DNA from: an uncultured cyanobacterium
GTDB lineage: Bacteria > Cyanobacteriota > Cyanobacteriia > Cyanobacteriales > Cyanobacteriaceae
NCBI GenBank assembly: GCA_963749915.1
Contig: CAVVOP010000032.1
Span: 64,001-128,000, forward strand
Length of the DNA stretch: 64,000 bases
Direction: 5' to 3'
The notes under the pieces were generated by a model. That model had not been told where the DNA came from. It made no database searches and worked only from the letters and a program-made list of their open reading frames with translations. Position 1 is the first letter of the stretch; every line of letters begins with the position of its first letter. Below, one piece after another: positions 1 through 64,000 of the stretch. The position numbers were made by a program, and so were the translations under genes.

Positions 1-1339
1 TTGCCTGATTAGCGTCTTTTAAAACATTTAAACCCTTAAATTCTCCTGCTTCCTCCGTAAAATTTCCTCTATCATCGACAGGGGATAAAATAGGTAAATG
101 ATATTTTTGTCCTGTAATATAGTCTTCTTGACCATGCCCGGGGGCAGTATGTACTAAACCTGTACCCGATTCCGTTGTAATATAATCACCGCCGATCACT
201 ACGGGACTTTCTCTGTCAAATAAAGGGTGACCATAGGTAGATAATTCCAAATCTGCACCCTTGATGGTGGTTTTCACGGTCAAATTCAGGCCCAAAGTAT
301 TGCTCAAACTTTCCACTAAATCCTGTGCCACGATAAGATATCTCATCAGTTCCTGCCCTTTTCCCACTGGCAGAGAAGATGATTTAGTAGAAGTATTACC
401 GCTATCTAAATCTAGTTTGGACTGTTTAGTACTTTGTTCCAGTTCTTTTATGGTTAAACTTTGTTGTATTAAGAATTCTTTGATCTTAATAGGGGTAGCA
501 TTCCATTCTTCCGCAGAAAGATCGAAAGGCATAATCTCAACCACTGCATAGGTTAAGTTCCCATTAACTGCCACAGCTAAATTACCCGGAATTGTCCAGG
601 GAGTTGTCGTCCAGATAGCAACGGCCAAATTAGGCATAAATTCTGCTAATTTTTCGGCTTTTTTGCCTAATTTAGTAATGGTAAAAGCGGCGTAAATACT
701 TTGGGACGTATGCCCTTCCGGGTATTCTAACTCAGCCTCCGCCAAAGCAGTTTGTGAACTGGGACTCCAATGGACAGGTTTTAAACCTCGATAGATATAA
801 CCTTTCAGTGCCATTTGTCCGAAAACTTCAATCTGTGCGGCTTCATATTCAGGATTGAGGGTTAAATAGGGGTTTTCCCAGTCTCCCCAGATACCATAAC
901 GTTTAAAGCCTTTTGCTTGTTCTTGTTGGGCTTTGAGGGCGAAATCACGGGCTTTGTGACGCAATGTGATGGGAGTTAAACCTTCTCTTTCTTTCGACTT
1001 CAAACTTTGTAATACTTTAAGCTCGATGGGCAACCCGTGACAATCCCACCCCGGAACATAACGCACCTTATGACCTTGTAATGATTTATATTTATTAATA
1101 ATATCTTTAAGAACTTTATTGAGGGCATGACCCATATGTAAGCTACCATTGGCGTAAGGAGGCCCATCGTGGAGAATAAACAAGTCTTGAGGATTATTTT
1201 CAGCTAATTGCTCATAAATCTGAGTTTCTTGCCAAAATTTCTGCAATTCAGGCTCTCTTTTCACCGCATTAGCTCTCATATCAAAGGTAGTTTGCGGTAA
1301 ATTAACGGTATCTTTATAACTTTTGTGTTCAGTCACCAT
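1..1339 (-). CDS. ileS: isoleucine--tRNA ligase, 5' part (runs off window start)
   Basis: Manual translation of the minus strand from ATG 1339: [25 protein letters not shown]...[20 protein letters not shown] (HIGH region), [20 protein letters not shown]. Confidence 0.97.
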
Positions 1340-1554
1340 CGCACTCTTCTTTTACTCTAGAATTTTCTCTTTATGTGATTGATTGTATCGTTAATAGGGT
1401 TTATTGCCGAATTATAGTTAGTGCATGAGATTTATAAAGTTCCTTGAAGACTTTTTGTCGTAGTCTTTATTATTTTTGTGAGAATTAATGGTAATTTTCC
1501 TTTTTTAAGATTACCATTTTTATAAAATACATCCTAAAAAAAGGGGCTTGCATT

Positions 1555-2256
1555 ATGCTTAAAAAATTATCTCTAGGGTCATCTATGCTCCTGTCACTTG
1601 CAGTAATAAACGGAGGTGTAAGTCATGCCGTAAGTATAATTGATACAACTACAGATTGGAATGGGTTGGAGTCTATTTCCCCATTTGGTGAAACCGATAC
1701 GGCAACATATGGTCAAACTTTTACTGTAGGAACTGAGACGACTCTTTATAACTTTTCCTTTTTCCTTGACGGTGAGAATGATCCCGGTGTCGTAGATTTT
1801 GCTGGTTATGTAATGGAGTGGAATGGAAGTGAGAGTAAAGCAACGGGTAGTATTCTTTATCAAAGTGGGCCACTCTCCACCAATGCCAATGATGTGGGCT
1901 TTGAGGAGTTCCAGTTTGACACTGGGGGAATTAACTTAACCCAAGGGAAGCAATACGTCGCTTTTTTAAGTGCTTCTGATTTTTTTGATGGTACAGCAGG
2001 AACATCTAAGGTGGGGGCCAGATTAACTGACGTATATGATGGGGGAGGATTCTTTTATTCTAACAATGAAAATGATTTTAGTCTCTTAACTACGAACTCT
2101 TGGGACTTTGGCGGAGAAAACGTGGTTGGTTTTTCTGATCTAGCTTTTAAAGCCTCTTTTTCTCCTTCTGTTGAACCTGTCCCCGAACCCGTTACCATTT
2201 TAGGAACTTTTGTGGCGGGGGCGTTGGGAATAGCATTTAAACGAAAATCCGCTTAA
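1555..2256 (+). CDS. PEP-CTERM sorting domain surface protein
   Basis: N-terminal signal peptide; C-terminal VPEPVTILG, a hydrophobic helix and basic tail KRKSA. Confidence 0.9.
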   Translation: MLKKLSLGSSMLLSLAVINGGVSHAVSIIDTTTDWNGLESISPFGETDTATYGQTFTVGTETTLYNFSFFLDGENDPGVVDFAGYVMEWNGSESKATGSILYQSGPLSTNANDVGFEEFQFDTGGINLTQGKQYVAFLSASDFFDGTAGTSKVGARLTDVYDGGGFFYSNNENDFSLLTTNSWDFGGENVVGFSDLAFKASFSPSVEPVPEPVTILGTFVAGALGIAFKRKSA

Positions 2257-2385
2257 TTTTACTCCTGTTTTATTACCCACAGTTCAAGACACGAAACCCA
2301 ATATTCTCAAGATATTTCCTATCTTTGTTTTTGGGTTTTAACTACTTTTAAAATTAAGAATTAAGAAACAGTTTAATTCTACATT

Positions 2386-2461
2386 TTAAATTCTAAATTC
2401 TAAATTCTAAATTCTAAATTACCCTCATCAAATTGTTTTCGGGCTTAACCGAGAAGTATTG
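2386..2461. repeat. heptamer tandem repeat (TTCTAAA)n followed by MITE end CTTAACCGAGAAGTATTG
   Basis: The same heptamer run plus CTAACCGAGCAGTATTG recurs at ~33750-33821; the inverted end CAATACTGCTCAGTTAAG is at ~39306. Confidence 0.6.
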
Positions 2462-2487
2462 AACAAAATCGTTGAGCGCACGCATCC

Positions 2488-2724
2488 TTATTCTGGCTTT
2501 TCTTGGTTCTGTACATATCCTATAAGTCGTTCTAAAGGAGCTTGTGCGCCCACGCTAATAATAGCATAACTACCCGACCAGAATTGAGGTTTAGACCCCC
2601 AATAAAACTGAGATAAATGTTCAGAATACTCAGAACGTAAACGACGAGAAGTAACAGTTTTTATATTATTGACTAATTTAGAAAGCTCTACAGAAGGATG
2701 AGTTTCAAACAATAAGTGAATATG
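2488..2724 (-). pseudogene. tnpA: IS200/IS605 TnpA (Y1 HUH transposase), 5'-truncated
   Basis: HIHLLF (HUH motif), KTVTSRRLR, FWSGSY, YVQNQ (catalytic Tyr); in-frame stop at 2731-2733 just upstream of HIH, so the N-terminal part is missing. Confidence 0.85.
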
Positions 2725-2756
2725 GTATGATCAAGTCAATAAGCTTCGAGCCAGTC

Positions 2757-4172
2757 ATGGGTAAGTCTAAAGCCAAGGGTAAAACTAAAAAGAAAAAGCC
2801 AGACTCTATGATTCGTACAGATGTGTGGAATCTCAAAGTAACATCTGTAGAAAAAAAGCTATTATTGTTGACAGTTACACAATACAGGAAATTCCTAAAG
2901 ACTTTAGTTTTCATGGCTAATGCTGAATGGACAATAATTGGTAATCTTAGCGATCAAGAGAAAGTTAATTATCTAGAAAAATCTATTCATGTAACTAGCA
3001 AAAATACAAATACTAAATATTCATATTATCGAAAAGTTGTTAATAAATATCCATCATTTCGTAAGTTTCCTAGTTACTTAAGAAGAGCAGCCATAGCTGA
3101 TGCTATCGGCATCGTTTCAAGTTTTCAGACTCGTTATAGACAATGGCAATCAGGGATAAGAAAATATAAAAAAGTTAGACCGCCTCGATTAACAGCAATG
3201 TGTCAATCTTATCCTGCCTTATATAAAGGCCAACAAGTTAAATATCATAATGATTATCAAAATGTTGACCTCAAAGTTTGGAACGGTTCAGATTGGGTAT
3301 GGTTAGAAGAAATCCCAGTAAAGGGCCATGGACTTAACCGACATAAAGTGATAGGAAATCAAATTAAATCACCTGCTTTAGTGGTTAATTCTAAGACTTG
3401 TCAGCTTTCAATGCCAGTTAAAGTTAAACCGATAAAAAAGGAGGATTCTGATTATGTTTGTTCTGTAGATTTAGGCATTAATAATGCGGCAACTTGTTCG
3501 ATTGTGGGCGATAACGGTACTGTAAAGGCTCGGAAATTTATCAATCCGGCTAGAGACATAGACCGTCGAAATAAGCGAAGAATGATGATTACTAAAAAGT
3601 CACAGCAAACTCATCACAAAACTGGAAAAAAGTTGGTTAAAGGCTTTTGCCAAGGGCTTTATCGCAAATCAAGTAATATTAATTTAGAGATTTCTCGTAA
3701 AGTTTCTAGAGAAATTATTGAGTTTGCTAAACTTCATAACGTTAAAGTAATTGTCCTTGAGAACTTAGCTCGATGGAAAGCTAAGGGAGGAAAGAAAGGC
3801 ACTTTGATGAGACAAAAGTTTCATTTATGGTGTCATCAAAAAATAGTAGAGATTTTAAGTGACCGATGGGCAGAACTAGGGGGAGATGTGCAAACAGTTA
3901 ACCCTAAATATACCAGTGCTTATGCCTTTGATGGTAGTGGGAAAGTTAAACGGAATAAAAATAATTATTCTTTGTGTGTTTTTCCATCTGGTAAACAATA
4001 TAATGCTGATTTATCCGCTTCATATAATATCGGAGCAAGATATTGGTATTCTGTCTTAATTGGTGATCAGTATTTCTCTAGGGTATTTGTTAGCGAAAGT
4101 CCTACAAATACATTGCGAACACCAATAACCTTAGGGACACTTAGGAGTCTAGAACCTTCCGGGTGCAAGTGA
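2757..4172 (+). CDS. tnpB: IS200/IS605 TnpB-family RNA-guided endonuclease
   Basis: RuvC motifs VDLGINN, IVLENL, NADLSASYNIG; divergent from tnpA. Start at ATG 2757 preferred; the ORF extends to 2727. Confidence 0.88.
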   Translation: MGKSKAKGKTKKKKPDSMIRTDVWNLKVTSVEKKLLLLTVTQYRKFLKTLVFMANAEWTIIGNLSDQEKVNYLEKSIHVTSKNTNTKYSYYRKVVNKYPSFRKFPSYLRRAAIADAIGIVSSFQTRYRQWQSGIRKYKKVRPPRLTAMCQSYPALYKGQQVKYHNDYQNVDLKVWNGSDWVWLEEIPVKGHGLNRHKVIGNQIKSPALVVNSKTCQLSMPVKVKPIKKEDSDYVCSVDLGINNAATCSIVGDNGTVKARKFINPARDIDRRNKRRMMITKKSQQTHHKTGKKLVKGFCQGLYRKSSNINLEISRKVSREIIEFAKLHNVKVIVLENLARWKAKGGKKGTLMRQKFHLWCHQKIVEILSDRWAELGGDVQTVNPKYTSAYAFDGSGKVKRNKNNYSLCVFPSGKQYNADLSASYNIGARYWYSVLIGDQYFSRVFVSESPTNTLRTPITLGTLRSLEPSGCK

Positions 4173-4269
4173 ATCCCCAACTATAATTTTTAATTTAGTT
4201 GGGGTGTGTTCAAATACGTCTTAGCTTACAATCATTTTCCTTTTATTTTCAACCATTAACTAAATTTTT

Positions 4270-5514
4270 ATGGATAATATTCAAGCTATTAGAGGTACTA
4301 AAGATATTTTGCCGTCGGAGGTGATATACTGGCAATATCTCGAAAAAATCGCTTCGGAAATTTTAGCTAAGGCTAGTTATCAAGAAATTAGAACTCCTAT
4401 TTTTGAGCAAACTCCCCTATTTGAAAGGGGTATCGGGGAAGCCACCGACGTAGTAGGCAAAGAAATGTACACATTTATAGATCGAGGCGATCGCTCTATA
4501 ACATTACGTCCTGAAGGTACGGCAGGAGTAGTGCGTTCTTATATTCAAAATAAATTATTTGCTGGTGGTGGAATTGATAGATTATGGTATTGTGGAGCCA
4601 TGTTTCGTTATGAACGTCCCCAAGCAGGAAGACAACGACAGTTTCATCAAATTGGTTTGGAATTGTTAGGTAGTAGGGCGGCAAGGGCAGATGTTGAAGT
4701 AATTGCCATCGCCTCCGATATATTAAAGGCATTGGGGTTAAAAAACCTCAGTTTGCAGATTAACTCTGTGGGTAGTAAAGAAGACAGACTAAACTATCGA
4801 CAAGCCCTCATAGATTATCTCATCCCCTACAAAAACGACTTAGATAGTGATTCACAGGATAGATTAACCCGTAATCCGTTACGCATTTTAGACAGTAAAG
4901 ATAAAACAACTCAAAAAATCGCTAAAAATGCTCCTAGTATCCTTGATTATCTCAGTGATGATTCCCGAAGCCATTTTGAGCAAGTATGCTGCTTATTGAC
5001 AGATTTAAGTATCCCCTACGAATTAAATCCTCGTCTTGTTAGGGGCTTGGATTATTATACTCACACTGCTTTTGAAATACAATCCGCAGATTTAGGTGCA
5101 CAGGCTACAGTCTGCGGTGGAGGAAGGTATGATGGTTTGGTGTCTCAATTGGGAGGTGTGGAAACTCCTGCTGTGGGTTGGGCCATCGGCATGGAAAGGT
5201 TAATCTTATTGTTAGAACAATTGCAACCTCTTAAACCTCAAACTCCCGATATTTATTTTGTTTCTCGTGGGGAAAAAGCAGAAAATCAAGCCCTTGTCAT
5301 TGCCCAAAATTTACGTCAAGCCGGTTTTAAGGTAGAATTGGACCTCAGTGGTAGTAATTTCGCTAAACAGTTTAAACGTGGCGATCGCAGTGGTGCTAAA
5401 ATCTGTTTAGTTTTGGGAGATAGCGAAGTAGAACAAGGTATAATTCAAGTTAAAAACTTAGCAACCTCAGAACAAAAAACTGTATCTCAAGGAGAGTTAT
5501 TGCAGGTTTTATAG
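4270..5514 (+). CDS. hisS: histidine--tRNA ligase
   Basis: RGTKD, LRPEGTA, FRYERPQAGRQRQFHQ, RGLDYY, GGGRYD motifs. Confidence 0.98.
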   Translation: MDNIQAIRGTKDILPSEVIYWQYLEKIASEILAKASYQEIRTPIFEQTPLFERGIGEATDVVGKEMYTFIDRGDRSITLRPEGTAGVVRSYIQNKLFAGGGIDRLWYCGAMFRYERPQAGRQRQFHQIGLELLGSRAARADVEVIAIASDILKALGLKNLSLQINSVGSKEDRLNYRQALIDYLIPYKNDLDSDSQDRLTRNPLRILDSKDKTTQKIAKNAPSILDYLSDDSRSHFEQVCCLLTDLSIPYELNPRLVRGLDYYTHTAFEIQSADLGAQATVCGGGRYDGLVSQLGGVETPAVGWAIGMERLILLLEQLQPLKPQTPDIYFVSRGEKAENQALVIAQNLRQAGFKVELDLSGSNFAKQFKRGDRSGAKICLVLGDSEVEQGIIQVKNLATSEQKTVSQGELLQVL

Positions 5515-5601
5515 CATCCGCGCAGGAGGTAGAAGGAAAATAGCTAATATTAAAGGGTTTCAGAATTTAGGAATGTCCTAATCATCTCGTTTGTTGCTAT
5601 A
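5510..5601. mobile_element. degenerate MITE with TATAGCA...TGCTATA termini (IS630-like ends)
   Basis: Terminal inverted TATAGCA/TGCTATA; overlaps the hisS stop codon. Confidence 0.55.
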
Positions 5602-5696
5602 TAATCGTAAAGTAAGGTGGTTTATGAAATATAAAGATATCCTACTAATTTCTAATTTCAGAGTGACATTATTTATTACAAATTTATCAGAAAATT

Positions 5697-6023
5697 ATGG
5701 ATAATAACAACGATTGGCTCAAACAGTTACTAATGATTGGGGTTGGTACTACTTCCCTCGCCGCCGAAAAAATTAAGGAAGTAAGCGAGCAATGGGTGAA
5801 AGAGGGTAAAATAAATCCTGATCAGGCTAAAGGTATTGTGGATGATTTGATGCAACAAATTCAATCAGATCAAGGTTATATTCAAGCCCAAATTGAGCGA
5901 CAAATACGCAATATTTTACAAGATTTGGGAGTTCCTAAACAGTCAGAAATGGATGAATTAAGGGGTAGAATTGATCGCTTAGAGCGTCAAATTAGAGATT
6001 TAGAAAACAAATTATGGAGATAA
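5697..6023 (+). CDS. phasin-family / PhaF-like coiled-coil protein
   Basis: LLMIGVGTTSLAAEK...VKEGKI and LGVPKQSEMDELRGRIDRLE pattern. Confidence 0.75.
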   Translation: MDNNNDWLKQLLMIGVGTTSLAAEKIKEVSEQWVKEGKINPDQAKGIVDDLMQQIQSDQGYIQAQIERQIRNILQDLGVPKQSEMDELRGRIDRLERQIRDLENKLWR

Positions 6024-6079
6024 ATAATTAATAATTAATAATTAATAATTTCATATTTCTTAATTATTAATTTTTAGAT

Positions 6080-6400
6080 ATTTCTCTAAACTTAAAAATT
6101 ATATCTTCTAATTCATATTGATGTAAAATAAACGCCTCATAATAGATAGTAGAAAGACATTTTCTAAATTGATTAGCAAGTAAAGATTCGTCTAACAATT
6201 TATTAAAAAGTTTTGGAAATCAGACTTTGCCGCTTTAACGGTTTTTTCTGTGTCAGGGAATTTTAAAATCATCCCTTGTGCATTTAAACCTTTAATCAAA
6301 CTTTCCCATTTTTCAAAAGTGAGATTATCGGTGTTAAAATGGCGATCGCATTTTTAAATCACAACAGTCGAGTTAAAAGTTCTCCGGGTTGTAAGTTAAA
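6080..6400 (-). pseudogene. possible degraded gene remnant
   Basis: Protein-like frames broken by frameshifts (DRHFNTDNLTFEKWESLIKGLNAQGMILKFPDTEK; KLFNKLLDESLLANQFRKCLSTIYYEAFY); family not recognised. Confidence 0.25.
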
Positions 6401-6513
6401 TGATTCAATGATGATAGTAAATAATAATTAATAATTGCTGATCATAGACAAATGAGAGTTTGTGATAGACAATTAATAATTGACCTTAATTAAAACAAAA
6501 TACTTTATCTAAA

Positions 6514-7083
6514 ATGAAGCCGATTATATTCAGCATGGGAATTGTCATCATCTGTGCCGGATTTTTGATAATTTCCCTTATTTTTAATAATAGTAAACCA
6601 GAGGCGATCGCTGGGGAAATAGGGACAAACAATGTTACACTAACTCAGAATATATCTGAAAAATCATCTTTGATAGCAGATGCTAGTCAACTTAAACCTA
6701 AAGGAAATATGGACATAGATTTATCAACTGCACAAACTTCTTCCACTGGATTAATGTATATTGAAACCGTCGCCGGAGAAGGAGAAAATCCTCAAAGGGG
6801 GCAAAAAGTTACCGTACATTACACAGGTTACTTAGCTGAAGAAGGGTTTAAAAGAGGCGAAAAGTTTGATAGTTCCCTCGATCGCAATCAACCTTTCACC
6901 TTTACCCTAGGTGTAGGGCAAGTTATCAAAGGATGGGATGAAGGGGTAGCAAATATGAAAGTAGGTACAAAAAGTACTTTAATCATTCCCCCTGACTTAG
7001 GTTATGGTACAAGAGGTGCCGGTGGTGCAATTCCCCCTAACGCCACCCTTATCTTTGACGTGGAATTGTTGGGGATTAAATAA
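6514..7083 (+). CDS. FKBP-type peptidyl-prolyl isomerase with N-terminal anchor
   Basis: [36 protein letters not shown]. Confidence 0.95.
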
Positions 7084-7136
7084 TTAGGAATTAGGGATTA
7101 GGGATTAGAGATTAGAAATTAACAAATTTTCTCCTC

Positions 7137-8369
7137 TTGTCCGTGTCTGATTGTCTCCAAATATTTTCTCCCATCATGGCAAGTAAAAAAAAAGAGCAAA
7201 ATTGGGGTTATTGGTTTTTATTACCTCTTTATCCTTATCAACAACGCCCCACGTTAAGACAAGAAGTTGTTAAGGATACTGTTTGGACATTTGAGCAACC
7301 TCACGGGTTATTATATGCTGTTGTGCCAATTCGGATGACGGTGATCAAACTCCTCCAGGGTGGCTTATTAGTATATTGTCCGATCGCCCCAACTCAAGAA
7401 TGTGTTAATCTTGTCAGAGAATTGGAAAATAATCACGGAAAAGTGAAGTATATTATCCACTCTACCAGTTCAGGGTTAGAGCATAAAATTTTTGTGGGTC
7501 CTTTTGCTCGTCGTTTCCCTACCGCCGAAGTTTGGAGTGCTCCTAGTCAGTGGAGTTTTCCCCTTAATTTACCTATCACATGGCTTGGGTTTCCCCCTCG
7601 ACGCACGAAAATTTTACCCTTCGATTACCGAGAATCTCCCTTCGCTGATGAATTTCAATATCAGATTTTAGACATCGATTTAAGTAAAGGCTCTTTTGTT
7701 GAAGTAGCTTTATTACATAAACAATCTAAAACTCTTTTAGTCACCGATACCGTCATCAAAATTCCCCGACAACCACCAGCTATTCTTGAATTAAATCCTT
7801 TTCCTTTGCTTTTTCATGCCAGAGAAACCGCCTTAGATAATCTCGAAAATACCAGGGAAAATCGTCTTAAGGGTTGGCAGAGAATTTGTTTATTTGCCCT
7901 TTATTTTCGTCCTAGTGTGATAGAAACCACTACCATCAAACAATTAATTCAAGAAGCCATAAATGCCCCGAATCGTTCTCGTGCTAATTATTTCGGTTTA
8001 TTTCCTTTTCGGTGGCAAAAAAATTGGCAAAAATCCTTTGAGGCGATCGCTAATCGAGAAATACCTTTTGTTGCACCGATACTCGAAACTTTAATTTTAC
8101 CCCAAGCACCCCAAGAAGTGATTAATTGGGCGAGTATAATATCAACATGGGATTTTAAGCAAATTATTCCCGCTCATTTTACCGCACCGATAGAAACAAA
8201 ACCGTCACAATTTCGTCAAGCATTTTCCTTTTTAGAAAACAACCCCAATGTGCCCGAAAAAATCTACCTCAGCGGCAATGAGCAAATTTACCGCCGGGAT
8301 GGTAATTTTATTAAACAACTAGAAGCTACATTAGTTAAATTCAAAATAGCAAAACCACCGAAGATATAA
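7137..8369 (+). CDS. DUF4336-family protein
   Basis: LPLYPY, PIRMTVIKL, GLEHK, LLVTD, IIPAHF; true start probably ATG ~7176. Confidence 0.8.
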   Translation: MSVSDCLQIFSPIMASKKKEQNWGYWFLLPLYPYQQRPTLRQEVVKDTVWTFEQPHGLLYAVVPIRMTVIKLLQGGLLVYCPIAPTQECVNLVRELENNHGKVKYIIHSTSSGLEHKIFVGPFARRFPTAEVWSAPSQWSFPLNLPITWLGFPPRRTKILPFDYRESPFADEFQYQILDIDLSKGSFVEVALLHKQSKTLLVTDTVIKIPRQPPAILELNPFPLLFHARETALDNLENTRENRLKGWQRICLFALYFRPSVIETTTIKQLIQEAINAPNRSRANYFGLFPFRWQKNWQKSFEAIANREIPFVAPILETLILPQAPQEVINWASIISTWDFKQIIPAHFTAPIETKPSQFRQAFSFLENNPNVPEKIYLSGNEQIYRRDGNFIKQLEATLVKFKIAKPPKI

Positions 8370-8420
8370 CCTGTGGCTTTGCCATGGGTACAATTTGAAA
8401 ATTACCGACATCGGAGTTAT

Positions 8421-10328
8421 TTATTTACTCAACATGGGTTGTTTTTTGGAAAAATCGGCAACAATTTGACGAAAAACATTGCCATCAATAGATTCTTTCT
8501 CGATTAACTGATCTACTAAATTATCAATTAAAGCCCGATTATCACTAATAATTTTTTTGGCATTTTCATAACACTGGGAGACAATTCCCTGAATTTGTAA
8601 ATCGATTTTTTCCGCAATTTCTTGGGAATACTCAGATCGATTAATGGTATCATTGCCTAGGAATATGGGTTGTTCTTCTCCTTCTAAAGCGATGGGGCCT
8701 AATTCCGACATTCCGAATTTAGTTACGATTTGACGGGTTAAAGATGTAACTCTTTCAATGTCATTTCCTGCCCCTGTGGTTATTTCACCATCACCGAAAA
8801 TAACCTCTTCGGCTGCCCTTCCCCCTAGTAAACCTGTAATACGGGCAAACAGTTGGGTTTTAGAAATCAAACCCTGTTCTTCATCGGGAGTAAACCATGT
8901 TAAACCCCTTGCCTGTCCTCTAGGAATAAGGGTGACTTTTTCCACGGGATCGTGACCTTTAGTAAAAGTACCTACAATTGCGTGACCAATTTCGTGATAG
9001 GCGATTAACCTTTTACTCTTACTATCCACTAAAGGAGTGCCTTCCATTCCCGCAATAACTCGATCGATTGCCGCATCTATTTCCGCCATTGTCACCGCTT
9101 CTTTTCTTCTTCTGACCGTTAAAATAGCGGCTTCATTAAGTAAATTGGCTAAATCTGCTCCCGAAAATCCTGGAGTCCTTTGGGCGATGGTGTCTAAGCA
9201 GACTTCAGGATCTATTTTTTTGGTGGCGGCATGAACATTTAAAATCCCTAAACGTCCGTTTAAATCGGGATAATCGACAATAACTTGGCGATCGAACCTT
9301 CCGGGGCGTAATAAGGCACTATCCAACACATCTGGGCGATTAGTGGCGGCAATGACAATAATCCCCGTATTACCCTCAAATCCGTCCATTTCCGTCAATA
9401 ATTGGTTTAAGGTTTGTTCCCTCTCATCGTTACCGCCGCCGATGCCTGTACCCCTTTGTCGTCCTACTGCATCAATTTCATCAATAAACACCAAGCAGGG
9501 GGCAATTTCTTTGGCTTTTTTGAATAAGTCACGGACTCGAGAAGCACCAACTCCTACAAACATCTCGACAAATTCGGAGCCAGAAATGCTGAAAAAAGGA
9601 ACTTGAGCTTCTCCGGCGATGGCTTTAGCTAAAAGAGTTTTACCTGTACCCGGAGGACCTATTAATAAAACACCTCTAGGAATTTTAGCTCCAACGGCGG
9701 TAAATTTATCAGGGGTTTTTAAAAATACCACGACTTCCCCTAATTCTTCCTTAGCTTCCTCAATTCCTGCTACATCCTTAAATTCAACTCCCGTAGTGGC
9801 TTCCATTTGAAATCTTGCCCTTGATTTACCGAAATTCATTGCCCCGACAGCACTATTAGCAGATTTTTTGATCAACAGGAATAAACCAATAATCAAGATA
9901 AGCAATATTCCTAGTTGCATCGTGTTAAGTAAAGCGGCGGTGTTAGCGGCAGAAGATTCCACCACAAAATCAACCCCTTTTTCTCGAATTTTGGCAATCA
10001 ATTCAGGATTTTGATTAAATAACTTGACTTTTTCTGGTTGATTCTGATTTTCTCCTTTCAAATAAACATAGGCGATATTAGTAGAAGGGTCAATGGAAAC
10101 TTTCTTTACTTCCCCTGTTTCCAAGCTTTTGAGTAAATCACTGAAATTAAATTGCTCTTTTTTGTCTTGTGCCAAAACACCATTGCCAGTAAAAAACGTT
10201 TGTAATAGCAATAAACTTCCAGCCACTAAACTGATAATTTTTTTGTTTTTAGATACTTTATTTTTGTTTAATTTTTGATGATGACTGTGCATTTGATGAT
10301 TCTCTAAAATAATTGATAAATTATTCAA
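8421..10328 (-). CDS. ftsH: ATP-dependent zinc metalloprotease FtsH
   Basis: [18 protein letters not shown], second region of homology [15 protein letters not shown] zinc motif. Confidence 0.97.
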
Positions 10329-10362
10329 CTAAATGAAATTTACTTGCCTGTGTTTATTATCC

Positions 10363-12030
10363 TCAATTTTTTATTCTATTACCTATCCCCTGTAAAATAC
10401 CTTTACCAATTAACCCGATGCCTTTACCAAGGACTTCCGTCAGTAAATAAACAACAACTTTACCCAAAGTATCACCGAGGGATTTTATGCCTTTGGATAG
10501 ACTATCCCTCAATTCAATCAAAATTGTCACCCATAAGGGTATTCCCCGTATAGTGTTTAATTCTCCATCACGAGGGTGAGTTATCCTACAGGTTTCGATG
10601 CCTTGATAGGTTAATTTTAACATTTCATATTGATCTTCAAAGATATTTCTCGGATTCTGCCAATATTTTTCTTGACGATATGCCCAAACTAAATTATTCC
10701 GAAACATAGCTACTTTGCGAGAAGATTTTAAATCTAAGGCAAATAGATTATGCTTAATATTTAGGTTGTCAGCAAATTCATTAAGGGTAAAGTCCATGAC
10801 GTCGTTGGCGATATTAATAACTATATTCTGAAAAATAATTTCTTCTATATCTTTAGCTGATTGACTGTCATATTGATAAACTCGATTATCGACTACTAAA
10901 TCTTTTTGATAAACTTGGTAACTGAGAATATCCGCTAGAAAAGGTATTTTGGATAAAGTTTCTGATAAAAAAAAATCAGCATTTTGTAAAACTGATTCTA
11001 CCAAATCATAAGAATTTTCATTGTTGTAGCCAATTTTATAATATCTACTAAGAAATTTAATAGTCGAATTTTGCCATAAATCTTTAACAAAAATATTGAC
11101 CTTTTCCCATAACTCTTCTTCCCTTAAATTATTGTTCTCTAAATCTTTAATCAAATTAATCCATTCTTGAATAATTATAATTAATAATTCTTGTTTTTTT
11201 GACTGTTGCAAGATATCAATTGATAGTAATTTTTCTGTAGAATTTTTTACAGATCCTTTGATTTTAGCTAAGGTTAAATCGTATAAATTTTGGGAATTTC
11301 TACTTACGAGAATCTGACTGTTAAGATTGTCGGGTAAATCATTGTTTTGACTATTATCTGATGCCCCAGATTCCAAAGTAAAATTGGAGATAACCCCAGG
11401 ATAATTAGGCATTAACTGATTTACAAGCCATTTAGCCAGTTTTAATTCTCTTTTTCTTCCCTGCCAATATAAAACATTCCCCAGGGATAATTTTTTCCCT
11501 TGAATGTAATCATCAATGCTGATTATTTCCCGTTGAATTTGTTCTAAGCCAAATCTACATTGATCATGTAACCAATTATAAATATTTTTAGATTTAACTA
11601 AAGAATTGCTATTAATGAAACAAGTTTTTCCTGAACCACAAAGTCTAAAAGTTTTGACTAATTCATTAATATCGCTATCTTTATAACAACATCCTTTAAT
11701 CATAGGAATTAGAGAAAAATCACCAATAAAACCCCATGAAAGTAAAATGATTATTGATAAGTTACCAAACTCATCATTTAATTTTTCGAGGGCATTTAGG
11801 AATTTTTTTGCTTTATCAGGATATTTATTAAAATCTAAGGATACAATCCATAAATCTGTTTGATATTGTGTTAATAAAGCGGAAAAATCTGATATTTTAC
11901 CCGTAGCAATTATATTTATATCCTTAAATTCTTCCCCACTCAAAATTTCTCTTAATCCTAAAAGAAATATGGGGTCATCATCTAATAAGATTAAATTAAT
12001 TTTGGTTTTATTGGTGTTAGTAAAGGACAT
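10363..12030 (-). CDS. Ycf55/DUF3685 protein with degenerate N-terminal receiver domain
   Basis: LILLDDDPIFLLGL N-terminus; FRNNL, PRNIFED, LTEVLGKGIGLIGKGILQGIG C-terminus. Confidence 0.85.
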   Translation of the reverse strand: MSFTNTNKTKINLILLDDDPIFLLGLREILSGEEFKDINIIATGKISDFSALLTQYQTDLWIVSLDFNKYPDKAKKFLNALEKLNDEFGNLSIIILLSWGFIGDFSLIPMIKGCCYKDSDINELVKTFRLCGSGKTCFINSNSLVKSKNIYNWLHDQCRFGLEQIQREIISIDDYIQGKKLSLGNVLYWQGRKRELKLAKWLVNQLMPNYPGVISNFTLESGASDNSQNNDLPDNLNSQILVSRNSQNLYDLTLAKIKGSVKNSTEKLLSIDILQQSKKQELLIIIIQEWINLIKDLENNNLREEELWEKVNIFVKDLWQNSTIKFLSRYYKIGYNNENSYDLVESVLQNADFFLSETLSKIPFLADILSYQVYQKDLVVDNRVYQYDSQSAKDIEEIIFQNIVINIANDVMDFTLNEFADNLNIKHNLFALDLKSSRKVAMFRNNLVWAYRQEKYWQNPRNIFEDQYEMLKLTYQGIETCRITHPRDGELNTIRGIPLWVTILIELRDSLSKGIKSLGDTLGKVVVYLLTEVLGKGIGLIGKGILQGIGNRIKN

Positions 12031-12075
12031 TATTTTATCACAGGCAATAAATAATTAATAATGAGCTATAAACAG

Positions 12076-12531
12076 TCAATTTACAATTTCTGATGGTTCG
12101 TTTTTATAACCATAAAAATCAATACGATAATGGGCTACTTTCACCCCTGTTTTTTGTTCAATGGTTTTAATTAATTCTGAGGGTAATTCTACCTGTATAT
12201 CCATAATTTGATTGGTGTCCAAGACATTAACATGACTATGATCTTCGCAAAAGTTGCCGTATAGTCTTCCTTCATGTCTTTCGACACATTCAATAATTCC
12301 TTGACTCGACAATGCCTCCAAATTTTGATAAACAGATGTGTGTCCAATGTCTTTCCCTTGCTGACTTAGAAGATCATAAATTTCTTTTGCCGATAAGTGT
12401 TCCCGTTGTGACCACAACAATTCAAGAATAAAACGTCTTTGGCGAGAGAGTCTCATGCCTAATTCTTGACAACGATTGAGGGCATCTTTTAAGGAGCGAA
12501 TTTTTTTTGCTGTTGCTCCTGATTTTTTCAT
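12076..12531 (-). CDS. Fur-family transcriptional repressor (FurC/PerR-like)
   Basis: GMRLSRQR, HLSAKEIY, TSVYQNL, HSH. Confidence 0.88.
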   Translation of the reverse strand: MKKSGATAKKIRSLKDALNRCQELGMRLSRQRRFILELLWSQREHLSAKEIYDLLSQQGKDIGHTSVYQNLEALSSQGIIECVERHEGRLYGNFCEDHSHVNVLDTNQIMDIQVELPSELIKTIEQKTGVKVAHYRIDFYGYKNEPSEIVN

Positions 12532-12815
12532 GTTCTCCTATAGTATCTTTTTGCTAAAATAAACTTACTACTACTTTAACCTAAGTAACACAAGTTTGAA
12601 CATTGACCCTAAAAAAATATACTTCTTGTAATTATAAAAAATGTGAGTTTGGTCAAAAAAAATATTCCCAAATTAAGTTTAAGAGTAGAGCCTAACTACT
12701 ACTAATCAAGACCATAAATATACTATTGATTTTTATTTTTTGGAGATGTCTAATAATTCCGTTAAAGGTAAATTAAAATATGGATATTTTTTAAAAATTT
12801 TGTGCCCTTAGGAAA

Positions 12816-13574
12816 ATGATGATTTGGCTTATTGGTGGAACATCAGAAAGTGTAGCGATCGCAAAATTATTAACAACCCATAACAGCAATTTGATTATTT
12901 CCGTGACCACTGCCGCCGCCTCGCAACTTTATCAATCAGTAGAAAAACGACAGATTTTCGTAGGGAAACTGTCAGTAACGGCAATGGTTGAGTTTATTAA
13001 ACAACATCGAATCAGTAAGGTGATAGATGCGAGTCATCCTTTTGCCGTTGACATTTCTCAGGGGGTGATTAAGGTTTGTCAGAATTTGGGATTACCCTAT
13101 CTGAGATATGAGCGCCCTTGTATTGATTTTCCCGATCAAACTTCATCTATTACGGTGATTTCTTCTCTCTCCTCTTTACTAGCAGAAGATTCGCCTTTGA
13201 AAAATAAACGGGTATTATTAACCATAGGAGCGAAATTTTTAGCTTTATTCGCCGAATTTCATCACCAAGCTGAACTTTACGCTAGAATACTTCCCTATGA
13301 GGATTCTATCGCTCAAGCCTATCAATCAGGATTTGAATGCCATCGTATTATAGCCATCCGCCCTCCTTTTAACTTTACCTTTGAAAAAGCCTTATGGGAA
13401 TTATGGAATATTGAGATAGTGGTGACAAAAGCCGGGGGTAAACCTGGGGGGGAAGACATTAAATATCAGGTAGCAAAGGCTTTGGGAATTTCCTTAATAG
13501 TAATTGAAAGACCAACTTTAGATTATCCTCTAATTACTGATCGATTAGAAGATATTTCTCAGTTTATCAATTAA
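12816..13574 (+). CDS. cbiJ: cobalt-precorrin-6A reductase
   Basis: WLIGGTSE, IDASHPFA, YLRYERP, VVTKAGG. Confidence 0.9.
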   Translation: MMIWLIGGTSESVAIAKLLTTHNSNLIISVTTAAASQLYQSVEKRQIFVGKLSVTAMVEFIKQHRISKVIDASHPFAVDISQGVIKVCQNLGLPYLRYERPCIDFPDQTSSITVISSLSSLLAEDSPLKNKRVLLTIGAKFLALFAEFHHQAELYARILPYEDSIAQAYQSGFECHRIIAIRPPFNFTFEKALWELWNIEIVVTKAGGKPGGEDIKYQVAKALGISLIVIERPTLDYPLITDRLEDISQFIN

Positions 13575-13679
13575 TGTCGGTTTGGAGATACCTATGCCCT
13601 GCCCTTTCTGGGGACATGAAAAAGTAAGTACACAAACACAGCAAAACGGGTAGCTGAACTCCGAACTAAGTTATCATCA

Positions 13680-14411
13680 GTGATAGCAGTAAATTTGTTG
13701 TCCATGACTATGGAAATCTTAATAGTAGAAGACGAGAAAGAAATCGCCCAACTCATCAACACCTGTTTAACTAGGGAAGGATTCCAATGTCATATCGCCT
13801 ATGACGGATTATCTGCCCTCGACAATGCCAAAACAATACAACCAGATTTAATTATTCTCGATCTCATGTTACCCAAACTTGACGGTTTGGAAGTCTGTAA
13901 CCGAGTTAGAAATCAAGGAATGACAAAAGACCCCTATATCTTAATGTTAACAGCAAAAGGGGAGGAGATTGATCGAGTTATCGGTTTATCCACTGGGGCG
14001 GATGATTACCTCGTAAAGCCTTTCAGCCCAAGGGAATTGGTTGCCAGAGTTAGAGCCTTATTGCGGCGTACTATGCGTCATGGTGGTCAAGGACAAATTT
14101 ATGAAACTCCCCACTTTACATTGAATTTAGACGAACATACTGCCACTCGCCAACTAGAAAATGGGCGGGAGGAGGAATTAGATTTAACAGCCTTAGAATT
14201 TAATTTATTAGCGGCTTTTGTCAATTATCCGAGTAAAGTATGGAGTCGCACTCAATTAATCGATAAACTTTGGGGGGCGGATTTTTTTGGCGACGAAAGA
14301 GTCGTTGATACCCATATTCGCCGTTTACGCAAAAAAATTGAGCCAAATCCTGCACAACCTTCTTTTATAAAAACCGTTGTTGGTGTTGGCTATAAATTTG
14401 AAGACGATTAG
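13680..14411 (+). CDS. orphan OmpR-family response regulator
   Basis: IVEDE, DLIILDLMLP, GADDYLVKPF, winged helix VDTHIRRLRKKIE. Confidence 0.93.
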   Translation: MIAVNLLSMTMEILIVEDEKEIAQLINTCLTREGFQCHIAYDGLSALDNAKTIQPDLIILDLMLPKLDGLEVCNRVRNQGMTKDPYILMLTAKGEEIDRVIGLSTGADDYLVKPFSPRELVARVRALLRRTMRHGGQGQIYETPHFTLNLDEHTATRQLENGREEELDLTALEFNLLAAFVNYPSKVWSRTQLIDKLWGADFFGDERVVDTHIRRLRKKIEPNPAQPSFIKTVVGVGYKFEDD

Positions 14412-14535
14412 GAATGAGAATTAAACAAAATATCGCTGAAAAATGCTATTATCTTACCAAAAGCTATCCCCAAGATGAATTGTCTGGAATGACGCAATGA
14501 ATACGTAGAGCAGCTTCTTCTATATTAATCTGTCA

Positions 14536-15324
14536 ATGAAAATCGCCACGTGGAATGTTAACTCAATTCGTATCCGTAAACAACAAGTAAAACAATGGTT
14601 AATTGATAATAATGTTGATCTAATTTGTTTACAAGAAACCAAAGTTATTGACGCTGATTTTCCTGTAGATTTTTTTAGTGATGTTGGTTATCATGCCTAT
14701 ATTTATGGACAAAAAGCCTATAATGGCGTTGCGATTTTTAGTCGTCAACCTTTAGAAGATATTAAATATGGCTTTTCTGAAGTTTTATCAGAAAATATTG
14801 TTAATAATTTTGATGAACAAAAAAGGGTAATTAGCGGAGTTATTAATAATATGAGAATAGTCAATCTTTATGTGCCAAATGGAAATTCTTTAGGTTCAGA
14901 AAAGTATGAGTATAAATTAGGATGGTTAGAGATCTTAAAAGAATATTTGACTACTTTGAAAAATGAAAATTCAGAAGAATTATTAGTCTGCGGAGATTTT
15001 AATATTGCCCTGGAGGATAAAGATATTTATAAGCCTGAGGGTAAGGAAAATCATATTATGGCTTCAACAGTAGAAAGAAATGCTTTAAAGACAATTTTAA
15101 ATTTAGGATTGACGGATGTTTTTCGTAAATTTACTTCCGAGGGTGATTATTATAGTTGGTGGGACTACCGTCAAGGTGGTTTTAATAAAAATAGAGGTTG
15201 GCGAATTGATCATATTTATTTAACGGATAAATTATATCACGAAGCTATTAATTGTTATATTGATATTATTCCTAGGAAATCAACTCAACCTAGCGATCAT
15301 GCTCCTGTTATTTGTGAGTTTTAA
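14536..15324 (+). CDS. xth: exodeoxyribonuclease III
   Basis: ATWNVNSI, LQETK, GDFNIA, WWDYR, RIDH, SDHAPV. Confidence 0.96.
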   Translation: MKIATWNVNSIRIRKQQVKQWLIDNNVDLICLQETKVIDADFPVDFFSDVGYHAYIYGQKAYNGVAIFSRQPLEDIKYGFSEVLSENIVNNFDEQKRVISGVINNMRIVNLYVPNGNSLGSEKYEYKLGWLEILKEYLTTLKNENSEELLVCGDFNIALEDKDIYKPEGKENHIMASTVERNALKTILNLGLTDVFRKFTSEGDYYSWWDYRQGGFNKNRGWRIDHIYLTDKLYHEAINCYIDIIPRKSTQPSDHAPVICEF

Positions 15325-15641
15325 AATTATTATTCCTCAGGAAAATAAAACAAGATTTTAATAGTTTTAGTCATCAGTGACAAATTCTCGATTTTCTTAA
15401 CTTGTCAGCAATGGGCACTCAGTGATATAATCGTTAGTGTCAGGAAAAGCAATCAAGATTCCTCGTCAACCTGAAAGTGAATTTGGCAATAAATAATGAG
15501 CGAATTTCTGGAAATTAGGACGAATCTCTCGGAGGAGGGAAACCTATAACTAAACCTAAATCGAATTGAGACGAGAGTTCACCTCAGCAAACCATAGCCC
15601 AACTCAGTTACAACTGGATACTTTGATGACTGGAGGTATCG

Positions 15642-16637
15642 ATGGCTGGAAGCGAATTTAAAGACTATTATGCAATTTTAGGAGTAAGTAAAACTGCCAC
15701 CCAGGAGGAAATCAAGAAAGCCTACCGTAAGTTGGCACGGAAATGTCACCCTGATCTTAATCCTGACAATAAGGGGGCGGAGGCACGCTTTAAGGAAATC
15801 AACGAAGCGCAAGAAGTCCTGTCTGACCCTGAAAAACGTCAAAAATATGACCAATTTGGTCAGTATTGGCAACAAGCGTCTGCCGGTGTGCCACCGCCAG
15901 GTGGTGCTGGGATGGATTTTGGGCAGTATGGTAGTTTTGATGACTTCATTAATGAATTACTGGGACGTTTTGGTCGAGGTGGTAATGCACCTGGACGAAG
16001 GGTCTATAGCTATCGCACCAAGACTGGACCGGAAGGTTTTCGGGAATATGTGGATCTTGACGGCGGTGCCGATCCCTTTAGTCATTTTACCGATATTCCA
16101 GCACAAGATACCGTCGCGGCCATTGCCCTCACTTTTTCAGAAGCTTTTCGCGGCACCCAAAAACGCCTACAAATTGGAGAGGAAACGGTTACGGTTCGTA
16201 TTCCCGCGGGGGCAAAATCGGGCAGTCGCCTTAGATTGAAGGGCAAGGGGCAGATTAGTCCCTTAAGTCAGCAAAGGGGAGATCTCTATCTGACCATCGA
16301 ACTATTACCTCATCACGTCTTTAAATTTGAGGGAGATAATATTGCCTGCGACATTTCCATTAGTCCAGAAGAGGCAGTACTGGGGGCGCAGATTGATGTG
16401 CCTACTCCCGATGGTAAGGTGACAATGACGATTCCCTCCGGTGTGGACTCTGGACAGGCATTACGCTTACGGGGTAAGGGCTGGCGCAATCCCAAGGGTG
16501 AGCGTACGGATTTAATCGCACGGCTCAAAATTGTCACCCCGAAAGATTTAACCCCGAAGGAAAAAGAATATTACGAAAAATTGCGGCAAATCAGTCATTT
16601 TAATCCCCGTCGAACCTTAGCGGAGGTGAGCTTATGA
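15642..16637 (+). CDS. cbpA: DnaJ class B co-chaperone / curved DNA-binding protein CbpA-like
   Basis: J domain with HPD, G/F region, DnaJ_C domain, no zinc finger; followed by a CbpM-like gene. Confidence 0.88.
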
Positions 16638-16942
16638 GTTCCCATTTTAGTCTGTCTCCCATCGTCTGGTCTGAAGGAGGAGATCGCCTTTACAATTTTG
16701 AGCAAGCGGCTTACTTTACCCAAACTTCTGTTTCCGTACTCGAAAGATTTGCTAGCCTAGGACTGATTGAACCCGTTGGCTCAATGTTGCATTGCCAGGA
16801 TTTAATTCGAGTGGTAAAGTTGCAAAGATTGCGTCGCGATTTAGGTTTAAATCTGGTAGGTGCCGCAATGGTGCTAGATATGGCGGCAGAAATTGCCCAA
16901 CTCAGGGCCCAATTAAATGCCTATCGTACAGCACAAAAATAG
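16634..16942 (+). CDS. cbpM: chaperone modulator CbpM (MerR-like)
   Basis: [18 protein letters not shown]; 4-bp overlap with the cbpA-like gene. Confidence 0.85.
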
Positions 16943-16993
16943 ACTAATTGTTTTAACCCATGGAACCAAATTTTTAAAATCAGGAATTAAATC

Positions 16994-17395
16994 ATGAACG
17001 AAATAAATCAAAACACCTCGTCCGACATCGTTATCAGTTCCCAAACTGATGCGCTTGTTGAACAAGAAATGGCGGGCGAAAATGCCGACTTAAAGGAAGA
17101 AACTAAAGCATTGATTGAAGCGATCAAAAAACGTGCCCAGTCTGAAATCCAGACGGCTCAAGACCTTACCCGTGAAGGCTACCTAAATGCAGTCCGTCAA
17201 GCCAGAGAGGCCATCGAACAAACTCAACTCATAAATCCTGATCGCGTTGAACAGTCAGTGCAACTGATTCAACAAGAAGCCCAAAAAAACTGGCAGTCAA
17301 TTACCGATGAAATTCAAAGTCTCGGCGATCGCCTTTCAGAAGCGGCCAAAGCGGCTTGGAACGCCCTCACTCAACCCAAATCTTCTGATTCCTAG
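16994..17395 (+). CDS. conserved cyanobacterial coiled-coil hypothetical protein
   Basis: AGGA ribosome-binding site; helical ORF ending RLSEAAKAAWNALT. Confidence 0.75.
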   Translation: MNEINQNTSSDIVISSQTDALVEQEMAGENADLKEETKALIEAIKKRAQSEIQTAQDLTREGYLNAVRQAREAIEQTQLINPDRVEQSVQLIQQEAQKNWQSITDEIQSLGDRLSEAAKAAWNALTQPKSSDS

Positions 17396-17410
17396 AGATA
17401 AAATTATGAT

Positions 17411-17582
17411 TAGACCTCTTGCAAAAATAGATTTCTCGGTTAGGTAATTTTGGATTTTGGATTGGAAAAGTCTTTCTAACTTGAAAGTACACACTTTCAT
17501 GGTTGGGGGTGAAATTTTTTTCATGACGACTGAATCCTGACTCCTCTGACGGCCGGATTTTTTAACTTTTGCAAGAGGTCTA
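17411..17582. mobile_element. MITE with 16-bp terminal inverted repeats
   Basis: TAGACCTCTTGCAAAA ... TTTTGCAAGAGGTCTA, perfect. Confidence 0.85.
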
Positions 17583-17591
17583 TTGCAGAAG

Positions 17592-18701
17592 CTAAAAGGT
17601 GACAACACTGCGGATAGATTCCCCTTGGTGCATTAAATCAAAAGCTGTGTTAATTTGCTCTAAAGGCATCACATGAGTAATTAAATCATCAATGTTGATT
17701 CTGCCTTCCATATACCAATCCACAATTTTAGGCACATCAGTTCTTCCTCTTGCACCACCAAAAGCACTACCTTTCCAAACTCTGCCTGTAACTAATTGGA
17801 AAGGTCTTGTGCTGATTTCTTCCCCTGCACCGGCCACCCCTATAATAGTACAGACACCCCAGCCTTTATGACAACATTCGAGGGCTTGGCGCATAACTTT
17901 AGTGTTGCCTATACATTCAAAACTATAATCAGCACCCCCTTTAGTTAAGTCAACCAGATAAGGGACTAAATCCCCTTCTATGTCTTGGGGGTTAACAAAA
18001 TGGCTCATGCCAAACTTTTCGGCCATCGCTTTTTTGCTAGAGTTAATATCCACACCGATAATCATGTTGGCACCCACCATTTTCGAGGCTTGGATAACAT
18101 TTAAACCGATACCCCCTAAGCCGAAAACAATCACATTAGCACCAACCTCCACTTTAGCTGTATTAATCACAGCACCAATGCCAGTGGTAACGCCACAACC
18201 AATATAACAAACTTTTTCAAAAGGGGCATCCTTGCGAATTTTAGCGAGGGCAATTTCCGGCACGACGGTATAATTAGAAAAAGTGGAAGTACCCATATAA
18301 TGATATAAAGGTTTGCCATCCAGAAAAAAACGGCTACTACCATTCGGCATTAAACCTTTACCCTGAGTAACTCGGATCGCCTGACAAAGATTAGTCTTGA
18401 AACTGAGACAATATTCACACTCTCGGCATTCTGGTATATATAAAGGGATCACATGATCCCCTGGTTTGAGACTTTTAATATCTTTACCTACCTCTAAAAC
18501 AACTCCTGCCCCTTCATGACCTAAAATGCTGGGAAATAACCCCTCTGGATCTTTCCCCGATAAAGTATAGGCATCAGTATGACAAATTCCGCTGGCTTTA
18601 ATTTCCACTAACACTTCTCCTGGTTGAGGGGGTTGTAAGTCAACGATTTCGACAGTAAGGGGTTTTCCTGCTTCTAAAGCAACGGCGGCTTTAACTTTCA
18701 T
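17592..18701 (-). CDS. frmA: S-(hydroxymethyl)glutathione dehydrogenase / class III alcohol dehydrogenase
   Basis: [16 protein letters not shown], structural Zn Cys cluster, [19 protein letters not shown]. Confidence 0.95.
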
Positions 18702-18750
18702 ATTAAATACTGAATAAGAGTTGATAAACTTAAATTACATCTACAACCAT

Positions 18751-19248
18751 CTAATTTGGTGCTATCCAAAGTAAGGTTTGTCCGTACTCCACTGGTTCGC
18801 CATTTTCCACGACAATCTCCATTACTTGTCCTGAAACTTCGGCTTCAATTTCGTTCATCAGTTTCATAGCTTCAATAATACAGACAATTTGTCCGTTGGA
18901 AATACGATCGCCAACTTCAACAAAAGGGGCTTCTCCGGGAGTTGGTGCACTGTAAAATGTTCCTACCATCGGCGATGTAATTTCTAACCAATTATCAGTT
19001 TTTTTCACTAGGGAGGCTTTTTCTGTGGCTATAGTTGGTTTGGCCTCTATTTCTGTGAGTTTAGGTGCTTCTAAGGAAGGTGTTGCCACTGATAAGGGCT
19101 GAGGTATAGTATAAGTGGTATTACTGGTGTGAGGACTCGTTTTTTGAAGTGTGAGTTCAAAATCTCCTTCCTTAATCGCTAATTCAGTTATATCTGTTTT
19201 GGCGATCGCCTCGATAAATTCTTGTAGTTGATTAAAATCTATTGGCAC
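18751..19248 (-). CDS. accB: acetyl-CoA carboxylase biotin carboxyl carrier protein
   Basis: [17 protein letters not shown]. Confidence 0.97.
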
Positions 19249-19330
19249 TTTTTAATAATATCTATCAATGAGTTAATTAGAATCTGGGATGGCGAAAATA
19301 AATAGTTAGTTTAATGATACTCAATAAAAG

Positions 19331-19888
19331 TTATTCTCTACCTAAATAACTACCATTTCTGGTATCAACTTTAATTTTTTCGCCGATAGAGACGAATAAA
19401 GGCACCATGATTTGAGCCCCTGTTTCCAAAATGGCTGGTTTTGTGCCTCCAGTGGCAGTATCACCTTTAACACCGGGATCTGTTTCTATTATTTCTAATG
19501 TTACAGAAGTAGGAAGTTCAATATCTAATACTGTTGTATTCCAAAATAAAATATTAACTTCCATTTCCTCTTTTAAGTATTTAGAGCGATCCCCAACCTG
19601 ATCTTCACTTAAACGCACTTCCTCAAAGGTTCCCATATCCATAAAGACAAATTGATCCCCATCTTTATAGGTATGTTGCATGGTAATTTTTTCAAGGTTC
19701 GCTTGAGGTACAGTTTCCCCCGCACGGAAAGTTTTTTCCATAACGTTACCACTTTGGGCATTTTTTAATTTTGTGCGTACAAAAGCTGATCCCTTACCTG
19801 GTTTTACGTGCAAAAATTCTACTACTCGCCAAACACTACCATCTAATTCAATACTGACACCGGGGCGAAAATCATTACTGGAAATCAT
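19331..19888 (-). CDS. efp: elongation factor P
   Basis: [19 protein letters not shown]. Confidence 0.98.
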
Positions 19889-20049
19889 ATAAGTTGATAC
19901 TCTTAAATCTTTTTTACTAATTCAAATACGAACTGCAATAAAATACCAAACCTATATTCTCTTAAAATGGCACTAATGGCAAGTGGCAATGGACAATAGG
20001 CGATGAACAATGGACAATAGATAATTAATCACTCATAATTGGTAGATTT

Positions 20050-20937
20050 ATGAAAATTCGTCGTCAACAACCCTCTACTCCTATAGCTATCGAGAGTCTG
20101 CGTTATCAGGTAACATTACCCAATAGTGAGCCCCAAAATATTTTAGAAAAAATTGTCTGGCATAAGGAAAAAGAGGTAGAAAAAATGCGGCATCGTCTTT
20201 CTCTTTTAGATTTGCGTAAAAAAGTAGCAGAATTATCTTCTCCTCCCCTTGATTTCCTGTCTGCTTTAACTAAAAGTGAAAAACAACCAGCTTTAATAGC
20301 TGAGATTAAAAAAGCGTCTCCTAGTAAAGGGGTTATTAAAGAATATTTTGATCCCGTTGCCATTGCTAAATCTTACGAAAAAGGAGGTGCCGCTTGTTTA
20401 TCAGTATTAACAGATGAAGAGTTTTTTCAAGGTAGTTTTGAAAATTTAGCCCAAGTTAGATCTGCCGTAAAAATACCTTTATTATGTAAAGAATTTATTA
20501 TTTATCCCTATCAAATTTATTTAGCAAGATTCAATGGTGCTGATGCGGTTCTATTAATTGCGACAGTGTTAAAAGATACTGATTTACGATATTTTTTAAA
20601 AATTATCCATAGTTTAGGAATGACAGCTTTAATCGAAGTCCATACCTTAGAAGAATTGGATAGAGTTTTAACTATTGACGAGGTAAAATTAATCGGTATT
20701 AATAACCGAAACTTAGAGAATTTTATCGTTAGTTTAGAAACTACTAAAGAGATTTTATCGGCTAGAAAAGATGCCTTATTAAACAGGAATATTGCTATAG
20801 TTAGTGAGTCAGGGTTATATACTAATAATGATTTACATTTTGTTGCCAATGCTGGTGCAAATGCAGTTTTAATTGGAGAATCTTTAATCAAACAAGATGA
20901 CTTAGAATTAGCCATTAATAGTCTTTATAGTGACTAA
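20050..20937 (+). CDS. trpC: indole-3-glycerol phosphate synthase
   Basis: [30 protein letters not shown]. Confidence 0.97.
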
Positions 20938-20954
20938 ATAAATCTAATCTAAAT

Positions 20955-21701
20955 ATGATATGGGCAAGATGCCCATCATATTTTATCAATAAAAAATGTC
21001 ATAAATTTATGATTATTGATTATGAAGTTAGTGTTATTATTCCTGTTATTAATGAAGAAAAAAAACTCATAAAAATATTACCCAATCTACAAATAAAGCC
21101 AAAAGTGGAAATAATTTTTGTGGATGGAGGCAGTAACGATAATACTGTTAATATAATTAAAAAAGCTGGTTTTAAAGTAATTTTATCGCCTATTTTACGC
21201 CGTAGTTATCAGATGAATTTAGGGGCAGAACAAGCCCGAGGTAAAATATTATTATTTCTTCATGGGGATACAATTTTACCTGATAATTACCATAAAATTA
21301 TTCTTAATACTATAAAAAATAGTAATTTTATTGCAGGTGCTTTTCAATTAAAAATTGACAGTCAAAGGCCTATTTTCCGAGTCATTGAAATTTTGGTAAA
21401 TTGGCGATCGCAATATTTATCATTACCTTATGGAGATCAAGCAATATTCATCAAAAAAAAAGTTTTTGAGAGTATAAAAGGCTACCAAGATTTAGCCATA
21501 ATGGAAGATTTTGAGTTAATTAAAAGGGTAAACAAAATCGGTAAAATTTACATTGCGAATGCCCCAGTCATAACATCTGCTAGACGATGGGAAAAAGTCG
21601 GAATTTTTAAAACCACGTTAATTAATCAATTAATCATTATGGGTTATTATCTAAAAATAAAGCCCGAAAAATTAGCCTTTTTTTATCGTAAAATTAAGTA
21701 A
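20955..21701 (+). CDS. GT2 glycosyltransferase (TIGR04283-like)
   Basis: VDGGSND, LFLHGDT, PYGDQAIF, IMEDFEL, TSARRW; true start probably ATG ~21009. Confidence 0.85.
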   Translation: MIWARCPSYFINKKCHKFMIIDYEVSVIIPVINEEKKLIKILPNLQIKPKVEIIFVDGGSNDNTVNIIKKAGFKVILSPILRRSYQMNLGAEQARGKILLFLHGDTILPDNYHKIILNTIKNSNFIAGAFQLKIDSQRPIFRVIEILVNWRSQYLSLPYGDQAIFIKKKVFESIKGYQDLAIMEDFELIKRVNKIGKIYIANAPVITSARRWEKVGIFKTTLINQLIIMGYYLKIKPEKLAFFYRKIK

Positions 21702-21735
21702 TCAACTTTCGACAATTATATTTTCCAAAACCCTC

Positions 21736-21848
21736 CTAGTGGTCTAGCAATTTTGAAATGAGGGATAGCAGGATTCTCCAAAATCTAAAATCCAAAATCC
21801 AAAATTATCCGTTCCCAGTCCCTCAAAACTATCTTGACAGACCACTAG
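21736..21848. mobile_element. MITE family A, copy 1 (TSD CTAG)
   Basis: CTAG-TGGTCTAGCAATTTTGAAATGAGGGA...TCTTGACAGACCA-CTAG; three further copies in window. Confidence 0.88.
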
Positions 21849-21862
21849 TATTGATAGGCAGC

Positions 21863-23383
21863 CTAATTAACTGGCTTCCTTTCCCATGATTTGATGGGGT
21901 GAATCTGGTTTTCACCACCGGCATCACAAAAACCACTGGGGAGATTAGAACAATCGACAGTACCAGCACTACCAATTATATCGGAGCCCCCCGTAGCACT
22001 GTAAGATCTAGCCCAAACTGCTCCTCTTATGGCACTTGCCCCAGTCATGGAAACTTGTGCTAGAGGGGCAAAGATAAACGCATTTGTACCTGAACCTCCA
22101 GTTAACCGCAAATCGTCGCTAACATATTGATAAATTTGGATTTGATCAGGAGTGCCGGGATTGCTTAGAGGACCGCCAATGCCCGAGCCCCCGTTAAGTG
22201 TTATTGCCCCGTGGGCGTAGATGATTAGTGTTGTCCCCGGCGTAACGACAATGCCAGCACCAGAGTGGGTAACTTTTAATTCGCCGTTCAAATATAATTT
22301 GACAGTCTGGCCGGGAGCATCGATGGTGAGGATATCTCCACCGCCAGTAAAATTAATGCCTGTCGAACCAGTGAGGTGATAAGTATTGTAAATGTTACTG
22401 ACAGTGCCACCGATTTCTGGGTGGTTGCAGGGGGCAGGAAGGGTGACGGCATTTCCGATTGCGTTTGAGGTGGTGCAGACTCCGGTTCCCGGGACGTTGG
22501 TGAGTAGCCCCTCCATCGGCAGGGTAGGAAATTTTTCGCTGCTGATGTCATAGGTAAAAGGGGGGGTTGGGATAACGCCGTTTACCTTTTGCTGTAATTT
22601 CAGAGCATCTATTTTACTAGTACTGCTGGTACAGGCAGCAGTGCCGGAACCGGGAGGATTATCAGCAGATACGGATGTAGAATCCTTAACATTTGTCTGG
22701 ATTTCACTATCCGAATGGCTGGTGCTCGAATCATTATTGCAAGTTATCCACAGTCCCTCTCCATTGAGATCACCACTGCCAGCACCAGGGGTTACGTCGA
22801 AGGAAACTTCCACACGAGTCGTTGATATTGCGGCACTAGCCGCGGTTTGATTAACTCGTCCTTCCACAATTAAAGTTCCTGTGCCCGCCGCCGTGGGATC
22901 TGGTGCAGTGGCGGGGTTACCGTCGTCATCAAAGCTGTAACTAATCAGTCTAAATTGTCCTTTACTGGGATCGCTAGGATCTGCATCTTGCCAACTTGTC
23001 TGTGCCGCATTCGTGATCTGTGTAGAATTAGTTACGTCTGGAATACTGCCTGCATTGGACCAACTGGCCGTAGAGGCGGTGTCGGGGCAAACCCCACTGG
23101 AATTGCGAGTGCCTTCACAATCGGGATAGACAGCAAGCTTGGGGTGGCTAACAAGAAAGGATTGATAACGGCTAATACCTGATTCCCCCAGGGCTTGAGC
23201 TTGTTTAGCATCTTCATCTATAGCGACTTGTAGCTTCCGTGATGCTGCACTCGTGAGTGAAGATAGCAATATTGTAAAAAACATCAAACCCAAACCAAGG
23301 GACATAAAAAATCCGAATCCATTCTCTTTGCCCTGATTAGGGAAGAGTATGAACCGAAATAAACTAATATTTTTATATCTCAT
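21863..23383 (-). CDS. PilX-like minor pilin with C-terminal beta-helical domain
   Basis: KENG|FGFFMSLGLGLM prepilin-like cleavage site lacking Glu+5, AQALGESGI (PilX N-terminal motif), GxLxVxG strands, FIFAPLA/GAVWA, terminal IKSWER. Confidence 0.7.
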   Translation of the reverse strand: MRYKNISLFRFILFPNQGKENGFGFFMSLGLGLMFFTILLSSLTSAASRKLQVAIDEDAKQAQALGESGISRYQSFLVSHPKLAVYPDCEGTRNSSGVCPDTASTASWSNAGSIPDVTNSTQITNAAQTSWQDADPSDPSKGQFRLISYSFDDDGNPATAPDPTAAGTGTLIVEGRVNQTAASAAISTTRVEVSFDVTPGAGSGDLNGEGLWITCNNDSSTSHSDSEIQTNVKDSTSVSADNPPGSGTAACTSSTSKIDALKLQQKVNGVIPTPPFTYDISSEKFPTLPMEGLLTNVPGTGVCTTSNAIGNAVTLPAPCNHPEIGGTVSNIYNTYHLTGSTGINFTGGGDILTIDAPGQTVKLYLNGELKVTHSGAGIVVTPGTTLIIYAHGAITLNGGSGIGGPLSNPGTPDQIQIYQYVSDDLRLTGGSGTNAFIFAPLAQVSMTGASAIRGAVWARSYSATGGSDIIGSAGTVDCSNLPSGFCDAGGENQIHPIKSWERKPVN

Positions 23384-23579
23384 TTTTTTTGCACCTTCAT
23401 ATTTAAATCAAAAATATTCGATATAAATTAGCTACTAACACTTCCCTAGGCTGAGTTTGATTTGGGTTAAATAACCAATGTCTTTTTAGGAAGAAATACA
23501 CTTCAGTTGAGAGTTACATGCTTTAACTAATCAATCATTTCATACATCTATTTAACCCCCTTTTTTACCTTTAAAAAAC

Positions 23580-23663
23580 CGTATAAATACCGTTTTTTAA
23601 GACAAATAATTATAAATTTATGATGAAGTTATATTTTTTATTCGTATAAATACTGTTTTTTAA
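23580..23663. promoter_or_regulatory. paired 21-bp direct repeats CGTATAAATAC(C/T)GTTTTTTAA, candidate operator
   Basis: Copies at 23580 and 23643 (63 bp apart) with palindromic core GTAT-AA-ATAC; related CGTAAAAATACCG at 34026. Confidence 0.5.
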
Positions 23664-23864
23664 AATTCTCTCCTTTATCTAATAGTTTATTTAACATAAC
23701 TGTATTAATTAAGAAGTATAAATTTAACAAATCTTTGCAAATTAAATCAAAAATAGTTGGGTATAGTTTGATAATATAAACACTTAAGTGCAATTTCAAT
23801 GGTACTTAAACAAAAATAACTAATAACTAATAACTAGTTACTTTAATTAGGAGATACTTAAAGA

Positions 23865-26800
23865 ATGGCTATTTTGAACTTTGGAGCAGAAGGAGCACGT
23901 GAGGAACGTGGTGCGGAAAGCTTTCAATTTCCTCAACCTTTACCTTCCCTCATCAACGATCTAGATGGGCTGACAGTAGTTATAACTGCAACCTATGACG
24001 ACCCTACAACCCCTGAAGAAGATGCTGTAACTGCTTTTCCTTACCTAGATGGATTATTTGTTGGTCGGCCGGGAGGGCTTGGTGTCGCTAGAGCTCTTAC
24101 CAACCAGAATCAAGCTAACCCTGGAGGTGACGATAACCTTACCGAAGGAGAAACGGTCAAACTCGCGTTCAGCGAGGAAGTAACATTTAGTGAATTATTA
24201 TTCAGAGATGAATTTCACCGTTCCTACATTGGACAAACGGCATTATTTCTAGACTATGCGTTAGTTGAGGTTGATGAAGAGAGGACATACTTTATACAAC
24301 TTATTGATCCTACTGCTGCCTGGGAGGATGCTAATAGCAATGGCATCTTCGATCCAGGTCTCGACACTCGAATTCCGCTTCTCCCTGAGGATGGCACACC
24401 TCCACCACTGACAGGTACCACGTTCGAGTTTTCCTATGGCGATGTGGAAGATGACGATGACCAGTATTATATAGACACCGCTACAATCTTCCGACTAGCT
24501 AAACTAGGGGATTTTGTCTGGAACGACCTCAACGCCAACGGCCTGCAAGAAGCGGATGAACCTGGCATTAATGGCGTCACGGTCAAACTGCTCAGCGCCA
24601 CCGGTGCAGTCCTCCAGACCACCACAACTGGTGCCGGCACCGATGACCCCGACACCCCGGGTGACGAAAGCAATGGCTATTACGAGTTCGCCGGCCTGAC
24701 TCCCGGTGTGGACTACAAGGTGATGTTCACCCAGCCCACCGGCTTCAATTCGGTCAGCCCCTTCCAGGCGGGGAATAATCCCGCCATCGATTCCGATGCC
24801 AATCCAGGTAATGGCCTGATGTCGGATGTAGTGGTGCTCGAATCAGGGAAATTCAACCGCACCATCGATGCGGGCTTCTACAACACTGCCAAACTAGGGG
24901 ATTTCGTCTGGGAAGACCTCAACGCCAACGGCATCCAAGAAGCGGGTGAACCCGGCATCAACGACGTCACGGTCAAACTGCTCGACGCCACTGGTGCAAC
25001 CCTCCAGACCACCACCACAGGCACCGGAACGGACGACCCCGACACCCCTGGTGACGAAAGCAATGGCTATTACGAATTCAGCGGTTTGACCCCTGGTGTG
25101 GGCTACACCGTGATGTTCGTCAATCCAGACGACGATGCCTACATGTTCAGCAAGCCCTTCGCTCCCGATGGTATGACACCGGCTGAGAACCCAACGACTG
25201 ACAGCAACGTCATCGATCCGATCAATGGTACCACCACTCCGGTGTCCCTCACTTCGGGCGATTTCGACCGCACCATCGATGCCGGTCTGTTCCGCAAGGG
25301 CTCGATCGGGGATTTCGTCTGGAACGACCTCAACGCCAACGGCATCCAGGAAGCGGATGAACCCGGCATAGCTAATGCGGAAGTAAAATTACAAGATTCA
25401 GCTGGAAACGTCTTAGATACTACTAGTACCGATGGGAATGGATTCTATTCCTTCACCAGCTTAATTCCTGGAGACTACAAAGTCATGTTTGTCCAGCCGG
25501 ATGGTTTTGATAGCGTTAGTCCCTTCCAGGCGGGGAATAATCCTGCAGTCGATTCTGATGCCGATCCAGGTAATGGCCTGATGTCGGATGTGTTCACCTT
25601 AGTTTCAGGAGAAGATAATCCTACTATTGATGCGGGCTTCTACAACACTGCCACACTAGGGGATTTCGTCTGGAACGACCTCAACGCCAACGGCATCCAA
25701 GAAGCGGATGAACCCGGCATAGCTAATACGGAAGTAAAATTACAAGATGCAGCTGGAAACGTCTTAGATACTACTAGTACCGATGGGAATGGATTCTATT
25801 CCTTCACCAGCTTAATTCCTGGGGACTACAAAGTCATGTTTGTCCAGCCGGATGGTTTTGATAGCGTTAGTCCCTTCCAGGCGGGGAATAATCCTGCCAT
25901 CGATTCCGATGCCAATCCAGGTAATGGCCTGATGTCCGATGTGTTCACCTTAGTTTCAGGAGAAGATAATCCTACTATTGATGCGGGCTTCTACAACACT
26001 GCCACACTAGGGGATTTCGTCTGGAACGACCTCAACGCCAACGGCATCCAAGAAGCGGATGAACCCGGCATAGCTAATACGGAAGTAAAATTACAAGATT
26101 CAGCTGGAAACGTCTTAGATACTACTAGTACCGATGGGAATGGATTCTATTCCTTCACCAGCTTAATTCCTGGGGACTACAAAGTCATGTTTGTCCAGCC
26201 GGATGGTTTTGATAGCGTTAGTCCCTTCCAGGCGGGGAATAATCCTGCCATCGATTCCGATGCCAATCCAGGTAATGGCCTGATGTCCGATGTGTTCACC
26301 TTAGTTTCAGGAGAAGATAATCCTACTATTGATGCGGGCTTCTACAACACTGCCACACTAGGGGATTTCGTCTGGAACGACCTCAACGCCAACGGCATCC
26401 AAGAAGCGGATGAACCCGGCATAGCTAATACGGAAGTAAAATTACAAGATGCAGCTGGAAACGTCTTAGATACTACTAGTACCGATGGGAATGGATTCTA
26501 TTCCTTCACCAGCTTAATTCCTGGGGACTACAAAGTCATGTTTGTCCAGCCGGATGGTTTTGATAGCGTTAGTCCCTTCCAGGCGGGGAATAATCCTGCC
26601 ATCGATTCCGATGCCAATCCAGGTAATGGCCTGATGTCCGATGTGTTCACCTTAGTTTCAGGAGAAGATAATCCTACTATTGATGCGGGCTTCTACAACA
26701 CTGCCACACTAGGGGATTTCGTCTGGAACGACCTCAACGCCAACGGCATCCAAGAAGCGGATGAACCCGGCATAGCTAATGCGGAAGTAAAATTACAAGA

Positions 26801-28415
26801 TGCAGCTGGAAACGTCTTAGATACTACTAGTACCGATGGGAATGGATTCTATTCCTTCACCAGCTTAATTCCTGGGGACTACAAAGTCATGTTTGTCCAG
26901 CCGGATGGTTTTGATAGCGTTAGTCCCTTCCAGGCGGGGAATAATCCTGCCATTGATTCCGATGCCAATCCAGATAATGGCCTGATGTCGGATGTAGTGG
27001 TGCTCAAATCGGGGGAATTCAACCGCACCATCGATGCGGGCTTCTTCACTGAGCCTCTTCTTCCTGATTTAGTCATTAAGAAAGAAGATGATGTAGATTG
27101 TGACATCAAGGATTTTTGTCCCACTGACTGTGATGGTGACGATCATCCTGGTGGTGGCACTGGCGGATCTAAAGGTACTAGTGGCACTGGCGGATCTAAA
27201 GGTACTAGTGGTACTGGCGGATCTAAAGGTACTAAAGGTACTAGCGGTTCTGGGGATAAAGGCACCAGCGGTAATAAAGGCACTCTTGGCACTAGTGGTT
27301 CTGGTGACAAAAGTACTGGTGGTTCCAAAGGTTCTGGTGGCCCCATTGATGGAGACTGTGGTTGTGATGATGCTCCCACTATCGGCGAAAAGATTAAATA
27401 CACTATTACTGTCAGCAATGATGGTGAAGGAATTGCTAAAGAGTTTAAGGTTCAAGACCATCTTCCTCAAGGGCTAAAATACGTAGATGGATCAATCTCT
27501 GATGACTTAATTGTAGCTCCAGCTAATGCTCCTACTGATCCAGAAGGCAATGATATCATCATCTCTGGCTTTAAGCCTCTCGCGTCCGGAGACAGCGTAT
27601 CCTTTATGTTCGAGGCTAAGATTACCGAAGATATTGGTGGCCATGACGGCGATGATGACTTATTATTCTGTCCTGGTGGTTCTAAAGGTACTGGTGGTTC
27701 TAAAGGTACTGGTGGTTCTAAAGGTACTGGTGGTTCTAAAGGTACTGGTGGTTCTAAAGGTACTGGCGGTTCTAAAGGTACTGGTGGTTCTAAAGGTACT
27801 GGCGGTGATAAAGGCACTAGCGGTACTGGCGGTTCCGGTGGTGACGATGATTCTCATGGTGACGATGTCTTCAAGAAAATCACCAATAAAGTGCGCGTTA
27901 CTTTAACTGATGGAGACGAATCTGACGTCAGTAATAACGAGGCTGAAGAACATACCCCCGTTAAAGTTGGCGGCCCTAAACTTAAGGGAGATGTCTGCGA
28001 TATCCTCGGTAAGCCACGGGAGCTAACTTTTGAGTACAACCCCGGTACTGATGTGCTAACGGGACAGAAAGAAGGAAAAGCCTTCGCAAACGGCACACCA
28101 GACGATGATGGTGAGTCCTATATCGTTGTGTCTAAGGAGGACAAACTGAAAGATGTCTTGAAATTAGAAGACAAAGATACGTTCTTTGAAGGTACCGTGT
28201 TTGAAGGCGACGACTTCACCGCGATCGCTGAAAAATTTGGTTCTGAAACCAACTTCTTTATCTTCGATGACGAGGCTGCCTTTAAAAGTGGTAGTGACCC
28301 ATTACAAACCCTTGGCTATCATACTTCTTGCTCGCAGCCCATTCAGCTAGGCGATATAATCGGCAGCGTAGAGTTGGTCGGTTATGTAGGTGAAGATGGC
28401 TCAGCTTTCGTGTAA
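23865..28415 (+). CDS. giant surface protein: N-terminal domain, 7 SdrD B-like repeats, DUF11 Ig-like domain with GGSKGT loops, C-terminal HTSCSQP domain
   Basis: GDFVWxDLNANG...IDAG repeats; IKYTITVSNDG/VQDHLPQGL (DUF11); AGGAG ribosome-binding site; no obvious signal peptide. Confidence 0.88.
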   Translation: MAILNFGAEGAREERGAESFQFPQPLPSLINDLDGLTVVITATYDDPTTPEEDAVTAFPYLDGLFVGRPGGLGVARALTNQNQANPGGDDNLTEGETVKLAFSEEVTFSELLFRDEFHRSYIGQTALFLDYALVEVDEERTYFIQLIDPTAAWEDANSNGIFDPGLDTRIPLLPEDGTPPPLTGTTFEFSYGDVEDDDDQYYIDTATIFRLAKLGDFVWNDLNANGLQEADEPGINGVTVKLLSATGAVLQTTTTGAGTDDPDTPGDESNGYYEFAGLTPGVDYKVMFTQPTGFNSVSPFQAGNNPAIDSDANPGNGLMSDVVVLESGKFNRTIDAGFYNTAKLGDFVWEDLNANGIQEAGEPGINDVTVKLLDATGATLQTTTTGTGTDDPDTPGDESNGYYEFSGLTPGVGYTVMFVNPDDDAYMFSKPFAPDGMTPAENPTTDSNVIDPINGTTTPVSLTSGDFDRTIDAGLFRKGSIGDFVWNDLNANGIQEADEPGIANAEVKLQDSAGNVLDTTSTDGNGFYSFTSLIPGDYKVMFVQPDGFDSVSPFQAGNNPAVDSDADPGNGLMSDVFTLVSGEDNPTIDAGFYNTATLGDFVWNDLNANGIQEADEPGIANTEVKLQDAAGNVLDTTSTDGNGFYSFTSLIPGDYKVMFVQPDGFDSVSPFQAGNNPAIDSDANPGNGLMSDVFTLVSGEDNPTIDAGFYNTATLGDFVWNDLNANGIQEADEPGIANTEVKLQDSAGNVLDTTSTDGNGFYSFTSLIPGDYKVMFVQPDGFDSVSPFQAGNNPAIDSDANPGNGLMSDVFTLVSGEDNPTIDAGFYNTATLGDFVWNDLNANGIQEADEPGIANTEVKLQDAAGNVLDTTSTDGNGFYSFTSLIPGDYKVMFVQPDGFDSVSPFQAGNNPAIDSDANPGNGLMSDVFTLVSGEDNPTIDAGFYNTATLGDFVWNDLNANGIQEADEPGIANAEVKLQDAAGNVLDTTSTDGNGFYSFTSLIPGDYKVMFVQPDGFDSVSPFQAGNNPAIDSDANPDNGLMSDVVVLKSGEFNRTIDAGFFTEPLLPDLVIKKEDDVDCDIKDFCPTDCDGDDHPGGGTGGSKGTSGTGGSKGTSGTGGSKGTKGTSGSGDKGTSGNKGTLGTSGSGDKSTGGSKGSGGPIDGDCGCDDAPTIGEKIKYTITVSNDGEGIAKEFKVQDHLPQGLKYVDGSISDDLIVAPANAPTDPEGNDIIISGFKPLASGDSVSFMFEAKITEDIGGHDGDDDLLFCPGGSKGTGGSKGTGGSKGTGGSKGTGGSKGTGGSKGTGGSKGTGGDKGTSGTGGSGGDDDSHGDDVFKKITNKVRVTLTDGDESDVSNNEAEEHTPVKVGGPKLKGDVCDILGKPRELTFEYNPGTDVLTGQKEGKAFANGTPDDDGESYIVVSKEDKLKDVLKLEDKDTFFEGTVFEGDDFTAIAEKFGSETNFFIFDDEAAFKSGSDPLQTLGYHTSCSQPIQLGDIIGSVELVGYVGEDGSAFV
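25310..27050 (+). repeat. five near-identical 351-bp intragenic tandem repeats
   Basis: CTGCCACACTAGGGGATTTC recurs at 25648, 25999, 26350 and 26701. Confidence 0.95.
27675..27800 (+). repeat. 18-bp tandem repeat x7 encoding (GGSKGT)7
   Basis: GG(T/C)GGTTCTAAAGGTACT units; a degenerate block is also at ~27150-27340. Confidence 0.95.
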
Positions 28416-28454
28416 GAATTCAGTTCCCTCTAAATCTCTGAAGCTGGTACTGTC

Positions 28455-28560
28455 CTAGTGGTCTGCCAATTTTGAAATGAGGGATAAAACAATCCTCCAA
28501 AATCCAAAATCCAAAATTATCCGTTCCCAGTCCCTCAAAACTATCTTGACAGACCACTAG
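28455..28560. mobile_element. MITE family A, copy 2 (TSD CTAG)
   Basis: Near-identical to 21736-21848. Confidence 0.88.
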
Positions 28561-28762
28561 ACTGATATAACCCCTGTTAGACATAACGTTTAGCGGGGGT
28601 TTTTGATTACTAGAAAAAACGAAATTGTAATTGAAAATCCACTATTGTAATTAATATTAATACAAATTAATTCAAATCTCTTGGCAAAGCTTCGAGATCG
28701 AAGTACAATTAAGGTCGAATAAGAAGTTGAATGCCCCTATAAGTAGAAAAAAAGAAGAATAG

Positions 28763-29302
28763 ATGAACGAAAAAATTGTTTATTTAATGCGAGGATTGCC
28801 CTGTTGTGGCAAAAGCTATACATCTCTTAGGTTAGCGGGAGTAAATGGGGTAGTCTGTGAAGCTGATGAATATTTTTACTTTCAAGTAGGAGATGACCCC
28901 TTTGAATATGATTGGGATGATGATTTAAGTGATGAAGCAGATCAATGGAGCTTTGAAAAGTTTATGGATGCTATTGATGACGAGAAGTCCCCTATTGTGG
29001 TTGATTGGGGGCACGCTTTATCTAGGACGACTCAAATCTATGCCCAATATGCCGTAGAACATGGATATAAAGTTGAATTAAAAGAGCCAGATTCTTGGTG
29101 GTGGCAAGAAATTAGCGTTTTGCTCAAATATAAAGAACATACTTGGCCGGTTTTAGAGGATTGGGCCTACAAACTGGTAAAAAAGAGTCGCTCTACAGGT
29201 CATCGTGTCCCATTATCTGTATTTCTTGAACGGATGAAATATTGGAAGTGGGATCTTACAGTGGAGGAGATACTTAATTATAAAAATTGGAAAAAGCGTT
29301 AG
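28763..29302 (+). CDS. AAA_33 / N4BP2-like (polynucleotide kinase-fold) P-loop kinase, paralog 1
   Basis: YLMRGLPCCGKS, ADEYF, SPIVVD, YAVEHGYKVELKEPDSWW, HRVP, LTVEEILN. Confidence 0.8.
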   Translation: MNEKIVYLMRGLPCCGKSYTSLRLAGVNGVVCEADEYFYFQVGDDPFEYDWDDDLSDEADQWSFEKFMDAIDDEKSPIVVDWGHALSRTTQIYAQYAVEHGYKVELKEPDSWWWQEISVLLKYKEHTWPVLEDWAYKLVKKSRSTGHRVPLSVFLERMKYWKWDLTVEEILNYKNWKKR

Positions 29303-29410
29303 AATACTCTGGTAATCTGAAAGAAAATAGCTGAATAGCAATGGATTTCGCTGAAAATGTCCTAGTTCATCAGTTAAAGATTATTAATCGTTACTATTCC
29401 TAAATTAATT

Positions 29411-29965
29411 ATGATAACTGTACCCAAAAATAGAAAATTGGTTTATTTAATGAGGGGATTACCTAGTTCCGGTAAAAGCTACACAGCTTCTCAATTAGTC
29501 AGAAAAAGAGGAGTAATCTGCGAAACTGAACAATACTTTTATACTGAAGTGGGAAATGACCCAACTAAGTTTGACTATAAACCAGAGTTGATGGAAATAG
29601 CCCGTGAATGGAATTTTGGGAAATTTAAACAGGCGATCGCCGAAGAAATCTCTCCGATCGTCGTTGATCGGGGTAATGGACTCAATCAGGAAACTAAACG
29701 CTATGCCCAATATGCCGTAGAACATAGCTATAAAGTTGAATTAAAAGAGCCAGATTCTTTATGGTGGCAAGAAATTAGAGTATTACTCAAACATAAAGAA
29801 TATACTTGGCCTATTTTAGAAGTGTGGGCGAAAGAACTAGAAAAAATGAGTCGTTCTACTCATAGGGTGCCATCATCTGTATTTTTGAGTCGCATGAAAT
29901 CTTGGAAATGGGATCTTACTGTCGAAGATATTCTCAATTGGGAGGAAATTCCGCCAACAAGCTGA
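29411..29965 (+). CDS. AAA_33 / N4BP2-like P-loop kinase, paralog 2
   Basis: YLMRGLPSSGKS, SPIVVDRGN, HRVP; colinear with paralog 1. Confidence 0.8.
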   Translation: MITVPKNRKLVYLMRGLPSSGKSYTASQLVRKRGVICETEQYFYTEVGNDPTKFDYKPELMEIAREWNFGKFKQAIAEEISPIVVDRGNGLNQETKRYAQYAVEHSYKVELKEPDSLWWQEIRVLLKHKEYTWPILEVWAKELEKMSRSTHRVPSSVFLSRMKSWKWDLTVEDILNWEEIPPTS

Positions 29966-30304
29966 ATAAAGACCATTTTTCGTTTGTACTATCTCCCTTG
30001 TCTGCTGTCCTTCGTTCCTTAGTTAGTTATTAAAAATTTACCTTTTTTAACTAGACATGGTTAGTATTTCTCAGTTATACTTAAGGGTATATTAAAAAAA
30101 TACTTAAGGAATTATTTTTAAGTAGCGAGCAAATAAATAGAACGAAAACAAGCTAAATCTTATTTTATTACTGACGAAACAGCAGTCTTAAAATTATGGC
30201 TACAGCAGTTAAATATTTAAGCAGTAAGAGCTTAATCGGTCTGTTAACCATCAATAAACTATCATTACAAACACCTACATACGGTGGAAAAGATATCAAT
30301 ACTC

Positions 30305-30567
30305 CTACTGGTCTATCAATTTTGAAATGAGGGATAGGGAAATTCTCCAAAATCCAAAAGCGGTCAGACCCCAGCACGCGGTCAACGCGCAGGCGATGCG
30401 ACCCTGGGGATTTTTGCAATCCGCCAACGTCCGGTACAAGCGTCTGGGGAAACCCCAGATGACACGGACTCAGGAATGCGCACTACGAGAGGGAATGCTG
30501 ACCAAGAGAGCCAAAATCCAAAATTATCCGTTCCCAGTTTCTCAAAACTATCTTGACAGACCACTAC
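30305..30567. mobile_element. MITE family A, copy 3 (TSD CTAC) with 151-bp GC-rich internal insert
   Basis: Same termini as copies 1 and 2; extra segment 30360-30510 between two CCAAAA. Confidence 0.85.
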
Positions 30568-30597
30568 CGTAAGCCCTATTTAATCTATTAAGCCCCT

Positions 30598-33561
30598 ATG
30601 TTTTCTCTGTATGAACCCCAAAATACCTCGATTCTTGAAGCACCTATAGAAAATTCATATGTCTACCCCTTTGACGGCGGCTATAATAATTTGGCTTACG
30701 TCGACTGGGGAATCGCCAACAGTCCACTCTTAAATATGGCCCCTTTGGCTTATGAAGATGAATATTCAACCCCGACCGGGAGCGATCGCCCTAATCCTCG
30801 AGTAATCAGCAATGCCCTCGCCCAACAAAATGAAAGTATCCCTGATCCACGGGGACTGACTAATTTTATTTGGGCTTGGGGACAATTTCTTGATCATGAT
30901 TTAGACCTAACTCCAGAACTATCTTACGAGGAAGCCTCTAGCCAAGACCGATTCATTAACATTCCCGTACCCGCTGGCGATCCTTACCTTGATCCATCAG
31001 GAACAGGCACCATGACCATCGAGATGCGGGATACTGTGTACATGGAAGGCACTGGCACTGATACGGAAAATCCTCGCCAATTGCCTAACATCGTCACCAG
31101 TTGGCTGGACGGCTCTCAAATCTACGGCTCCAGTGAGGAACGGGCTAAGGCTTTGCGTACTCTTTCAGGGGGACAAATGCGGGTAAGCGATGGTAATTTG
31201 TTGCCTCTGAATACAACAGGTATGGAAAACGACAATCCCAGCCAACGCCCAGCTGAATCTTTGTTTGCGGCTGGGGATGTCAGGGCCAATGAAAATGTGG
31301 TGCTCAGCTCCATGCATACCCTGTTTATGCGGGAACATAATCGCTTAGCTGAGGAACTTGCGGCAGTCCACCCTGACTGGACAGATGAGCAACTTTATCA
31401 GCGGGCAAGGCAAATCAACATCGCCCAAATACAGAGCATTACTTACAAAGAATATTTACCAACCCTTCTAGGGGTAGATACACTACCAGACTACAACGGC
31501 TATGAACCAACTGTGAATCCTGGTATTAGTCGCACCTTTTCGACGGCGGCTTTTCGGCTAGGGCACACCCAACTCAGCACTGAAATTGTGCGGTTAGATA
31601 ACGACGGCAATGTCATTCCTTCTGGAAATCTCACCCTAGCAGAGTCGTTTTTTCCTGGCAGTGGAGCCTTGCAGGAAGCCGGAATAGATCCGATCCTGCG
31701 GGGATTGGCGGCGTCCGCTAGTCAGCGAGTCGATACCGAAACCATTAATGATGTGCGGAACTTGCTGTTTGGTTTTGGTCCCGCTGCCAGTGCCCGCGAT
31801 CTCTTTGCCATCAATATTCAACGGGGGCGGGCGAATGGTCTATGTGATTACAACACTTTGCGGACAGCCTTTGGGCTGAAACGGGTACAGAGCTTTGCTG
31901 AAATTACCAGTGATCTCGGTAAACAAGCTGCTCTCGAATCCCTGTATAGCTCGGTTGATAACATCGACGCTTTTGTCGGTATGCTAGCGGAGGATTTGCA
32001 CCCTGGTGCCAGTGTGGGAGAAACGGTTGCGGCAGTCCTGGTCGATCAGTTCAGTCGCTTACGGGCAGGCGATCGCTTCTACTACGAAAATCACTTCTCT
32101 CCCAATGAAATCGCCGCCCTAGAAACCATCAAACTCTCAGACATTATCTTAAGGAACACCGATACTCAGGATATTCAAGGCAATGTCTTCCATTCTGGCG
32201 ATATTGAATTGGAGACATTCATCACTCTGCTACCACCTCGTTCCACCTTGGATCTGACCGAGACTATGGATAAGCCTCAGACTTTGACTTTTACCTATAC
32301 CGGGGGGAATCTTCTCCTCACTTCCCAGAAAGAAGACAAAGCCAACCTTTGGGGTACTCCAGATGATGATCCTTTCGCCTACGTCATTGTGGCAGATAAG
32401 GGGAAACCTGAGAAAATCCTAGAGGGTAAGGCTAGCACATACTTTTCTGGGGAGGTAGCTTGGGGAGAACAATTAATTGCCGATGCAGCGATGGCGGAAA
32501 AGAAAAAGTTTAAGTCTGAGACGTTCCTTTTGCTATACGAGGATGAAGCTGCCTATTTGCGGGGGGACAAACCCTTGCAGGTTGCCGAGTATCACACTTC
32601 AGGTTCTCAGCCCATGAGTTTGGGTGATGTTGTGGGCGGCTTTACCCTATCAGGTTATGGTGACAAAAACGGAAAAGAAATAGGCTTACCTGCACCTGTA
32701 ACAGCTACAGCCAATACCGAGGACGACCTTGAGCTTATGGCTGAAAGTCCTCTGCTAGTAACTTATCAGGTGACCAACCCTGGTCAACTTGTCCTAAAAG
32801 CAATTGAGTTATATCCTCAATGGGGAAGCATTCCCCATTGGCTGGGGGGCGATGTCAATGGTAATAATTTACTTGATTCTGGCGAGACTTGGGAATACAT
32901 GGCTCTGGCAACGGCATTGCCAGGACAACAGGAAATCAAGATGGAGGTACAGGCGATCGCTACTAATGATACTGGTATTCCTTTGGGGTTACCCAGCCTC
33001 AAAACCAGTGACTCACTCCATTATACGGGTATGCAGGTGGCTCCTACAGGGGAGATGAGTCAAGTCTTGGGAGAGCTCAAAGCTCTTACCTTTCAATATG
33101 TGGCAACTGATACGGTATTAACAGGAGGAAAGGATAATAACCAAGACGGCAAAGCTAAGATTGAAAGCGGTGAACCTGATGACGATTCCAGTGCCTACAT
33201 TGTGGTTTCCCAGAGCAATAATGTGGAGGACATTAAGAAAGGGGACAAGCCATTGTACTTTGCTGGTACCGTGGAGGTTGGTCAATCTTTCACCGCTAGT
33301 TTAGACTTTGCCAATGAAGACAAGTTCGAGAAAGATACACGGATCTTAGTCTTCGAGGATGAAGCAGCCTTCATTGCTGGTGCTGAGCCACTCCAAGTAT
33401 CTAAATATAAGACCGATGGCTCTCAACCGATGACTATCGGTGATGTCATCGGTGCAGTTCAACTAAGGGAATACCAAGGCACGAATGGGGGATACGATGA
33501 TCCTGAACTTGATCCCCTCACTGGTCAAATTGGCACTGGTTTCTCCGTAATTGGTCTTTGA
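30598..33561 (+). CDS. animal-type heme peroxidase (peroxidase-cyclooxygenase superfamily) fused to C-terminal Ig-like and two HTSxSQP-type domains
   Basis: WGQFLDHDL (distal Gln/His), GDVRANEN (distal Arg), REHNRLA, AFRLGHT (proximal His), NIQRGR, QFSRLRAGDRFYYE. Confidence 0.92.
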   Translation: MFSLYEPQNTSILEAPIENSYVYPFDGGYNNLAYVDWGIANSPLLNMAPLAYEDEYSTPTGSDRPNPRVISNALAQQNESIPDPRGLTNFIWAWGQFLDHDLDLTPELSYEEASSQDRFINIPVPAGDPYLDPSGTGTMTIEMRDTVYMEGTGTDTENPRQLPNIVTSWLDGSQIYGSSEERAKALRTLSGGQMRVSDGNLLPLNTTGMENDNPSQRPAESLFAAGDVRANENVVLSSMHTLFMREHNRLAEELAAVHPDWTDEQLYQRARQINIAQIQSITYKEYLPTLLGVDTLPDYNGYEPTVNPGISRTFSTAAFRLGHTQLSTEIVRLDNDGNVIPSGNLTLAESFFPGSGALQEAGIDPILRGLAASASQRVDTETINDVRNLLFGFGPAASARDLFAINIQRGRANGLCDYNTLRTAFGLKRVQSFAEITSDLGKQAALESLYSSVDNIDAFVGMLAEDLHPGASVGETVAAVLVDQFSRLRAGDRFYYENHFSPNEIAALETIKLSDIILRNTDTQDIQGNVFHSGDIELETFITLLPPRSTLDLTETMDKPQTLTFTYTGGNLLLTSQKEDKANLWGTPDDDPFAYVIVADKGKPEKILEGKASTYFSGEVAWGEQLIADAAMAEKKKFKSETFLLLYEDEAAYLRGDKPLQVAEYHTSGSQPMSLGDVVGGFTLSGYGDKNGKEIGLPAPVTATANTEDDLELMAESPLLVTYQVTNPGQLVLKAIELYPQWGSIPHWLGGDVNGNNLLDSGETWEYMALATALPGQQEIKMEVQAIATNDTGIPLGLPSLKTSDSLHYTGMQVAPTGEMSQVLGELKALTFQYVATDTVLTGGKDNNQDGKAKIESGEPDDDSSAYIVVSQSNNVEDIKKGDKPLYFAGTVEVGQSFTASLDFANEDKFEKDTRILVFEDEAAFIAGAEPLQVSKYKTDGSQPMTIGDVIGAVQLREYQGTNGGYDDPELDPLTGQIGTGFSVIGL

Positions 33562-33683
33562 CACTCTCACCGTTAACCCTACGGGTGTAACGGGAGATTC
33601 TTGGCTCACAGACTCTTAACTAGATTAAACAAGTTTAGTTGCTTAACCCCCGTCAGACCGTCTCCACACACGGTTTGGAAAGT
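33558..33683 (-). ncRNA. orphan IS605-type right end / TnpB omegaRNA-like scaffold
   Basis: Minus strand reads TGTGGAGACGGTCTGACGGGG...CTAGTTAAGAGTCTGTGAGCCAAGAATCTCCCGTTACACCCGTAGGGTTAACGGTGAGAGTGTCAA, the layout typical of tnpB 3' ends; no tnpB ORF adjacent. Confidence 0.7.
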
Positions 33684-34361
33684 TATGAAAATTTCTGGTG
33701 GGAAGGCAGAGGGCAGAAGGTAATAAATTCGTGAAAATTTTCCTTCTGAATTCTAAATTCTAAATTCTAAATTCTAAATTTCCCTAACAATGCCGTTTTC
33801 GGCACTAACCGAGCAGTATTGGTAAGGGTTTCTGTTTTCGTTTTCTCCTTTAAAAGGAGCGGTTAGCCAACTAAATGGACAGAAATCAGAGGATTCCTCC
33901 TTTGTGAAACAATATTGCCTGGGAAGTTTTTCACGGTTTCTAAGGAAAACTTGAACATCGAGTATAAAGTTTCTGTAAAGACTTTATATAAAGATTGTGT
34001 AAAATTCTAGCATTTTTAAAGATTCCGTAAAATACCGGAAAAAACTAGATGTTAAAAAAAAAAGCCTTATACTCAAAAACGAAAATAGGAATTACTTAGA
34101 AAAACTACTTAGGCAGATTACTTACGACAGATCCAAATAAAATTTTTATTTGTGCCATTTGAATGCGATCGCAGCTAATAGTTCAGGTCCTGCGTTGTAG
34201 GCTAATAATGTTGGCTGGAACCTTGTTCAAAGCTTCTAGGGAAACTTGAACATCGAGACAGTCAAGAAAAATGTGTACTCATAACGTATAGTTAACTTTA
34301 AGTAAGTACACTTAACTTTAAGTACGTAAAAAAATTTACTGAATAAGGAATGAAATAGAAG

Positions 34362-37300
34362 ATGGTAAAGATTGGAGGTATTAACCTCGGCAAACTCACG
34401 GAATTTTCGATTTTCGTCTCTGACGGTAGCTCCAAAGCCAAAATTCAATCTTCTTCGCCGGGTTACTCTGGTGATTGGGCGGTCAACGGACTCGTCGCTG
34501 AAGAGGACACTTCTGGCAACTTGGCCTATGGCGGAAACATCTACACGAATGCGACTGGGCCTTCAGCATTCGGGAAATGGCAAGACATCCTGGATAATAA
34601 TGTTGGCCAAGCCTTTGGTGTAACGGGTCAGACAGACCTGATCAATGGCCTCAAATCAACCCTCAATCAGGCGTTCCTGGATATCAATGCGCTACCCGTA
34701 TCTGCTGGATTCAACGGAGTATCAGCTAATTCCCTTAATGGGCTAAATACTACCAATAAGATATCCGAAACTTTTGTTGTTAACATAACCAACTTCAGTG
34801 TCAGTAGTCCGATCAGGATTACGGGCGATCCTGACGATGTCTTCATCTTTCGTTGGGATACGGATGCCAATTTCAGCAATGGTTACGATGGTGAGGTTAA
34901 ATTTTCAGGGGGCAACGGTTTCGTCCCCTTAGGTGGTTTATCTCCCGCTAATTTCATCCACGTTGCCGGGGATATTAACACCTCCGGTGGTGGCAAGCCC
35001 CCCACCGACTTCAATTTTCCCCAGGGTCCCCGCCTCGGCAATGGGCAGGGTGATCTGGTAAGCGGTTCTGAAGATTGGCCTGACAGCCAGGGTGGAGGTT
35101 TCTTTACTGGCTACTGGCTGACCACCGGCAAACCGGACAACGCTCCCGATGCCAACCACTCGGTTTACTGGGGAAAGACTTCAAGCCAGAGCAACGGTCG
35201 AATCGTCGGCGGCTGGTATACCATCACCAATGATTTCACCCTAACATCCGGCACCGCAGCAGTGTATGTTGGTCCCGTCGATTATGGTGATTTACCTCAA
35301 CCCAAGTACAAAACCACTCGGAGCAATAATGGACCAGGCCACGTCATCACCGATACCTTATTCCTGGGCACTAACTTTGACATGGATATTGACCCAGAAG
35401 GGGACGGACAGCCCAATGCTACCGCTACGGGGGATAATCTCGCCAATCTCGACGACGAGACGGCCGTAACCATTCCCACCCTGCTTGCCGGACAGAATGC
35501 AACCTTCAACGTTGAAGTCACGAACAAGACTGGGAAAAATGCCACCCTCTATGGGTTCATTGATTGGAACATGGATGGGGATTTCGCTGACACGGGCGAG
35601 ACGGCAACGAAGATCGTGGCCAATAACACGATGGGGAACGTCACCCTCCCATTCAATGTGCCTGCGAATGCCGTTCTGGGCATGGACTTAGGTGCTCGCT
35701 TCCGCCTCAGTACGGCTACTGGACTGGGACCCACCGATCCGCAAGGAGCCAACGGACCCATCCCCGCACCAGATGGGGAAGTGGAAGACTACCTCGTAAA
35801 GGTACAACAACCTACCGCCAAACTGGGCGACTTCGTCTGGGAAGACCTCAACGCCAACGGCCTGCAAGAAGCGGATGAACCCGGCATCAACGGCGTCACG
35901 GTCAAACTGCTCGACGCCAGCGGTGCAACCCTCCAGACCACCACAACTGGTGCCGGCACCAATGACCCCAACACCCCGGGTGACGAAAGCAACGGCTATT
36001 ACGAATTCAGCGGTCTGACTCCTGGTGTGGGCTACACCGTGATGTTCGTCAATCCAGACGACGAGGGCCCTGATGCCTACATGTTCAGCGAGCCCTTCGC
36101 TCCCACTGGTATGACACCGGCTCAGAACCCAACGACTGACAGCAACGTCATCGATACGATCAATGGCACCACCACTCCGGTGTTCCTCATTCCGGACGAG
36201 TTCGACCGCACCATCGATGCCGGTCTGTTCCGCAAGGGCTCGATCGGGGATTTCGTCTGGAACGACCTCAACGCCAACGGTATCCAGAATGCAGGGGAAC
36301 CCGGCATCAACGGCGTCACGGTCAAACTGCTCGACGCCACCACCGGTGCAACCCTCCAGACCACCACAACTGGTGCCGGCACCAATGACCCCAACACCCC
36401 GGGCGACGAACGCAACGGCTATTACGAATTCACCGGCCTGACTCCCGGTGTGAACTACAAGGTGATGTTCACCCAGCCCGCCGGCTTCAATTCAGTCAGT
36501 CCCTTCCAGGCGGGGAATAATCCCGCCATCGATTCCGATGCCAATCCAGATGATGGCCTGATGTCGGATGTAGTGGTGCTCGAATCGGGGGAATTCAACC
36601 GCACCATCGATGCGGGCTTCTACAACACTGCCAAACTAGGGGATTTCATCTGGGAAGACCTCAACGCCAACGGCCTGCAAGAAGCGGGTGAACCCGGCAT
36701 TAACGGCGTCACGGTCAAACTGCTCGACGCCACCACCGGTGCAATCCTCCAGACCACCACAACTGGTGCCGGCACCAATGACCCCACCACCCCGGGTGAC
36801 GAACGCAACGGCTATTACGAATTCACCGGTCTGACTCCCGGTGTGGGCTACACCGTGATGTTCGTCAATCCAGACGACGAGGGCCCTGATGCCTACATGT
36901 TCAGCAAGCCCTTCGCTCCCACTGGTATGACACCGGCTCAGAACCCAACGACTGACAGCAACGTCATCGATCCGATCAATGGTACCACCACTCCGGTGTT
37001 CCTCACTTCGGGCGAGTTCGACCGCACCATCGATGCCGGTCTGTTCCGCAAGGGCTCGATCGGGGATTTCGTCTGGAACGACCTCAACGCCAACGGCCTG
37101 CAAGAAGCGGATGAACCCGGCATTAACGGCGTCACAGTCAAACTGCTCGACGCCACCACCGGTGCAACCCTCCAGACCACCACAACTGGTGCCGGCACCA
37201 ATGACCCCACCACCCCGGGTGACGAACGCAACGGCTATTACCAATTCACCGGCCTGACTCCCGGTGTGAACTACAAGGTGATGTTCACCCAGCCCGCCGG

Positions 37301-39221
37301 CTTCAATTCAGTCAGTCCCTTCCAGGCGGGGAATAATCCCGCCATCGATTCCGATGCCAATCCAGATGATGGCCTGATGTCGGATGTAGTGGTGCTCGAA
37401 TCGGGGGAATTCAACCGCACCATCGATGCGGGCTTCTACAACACTGCCAAACTGGGGGATTTCGTCTGGCTGGATAAGAACGCCAACGGTATCCAGAATG
37501 CAGGGGAACCCGGCATCAACGGCGTCACGGTCAAACTGCTCGACGCCACCACCGGTGCAATCCTCCAGACCACCACAACTGGTGCCGGCACCAATGACCC
37601 CACCACCCCGGGTGACGAACGCAACGGCTATTACGAATTCACCGGTCTGACTCCCGGTGTGGAGTACAAGGTGATGTTCGTCAATCCAGACGATGAGGGC
37701 CCTGATGCCTATATGTTCAGTCCCCAGTATGCACCCACTGGTGTCGCACCGGGTCAAAACCCAACCATCGACAGCAACGCCGATCCCGAAAATGGCATGA
37801 CAGACATCGTCACCCTTACTTCTGGGGAATTCAACCGCACCATCGATGCCGGTCTGTTCCGCAAGGGTTCGATCCACGCCTTCGGCTTCCTCGATGAGAA
37901 CGGCGACGGCAAATTGAATCACAACGAAGGTGCTTTCCCCGATGATCCGGGCAAGACCCTGGTCCTCCAAGGAGACGTGAACGGCGACGGCATCTCCGAG
38001 ACAGTCACCCAAAAGACTGTGGATGGCATGGCCTCATTCGAAGGGCTGACCCCCGGAACCTATACCCTGAGGGAGTTCCCCATTCCCAACGGCTACACAC
38101 TGACGACGACACCCAACAGACGCACCTTCACCGTGCTCAGCGGCCAGGAACTCGTCTACGCTAATGGAGCGGCGAACCTGCCACCAGGAGATCAGCGCAC
38201 GGAAATCAATATAGGCCGCCGACTACAGTGGGGTAACGCCCCAGAAACAGGGGACCTGGAGATTATCAAGACGGCTAATCGCTACCAAATATCTCCTGGA
38301 GAAAACATAACCTATACTATCACAGTTAGTAACACTGGACAACTCACCGCCACCAATGCTCAGGTGGTAGATATGTTCTCCACCGCCCTGACCAACGTAA
38401 CCTGGACTAGCGAAGCTTTTGACGGAGCCACAAATAATGAGGCCAATGGAAGTGGCGATATTGACGACTTGGTGACCCTGCCATCGGGCAGCCGCATCAC
38501 CTATACAGTCGTGGGTACGTTAGCTCCAGTCAACGAGCTATCTGAATTTAGCCTGTTCGACACAGGGGTTAACGGTACCAACCTAGGTCAGAGCATTACT
38601 ACTCTTAACGGCGTTACAGCTGACGCTTTCTACTACAATGGCCCTGCTGATTATCAGGCCACCAACAATGTCACAGACACTGTCCTCTGGCAACGGAATC
38701 AAAGAAACGATCGCGGACTTGGGGTTATTTCTGATGGCGAGACCTTACCTACAAATAACGGCGATGTCAACGAGATCAGCAACCAGCTAAACAAAGACGT
38801 TCTCCGACTGGCTAAAGCCGATGAAGACCAATGGCGTGCCCTTTGGGTCTCTTCTCTCGATCAAAACGGTACTGGAGGCGCTGAAAAAGGAAGGGTTTAC
38901 TGGTCTAACGATCCTACTCCCAACCTAGATACACTAATAAATGGCGGACAATCATTTGCCTTTGAGTATGGCGACTTCGGCACTAGCGTAGAAGGCAATA
39001 TCCTTACCCTAACCCAGGCATCGGGATTTGATTTGGACGCTGAGTATGTATTCTTCACTGCTGGATTGGGCACAACCGATACTGGTACTAATAACGATTA
39101 CCTTGTCTGGCAAGCAACAACAACATTGACTAACACGGCAATGGTAACACCACCCCCTGGTTTCACCGACAATAACCCTAACAATAACATGAGTACAGTT
39201 ATGACTGAGATTGTCTTCTAA
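34362..39221 (+). CDS. giant surface protein: beta-solenoid-like N-terminus, GEVED domain, 5+1 SdrD B-like repeats, split DUF11 domain
   Basis: GFIDWNMDGDF...ARFRLST...GEVEDY; GDFVW repeats alternating with 816-bp period (36241/37057); ITYTITVSNTG. Confidence 0.88.
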   Translation: MVKIGGINLGKLTEFSIFVSDGSSKAKIQSSSPGYSGDWAVNGLVAEEDTSGNLAYGGNIYTNATGPSAFGKWQDILDNNVGQAFGVTGQTDLINGLKSTLNQAFLDINALPVSAGFNGVSANSLNGLNTTNKISETFVVNITNFSVSSPIRITGDPDDVFIFRWDTDANFSNGYDGEVKFSGGNGFVPLGGLSPANFIHVAGDINTSGGGKPPTDFNFPQGPRLGNGQGDLVSGSEDWPDSQGGGFFTGYWLTTGKPDNAPDANHSVYWGKTSSQSNGRIVGGWYTITNDFTLTSGTAAVYVGPVDYGDLPQPKYKTTRSNNGPGHVITDTLFLGTNFDMDIDPEGDGQPNATATGDNLANLDDETAVTIPTLLAGQNATFNVEVTNKTGKNATLYGFIDWNMDGDFADTGETATKIVANNTMGNVTLPFNVPANAVLGMDLGARFRLSTATGLGPTDPQGANGPIPAPDGEVEDYLVKVQQPTAKLGDFVWEDLNANGLQEADEPGINGVTVKLLDASGATLQTTTTGAGTNDPNTPGDESNGYYEFSGLTPGVGYTVMFVNPDDEGPDAYMFSEPFAPTGMTPAQNPTTDSNVIDTINGTTTPVFLIPDEFDRTIDAGLFRKGSIGDFVWNDLNANGIQNAGEPGINGVTVKLLDATTGATLQTTTTGAGTNDPNTPGDERNGYYEFTGLTPGVNYKVMFTQPAGFNSVSPFQAGNNPAIDSDANPDDGLMSDVVVLESGEFNRTIDAGFYNTAKLGDFIWEDLNANGLQEAGEPGINGVTVKLLDATTGAILQTTTTGAGTNDPTTPGDERNGYYEFTGLTPGVGYTVMFVNPDDEGPDAYMFSKPFAPTGMTPAQNPTTDSNVIDPINGTTTPVFLTSGEFDRTIDAGLFRKGSIGDFVWNDLNANGLQEADEPGINGVTVKLLDATTGATLQTTTTGAGTNDPTTPGDERNGYYQFTGLTPGVNYKVMFTQPAGFNSVSPFQAGNNPAIDSDANPDDGLMSDVVVLESGEFNRTIDAGFYNTAKLGDFVWLDKNANGIQNAGEPGINGVTVKLLDATTGAILQTTTTGAGTNDPTTPGDERNGYYEFTGLTPGVEYKVMFVNPDDEGPDAYMFSPQYAPTGVAPGQNPTIDSNADPENGMTDIVTLTSGEFNRTIDAGLFRKGSIHAFGFLDENGDGKLNHNEGAFPDDPGKTLVLQGDVNGDGISETVTQKTVDGMASFEGLTPGTYTLREFPIPNGYTLTTTPNRRTFTVLSGQELVYANGAANLPPGDQRTEINIGRRLQWGNAPETGDLEIIKTANRYQISPGENITYTITVSNTGQLTATNAQVVDMFSTALTNVTWTSEAFDGATNNEANGSGDIDDLVTLPSGSRITYTVVGTLAPVNELSEFSLFDTGVNGTNLGQSITTLNGVTADAFYYNGPADYQATNNVTDTVLWQRNQRNDRGLGVISDGETLPTNNGDVNEISNQLNKDVLRLAKADEDQWRALWVSSLDQNGTGGAEKGRVYWSNDPTPNLDTLINGGQSFAFEYGDFGTSVEGNILTLTQASGFDLDAEYVFFTAGLGTTDTGTNNDYLVWQATTTLTNTAMVTPPPGFTDNNPNNNMSTVMTEIVF

Positions 39222-39268
39222 CAATCATTTAGTTTGTTATTGGCAATATCTTAGGGAGTCTTTTAAAG

Positions 39269-39291
39269 GCCAGCTGCCATAGCTGGCTTTT
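39269..39291 (+). terminator. probable rho-independent terminator
   Basis: GCCAGCT-gccat-AGCTGGC followed by TTTT, downstream of the 1619-aa gene. Confidence 0.55.
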
Positions 39292-39400
39292 GATAATCGG
39301 TGGTGCAATACTGCTCAGTTAAGGCTAGAATTTATGTTGCGAGGCAATTTTAGAATTTAGCCCCTCAGGGAATCTCTCTGCCTTTCAACTCCTGCCTTCT

Positions 39401-40822
39401 TTAACTTGCCCGTTTATAGGCCTCGTCTAATACTTCCGAGAGGGTGGGATGAGCGTGAATATTAAAGGCTAGGTTATGCACAGATTCACGGTTGGCGATC
39501 GCATTTGCCGCTTCTTGAATTAAATCTGAAGCATGAATCCCGATAATATGGACACCTAGTAACTCTCCTGTCTCTTTACGGTAAATAATCTTAGCCATTC
39601 CGTCGGTTTCTCCTTCGGCTAAGGCCTTAGAATTGCCTTTAAAATAAGTTTTAGCCGTTGCCACCTCAAATTTTTCATTTTTACCTAATTCTTTAGCTTG
39701 AGGCTCATTTAAACCGACATAGCTAATTTCAGGATGAGTGAATGCCGCCGCAGGAATACTGCGATAATCAATGGTTTTTTTGTTACCGCACATATTCTCC
39801 ACAGCCACGATACCTTGCCCTGAAGCCGCATGGGCCAACATCATTTTACCGTTAGCATCCCCCACCGCCCAAAGATGAGGAACGACTTCACCGTCCTTTA
39901 ATACCTGCATTTTATCGTTAACGGGAATAAAGCCTCTTTCTGTTTCCACTCCCACGTTTTCTAAACCTAGATTTTTTGTTGCTGGAATGCGCCCGGTAGC
40001 CACTAAACAAGCATCGACTTCTAATACTTCTACTACTTCCTTAGTTTTGGCGTCGGTTAACTCGATGGTAACGGGAGTGCCGGGGGTGATTTTTGTGGCA
40101 AAGACTCCAGTATAGGTTTCGATGTCACGACTATTGATTAAAACTCGCTCTGCAATTTTAGCAATATCGGGGTCAAAAGTGGGCATTAATTGATCTAAGG
40201 CTTCAATCATGGTAATTTCACAACCCAAAGCGGTATAAACATCAGCAAATTCTAGGCCAATGTAACCACTACCGATAATTGCCACCCACGGAGGTAAAGA
40301 TTCCAATTTCACCGCTTGATCGCTAGTATAAACGGTCTTACCGTCAATTTCGACACCCCTAGGCACGAAAGGAGTCGACCCTGGACATAACATAATCTCT
40401 TTAGCGGTAATTACTTTTTCACCGGTGTCGGTAATTACGCCGACTTTTTGCGATGCCAAAATTTTACCCCAACCTCTAATAATATCTACCTTTAAACGAG
40501 TTAAACTGTTGGTTAAATCTGATTGAATTTTGCTCACTAAATTATTAGCATGATCTGCAATGACTTGGCGATCGAAACTAACACCCCCAACATTCACCCC
40601 CATAGTCTGTAAATGCTCATTATGGGACAATTCTCTAACTTTACCCGATGCAGCTAATAAGGCTTTAGAAGGGATACAACCACGATTAACACAGGTGCCG
40701 CCCATATCTCCAGCCTCGATGATAGCAGTTTGCAAACCCATTTTAACAGCATGAAGTGCTGCACCATGACCACCAACACCAGCACCGATAATAATTAAAT
40801 CATAATCAAACTTTTTACTCAT
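39401..40822 (-). CDS. lpdA: dihydrolipoyl dehydrogenase
   Basis: [25 protein letters not shown]. Confidence 0.97.
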
Positions 40823-41098
40823 AACACTGAATACTTTAAAATTTTTTGATCAATCAATATAACCTTTCTATTTTAAAGTCGATGTGATGTTTCAGGCAAA
40901 ATAATTAGACTTTGTTTTCAGGTTGAGTAAACAGAGTTACGATTATAAGTAACAGGAATTTTTCAAATCCCCCGCAGTATTGAGAGAGAGGGCAGAAGGT
41001 AATAAATTCGTGTCACTTACCTGTTTTTTTTGTCGTGTTTACGGCGTGGGGCTTCTTTTGACATTTAAGCTAAATTTTGCCGAAATTTTTGAGTTAAA

Positions 41099-41112
41099 CA
41101 ACAAAATTGTTG
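41099..41112. promoter_or_regulatory. SufR-type operator CAAC-N6-GTTG
   Basis: CAACAAAATTGTTG about 90 bp upstream of sufC. Confidence 0.7.
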
Positions 41113-41200
41113 CTAAAGTAGCCTAAAATAGATCCTACAGAAAATAAATTTTAATGTAACTTCTATATCCGTTAGTAAAAAAACTGACACTATATTTATT

Positions 41201-41974
41201 ATGAATCAAACTATATTATCAGTGCGTAACTTAACCGCCAGTGTCGATGGCACTCCCATTCTTACAGGGGTAAACTTAGAAATAAAAGCAGGTGAAATAC
41301 ACGCTATTATGGGGCGTAACGGTTCAGGAAAAAGCACTTTTTCTAAAGTATTAAGTGGACATCCTGAGTATGAAGTAACCGGAGGTGAGATAATCTATCT
41401 AGGTGAAAATTTGCTAGAAAAAGAGCCTGAAGAAAGGGCATTAGCAGGTATTTTCTTAGCGTTTCAATATCCTTTAGAAATACCGGGAGTTAGTAACCTC
41501 GACTTTTTAAGAGTGGCATATAACGCCCGTTGCAGACATTTAGGATTAGAAGAATTAGACGCTTTCGACTTTGAAGATTTAGTGGAGCAAAAGTTAGAAG
41601 TAGTAAGAATGAACTCGGCTTTCTTGGCTAGAAGTCTAAATGAAGGGTTTTCCGGCGGCGAAAAAAAACGTAACGAAATTCTGCAAATGGCTTTACTTGA
41701 ACCAACTTTAGGCATTTTAGACGAGATAGATTCAGGTTTAGATATTGATGCTTTGCGCATTGTGTCGGAAGGAGTTAATCAATTACGCACCCCCGATAAT
41801 GCCTTTTTATTAATTACTCATTATCAACGATTACTTGATTATATTACCCCTGATTTTGTTCATGTAATGTATGGGGGCAAAATTGTCATGAGTGGTGATA
41901 AAAATTTGGCTTTAGAGTTAGAGGCAAAAGGTTACGATTTCTTGGAAGAAGAACAATTAGCCCTAAGCAATTAA
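41201..41974 (+). CDS. sufC: Fe-S cluster assembly ATPase SufC
   Basis: [40 protein letters not shown]. Confidence 0.97.
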
Positions 41975-42031
41975 TAATTAAATAACATAAACTATTGCCT
42001 ATTCCCTATTCCCTTACTTATTACTTAAATT

Positions 42032-43408
42032 ATGACTGATGCTATTGCAATGTTAAAACCAGATACCTTTAAGGTTATGGAAGATGCTTACTTGGGAAGT
42101 TTATTACAACTTAGTGAAAATCAACCTCTCAATTTTAATGGTGATTTGGCTAATTTTGTTCGAGAAACTCGTCAACAAGGTGCGAATAAAGTTGTTAAAT
42201 TACATATTCCCACAGACAAAGATGAAGATTGGCGTTTTACTGATTTATCGGATTTACAAAAGCAAGACTGGCGTTTAGCCACTAAAAATGAGTTGAATTC
42301 TTCTGTGATGGAGGGATTTATTTTACAAGAAGCCTCTCATTCTTGTTTAGTTTTTGTTAACGGTTTTTATGCTCCTCATTTATCAGATATTTCGGCGTTA
42401 TCTGATGATAATATTTATGTGGGAAATTTAAGTAATTTAGATAGTAATAAAATCGCTAAAATTAGTGAATATTTAAGTAAAAATGAGCCTGAAAATGAAG
42501 TTTTTACTGCTTTAAATTCCGCGGGAATTACCGATGCTTTTGTGATTTGGGTAAAGGCTAACACGAAAATTACTACCCCTATTCATCTTCTGCACCTCAC
42601 CGCTAGAGGTAATTTTCCTAGTTTTACCCAACCTCGTATTTTGGTTGTAGCCGAGGCAAATTCTAACTTTAATTTTATCGAGTATTATGGTGCAATTGCT
42701 TCTGGATGTTCTGATTCGGCAAAACAACAATATTATTTGACCAATGTGGTCACAGAAATTCATCTCCAAGATAACGCCCAAGTTGGTCATACTCGCATTC
42801 AGCGTGAATCAGGAGATGGTTTTCATATCGCCAAAACTAATGTATTTCAAGCTCAAAATAGCCGTTACAACATCAATGAAGTGAGTTTAGGTGGTAAATT
42901 ATATCGTCATAATCTTCATATACAACAAGAAGGAGAACAAACAGAGACCTATCTTAACGGTTTAACTATGTTACAGGGTAAGCAAATAGGCGATACCCAT
43001 AGCGAAGTTAGTCTAAGTAAACCCCATGGCATTATTAACCAACTTCATAAATTCATTATTGACGATTCCGGGCGCGGTGTTTTTAACGGTAAAATTCACG
43101 TACCCAAATTAGCACAATTAACCAATGCAGTTCAACTCAATCGTAATTTATTATTGTCATCAAAGGCACGGATTAACACCAAACCAGAGTTACAAATCAC
43201 CGCCGATAATGTTAAATGTGCACATGGTGCAACAGTAAGCCAATTAGAAGCCGATGAGATTTTTTATCTGCGCAGTCGTGGGTTAAATGAATATGATGCC
43301 AGACATTTATTAATGGATGCTTTTGCCGCAGAAATTATCGATAAAATCCCTTTCAATTCCCTCAAACAAAGATTAACTCAATGTGTCGCTTGTCGCACTT
43401 TCGATTAG
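42032..43408 (+). CDS. sufD: Fe-S cluster assembly protein SufD
   Basis: EDWRFTD, FNGKIHV, KPELQITADNVKCAHGAT, YLRSRG. Confidence 0.96.
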   Translation: MTDAIAMLKPDTFKVMEDAYLGSLLQLSENQPLNFNGDLANFVRETRQQGANKVVKLHIPTDKDEDWRFTDLSDLQKQDWRLATKNELNSSVMEGFILQEASHSCLVFVNGFYAPHLSDISALSDDNIYVGNLSNLDSNKIAKISEYLSKNEPENEVFTALNSAGITDAFVIWVKANTKITTPIHLLHLTARGNFPSFTQPRILVVAEANSNFNFIEYYGAIASGCSDSAKQQYYLTNVVTEIHLQDNAQVGHTRIQRESGDGFHIAKTNVFQAQNSRYNINEVSLGGKLYRHNLHIQQEGEQTETYLNGLTMLQGKQIGDTHSEVSLSKPHGIINQLHKFIIDDSGRGVFNGKIHVPKLAQLTNAVQLNRNLLLSSKARINTKPELQITADNVKCAHGATVSQLEADEIFYLRSRGLNEYDARHLLMDAFAAEIIDKIPFNSLKQRLTQCVACRTFD

Positions 43409-43623
43409 ATTGGATTAGTGGGGAAAAAAATCGCAAAAAGTCGCAAAAATTGGGGATTTAGGAGCATAATCAATGAAAAATCCCCATAATCGACAGAAGG
43501 AATAATATAAGGAATAATATAAGGAAATGTGTACATTTGCCCTGCCTTGTCCTCCTTACCTTATCCACCTCCGCCAGAATCTAATTGTAAAAAACCTACC
43601 CCTGTGAGGGACTTCTCCCTGCA

Positions 43624-44421
43624 TTAAATTATTTCCTCCTCTTCTTGCCAATCTTCTTCACTCCAATCAATGGCTTGAGGTTCATGTTCTCCATTATTAT
43701 TAGATGAATTATCTTCTTCTAACCATTCTTGCCAATCGTCACTCACTTCTAAACTAGGAGAATCATCTTCGCCGTCAGAATTTATCACCACTTCTTCTTT
43801 TGTGACTATTTCTTCTTTTTCTGGCATTTCATCCATAAAATCATCCCAGTTTTCTTCCTTATCTTCAATGTCTTCTTTATTTTCATCGGTGAAGATTTCT
43901 TCTTCTGACACCATTTCTAAATCTAATGATGTATCCTCAAAATTTTCTGATTTTGGACTTTGATTCTCGGATTCCGGTGTTTCGTTTTCTATGTCATCAA
44001 TCCAATTTTCCTCATCATCATCTCGTATCGTTTCTTCATATTCTTGATTTTCCTTATAGTTTAATCTATTTTGCGGGGAGGAATTTAATTCAAAATCAGT
44101 GAAATCATCCTCAGAATTTCCGGCAATTATTTGTAAAACTTTAACCAAAGTTTCTCTATTTTTCTCCCAAATTTCATACACATTTGCTACTTGTTTTTGA
44201 TGAAATTTTAGGACATTATTATTAGAAAGTAAACTTTGATCACTTATTTTAGTGGTTAATCCCTTTAATAAGTTAATTTCAGTCTCGATATTAGATATTT
44301 TATCTTTCCCTTTATAAGTACTAGTTAACGTAAGTTTTAAACTGTTACTTAAGGCAATAAAAAAAATCTGTTGTAACTTTTTTTTCTCTAATAATTCTTT
44401 AATATCTTCATTATTAACCAT
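43624..44421 (-). CDS. hypothetical protein with very acidic C-terminal tail
   Basis: ORF; N-terminus resembles the adjacent 104-aa protein (IxTxIxLL pattern); D/E-rich tail with repeated W-D/E motifs. Confidence 0.75.
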   Translation of the reverse strand: MVNNEDIKELLEKKKLQQIFFIALSNSLKLTLTSTYKGKDKISNIETEINLLKGLTTKISDQSLLSNNNVLKFHQKQVANVYEIWEKNRETLVKVLQIIAGNSEDDFTDFELNSSPQNRLNYKENQEYEETIRDDDEENWIDDIENETPESENQSPKSENFEDTSLDLEMVSEEEIFTDENKEDIEDKEENWDDFMDEMPEKEEIVTKEEVVINSDGEDDSPSLEVSDDWQEWLEEDNSSNNNGEHEPQAIDWSEEDWQEEEEII

Positions 44422-44484
44422 TATTTTTACTCCATAATTAAATATATATCTTAGACGTTTTAGAATTTTAAATAATTAAAATAT

Positions 44485-44799
44485 TTAACTAAATTCGTCT
44501 AAATTTTGTTGTAAAATATTAAATATTTTTTGTAAGCTTTGAGCATTTTGTAAAATTTTCTCGTGAGCTTTTTCTACTTCTTGAAAGTGTAAATTTTCAA
44601 TGTGAGGATCCCCTAGCTCGTGATCGATTTCATTCTGTAATAAGTCTATAAAAGTACGAGAAGACGTAGAAGGGGAGTTATCTTGATCACTAGTAGTGGT
44701 GACTATTTCTATTTTCATGGCCTCCGACATTGCGATCGCCATAGCTTCTTCGATTTCTCCGTTTCTAATTTTCGCTTTTACTTCTTCAATTTTGCTCAT
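44485..44799 (-). CDS. conserved hypothetical protein
   Basis: ORF co-oriented with neighbours. Confidence 0.75.
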   Translation of the reverse strand: MSKIEEVKAKIRNGEIEEAMAIAMSEAMKIEIVTTTSDQDNSPSTSSRTFIDLLQNEIDHELGDPHIENLHFQEVEKAHEKILQNAQSLQKIFNILQQNLDEFS

Positions 44800-44859
44800 G
44801 ATTTAGATTACCTTAAATTTCTTCTTTCAATTAGCTTAACTCAAATTGTCTGTAACAAC

Positions 44860-45444
44860 TTACCAAAAATCTGTTACCCGAAAGCTTAAATTTGCTAACA
44901 TTATGCGTAATAACGGCAGGCTTAAGCCAATTACATTACTATGACAGCCGATAATTTTATCAATAAAAACTCCTCCTTTACCCTCTAAAGCAAAACTACC
45001 AGCGCATTTCAATGGTTCTTCTGTGGCTACATAAGCTTTAATAACAGAATCATCAATATCAGCAAAATATACCTCTGTGATGCCACACTGAATCGTTTTT
45101 TCTTGGGTGTCAGTGTTAATTAAAGCATGGCCTGTATATAATTTGCCTATTTTTCCCCTCATTTTTTGCCAACGTGCGATGGCAATTTCGGCATTGTCAG
45201 GCTTACCATAAATTTCCCCCTCCATTTGTAACACAGAATCGCAACCTAAAACTAAGGCAGAAGGGAAAAAACTAGCGACGGTTTTAGCTTTTTTCCATGC
45301 CAAAGTATTGACTAAATCTGTGACGTCGGTTAAATTAAGTTGAGATTCGTCGTAATTGCTACTATGAACAATGGGTTCAATGCCAATCATTTTCAGCAGT
45401 TTTAAACGGGCGGGAGAAGCAGAAGCAAGAACAAATTTAGGCAT
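44860..45444 (-). CDS. maf: Maf-family nucleoside triphosphate pyrophosphatase
   Basis: [27 protein letters not shown]. Confidence 0.93.
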
Positions 45445-45560
45445 AAAATCAGTTGGTAAGCAATTTTTTTGTTTTGGATCAGGTAAGGAAGGTTAATGAT
45501 TATAGAGGTTTTCTCTGGCAAAGGCACAAACAAGAATCTCAAAGGAAATTTAAGTGTTGT

Positions 45561-46112
45561 TTAAGAGAGGCTAAAAGATTTAGCTACGGTTTTAAACAAG
45601 TCCTCTACATTTTGCCAACGAGATTCTGTGGTAGAGATGTTAAAAGTGTACAATTTACCGTTTTTAGTGGCAACACTGGCTAAGTTATGACGATATTGAT
45701 TATTGGATAATTTGACTTTATATTCTAGTAAATAATAATCTTGAAGATTTTGTTCTCTTTTTTCGGCAGAGATTAATTCGGCTTCCCTTTCATTGCTAGT
45801 ATTTTGATTAACCATTTGCATAAAGCGATAACCGACCTCTGCGGGGGTACCTAAATCTGCTAAATTTTTTTTTCGATCAACTTCACTGACAATAACACTT
45901 AAATTTTCACTAGGTTCAAGAAAATCTTTATAAACCACATCCACCCCTTCACTTGCATTTTTTACATCCACCGACATCCAACCATTAGGATATAAAAATT
46001 GATAAGCTTCCGTAGGATCAACGTATCCTTGTAAACCACTAAGTGCAGATGAACAAGAAGTCAAAGTAATGGTAAAAAGAATAAGTATCACCGAGATCAA
46101 AGATTTTAACAT
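45561..46112 (-). CDS. psbP: photosystem II lipoprotein CyanoP
   Basis: Lipobox LTSC, YQFLYPNGW, ENLSV, GKLYTFN. Confidence 0.9.
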   Translation of the reverse strand: MLKSLISVILILFTITLTSCSSALSGLQGYVDPTEAYQFLYPNGWMSVDVKNASEGVDVVYKDFLEPSENLSVIVSEVDRKKNLADLGTPAEVGYRFMQMVNQNTSNEREAELISAEKREQNLQDYYLLEYKVKLSNNQYRHNLASVATKNGKLYTFNISTTESRWQNVEDLFKTVAKSFSLS

Positions 46113-46465
46113 AATAAATAGTTTAAAAGTAGTTTACCGACTCATTATCTCATGAACTGAGATTTTGTACTCTTTCCCACACACTTTTAAAATTTAGCCC
46201 TTATCATTAAGACAATTTGATAAAGACAACAATTACCCCCCTTTGCGTCTTTGCAAGAGATATGGTAATTCTTTGATTAAGCATCAATACACAAGGAATA
46301 AAAAATAAAATTTTGACTGATAAATAAATAAAGCAAACAATTAAATTAAATTATGAACAGTTAACAATTAACTTTTATTTATAATCTTACTTATGGTATC
46401 TTGTTTGTATCTTTCACTTTTGATAATATCCTATAATCACTTATTTAAAATTAACTAATAAATTA

Positions 46466-49400
46466 ATGAACAATAAATACTCTCTCATTATTAGTAATGG
46501 TTTAAGAAAGAAAATAAACTTACTTAATTCTTCAAATCAAGAGATAATTTTAACAAATTTAGAAAGCATTATTCATCATCATTTATTAACTTCAGAAGTC
46601 AAAAAAAGAGAACAAGGCAAGGTTATTTATCGCCTTAACTATAACTATAAATTAGAGATATTTATTACCAATATTCCTGTAAATAAAGAAAATAGAGTTA
46701 AAATTTTAAATATTTTTGATAAAAATAAGCTTAAAAGAGTCATTGTATTTAAGGAAGGGATTTCAGCAAAAGTAGTTGACATTGATATTAATATTAATCG
46801 GGAAGATAACTCTATTAGTAGCCAAATTATTAATAACTTTAAAAGCAAAGAAAATTTAAAAATACAAAGCGAAGACTTTGAAAGTAACTTTAATGATTTC
46901 TTTTATTATACTTTACAAGATTTAAAAATATCCCATATCAACGACCATAAATGTCTCATCTCCTTAGAAGAAATTAATAATATTAAACAACCTTTACCGT
47001 TACTTTTACAGGGATTTAACAACACAGGAAAAACAACGGTATCTTTGATAAAGGCTATTCAAACAAGTAAAAGAAATCAGGAAGAAAAAATTCTTTATCT
47101 TAGCGATAGTTTAAGCAATAAACATCACACAAAATATCTGTTTCAAGAATTATCGAAAGGAGAAAAAGTTGATAACTTAATTATAGATGAATACATCAGT
47201 TTTTGTTGTAAATTTGCTCAAGATAACCATATTTTACCAAGCAATAGTTTTCTTAGAAGCCAAGAAATTAACTATGACAAATTTAAGCACAAGTTTTTAA
47301 ATAATCAAGAAATAGAAGAGCTAGAATCATGGTATCTTTGGCAAGAAATCTATTATTTAATTAAAGGAAATAGTATTTGTCCCAAGAATGATTATAACTT
47401 AATTTCGGTAGAAGATTATCAACAACAAACTCAAAAATACAGTTTTTTACCTCAAGATGTTAACCCGAAGCAAATTTATCAATTAGCTGTTCAATATCAA
47501 CAATGGTTAACTAAGAATAACTATTGGGATGAGATCGATTTAAGCAATTATATTTTACAACATCTTTCTGAACCTTTTATCGGTATTTATTCTCAAGTTT
47601 ACTGCGATAACGTTCATAAATTAAATGATATAGCTTTAAAATTAATTATAACTCTGACGAAAAAAGATCCCGATAAAAATTTAGCTCCTAACTTTTGTTT
47701 TACCTATGATAGTGAAAAATCTATTTATGACTCAGAAACTTTTATCAATAAAATTGAAAAATTTGTTTCCCCCCAAGAAAATGAGCTGACGATTAACCAG
47801 GGAAAATTAACCTTTAACTTGATTGCCAATGAAGACTTAATCAATTTTAGTCAAGGATTATTAAATTTAGAGTCAACGAAAAAATCTCCCAGCAAGGATA
47901 TTCTCAAAAATAACCGTATTCTCCAAGAAAATAGTAATTGTTTATGGATTATTGCCCCAGAATCGAAACTATTGAGTTTGGGAAAAAACTTTGCCTTGGA
48001 TAAATGTATCGTAGTTACTAACAATCAAGAAAAAGAAAAATTACTTACTATTTTTAAAACCAGTCAAGAGGTTTCTTGCAGTCGGATTCTCACTATTAAT
48101 GAAATAGACGGTTTAAAATTCGACGAAATTATCCTTTGGAACTTTTTTAGCTACTTTAACAAAATTAAATACAATAGTTTGACAACAGATTTATTGAAAA
48201 AATATTTATACCTTTGTTTGGGGTGTGTGAAAGAGAAAATTTACTGTTATGAAAGTAATTTTAACCTTGGGGACAACTATCCTAATTTAGAAGGTTACTT
48301 GACTAAAGGGAATACTGAAAATTTAGAAGACTTTTTTACCATTTCCCTTGAGGATAATGTTGAAAATATTGCTCAAGTTTATCATCATCAAGGTGCATGG
48401 AAACAGGCTTATGAATGTTATTGGCAGATAAAAAAGTATAAAAATGCAAAACTGATTCAACCTTATATCGCCGAAAATGAAGGTAACTGGGGAAAAGCGG
48501 GAGATTTGTGGAATATTTTAGGAAAATGGCAACAAGCCGTTAACTGTTGGCAGGAAATTGATGAAAATTTATGGTTAAAAAAATGGGAAAACTTAACACC
48601 TTTACAGTGGCAGGAAAAAGGCAGATATTTTCAAAAAAATCATCATTATAATTTGGCTATTATTTGTTTTGAAAAAGCCAATGATAGTGAAAATTATTTA
48701 CGGTGTTTAAAACTTAGTCAACAATGGGAAAAAACAGGAGATGAATATAAAAAACAAGGTAATGAAGAAGAAGCGAAAAAATGTTATTTAACAGCAGAAA
48801 AAGTTTATCGTCAAAGGAGTGATTTATCCCGCTGTGCTTTGATGTGGGAAAAACAAGAAGCATGGGAAAAAACTGCCTTAATTAGAGAGGAGGAAAATCA
48901 ATGGGAAAAAGCCGCCTTACAGTGGGAAAAAATTGAAAAATGGGAAAAAGCCGCTATTTGTTACCAAAAAAATTCTCAGTGGGAAAAAGCCGAAATTTGT
49001 TGGCGAAAATTAAAGGATTGGCACAAAATAGCCTTATGTTGTGAAGCACAAGAAAAATGGCAAGAATCAGCAAAGATTTGGGAAAAATTACAACAATGGC
49101 AAAAAGCGGCGGAAAACTACCTAAAAATTCCGCAACTTCGCCAAGCCGCGGAAAGTTATCAACGGGGAATGTATTGGCAAGAAGCAGAAAACTGTTGGCG
49201 CAAACTTAACCATCAACCGAATATCGCTTTGTGTTGCGAGTCTCAACATAAATGGCAGTCTGCCGCACAAATTTGGCAACAATTAGAAAATTGGCAAAAG
49301 GCAGGTTACGCATGGGAAATGGTAAAAGACCCCAAAAAAGCAGGTTTATGTTATGAAAAAGCCCAACTTTGGTCAAACGCTGAGACTTGTTGGCTAAAAT

Positions 49401-51763
49401 TAAGAAATTGGGGAAAACTTGCCCTTATTTATCAGAAACAAGGAGAATGGCAAAAAGCCGCCGAGGCATGGTTACAAATTGGTGAAAAAAAATCCGCCGC
49501 TAAATGTTACTCTCAGGGAAAGTTATGGAATTTAGCCGAAAATTTATGGCGGGAATTGGAAAATTGGCAAGAAGTCGCTTTTTGTTGTTATCACCAGAAG
49601 GATTATCAATCTGCCGCTAATCTCTGGCAAAAATTACAACGGTTTTCCGAAGCCGGAAAGGCATGGCAACAATTAGAAGAATATTCTCAAGCGGCTTGGT
49701 GTTATGAAAAAGTCAAGGCATGGAAAGAAGCAGAATTTTGTTGGCGTCAACTCGAGGACTGGGAAAAAGTAGCCACAGTTTGTCAAAAACAACATCATTG
49801 GCAAAAGTCAGCGGATATTTGGTTACAGTTAGGGGAGTTATCTCAGGCTTCCCTTGATTATGAGTTGGCTAAAAATTGGCCAAAAGCTGAAGACTGTTGG
49901 CGACAACTGCAACAATGGGTTAACGTAGCGGTGATGTGTGAAAGACAGGAAAAATGGTTAGAAGCGGCACAAACATGGCAAAAAGTTAAACCAGAGGAAA
50001 AAGCCGCCTTTTGTTATGAAAAAGTAGAGGCATGGCAATCAGCAGAAGAATGTTGGCGTAAACTAGAAAATTGGCAAAAAGTCGCTATTCTTTGCGAAAA
50101 ACAAGAAAAATGGCAAGATTCCGCTACTATCTGGCAACAATTAGCAAAATGGAAAAAAGCCGCTACCTCGTGGGAAAAAATTAATCACCTAGACTCGGCG
50201 GGTATTTGTTATGAAAATGCAGAAAATTGGCAAAAGGCCGAAGAGTGTTGGCTTAAACTTGAAAATTGGCCGAAATTAGCAGAAATTTACGAAAAACAAC
50301 ATAAGTGGCAATCTGCCTCCGAGTTATGGGAAAAACAACAGGGGTGGGAAAAAGCCGCTGCTTCTTGGTTAAAAATAGAGGAAATCGAAAAAGCCGGTAA
50401 TTGTTACGAAAAAGGAGAAAATTGGCCAAAAGCAGAAGAATGTTGGCGTCAACTGCAAAATTGGCAAAAAGTCGCCATAGTTTGTGAAAAACAACAGGCA
50501 TGGGAAAAAGCCGCCACTTCTTGGTTAAACATAGAGGAAACCGAAAAAGCTGGTAATTGTTACGAAAAAGAAGAAAATTGGCCAAAAGCAGAAGAATGTT
50601 GGCTTAAACTTGAAAATTGGCCAAAAGTGGCCATCACTTGTGAAAAACAACAGAAGTGGGAAAAAGCCGCTACTTCTTGGCTAAAAATAGGGGAAATCGA
50701 AAAAGCAGGTAATTGTTATGAAAAAGGAGAAAATTGGCCAAAAGTCGAAGAATGTTGGCGTCAACTGCAAAATTGGCAAAAAGTCGCCATCACTTGTGAA
50801 AAACAACGGGCATGGGAAAAGGCCGCCGAGGCATGGTTGGCAGTGGATAACATGGAAAATGCCGCTAGATGTTATGCAGTTATGGAAAACTGGGGAAAAG
50901 CAGAATCTTGTTGGTTAGTTATCGGTAATTGGGAAAAAGCCGCTGTGATGGCTGAAAAACAATCCAAGTGGGAAACCGCCGCCGATATTTGGCAAACACA
51001 ACAACAGTGGGGAAAAGCTGCCTCTGCATGGTTACAAATTTCTCAATTAGCCAAGGCCGCTGTTTGCTATCAACAAGGAGAATTTTGGGATTTAGCACAA
51101 AACCTCTGGCGTCAACTCGAAGACTGGGAAAAAGTCGCCTTCACCTGTGAAAAACAAAACCAGTGGGATCAAGCCGCTTTTGCCTACATTCTTGCCAATA
51201 ACTATAAATTAGGGGCAGAAATTTATGAAAAGATTCAACAATACTCTGAAGCCGAAAACTGTTGGCGACAACTAGAGAATTGGCAACAAGTCGCTCTGGT
51301 TTGTGAAAAACAATCTAAATGGCAATGTGCAGGAGAAGCATGGGAACTGATTTCTGAGTGGGAAAAAGCCGCTTTAGCCTATCAAAATGCCCAATTATGG
51401 CAGAAAAACGCTGATTGTTGGCAAAATTTATCTCGGTACGATATGGTAGCGATGGCCTATCAACAACAAAAACAATGGCAAAAAGCAGCAGAAACATGGT
51501 TACAAAGCGATGTTGAAGACAAAATTATCAAAGCCGCCCTTTGTTATGAACAAGGACGATACTGGCAATTAGCGGAAGAATGTTGGCGTCAAATAACTCA
51601 ATGGGAAAAAGTCGCCTATACTTGTGAACAACAGGGAGAAGGGAAATGGGATTTAGCTGTAGAAGCGTGGAACTTGGCAGGAAATAAACTCAAAGCCGCC
51701 AATTTACTCAGAAAAATGGGCAAATGGAAACAGGCAGCCTTAATGTTAGCTAATCGAATTTAA
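46466..51763 (+). CDS. 1765-aa degenerate UvrD/SF1 helicase-like protein with long Trp-rich TPR-like repeat tail
   Basis: LQGFNNTGKTT, YQQWL...WDEID, DGLKFDEIILWNFF; ~1100 aa of WxKAAxCW repeats. Confidence 0.75.
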   Translation: MNNKYSLIISNGLRKKINLLNSSNQEIILTNLESIIHHHLLTSEVKKREQGKVIYRLNYNYKLEIFITNIPVNKENRVKILNIFDKNKLKRVIVFKEGISAKVVDIDININREDNSISSQIINNFKSKENLKIQSEDFESNFNDFFYYTLQDLKISHINDHKCLISLEEINNIKQPLPLLLQGFNNTGKTTVSLIKAIQTSKRNQEEKILYLSDSLSNKHHTKYLFQELSKGEKVDNLIIDEYISFCCKFAQDNHILPSNSFLRSQEINYDKFKHKFLNNQEIEELESWYLWQEIYYLIKGNSICPKNDYNLISVEDYQQQTQKYSFLPQDVNPKQIYQLAVQYQQWLTKNNYWDEIDLSNYILQHLSEPFIGIYSQVYCDNVHKLNDIALKLIITLTKKDPDKNLAPNFCFTYDSEKSIYDSETFINKIEKFVSPQENELTINQGKLTFNLIANEDLINFSQGLLNLESTKKSPSKDILKNNRILQENSNCLWIIAPESKLLSLGKNFALDKCIVVTNNQEKEKLLTIFKTSQEVSCSRILTINEIDGLKFDEIILWNFFSYFNKIKYNSLTTDLLKKYLYLCLGCVKEKIYCYESNFNLGDNYPNLEGYLTKGNTENLEDFFTISLEDNVENIAQVYHHQGAWKQAYECYWQIKKYKNAKLIQPYIAENEGNWGKAGDLWNILGKWQQAVNCWQEIDENLWLKKWENLTPLQWQEKGRYFQKNHHYNLAIICFEKANDSENYLRCLKLSQQWEKTGDEYKKQGNEEEAKKCYLTAEKVYRQRSDLSRCALMWEKQEAWEKTALIREEENQWEKAALQWEKIEKWEKAAICYQKNSQWEKAEICWRKLKDWHKIALCCEAQEKWQESAKIWEKLQQWQKAAENYLKIPQLRQAAESYQRGMYWQEAENCWRKLNHQPNIALCCESQHKWQSAAQIWQQLENWQKAGYAWEMVKDPKKAGLCYEKAQLWSNAETCWLKLRNWGKLALIYQKQGEWQKAAEAWLQIGEKKSAAKCYSQGKLWNLAENLWRELENWQEVAFCCYHQKDYQSAANLWQKLQRFSEAGKAWQQLEEYSQAAWCYEKVKAWKEAEFCWRQLEDWEKVATVCQKQHHWQKSADIWLQLGELSQASLDYELAKNWPKAEDCWRQLQQWVNVAVMCERQEKWLEAAQTWQKVKPEEKAAFCYEKVEAWQSAEECWRKLENWQKVAILCEKQEKWQDSATIWQQLAKWKKAATSWEKINHLDSAGICYENAENWQKAEECWLKLENWPKLAEIYEKQHKWQSASELWEKQQGWEKAAASWLKIEEIEKAGNCYEKGENWPKAEECWRQLQNWQKVAIVCEKQQAWEKAATSWLNIEETEKAGNCYEKEENWPKAEECWLKLENWPKVAITCEKQQKWEKAATSWLKIGEIEKAGNCYEKGENWPKVEECWRQLQNWQKVAITCEKQRAWEKAAEAWLAVDNMENAARCYAVMENWGKAESCWLVIGNWEKAAVMAEKQSKWETAADIWQTQQQWGKAASAWLQISQLAKAAVCYQQGEFWDLAQNLWRQLEDWEKVAFTCEKQNQWDQAAFAYILANNYKLGAEIYEKIQQYSEAENCWRQLENWQQVALVCEKQSKWQCAGEAWELISEWEKAALAYQNAQLWQKNADCWQNLSRYDMVAMAYQQQKQWQKAAETWLQSDVEDKIIKAALCYEQGRYWQLAEECWRQITQWEKVAYTCEQQGEGKWDLAVEAWNLAGNKLKAANLLRKMGKWKQAALMLANRI

Positions 51764-51857
51764 TCTCAGAAATGAGTATGGGTTTACCTTGACTTTCGTC
51801 AGGGATTCTTGGCAACAGGATTCTTTTTTTTGTTATAATCTGAAATGCTTGTTATCT

Positions 51858-51942
51858 GGAGAGGTGGCAGAGTGGTCGATCGCGCTCGACTTGAAATCGA
51901 GTGACTAGGAATAGTCCGTGGGTTCAAATCCCACCCTCTCCG
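51858..51942 (+). tRNA. tRNA-Ser(UGA)
   Basis: GGAGAGG/CCTCTCC acceptor stem, anticodon arm CTCGA-CTTGAAA-TCGAG, long variable arm, GGTTCAAATCC T-loop. Confidence 0.97.
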
Positions 51943-51971
51943 TACTCTAATGAAGACTCAAGAAAATCTTT

Positions 51972-53471
51972 TTATTTTGATTCATGAAAAGTTTGTATAT
52001 TACCGTTGGGACTTAAAATTAGTCTTATGGTGACTTGATCGACATCGGTAAATGGAGATGTAACTTTTTCCCCTAATAACGGCATTTTTGTACGATCAAG
52101 AAAAATAATTGCTACTTGTCCTATAGGAGTAATTTTAGTTACAGAACCATTCTGATTAAAATTTAGGCGATATTCAATACTTTGTTTGAGGTTTTCTGGT
52201 GGTTGCCACTTATTTTGAAAATATTGTTTCACTTCACCAGAAACGACTTCGGCGGATTTTGTCTCATTAGAAGATGAGTTTAATCTGCTTATCTGTTCCC
52301 TAAAATCAGGCATATTTTCAATAACAGAGGGAGAAATACTGTTTAAAGTATTAATACCAGGTTGAGTCACATTGGAGATATTCTTTGACGGCCTAGGTAA
52401 GGGATTTTGCAGTTTCTCGGAATTACTAGATTGTAATACAGGTAAACTCGAAAGATATGAGGGATATTCGGGGGTTGACGTTCCTGGAGATTGACCAGCT
52501 TGAAAAGAAGGTGTTGCAACAGGGATAGATGGTTTAAGACTAATGATATTTGCGGGATTTGTATCTTCTATCACCACTGGCGGTGGTGGTAAATTGGATA
52601 TGGGTGGTGCTAGGGGTGGTGGTGCAATGATAACTTCCGTCCTTTGACTCTTTCCTTTATTATTATTGACCATATCGTTATTTGCTGTATTTGTTTCCCC
52701 AACTTGTGGTGGTGGGGTAATGGTGGGAGGTGGTGAGAGAGGATTTCTGTTTTTGAGATTTTCTGGCACTTCTGGGGTGATAATCGGCGGTAAGGTTTTA
52801 GGATCCAATGATGAAGGTGGAATTACAGGCTCTATATTAGGTTTAATGGCTTCTTGGTTCAATTCCTCTCCAGTGGGATTGCTGACAGTTTGTTGTTCAT
52901 AACGCCACAAAATACTGCCGCCGATTAAACAGACTAAAGCAGTTATGGTTATCGTTAACCCTAAGTTACTAGAAATAGAATCATCTGGATCTACAGTGAC
53001 TTTTATGGCATCTAAATGATAAGCCCATAAAGCGTTAACAAAATCTAATAATTGAGTGTTCGTTAAAATTACTTCCACAATCTCCCCTTTCGGGAAAAAA
53101 GAATGAAAAAAAAGGCGATGACGATAAGCTGAATCCCTGGTTATGGAGATAAATTCTTCTTGATTTTCTGACGGTAACTCACAGGCTAAACATTCATCCA
53201 AAATACTATTAATTTGTAAATAGTTATTCAGATACTCATCTACTTTTTCTCTTAATTTTTCTAGTAAATTGCGATCGCCAACAATACTACTCCTATCATC
53301 TTGAGGTAAACGAGGATCATCAAAATGTAACTGGAAACTAAAATGTTGCGGAAAGGGTTTCGAACCGAAATTACCCCAAAAGGAATGAGGGTGGTAGATT
53401 TCTAAAGTACAAGTAGGAGGAGTATAACGTCGAAATGAACTAGAAGTATTAATTACCATACTGGATGTCAA
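51972..53471 (-). CDS. DUF4335-family membrane protein
   Basis: RRYTPPTCTLEI, FQLHFDDPRLP, one transmembrane segment, Pro-rich linker, WQPPENLKQSIEYRL. Confidence 0.82.
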   Translation of the reverse strand: MTSSMVINTSSSFRRYTPPTCTLEIYHPHSFWGNFGSKPFPQHFSFQLHFDDPRLPQDDRSSIVGDRNLLEKLREKVDEYLNNYLQINSILDECLACELPSENQEEFISITRDSAYRHRLFFHSFFPKGEIVEVILTNTQLLDFVNALWAYHLDAIKVTVDPDDSISSNLGLTITITALVCLIGGSILWRYEQQTVSNPTGEELNQEAIKPNIEPVIPPSSLDPKTLPPIITPEVPENLKNRNPLSPPPTITPPPQVGETNTANNDMVNNNKGKSQRTEVIIAPPPLAPPISNLPPPPVVIEDTNPANIISLKPSIPVATPSFQAGQSPGTSTPEYPSYLSSLPVLQSSNSEKLQNPLPRPSKNISNVTQPGINTLNSISPSVIENMPDFREQISRLNSSSNETKSAEVVSGEVKQYFQNKWQPPENLKQSIEYRLNFNQNGSVTKITPIGQVAIIFLDRTKMPLLGEKVTSPFTDVDQVTIRLILSPNGNIQTFHESK

Positions 53472-53640
53472 AATACCGTTTCTAAGTTTAAAAATTATAG
53501 ATTATTTTCAAATAATAAAGCATAAACATTCATTATTGCACGGGAATTTCAAATATTGACCGATCATCTCGCTGCATTTTTTGTGATAATTCCTTAATAT
53601 TAGTATAGAAAACTTAATACTTTAAGAGGGATAAAGCAAA

Positions 53641-53937
53641 ATGCCGACAATCACGTTTATCAATGAAAATCAGGACGTTGTCGCCGCAGATGGTGCAAAT
53701 TTGAGAGAAAAAGCCTTACAAAATGGCATAGATATTTATAAACTTCGGGGTAAACTCATGAATTGTGGCGGTTATGGGCAATGTGCGACTTGTATTGTGG
53801 AAATTGTCTCTGGCATGGAAAACTTATCCCCTAAAACTGACTTTGAAGAACGAAAATTACGCAAAAAACCCAAAAATTATCGTTTAGCCTGTCAAACCCT
53901 CACTAATGGTGACGTCACCGTTAAAACTAAACCTTGA
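53641..53937 (+). CDS. 2Fe-2S ferredoxin
   Basis: [11 protein letters not shown] ... RLACQ. Confidence 0.93.
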
Positions 53938-53979
53938 CACTCCCACCGACATAATCAAAGATTATGTCGGTGGATTCTT
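53934..53979 (-). mobile_element. 46-bp IS200/IS605 end-like palindromic mini-element
   Basis: Minus strand AAGAATCCACCGACATAATC-TTT-GATTATGTCGGTGGGAGTGTCAA; perfect 14-bp stem. Confidence 0.7.
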
Positions 53980-54130
53980 ACCTCATCGTGTCATTGCCAG
54001 TGCCACCCACGATCAAGTTATTACCGAGGCCACCCCTTAGGAGATCATTGCCAGCTTGCCCATAAAGGACATCATTGCCATTCCCTCCAAAAAGCACATC
54101 ATTACCGGCTTCACCGTAGAGACGATCATT
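53978..54130 (-). pseudogene. RTX/hemolysin-type Ca-binding repeat gene fragment
   Basis: [50 protein letters not shown]; in-frame stop immediately upstream, no start codon. Confidence 0.75.
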
Positions 54131-54538
54131 TTATATTTTCCAAAGAACCCCAAATTTACAGTCATTTTATTTACAATCATTAAGGATAGTTAAATTTTGT
54201 TAAAGTTTGGAAAAGTTAAACCTGAGTTTGTTTATTATAATTATATGCTTTAGAAAAATATCTAGTTAAGATTTATTGCCAGAAAAATTTATCAACAATC
54301 ACAGACAAAATAAAAAAGAAAAACGGTTAAAAAGATTACTCAATTTGTCAGAATAAAAAAAACAAAATATTACTACGGTTAACTATATCTTCCAGCATAT
54401 TTCTACATTTAACTACGTTTTTTGGTCTGTATTAGTCGGTTAATTATTCAGTCTTCTTTATATTTTGATCAGTTAAATCTGTTAAAATTGAGTATGTTTT
54501 CAGTTGCTATCCATCAAGACTACTTGTTTACGTTTTAA

Positions 54539-54610
54539 TAGATCTCTCCAAAAACCCTTATTTTTTGGGTGATGTAATAAGGCTTTTAGCATAATTGTGG
54601 GAGATGTCTA
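54539..54610. mobile_element. short degenerate MITE
   Basis: TAGATCTCTCC ... GGAGATGTCTA imperfect terminal inverted repeat; solo GGAGATGTCTA also at ~12742. Confidence 0.5.
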
Positions 54611-54722
54611 ATATACAAAATCGCAATAATTGACTATTGCTCATCGACTACATCATGGGTGGGTGGTGGCTTGGATCCGAAGTTTTATTCATAAAAATTG
54701 ATACCTTTAAGGAGTTAAACCA

Positions 54723-56435
54723 ATGGCTATATCCTCTTTACCTTTTCCCGAAATGGCTGAACAAAAATCCCATATATCTCATCTTATTGATAAACGTTTG
54801 ATGACCCAGGAAACATCCCTTCCCCATGATACGAGTAATTATCCCCCTCATCTCTCTCTTTATGGTTTGGATAAGTTAGGGATTAAAAATCCTACTCATG
54901 TTTACCGTAATTTGTCCGTGCCTAAATTAATTGAACATTCTTTGGCTAAAGGAGAGGGAATTCTAGCTGACAATGGAGCTTTATGTGTGAAAACGGGGAA
55001 ATATACAGGGCGATCGCCTAAAGATAAGTTTATTGTAGATGAACCAACCTCAAGGGAAGAAATTCACTGGAATGAGTTAAATGTGGCGATTTCCGAGGAA
55101 AATTTTAATTTGTTATACCGCAGAGTTATTTCTTATTGTCAAAAACGAGATCTCTATATTTTTGACGGTTATGTAGGTGCAGATCCCCGTTATCGCATGA
55201 GTGTGAGAATCATTAACGAGTTGGCATGGCAGAATTTATTTGCACATCAGATGTTTATTCGTCCTACCTCAGAAGAATTAGCCACTCACCAAGCAGATTT
55301 TACTGTAATTTGTGTTCCCGGATTACATAGTGATCCTGACTTTGATGACGGTGTTAACTCGGAAGCATTTATCGTAGCGAACTTTGCCAAAAAATTAATT
55401 ATCATCGGCGGCTCAAAATATGCCGGAGAAGCGAAAAAAGCGGTTTTTTCTTTGATGAATTATTTTATGACCTTAAAAGATGTTCTACCGATGCACTGTT
55501 CTGCTAATATTGGTCACGACGGGAATACAGCCCTCTTTTTTGGTTTGTCGGGTACTGGTAAGACTACTCTTAGTGCTGACCCTCAAAGATTTTTAATCGG
55601 TGATGATGAGCATGGTTGGTCTCAAGATGGTATCTTTAATTTTGAAGGAGGTTGCTATGCAAAAACTATCAGTCTATCCTATGACAATGAGCCTCAAATT
55701 TGGTCTGCGATTCGTTTTGGTGCCATCGCCGAAAATGTAGTCTTAGACCCCTTTAATCGTCATCCTGACTATGATGATGCCCGTTGGACAGAAAACACCA
55801 GAGTCGCCTATCCCATTAGTCATATCCCTGACTGTGTTATCCCCGGTATAGGGGGTCATCCAAAAACCGTAATTTTCCTCACCGCCGATGCTTTTGGAGT
55901 GCTACCGCCTATCTCCCTCTTAACCAAAGAACAAGCCATGTACCATTTTATGTCAGGTTACACCAGTAAGGTAGCGGGGACGGAAAGAGGCATAACTGAA
56001 CCACAAGCCACATTTTCAGCCTGTTTTGGTAAACCCTTCTTACCTCTGTCGGCGGTAGTCTATGGCAAGATGTTAGGGGAAAGACTGGAAAAATATAATT
56101 CTAAAGTATATCTCATTAACACAGGATGGACTGGGGGAAGTTATGGTGTCGGTAGTCGTATCTCCATCAAAGATACACGGGCAATGGTTTCCGCCGCCTT
56201 AAACGGTGATTTAGATAATGTCAAATTCTCTCCTCATCCTATTTTTAAGGTATTAGTGCCTGAAAGTGTCCCTAACGTCTCCCCTAATATTTTAAACCCG
56301 GAACATACATGGAGTAATCCAAATGCTTACTATAAGCAAGCCAATAAATTAGCACAATTATTCCAAGAAAACTTCTGTCGATACCACATCCAAGACGAGG
56401 AGATGTTAAAAGCACAACCGCAACCGATAAATTAA
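54723..56435 (+). CDS. pckA: phosphoenolpyruvate carboxykinase (ATP)
   Basis: TGRSPKDK, MHCSAN, GLSGTGKTTLS, LIGDDEHGW, FEGGCYAK. Confidence 0.97.
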   Translation: MAISSLPFPEMAEQKSHISHLIDKRLMTQETSLPHDTSNYPPHLSLYGLDKLGIKNPTHVYRNLSVPKLIEHSLAKGEGILADNGALCVKTGKYTGRSPKDKFIVDEPTSREEIHWNELNVAISEENFNLLYRRVISYCQKRDLYIFDGYVGADPRYRMSVRIINELAWQNLFAHQMFIRPTSEELATHQADFTVICVPGLHSDPDFDDGVNSEAFIVANFAKKLIIIGGSKYAGEAKKAVFSLMNYFMTLKDVLPMHCSANIGHDGNTALFFGLSGTGKTTLSADPQRFLIGDDEHGWSQDGIFNFEGGCYAKTISLSYDNEPQIWSAIRFGAIAENVVLDPFNRHPDYDDARWTENTRVAYPISHIPDCVIPGIGGHPKTVIFLTADAFGVLPPISLLTKEQAMYHFMSGYTSKVAGTERGITEPQATFSACFGKPFLPLSAVVYGKMLGERLEKYNSKVYLINTGWTGGSYGVGSRISIKDTRAMVSAALNGDLDNVKFSPHPIFKVLVPESVPNVSPNILNPEHTWSNPNAYYKQANKLAQLFQENFCRYHIQDEEMLKAQPQPIN

Positions 56436-56583
56436 TTCTTCGTGTTGGCATTGCTTGCTTTTCCCATGGGCAATTAACGCTCTTTCTTCTGGAACTTTCG
56501 GAAAACTTTTGCTAAATCTAGATTCTGCAACCTTTATTTTATCAGTGCTGCCGTAGGCAATCGCTCTGCGAGACCGCTTTCTG

Positions 56584-57792
56584 TTAGTTAGCGATCCCGC
56601 AATAGTTCAAGGTTTTATTACTTACCCTCGGAAGACGCCCCTTGAAACGGCATAATATTTCCCATGAAATTGTCCCAATCGCATTCGCCCAATCATCAGC
56701 AGTAATTTCCAAATCTTCTTCTCGACCTAATAAAGTTACAATTTCTCCTACTTCTAAGTCAGGAAAATCTGTGATATTTAACATTAATTGATCCATGGTA
56801 ATATTACCAATTTGAGGTGCAAATCTACCCTGAATTATTACCTTCATTTTATTTGATAATAAACGAGGAATCCCGTCAGCGTAACCAATTCCCACTACGG
56901 CCATCTTGATAGGGCGATCGCATTTAAAGGTATGACTATAGCTGACACCTGTATGAGGCGGTAAAGTTTTAATTTGCGTAATACGAGCTTTAACTTCTAA
57001 TGCTGGTTGTAGTTTAACCTTATCTTTTAAGTGAGGTGCAGGATAAATACCATATAAACTTAAACCGACTCTTACCATATCATAATGTAAATTGCGATCC
57101 CTTAAAGTACCGGCAGAATTGGCTAAATGTAAACGAGGGATATTGATACCACTGGCTTTTAATGCCGAAATCGCCTCTTCAAAACGAGAATGTTGTACTT
57201 TCATCATAGTTGAGTCAACATCATCGGCAGTGGCTAAATGGGAATAAATACTCGATAGATGTAACTGAGGGAATTGTTGGATATATTCAACGAAATCTAC
57301 CGCAAGATGCCAATGAGTACCAAGTCTTGACATTCCCGTGTCTAACTTGAGATGTACGGGTAAAGTTGCCTTAAGACACTCTAAAGTTTCCGCAAAAATC
57401 AAAGCCTGTGAAGGGGTGCATAAAGTGGGCTCTAAGTCATATTTTACAATGTCTTTGACCTCATCTGCCGTGTTAATCGCTCCTAAAATGAGTATTGGTG
57501 CTGTAATACCTGCTTCCCTTAACTCCATGCCTTCAGATAAGGTAGCAATGGCTAAAGAATCCACCCCTGATTGCAAGATAGTTTCGGCTACTTTTACCGC
57601 ACCATGACCATAAGCATCGGCTTTGATGACTGCCATTAACTGAGTGTGAGGGTTTAAAAATTTCTTGAGTTCTTGTACATTGTTAGTCAAGGCTTGATGG
57701 TTAATATTAATCCATGCCCTTTGTTGTTGATATTGATGTTCAGAATAAGAATGATTCACGGTGACAATTGTCATTGAGTGCTTAAATATCAA
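56584..57792 (-). CDS. alr: alanine racemase
   Basis: AVIKADAYGHG, DTGMSRLG, SHLA, GVSYS, GYADG; true start may lie downstream of the called TTG. Confidence 0.96.
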   Translation of the reverse strand: MIFKHSMTIVTVNHSYSEHQYQQQRAWININHQALTNNVQELKKFLNPHTQLMAVIKADAYGHGAVKVAETILQSGVDSLAIATLSEGMELREAGITAPILILGAINTADEVKDIVKYDLEPTLCTPSQALIFAETLECLKATLPVHLKLDTGMSRLGTHWHLAVDFVEYIQQFPQLHLSSIYSHLATADDVDSTMMKVQHSRFEEAISALKASGINIPRLHLANSAGTLRDRNLHYDMVRVGLSLYGIYPAPHLKDKVKLQPALEVKARITQIKTLPPHTGVSYSHTFKCDRPIKMAVVGIGYADGIPRLLSNKMKVIIQGRFAPQIGNITMDQLMLNITDFPDLEVGEIVTLLGREEDLEITADDWANAIGTISWEILCRFKGRLPRVSNKTLNYCGIAN

Positions 57793-57848
57793 ATTAATAT
57801 TTATGTTAAGGTAACAGGTAAGTTTTTCGAGACAAAATTTTAATATTT

Positions 57849-58415
57849 ATGATTGCCGGTAACCCTATTAAAAAAAAGTTAAGTTTAGAGGATTTTCTGA
57901 AGTTCCCTGATACTAAACCCGCATCAGAATTTATTAACGGTGAAATTATACAAAAACCGATGCCTCAAGGAAAACATAGTTTAATACAAGGAGAATTAAG
58001 CTCTTTTATTAATCAGATTGCTCGAAAAGACAAAATTGCCTATGCTTTACCTGAAATTCGTTGCATAGTTAATAACCGTGTCATTGTGCCTGATATTGGG
58101 GTTTTCCTATGGAAAAACTTACCGAAAACAGACACTGGAGAAATTGCTAATAAATTTACTATTACCCCTGATTGGATTATCGAAATTTTATCACCTGAGC
58201 AATCAACAAATAAAGTTATTGACAAAATATTATTCTGTTTAAATCATGGCTCAAAATTAGGTTGGTTAATCGATTGTGACGATCAATCTGTGATGATTTT
58301 ACAACCTAATCAATTACCAGAAATTAAATCTCAAGAAGAAATTTTAACGACATTAGATATATTTCTAAACTGGCAATTAACAGCAAAAATGATGTTTGAT
58401 TGGCTCAAAATTTAG
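57849..58415 (+). CDS. Uma2-family PD-(D/E)xK endonuclease
   Basis: KPASEF, MPQGKHS, VPD, PDWIIEILSP, GWLID. Confidence 0.92.
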   Translation: MIAGNPIKKKLSLEDFLKFPDTKPASEFINGEIIQKPMPQGKHSLIQGELSSFINQIARKDKIAYALPEIRCIVNNRVIVPDIGVFLWKNLPKTDTGEIANKFTITPDWIIEILSPEQSTNKVIDKILFCLNHGSKLGWLIDCDDQSVMILQPNQLPEIKSQEEILTTLDIFLNWQLTAKMMFDWLKI

Positions 58416-58487
58416 TTTTTCAATTATTTTCCTAATAAAATACTCAAAGAGAAACAAGAAAAATTTCTCACTCTCTGAGCATTTATT

Positions 58488-59366
58488 TTAAAATTGTACT
58501 ACTTTATATACTGTTGAACCGTTTTGGTAGAAAGTTTCATAATAAATACCTGCACAGTCATAGTATTGAACACCACCTTGTTGAACTACATTACATCCGT
58601 CGGGAAGATAGTTAACGACAACACCAACGGGAGGAGAAGTGATTATATAAGAGCCGTCGCTAGGTTGCATATAAACTCCATCAGAATATATATAAGAACT
58701 TGAACCAACGTAAACAGTATCGTAATAAGGTGGTGGTGTGGCAACAGTAGCTCCAAGTACAAGTCCTGCTGTTAATCCTGCTGCCGCAGCCCAAGCACCC
58801 CATCCCGGTGGTGCATAATAACCGCCACCATACCAACCGCCACCATTCCAATTATCATTAACAAAGTCTTGGCGGTTATTCTGACGATTACCAGCATTTT
58901 CCTGACGGTTATCTTGGCGATTACCGGTATTTTCTTGACGATTACTCTGATTAGTTTGACGGTTATCTTGACGATTAGTTTGAGCATCACTGCGGTTAGT
59001 TTGTCGATTACTTTGAGACTCGCTTCGATTAGTTTGACGAGCTCCTTGATTTTGTTGACGACTACCTTGAGCTTCGCTTCTAGTATTTTGGCGACTTCCT
59101 TGACGACTTTGAGATGAATTACTGAAATTACCTCGATTTTGTAAACTGGAACTACTACCTATTCGTTGAGATGCTCCACCACCTCTATTCGCAGATCTTG
59201 AACCACTAGATCTAGCACCGCCTGATCTTTGTACACTGCTAGTTCTAGCACCACCTCCTCTGCCGCCACCACCTCGCCCGGCATAGACAGCATCAGAAAA
59301 GATAATAAGAGTTGTTAACAAAAGGGTAAAGGTAAAAATAAAAGGTTTATGGGATAAATTTTTCAT
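58488..59366 (-). CDS. exported Gly/Arg/Gln/Asn-rich protein (DUF6515-like)
   Basis: Signal peptide, RGGGG start, RQxN repeats, Tyr-rich C-terminal domain (LPDGC...YYDC). Confidence 0.7.
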   Translation of the reverse strand: MKNLSHKPFIFTFTLLLTTLIIFSDAVYAGRGGGGRGGGARTSSVQRSGGARSSGSRSANRGGGASQRIGSSSSLQNRGNFSNSSQSRQGSRQNTRSEAQGSRQQNQGARQTNRSESQSNRQTNRSDAQTNRQDNRQTNQSNRQENTGNRQDNRQENAGNRQNNRQDFVNDNWNGGGWYGGGYYAPPGWGAWAAAAGLTAGLVLGATVATPPPYYDTVYVGSSSYIYSDGVYMQPSDGSYIITSPPVGVVVNYLPDGCNVVQQGGVQYYDCAGIYYETFYQNGSTVYKVVQF

Positions 59367-59424
59367 GGGATTAACTCCTTAACAATACTGATGTAAAAAT
59401 TATTTATTTTGAAATACAAGTTAT

Positions 59425-60201
59425 TTAGGGGGATGGAGGTAACATTTCAATTTGAACATCATCTTCAGAAGGTTTAAATTCAAAAATATCTGGAGAAATT
59501 GAAGGGTTAAAATTCCAATTAGAAAATAACACTGTATATTGGGGAAAATTAGGTAGTTTTTTGTAGGTGAGAATTACCTTTTTAATTAAAGGAGGTGTTT
59601 CTTGACTTATCCACAATTGCCCATCCCAATCATCGGTGACAATGAGTAAATGATCCGTTTCGACTCGATTAACGAAATCACTACCAATATATAATGGTTC
59701 TTCTGTGGCTTTCTCAATTGCACTACAAGGATTATTAACAAATAAATTAGACATGGGAATTGTAAAACCATACTTTTCCTCAATGACATTAACCAATTCA
59801 TCAAGAGTTGCCGGTGCTTCTTTCGTAGAAAAAACATTACGATCAGGAGAAGATAAAGTAAAAAATTTGCCGTTATAATAAAAACTCCTTTCCGCTTCGT
59901 CTCCCACAAAATTAGTTCTTAACATATTCGGTTTTTGTACCGAAACCTGATTATAAGCACTATATTGAACCTTTGAGCCTGATTCTAGTGTATTGTCATA
60001 TGTAATATCCATATCCACGGTAAAGGATTGTTTACTTTTGAGAAAATCACATACTTGGTTTAGCAATTCATCGGTAGTCAGGGATGGCGTTTCGGCGGCA
60101 GTAGCAGGATTAGCGTTATTTTGAGCCTGTATTTTTTCTACTAGGGTAAAAGTAGTAGTTAGGCTAAAGATAAACGCAAACAAGATACGAAAATGAATCA
60201 T
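59425..60201 (-). CDS. DUF2092-family periplasmic protein
   Basis: Signal peptide, VQKPNMLR, FYYNGKFFTL, DGQLWI, FSNWNFNP. Confidence 0.82.
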   Translation of the reverse strand: MIHFRILFAFIFSLTTTFTLVEKIQAQNNANPATAAETPSLTTDELLNQVCDFLKSKQSFTVDMDITYDNTLESGSKVQYSAYNQVSVQKPNMLRTNFVGDEAERSFYYNGKFFTLSSPDRNVFSTKEAPATLDELVNVIEEKYGFTIPMSNLFVNNPCSAIEKATEEPLYIGSDFVNRVETDHLLIVTDDWDGQLWISQETPPLIKKVILTYKKLPNFPQYTVLFSNWNFNPSISPDIFEFKPSEDDVQIEMLPPSP

Positions 60202-60306
60202 AAATGTATTGATAAATTTAATTTTATTATTAATTTAATTATCAGCCATACTTAAAGATTATATATAACTAAATTTGTCGGTTAGTTGCTCAAATTATTT
60301 TGTCTG

Positions 60307-60376
60307 CCCCCTAAATCCCCCAATCCTGGTGGACTTTCACGAATTTAGCTACCCCAAAGTTGGAGTAGCGGGGGAC
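60307..60376. repeat. cyanobacterial REP-like palindromic repeat
   Basis: CCCCCTAAATCCCCCAA...GGACTT...CCCCAAAGTTGGAG...GGGGGAC. Confidence 0.5.
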
Positions 60377-60472
60377 TTAAACAAGCAGTATTGTAATCCA
60401 ACCTACTTTCCCATCGGCTAAGAAAGTGTCACAATAAAAGTTAATAATTCTTAATATTTTTTAGCAATCCGA

Positions 60473-61966
60473 ATGTCAGATAAAAGGAAAATCGTTGTAA
60501 TTGGTGCGGGATGGGCAGGTTTAGGTGCTACTCATCACCTGGTGAAGCAAGGTTATGATGTTACCCTATTAGAAGCCTCACCCCATGCTGGGGGACTGGT
60601 GGCAGGATGGAAAACCCCTCAAGGAAGAAGTGTGGAAGCGGGAATACACGGTTTTTGGTATCCTTATCAAAATATTTTCCGTCTAGTCAGGGAATTAAAG
60701 TTGCATCCCTTTACCCCGTTTACACGCTCAAATCAGTACTCTCCTTTTGGCTTAGAAACTCAATCCCCCCTTTTCCAAGAAAAACCCCCCTTACCCTCTC
60801 CTTTAGGCACTTTTATCTACCCCGAATTTTACCGTTTGCCTTTGCTCGATCGCCTTTCTGCCTTACCATTAATGTATGCTTTGGTGGATTTTGACAACTC
60901 TCACGAAGCATGGCAAAGGTACGATAAAGTAACGGCAAGGGAATTGTTCAGACAATACGGGGTATCAGAAAGACTATATCGAGAATCCTTTGAGCCGATG
61001 TTATTAGTAGGTTTATTTGCCCCCGGAGAACAATGCAGTGCCGCCGCCGCATTAGGGATGTTATACTATTTTATTCTCGCCCATCAACCGAATTTCGATG
61101 TGGTCTGGTGTCGTGGTACGGTCGGAGAAAAAATATTTCAGCCTTGGATTGACAAAATTACCGAATTAGGAGGCAAAGTTTTAACCAATAAAAGAGTGAC
61201 TGATATTCTCATCGACCAGAAAGGAAAAGCCACTGGGGTTGTTTGCGGCGAGGAAACTTTCGAGACTGAAGCGGTGATTTCGGGAGTAAGCGTTACAGGA
61301 ATCAAAAAAATCATCAATAATAGCCAAAATTTGAGCAGATATCGAGAATTTCGCCACTTAAATAATTTAGGGGCGATCGATATTTTAGCGGTAAGATTAT
61401 GGTTTGATAGACTGGTCAATATTCCCTTACCTTCTAACGCCTGTTTTGGATTTGATGCAACGACGGGATGGACATTTTTCGATCTTAATACCCTTCATGA
61501 TCAATATGAGGGGGAAAAAGGAAGCGTTGTCGAAGTTGACTTTTACCATGCCAATCAACTATTACCCATGAGTGATGAAGCGATTGTCAAAAAAGTGCAT
61601 CAAGATTTGACTACTTGTATTGCCGATTTTGCCAATGCCGAGATTATTGATTATAGCGTGGTGCGAGTGCCTCAAGGCGTAACTCATTTTGCCCCCGGCA
61701 GTTATCAGCATTTATTAAGGGTAAATACTAGTATTCCTAACTTATTCATGAGTGGTGATTGGATTATAACAAATCATGGTTCATGGTCTCAAGAAAAAGC
61801 TTATGTCACGGGTTTAGAGGCGGCAAATCAGACCATTAATTACTTTAAGGAAGGTAAAAGTGCTAATATTATTCCCGTAGAAAAAGATGAACCCCATATC
61901 GAAATTGCTCGAATAATTAATCAAAATATCCGTACTTTTACTAACGGCCTATCAATTTTGAAATGA
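60473..61966 (+). CDS. FAD-dependent amine oxidase/carotenoid desaturase-like oxidoreductase
   Basis: IGAGWAGL, GGLVAGW, EAGIHGFWYPY, GDW, SQEKAYVTGLEAAN. Confidence 0.85.
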   Translation: MSDKRKIVVIGAGWAGLGATHHLVKQGYDVTLLEASPHAGGLVAGWKTPQGRSVEAGIHGFWYPYQNIFRLVRELKLHPFTPFTRSNQYSPFGLETQSPLFQEKPPLPSPLGTFIYPEFYRLPLLDRLSALPLMYALVDFDNSHEAWQRYDKVTARELFRQYGVSERLYRESFEPMLLVGLFAPGEQCSAAAALGMLYYFILAHQPNFDVVWCRGTVGEKIFQPWIDKITELGGKVLTNKRVTDILIDQKGKATGVVCGEETFETEAVISGVSVTGIKKIINNSQNLSRYREFRHLNNLGAIDILAVRLWFDRLVNIPLPSNACFGFDATTGWTFFDLNTLHDQYEGEKGSVVEVDFYHANQLLPMSDEAIVKKVHQDLTTCIADFANAEIIDYSVVRVPQGVTHFAPGSYQHLLRVNTSIPNLFMSGDWIITNHGSWSQEKAYVTGLEAANQTINYFKEGKSANIIPVEKDEPHIEIARIINQNIRTFTNGLSILK

Positions 61967-62088
61967 GGGAGAGGACAATTCTCGAAAATCTAAAACTTGT
62001 AATGCTTATCCAGAGGGAAGTCGAAGGGCGACTGAAGCATCTAAAATTACCTCAGTAGTTCCCCAAAATTCTCTTGACAGACCACTAA
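61941..62088. mobile_element. MITE family A, copy 4 (TSD CTAA) with 45-bp internal hairpin segment
   Basis: CTAA-CGGCCTATCAATTTTGAAATGAGGGA...TCTTGACAGACCA-CTAA. Confidence 0.8.
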
Positions 62089-62145
62089 AGGTTTTTTATC
62101 AGATTCTTAGGTAATATTATAATTATTGAAAAATTTAATTGAATT

Positions 62146-62472
62146 ATGTTTAGTAAAAATAACCCAGATAAACAAACAAATAATCCCAAAGTTGAAGATT
62201 TAATTATTAATAATAGTTCCGAATCTTTAACATCAGAATCAGCCGAAATTGGTCAACAGCCTACGGTAAAATTGGTAGAGAAAATTAGCGGTATTTTATC
62301 CCCTTATTTTATCGTCATTGTCGGCCTATATTTATATGATGATAACTTTTTCTTTGGCACAATTTTAATATTAGTAGGTATTCTTTCTCTACTAAAAATT
62401 TCCTATGAAGATATTTGGCAATGGATAGAAAAAATTAAGCACCTTTTTAATCAAGATAATAAAATCGGATAA
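62146..62472 (+). CDS. hypothetical membrane protein
   Basis: ORF with two hydrophobic segments. Confidence 0.7.
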   Translation: MFSKNNPDKQTNNPKVEDLIINNSSESLTSESAEIGQQPTVKLVEKISGILSPYFIVIVGLYLYDDNFFFGTILILVGILSLLKISYEDIWQWIEKIKHLFNQDNKIG

Positions 62473-62571
62473 ATCCTGTTGGGGAACCTCCACATTGTTT
62501 ATCATATATATACTCCCAATGGAGTAAAATAGTAACTGACACCGTAGCAGAATAGAAAAAAACAACTAACT

Positions 62572-62913
62572 ATGACTGAAGTCAGCAATAATAAAACCCT
62601 CGAGGCAATGAAAAACTTTGCGGAGCAATACGCTAAGCGTACAGATACTTACTTCTGTGTAGATCCCTCCGTTACGGCGGTAGTGATTCAAGGTTTAGCC
62701 AGTCATAAAGAGCAATTAGGCTCTCCTCTTTGCCCCTGCCGGCACTACGAGGATAAAGAAGCCGAAGTAAAAAATACTTTTTGGAATTGTCCTTGTGTGC
62801 CGATGAGAGAAAGAAAAGAATGTCATTGTATGTTATTTATTACCCCAGATAATGAATTTTCAGGGAAAGAACAACAAATTTCTTGGGAAGACTTACAGGC
62901 TGTCGAATTTTAG
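62572..62913 (+). CDS. ftrC: ferredoxin-thioredoxin reductase catalytic subunit
   Basis: LCPCRHY, WNCPCVPMRERKECHCMLF. Confidence 0.96.
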   Translation: MTEVSNNKTLEAMKNFAEQYAKRTDTYFCVDPSVTAVVIQGLASHKEQLGSPLCPCRHYEDKEAEVKNTFWNCPCVPMRERKECHCMLFITPDNEFSGKEQQISWEDLQAVEF

Positions 62914-63004
62914 ATTTTTTTAGTTTAATTAACCATTATTGACAATTATTGTGTTTTAAATTGTGGGCTGAGAATAAAATTAATTGCCAATTGCTAATTG
63001 GTAT

Positions 63005-63136
63005 TTAGTCTTCGTGATCCTCAAAAGGATCGCTTAATTCCGTAGAAGGAGGCCCAAAAGCGGTATAGATAGCGAATCCTGTAAAAGCGATTAACACAGC
63101 GCCAATACTAAATCCAATAATTGTTGCAGTTTCCAT
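63005..63136 (-). CDS. psbN: photosystem II assembly protein PsbN (below the ORF-track cutoff)
   Basis: Manual translation [43 protein letters not shown]; divergent from psbH. Confidence 0.96.
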
Positions 63137-63224
63137 AAGTGCTATTTGTTTGTTAAATAAGAGTCTTCTTACTCTATAATATTACGACAGATAAGAAAAA
63201 TAATTGTAATATCTAAGGTTAAAT

Positions 63225-63428
63225 ATGTCACAACGCACTCGTTTAGGCGATATTCTCAAGCCTCTTAATTCAGAATATGGTAAAGTCGCTCCCGGATGGA
63301 GTACTACTCCTTTAATGGGAGTATTTATGCTCTTATTTTTGGTTTTTTTATTGATCATTTTACAAATTTATAACTCCTCTCTCTTACTTGAAGGGGTAAA
63401 TGTTGACTGGAGTAGTCTTGGTCAATAA
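63225..63428 (+). CDS. psbH: photosystem II protein PsbH
   Basis: [21 protein letters not shown]. Confidence 0.97.
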
Positions 63429-63480
63429 ACGGAGAACTGTTGATTGTTGATCGTTAATTTTTTATTAGAATTTAATTATA

Positions 63481-63744
63481 ATGAATGTTTTTGGTATCGG
63501 ACTTCCAGAAATGATTTTGATTTTCGTGGTAGCTTTATTGATTTTTGGTCCTAAAAAATTACCCGAAATCGGCAAAAGTTTAGGTAAAACTATCAAGGGT
63601 TTTCAAGAGGCTTCGAGAGAGTTTCAAGAGGAGTTTAAAAAAGAAGCTCAACAAATGGAAGAGACTGTCTCTATGAATGCCAAATTAGAACCAAGTAATG
63701 AAACAGAAAAAAATGTATCTACTTCAGGGGAAAAAGTTAATTAA
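63481..63744 (+). CDS. tatA: twin-arginine translocase TatA/E subunit
   Basis: [22 protein letters not shown]. Confidence 0.95.
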
Positions 63745-63785
63745 ATTGATTAACTGTCAACTTTCAACTTTCAACTGTTAAAATT

Positions 63786-64000
63786 ATGTTGATTTCCCGC
63801 GCACCCGTTAGGATTAGCTTTTTTGGGGGAGGCACTGATTATCCTGAGCATTTTTTACGTCATGGTGGTGCGGTTTTAGCCACTGCCATTGATAAATTCT
63901 GTTATCTTACCGCTAGTCCATTTCCTAGTCATTTATTCGACTATACTATGCGTTTGTCTTATCGTCAGGTAGAATTAGTCAAAAACCTAGCAGATATTGA
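63786..64000 (+). CDS. GHMP-family sugar kinase (HddA-like), 5' part
   Basis: MLISRAPVRISFFGGGTDYP...GGAVLATAIDK; runs off window end. Confidence 0.85.
   Translation, partial: MLISRAPVRISFFGGGTDYPEHFLRHGGAVLATAIDKFCYLTASPFPSHLFDYTMRLSYRQVELVKNLADI

Follow-up and report, generated by a model that had tools for sequence, protein, structure and literature searches.

In Gram-positive bacteria, the Ser-Asp and serine-rich repeats of adhesins are glycosylated by enzymes encoded next door, and adjacent glycosyltransferases belong to the Sdr/Clf adhesins of staphylococci and the serine-rich repeat adhesins of streptococci, with their SdrD-B stalks or Ser-rich repeats. In Pnk-type kinases, the Asp of the RDD motif is catalytic. 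According to the available text of PMC7821199, the CotH protein of Bacillus subtilis polyphosphorylates the disordered, Ser/Lys-rich repeats of CotB and CotG, which are encoded in the same gene cluster, and caddisfly silk, an underwater adhesive, combines a phosphoserine H-fibroin with peroxinectin (available part of PMC12976744). The locus compared here with these systems lies in a window of 64,000 nucleotides of cyanobacterial DNA, the whole stretch that was analysed, and includes the following features.

21736 to 21848, no strand: MITE-like miniature inverted-repeat element with inverted arms, ends CTAGTGGTCT...AGACCACTAG; mobile, outside the module
21863 to 23383, minus: PilX-like minor-pilin-type protein, 506 aa, C-terminal DUF7305 (E 9e-13)
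23579 to 23592, plus: upstream motif CCGTATAAATACCG, 285 nt 5' of giant A; a less strict copy also at 23643
23865 to 28415, plus: giant A, 1516 aa, seven SdrD_B, DUF11 with two Gly/Ser/Lys/Thr loops, C-terminal DUF7467
27150 to 27341, plus: first GGSKGT-type loop of giant A, aa 1096-1159, proposed kinase substrate
27675 to 27842, plus: second GGSKGT loop of giant A, aa 1271-1326, proposed kinase substrate
28011 to 28385, plus: DUF7467 of giant A, predicted beta-sandwich (model pLDDT 91.5)
28455 to 28560, no strand: second copy of the MITE; a terminator-like hairpin comes next, at 28569-28601
28763 to 29302, plus: kinase 1, 179 aa, P-loop AAA_33, acidic; Asp matching the T4 Pnk RDD kept, three conserved Arg lost
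29411 to 29965, plus: kinase 2, 184 aa, AAA_33, sharing 64% identity with kinase 1; the Arg typical of the family are retained
30305 to 30567, no strand: third MITE copy with an insertion of about 150 nt inside
30598 to 33561, plus: heme peroxidase, 987 aa, peroxidase-cyclooxygenase superfamily (aa 25-531), fused to two DUF7467
34025 to 34037, plus: upstream motif CCGTAAAATACCG, 336 nt 5' of giant B
34362 to 39221, plus: giant B, 1619 aa, GEVED, six SdrD_B, SpaA, DUF11; without GGSKGT loops

The six genes placed between trpC/GT2 and lpdA by the preliminary description are indeed present as intact ORFs. Their supposed GC richness holds for four of them (0.48-0.54), while both kinase genes, at 0.39 and 0.38, lie at the genome median of 0.389. 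The flanks do not mark a clean insertion site, because in three congeners over 1 Mb lies between trpC and lpdA; GT2 belongs to the backbone and adjoins trpC in four of the five congeners seen. Rather than a conserved six-gene system, the island is a mosaic of genes that probably encode surface proteins.

The likeness to CotH-CotB/CotG, as far as the latter is covered by the accessible part of PMC7821199, consists in the clustering of a kinase gene with a gene for a Ser/Lys-rich repeat surface protein; however, CotH is protein-kinase-like and belongs to the spore coat, whereas the present kinases are of the P-loop Pnk fold, with a giant Gram-negative adhesin-like carrier and a predicted activity. 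A CotH-type identity was rejected for lack of a CotH profile match and by the P-loop fold. With the Sdr/Clf and serine-rich adhesins, the locus has in common the SdrD-B stalk, the Ser-rich repeats and a putative modifying enzyme next door, but the giants carry neither an LPXTG anchor nor a ligand-binding A region, and the partner is a kinase. The MSCRAMM identities SdrC/SdrD were likewise discarded (NCBIfam 630 bits against a cut-off of 1700, and 534 against 2500).

Kinase 2 scores over the AAA_33 cut-off and kinase 1 under it (E 2e-4); in the alignment of homologues, Walker A (G16..G21 K22 S23) and Walker B (D86) are conserved. The predicted fold is closest to T4 Pnk (Z 13.0, rmsd 2.7, 141 aligned), bacterial Pnkp (Z 12.2) and the O-phosphoseryl-tRNA kinase PSTK (Z 11.0), with Walker A and the Asp aligned to RDD in common. 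However, the identity to these enzymes is 11-19%, extra helices set the kinases apart, and the kinase neighbours are giant exported proteins, with no RNA-repair partners, neither a ligase nor Hen1, among the recurring neighbour clusters. Of the 250 homologues, 248 have the RDD-motif Asp, as does kinase 1; kinase 2 may be weakened, since it alone (1/250) has Glu at this conserved Asp40. The residues D65, W87 and H89 are confined to kinase 1 and its orthologue P0013 among the 250 homologues, and the acceptor segment of kinase 1 has the lowest charge of all, -16 against a median of -4.

A survey of 185,579 genomes for the kinase family gave 90 loci, of which 80 were kept, 70 of them labelled Planctomycetota; with the query used, the family was not found in 400 other cyanobacteria. 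Arrays of at least three SD[GAK] units occur in 28 of the 80 loci, mostly of Planctomycetota, in 25 cases in the adjacent gene; 23 carriers lie upstream on the kinase strand, and the array is a median of 130 aa from the C-terminus, as the loops of giant A, the Lys version of the array (GGSKGT), are also close to its C-terminus. A strict three-unit array is present in 17/80 kinase loci (0.90 Mb), where 0.01 is expected; the kinase-less control had 6 sites in 563 Mb, in 5 of 80 large genomes. The carriers fall into nine groups by their C-terminal 450 aa, including RTX, cadherin, DUF11, dockerin and SdrD-B proteins, many planctomycete carriers having RTX tails, and the array-linked kinases are dispersed across the kinase tree. 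Thus, the link of a kinase-like gene with a neighbouring giant Gly-Ser-loop protein holds across phyla. The earlier suggestion that the kinases modify Ser/Thr/Lys loops is sustained as to this adjacency to Gly-Ser-Asp/Lys repeat proteins; loop phosphorylation itself we infer from what is directly established, namely which genes are present, the neighbourhood link, the residue changes and the fold prediction.

The leading rival, improbable though not negligible, is that the kinase is a hitchhiker or serves another purpose: a normal Pnk-type enzyme whose substrate is a small molecule or nucleic-acid ends, carried in a mobile cassette with the 3' ends of giant genes, the loops being flexible, unmodified spacers. 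The substrates of the nearest solved folds, which include PFK2 and zeta toxin besides T4 Pnk and Pnkp, are nucleic-acid ends, tRNA-bound serine or sugars and not proteins; in the Atlas, the nearest clusters consist of AAA_33 proteins, of which many are viral, and a CARF-AAA defence model matches weakly (E 3e-4). The kinase pair is flanked by two MITE copies. Furthermore, 52/80 kinase loci have no array (41 of the 65 kinase loci with at least 1.5 kb upstream), and the array counts overstate independence, because 17 of the 28 carriers have one homologous C-terminal cassette in common. Against the hitchhiker, the carriers whose arrays adjoin the kinase are unrelated to one another, and either gene orientation occurs; kinase-bearing genomes also have arrays distant from the kinase (e.g., G425, G428, G429, G441, G454), compared with the five of 80 kinase-less genomes; and an unrelated phosphotransferase-like gene is paired with Lys-type repeats elsewhere.

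Such pairs came from the reverse search, in which an APH-like gene adjoins the (GGTKGS)n proteins, a single family, in 9 of 11 loci with at least 1.5 kb upstream, being absent from L133 and L170; the APH label is weak (3/10 members match, best E 2e-5). A GNAT with 30-33% identity to that of L074 lies beside these proteins in five loci. The locus L074 itself, of Phycisphaeraceae, encodes a protein with GSDK arrays and DUF7467, followed by a GNAT-kinase fusion. No member of the P-loop kinase family was found in 44 metagenome loci with GG[ST]KG[ST] repeats; therefore, the family's Lys-type pairing rests on the present locus and L074. A quite unlikely alternative is that the kinase acts indirectly, the loop Ser/Thr being first glycosylated or acylated and the kinase phosphorylating the attached sugar or the activated donor. 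It would agree with the sugar and nucleotide-sugar kinases in the same fold group, the GNAT fused or adjacent in L074 and the five other loci, the glycosyltransferase and methyltransferase beside the GGSKGS repeat gene of L160, and the Gram-positive precedent of adhesin Ser repeats glycosylated by adjacent enzymes. It is opposed by the clustering of recurring neighbours at the 80 kinase loci, in the scanned part of which no glycosyltransferase family is prominent, by the backbone nature of the adjacent GT2, and by the host genome, which lacks homologues of both the GNAT and the APH-like gene.

The SdrD-B repeats of giants A and B are up to 94% identical across 300 nt, so the repeats said to be common to both were confirmed. 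The GGSKGT loops belong to giant A, with 11 GGSKG copies, and not to giant B, with none; the second loop has a 27-nt in-frame deletion in one wild strain. Export of the giants is inferred from their domain content: in giant A neither a signal peptide nor RTX repeats are evident, the RTX nonapeptide (PF00353) has no match in any of the three large proteins, and a TolC-like gene is present in the host genome. The N-terminal domain of giant B has no Pfam match, including the ice-binding DUF3494 (PF11999), and resembles, as a lead only, ice-binding-like beta-solenoids (Atlas score 0.92, 167 common features). In five other cyanobacteria with related giants, the kinase was found in 0/5, and the portions of those giants that were covered contain no arrays.

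The upstream motif reported as common to both giant genes was recovered, and giant B is likely a second, co-regulated adhesin. The pattern CCGTA-W(3-4)-TACCG occurs three times in the 4.69 Mb genome against 0-1 in three shuffles, a count that is not an independent test, because the pattern was derived from those sites; the third lies in a duplicated stretch upstream of an RTX gene on contig C27. The MITE-like element has 27 near-full copies across the genome, and in a contig from a wild conspecific the site of the copy at 21736-21848 is empty (joint 21735-21845); the MITEs are passengers. Since a MITE and the terminator-like hairpin lie in between, giant A and kinase 1 need not be co-transcribed. 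The pilin-like gene, counted earlier in the module, is probably a passenger as well: its 70% identical copy on C27, with 257 nt upstream 95% identical, adjoins other secreted proteins, and distant relatives occur in 11 of 30 other genomes. The hydrophobic stretch after G|F (judged by eye) makes an N-terminus that we take to be PilX-like, although no PilX/pilin Pfam domain matches the protein or its three paralogues.

The peroxidase looks intact by its sequence, with an An_peroxidase domain (aa 25-531) of 517.6 bits against a cut-off of 25 and the motifs Q96 D99 H100, R229 E232, H323 and N406, the first three presumably having the distal Gln/Asp/His roles. The roles of R-x-x-E and the proximal His/Asn follow the superfamily description in the available part of PMC4420034. 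The catalytic domain matches 8s6c (E 4e-147) and 6erc (E 4e-90). CyanoPOX (8s6c, PMC11776367), LspPOX and DdPoxA, lactoperoxidase-like enzymes of bacteria and amoebae in the same superfamily, have in common with it the catalytic domain and the distal and proximal motifs, but the predicted peroxidase here bears a DUF7467 tail instead of dockerin or RTX repeats. With one catalytic domain and no HemolysinCabind or dockerin match, it lacks the hallmarks of the long peroxicins, a duplicated peroxidase domain plus RTX repeats, and the dockerin of the peroxidockerins. The domain claimed for both giant and peroxidase is DUF7467, that of giant A being 44% identical to each peroxidase copy and its model giving only weak C2-like structure matches (Z <=6.3). 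It proved not to be specific to a module: the domain is widespread, with a peroxidase in 2/150 carriers and an SD-type array in 1/150.

Least likely is the original proposal that the six genes form one co-exported matrix system, in which the peroxidase, docked to the giants, would halogenate or cross-link them in the manner of caddisfly silk: the genes are clustered in one island, all three DUF7467 copies of the genome are at this locus, both giants have the upstream motif, the active site is intact, four further peroxidase-DUF7467 fusions exist, the caddisfly analogy (PMC12976744, as far as available) offers phosphorylated repeats with a heme peroxidase, and wild sediment runs contain fragments of both giants together with fragments of the peroxidase; but there is no peroxidase in the 80 kinase loci, the peroxidases of the related-giant cyanobacteria (4/5 genomes) are on contigs other than the giants', the second peroxidase DUF7467 is nearer a giant of G102 (68%) than giant A (44%), the giants have 2.4-2.8% Tyr and the loops none, the strict motif is missing before the peroxidase and kinases, and CyanoPOX, the closest characterised enzyme, favours iodide (available part of PMC11776367). 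Accordingly, neither the co-inheritance of a module with the peroxidase nor the co-occurrence of peroxidase and giants elsewhere was borne out, and the caddisfly likeness, an analogy of idea, differs in that no peroxidase accompanies the kinase-repeat unit outside this genome. Within the kinase loci and genomes covered, nothing supports cross-linking of the giants or a conserved peroxidase-giant link, although such a link may still hold at the four other fusions.

The explanation we prefer, with an even chance of being right, is that a lineage-specific patchwork of genes for probably exported proteins contains a cross-phyla unit, in which a kinase-like gene of the T4-Pnk fold comes after that of a Gly-Ser-loop giant, and its product would phosphorylate the loop Ser/Thr. 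The kinases would remain cytoplasmic and act on unfolded giant A ahead of its signal-peptide-independent export. After a tandem duplication, kinase 1 may have exchanged three Arg for Asp/Trp/Ser and acquired the acidic segment, matching Lys for Asp in the loops, and the phosphorylated loops would form mixed-charge, Ca2+-binding adhesive patches on the SdrD-B stalk. The peroxidase would likely be an exported halide/phenol oxidiser, with a tail drawn from the adhesin toolkit, and no dedicated cross-linker. A bolder, tentative version, rather doubtful as a whole, is that the Pnk-fold P-loop family is a dedicated Ser/Thr kinase polyphosphorylating the Gly-Ser-Asp/Lys adhesin loops of Planctomycetota, Acidobacteriota and, by transfer, this cyanobacterium, that the APH-like kinase and GNAT have the same role on (GGTKGS)n, that the duplicated kinase with reversed pocket charge reads Lys loops, and that the tethered peroxidase may cure the scaffold, as a bacterial counterpart of the caddisfly-type underwater glue.

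If true, this would assign an unannotated kinase family its function and extend the Pnk fold to a new class of substrates and a new role, with the specificity prediction that the acidic kinase 1 acts on Lys loops and the typical family members on Asp loops. As a small, soluble bacterial enzyme for low-complexity repeats, such a kinase would also be of use in the production of phosphorylated adhesive proteins. Planctomycetes and mat cyanobacteria would then be predicted to carry heavily phosphorylated loops on their giant surface proteins, which would affect Ca2+ binding, mineral adhesion and biofilm cohesion.

Six intact open reading frames were found between trpC/GT2 and lpdA, as the preliminary description had it, and its observation of the island is mostly right. 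The features are the following:

21863..23383, pilin-like gene, encoding a protein with DUF7305 (Pfam) and a pilin-like N-terminus
23865..28415, giant A, with seven SdrD_B domains, DUF11 and DUF7467 (Pfam)
28011-28385, DUF7467 of giant A, a beta-sandwich predicted by modelling
28763..29302, kinase 1, a small AAA_33 protein (Pfam)
29411..29965, kinase 2, a small AAA_33 protein (Pfam)
30598..33561, peroxidase, with An_peroxidase and two DUF7467 (Pfam)
34362..39221, giant B, with GEVED, six SdrD_B domains, SpaA and DUF11 (Pfam)
21736-21848, 28455-28560 and 30305-30567, an inverted-repeat element of 110 nt with CTAG at its ends, in three copies

The repeats claimed to be common to both giants are the SdrD_B domains, and the domain claimed for one giant and the peroxidase is DUF7467. 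The higher GC content ascribed to all six genes holds for four of them (0.48-0.54), but not for the kinases, which at 0.39 and 0.38 lie at the genome median. The motif upstream of the giants is real, but its pattern was drawn from these same sites, and a four-way alignment of the upstream regions showed nothing past it; promoter and terminator counts were lower than the shuffle means, and no Rfam families were found in the island. Among RNA runs, none was found to contain the region. The GT2 gene was rejected as an island member. One island copy of the 110-nt element holds a 150-nt insert. With 27 near-full copies genome-wide and a vacant site in one wild strain, the element, polymorphic among wild strains, is mobile filler, and its copies were rejected as specific to the module. 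The window is cyanobacterial, with PsbP among its genes and 3.4 HIP1 sites per 10 kb; it also contains a low-GC gene for a 1765-aa protein with TPR/clathrin-like repeats (46466-51763) and an RTX repeat fragment in a 50-aa open frame (54038-54130), probably a broken gene.

The association of the kinase genes with genes for repeat proteins is well supported. The kinase family (P-loop AAA_33 proteins, 550 homologues) was located at 90 loci in 185,579 genomes, of which 80 were retained, 70 of them from Planctomycetota by record title, and it is rare even in this phylum, being found, apart from the centre, in 0 of 300 sampled genomes. The commonest neighbour cluster comprises giant RTX/cadherin/PKD-type proteins (29/80 loci), and arrays of at least three Ser-Asp-Gly/Ala/Lys (SD[GAK]) units are present at 28 loci, 25 times in the adjoining gene, where they lie at a median of 130 residues before the protein end; the array is lacking at 52 of the 80. 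One fixed DNA pattern occurred at 17 of the 80 kinase loci (0.90 Mb); among 80 large genomes without the kinase (563 Mb), five carried it, at 6 sites in all. A four-unit pattern occurred at 9/80 loci versus 1/300 genomes, the lone site among the 300 not being seen in a called gene frame. The array counts are inflated by kinship, a C-terminal cassette being common to 17 of the 28 carriers, so that 9 groups remain, one of which joins giant A and a Phycisphaeraceae locus, L074, through DUF7467. The carrier at L102, Novipirellula rosea, is a cultured organism. The genome-level tally (21/39) is biased, about half of the genomes having been chosen after their neighbours were seen, and is not the main count. 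At L074:1-4203, the gene for a protein with GSDK arrays, DUF7467 and DUF7507 precedes one for a fusion of a GNAT with a kinase of this P-loop family. The giants of proteobacterial kinase-bearing genomes (L184:4235-20000, L047:4161-10239, L055:5002-6898) are followed by what we take to be export genes, HlyD/peptidase-M50-like. No description of the kinase-repeat link was found in the main texts of the open-access literature.

As judged from the sequence, the island is lineage-specific and mosaic. None of its genes was found 3' of trpC(-GT2) in five congeners, and in three congeners more than 1 Mb separates trpC from lpdA. Of 6 congeners, one has a match to the peroxidase (38% identity), with different neighbouring genes; the kinase 2 query found nothing in 400 other cyanobacteria. 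Outside this genome, DUF7467 was found in 13 of 400 genomes from the order and in 0 of 19 from the family. The large island proteins are assembled from a common domain toolkit: in another genome, G102, SdrD-B repeats, a counterpart of the giant B head (48%) and two DUF7467 are combined in one protein. One of these DUF7467 matches the second peroxidase copy at 68% identity, whereas the giant A DUF7467 is 44% identical to each of the two peroxidase copies. A copy of the pilin-like gene, 70% identical, lies on another contig of the source genome, where RTX genes flank it on both sides, one of them serralysin-like. In this second exported-protein cluster (L036:3263-17228), besides the copied pilin-like gene and upstream region, there are two RTX proteins, one serralysin-like (1594 aa) and one of 404 aa, and genes labelled by eye as filamentous-haemagglutinin-like. 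A 1542-aa DUF7507/DUF11 protein lies about 10 kb from lpdA in another genome (L030:11712-16340), which may be chance. The contigs from wild runs were too fragmented to span the island; in run X1 the kinases were without cover at 37% of the run read, which does not imply their absence. The same run has an in-frame 27-nt deletion at window position 27795, in the second GGSKGT loop of giant A, and the loop length differs between strains.

The kinase 2 model (pLDDT 89.9) is nearest in fold to T4 Pnk (Z 13.0), bacterial Pnkp (12.2) and PSTK (11.0), the PDB sequence search with kinase 2 alone giving no match. Asp40, aligned to the Pnk RDD motif, is shared by kinase 1 and by 248 of 250 homologues. 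In kinase 2 this position is occupied by Glu, while its 83% identical orthologue P0007 retains Asp, and kinase 2 may be decaying or specialised. Arg87 is likewise conserved in 248/250; kinase 1 and P0013, its 87% identical homologue, are alone among the 250 in having Trp87, Asp65 and His89, and the segment 38-80 of kinase 1 has a charge of -16 against a median of -4. Going by the Pnk fold, positions 65/87/89 and this segment would line the acceptor site. For both P0013 and P0007 the longest contig listed is 2,916 bases, which suggests that the kinase pair is present elsewhere. In a quick midpoint-rooted tree of 78 of the 80 locus kinases and 15 proteins, which names no donor, these two and kinases 1 and 2 form one branch (support 86).

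The peroxidase had been proposed to cross-link the giants within a six-gene system, with the kinases modifying the loops. The nearest match to its catalytic domain is CyanoPOX (8s6c, E 4e-147), and the residues Q96, D99, H100, R229, E232, H323 and N406 were found. CyanoPOX is lactoperoxidase-like and prefers iodide (PMC11776367), and multi-domain bacterial peroxidases with calcium-binding tails are already known (PMC4420034, PMC3396595). The fusion with DUF7467 recurs in four homologues (P0177, P0178, P0180, P0314). No peroxidase was found at the 80 kinase loci; among five cyanobacteria that have related giants, peroxidases are present in four, always on another contig, and both giants are Tyr-poor, so that neither the cross-linking of the giants nor the six-gene system built on it is supported. 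The presence of peroxidases in 26 of 39 kinase-bearing genomes is uninformative, there being no control set. The pairing of phosphoserine with peroxinectin in caddisfly silk (PMC12976744) is an analogy, and the genomic data do not carry it over to the peroxidase.

DUF7467 has 1,262 representatives, among the best 150 of which a peroxidase domain is present in 2 and a GSDG array in 1. The fold search (top score Z 6.3) gave weak best matches that are nearly all C2 domains, and a Ca2+/lipid-binding module is possible; a secretion signal was rejected, the domain being present in T9SS and signal-peptide proteins and C-terminal in only 77/150. The giant B head (34362-35276) is similar to ice-binding-like beta-solenoids, and this family shares one Atlas cluster with DUF7305, which the pilin-like protein carries. 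The head and the pilin-like protein may be adhesive tips.

A reverse metagenome scan for three GG[ST]KG[ST] units gave 44 loci, none with the P-loop kinase family, which counts against a general link of this family to Lys loops. Among them is an unannotated family:

L136:6509-10900, also L148, L149, L151, L159, L161, L164, L166, L169 and L175, (GGTKGS)n proteins with a YHNGGVEG motif, on high-GC metagenome contigs

An APH-like gene is divergent from the (GGTKGS)n gene at 9 of 11 loci with at least 1.5 kb upstream, and at L149, and is missing at two loci, both from one organism. Support for the APH label comes from 3 of 10 members and is weak; the D-x4-N and DFE motifs are conserved, and the PDB sequence search with the alignment gave no match. 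A GNAT (Acetyltransf_6) is often beside these genes, and at 5 loci it is 30-33% identical to that of L074; the source genome has neither an APH-like gene nor a GNAT homologue. The three genes are a candidate for a separate modification module. The strongest argument for the loops as substrates is that similar loops lie beside kinase-like genes of two unrelated families. Co-folding of kinase 1 with ATP, Mg and a 44-residue loop peptide scored 0.00, which speaks neither for nor against.

The closest working example of a kinase-repeat module is CotH with CotB/CotG (PMC7821199); the available text of a review of extracellular bacterial protein modifications (PMC10450907) includes no such system. 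Direct phosphorylation of the loops by the island kinases is plausible, at about an even chance. The Ser/Thr residues of the loops would be phosphorylated in the cytoplasm, prior to export, by kinases of which kinase 1 would be charge-matched to the Lys loops, and the loops would then have a Ca2+-binding adhesive role.
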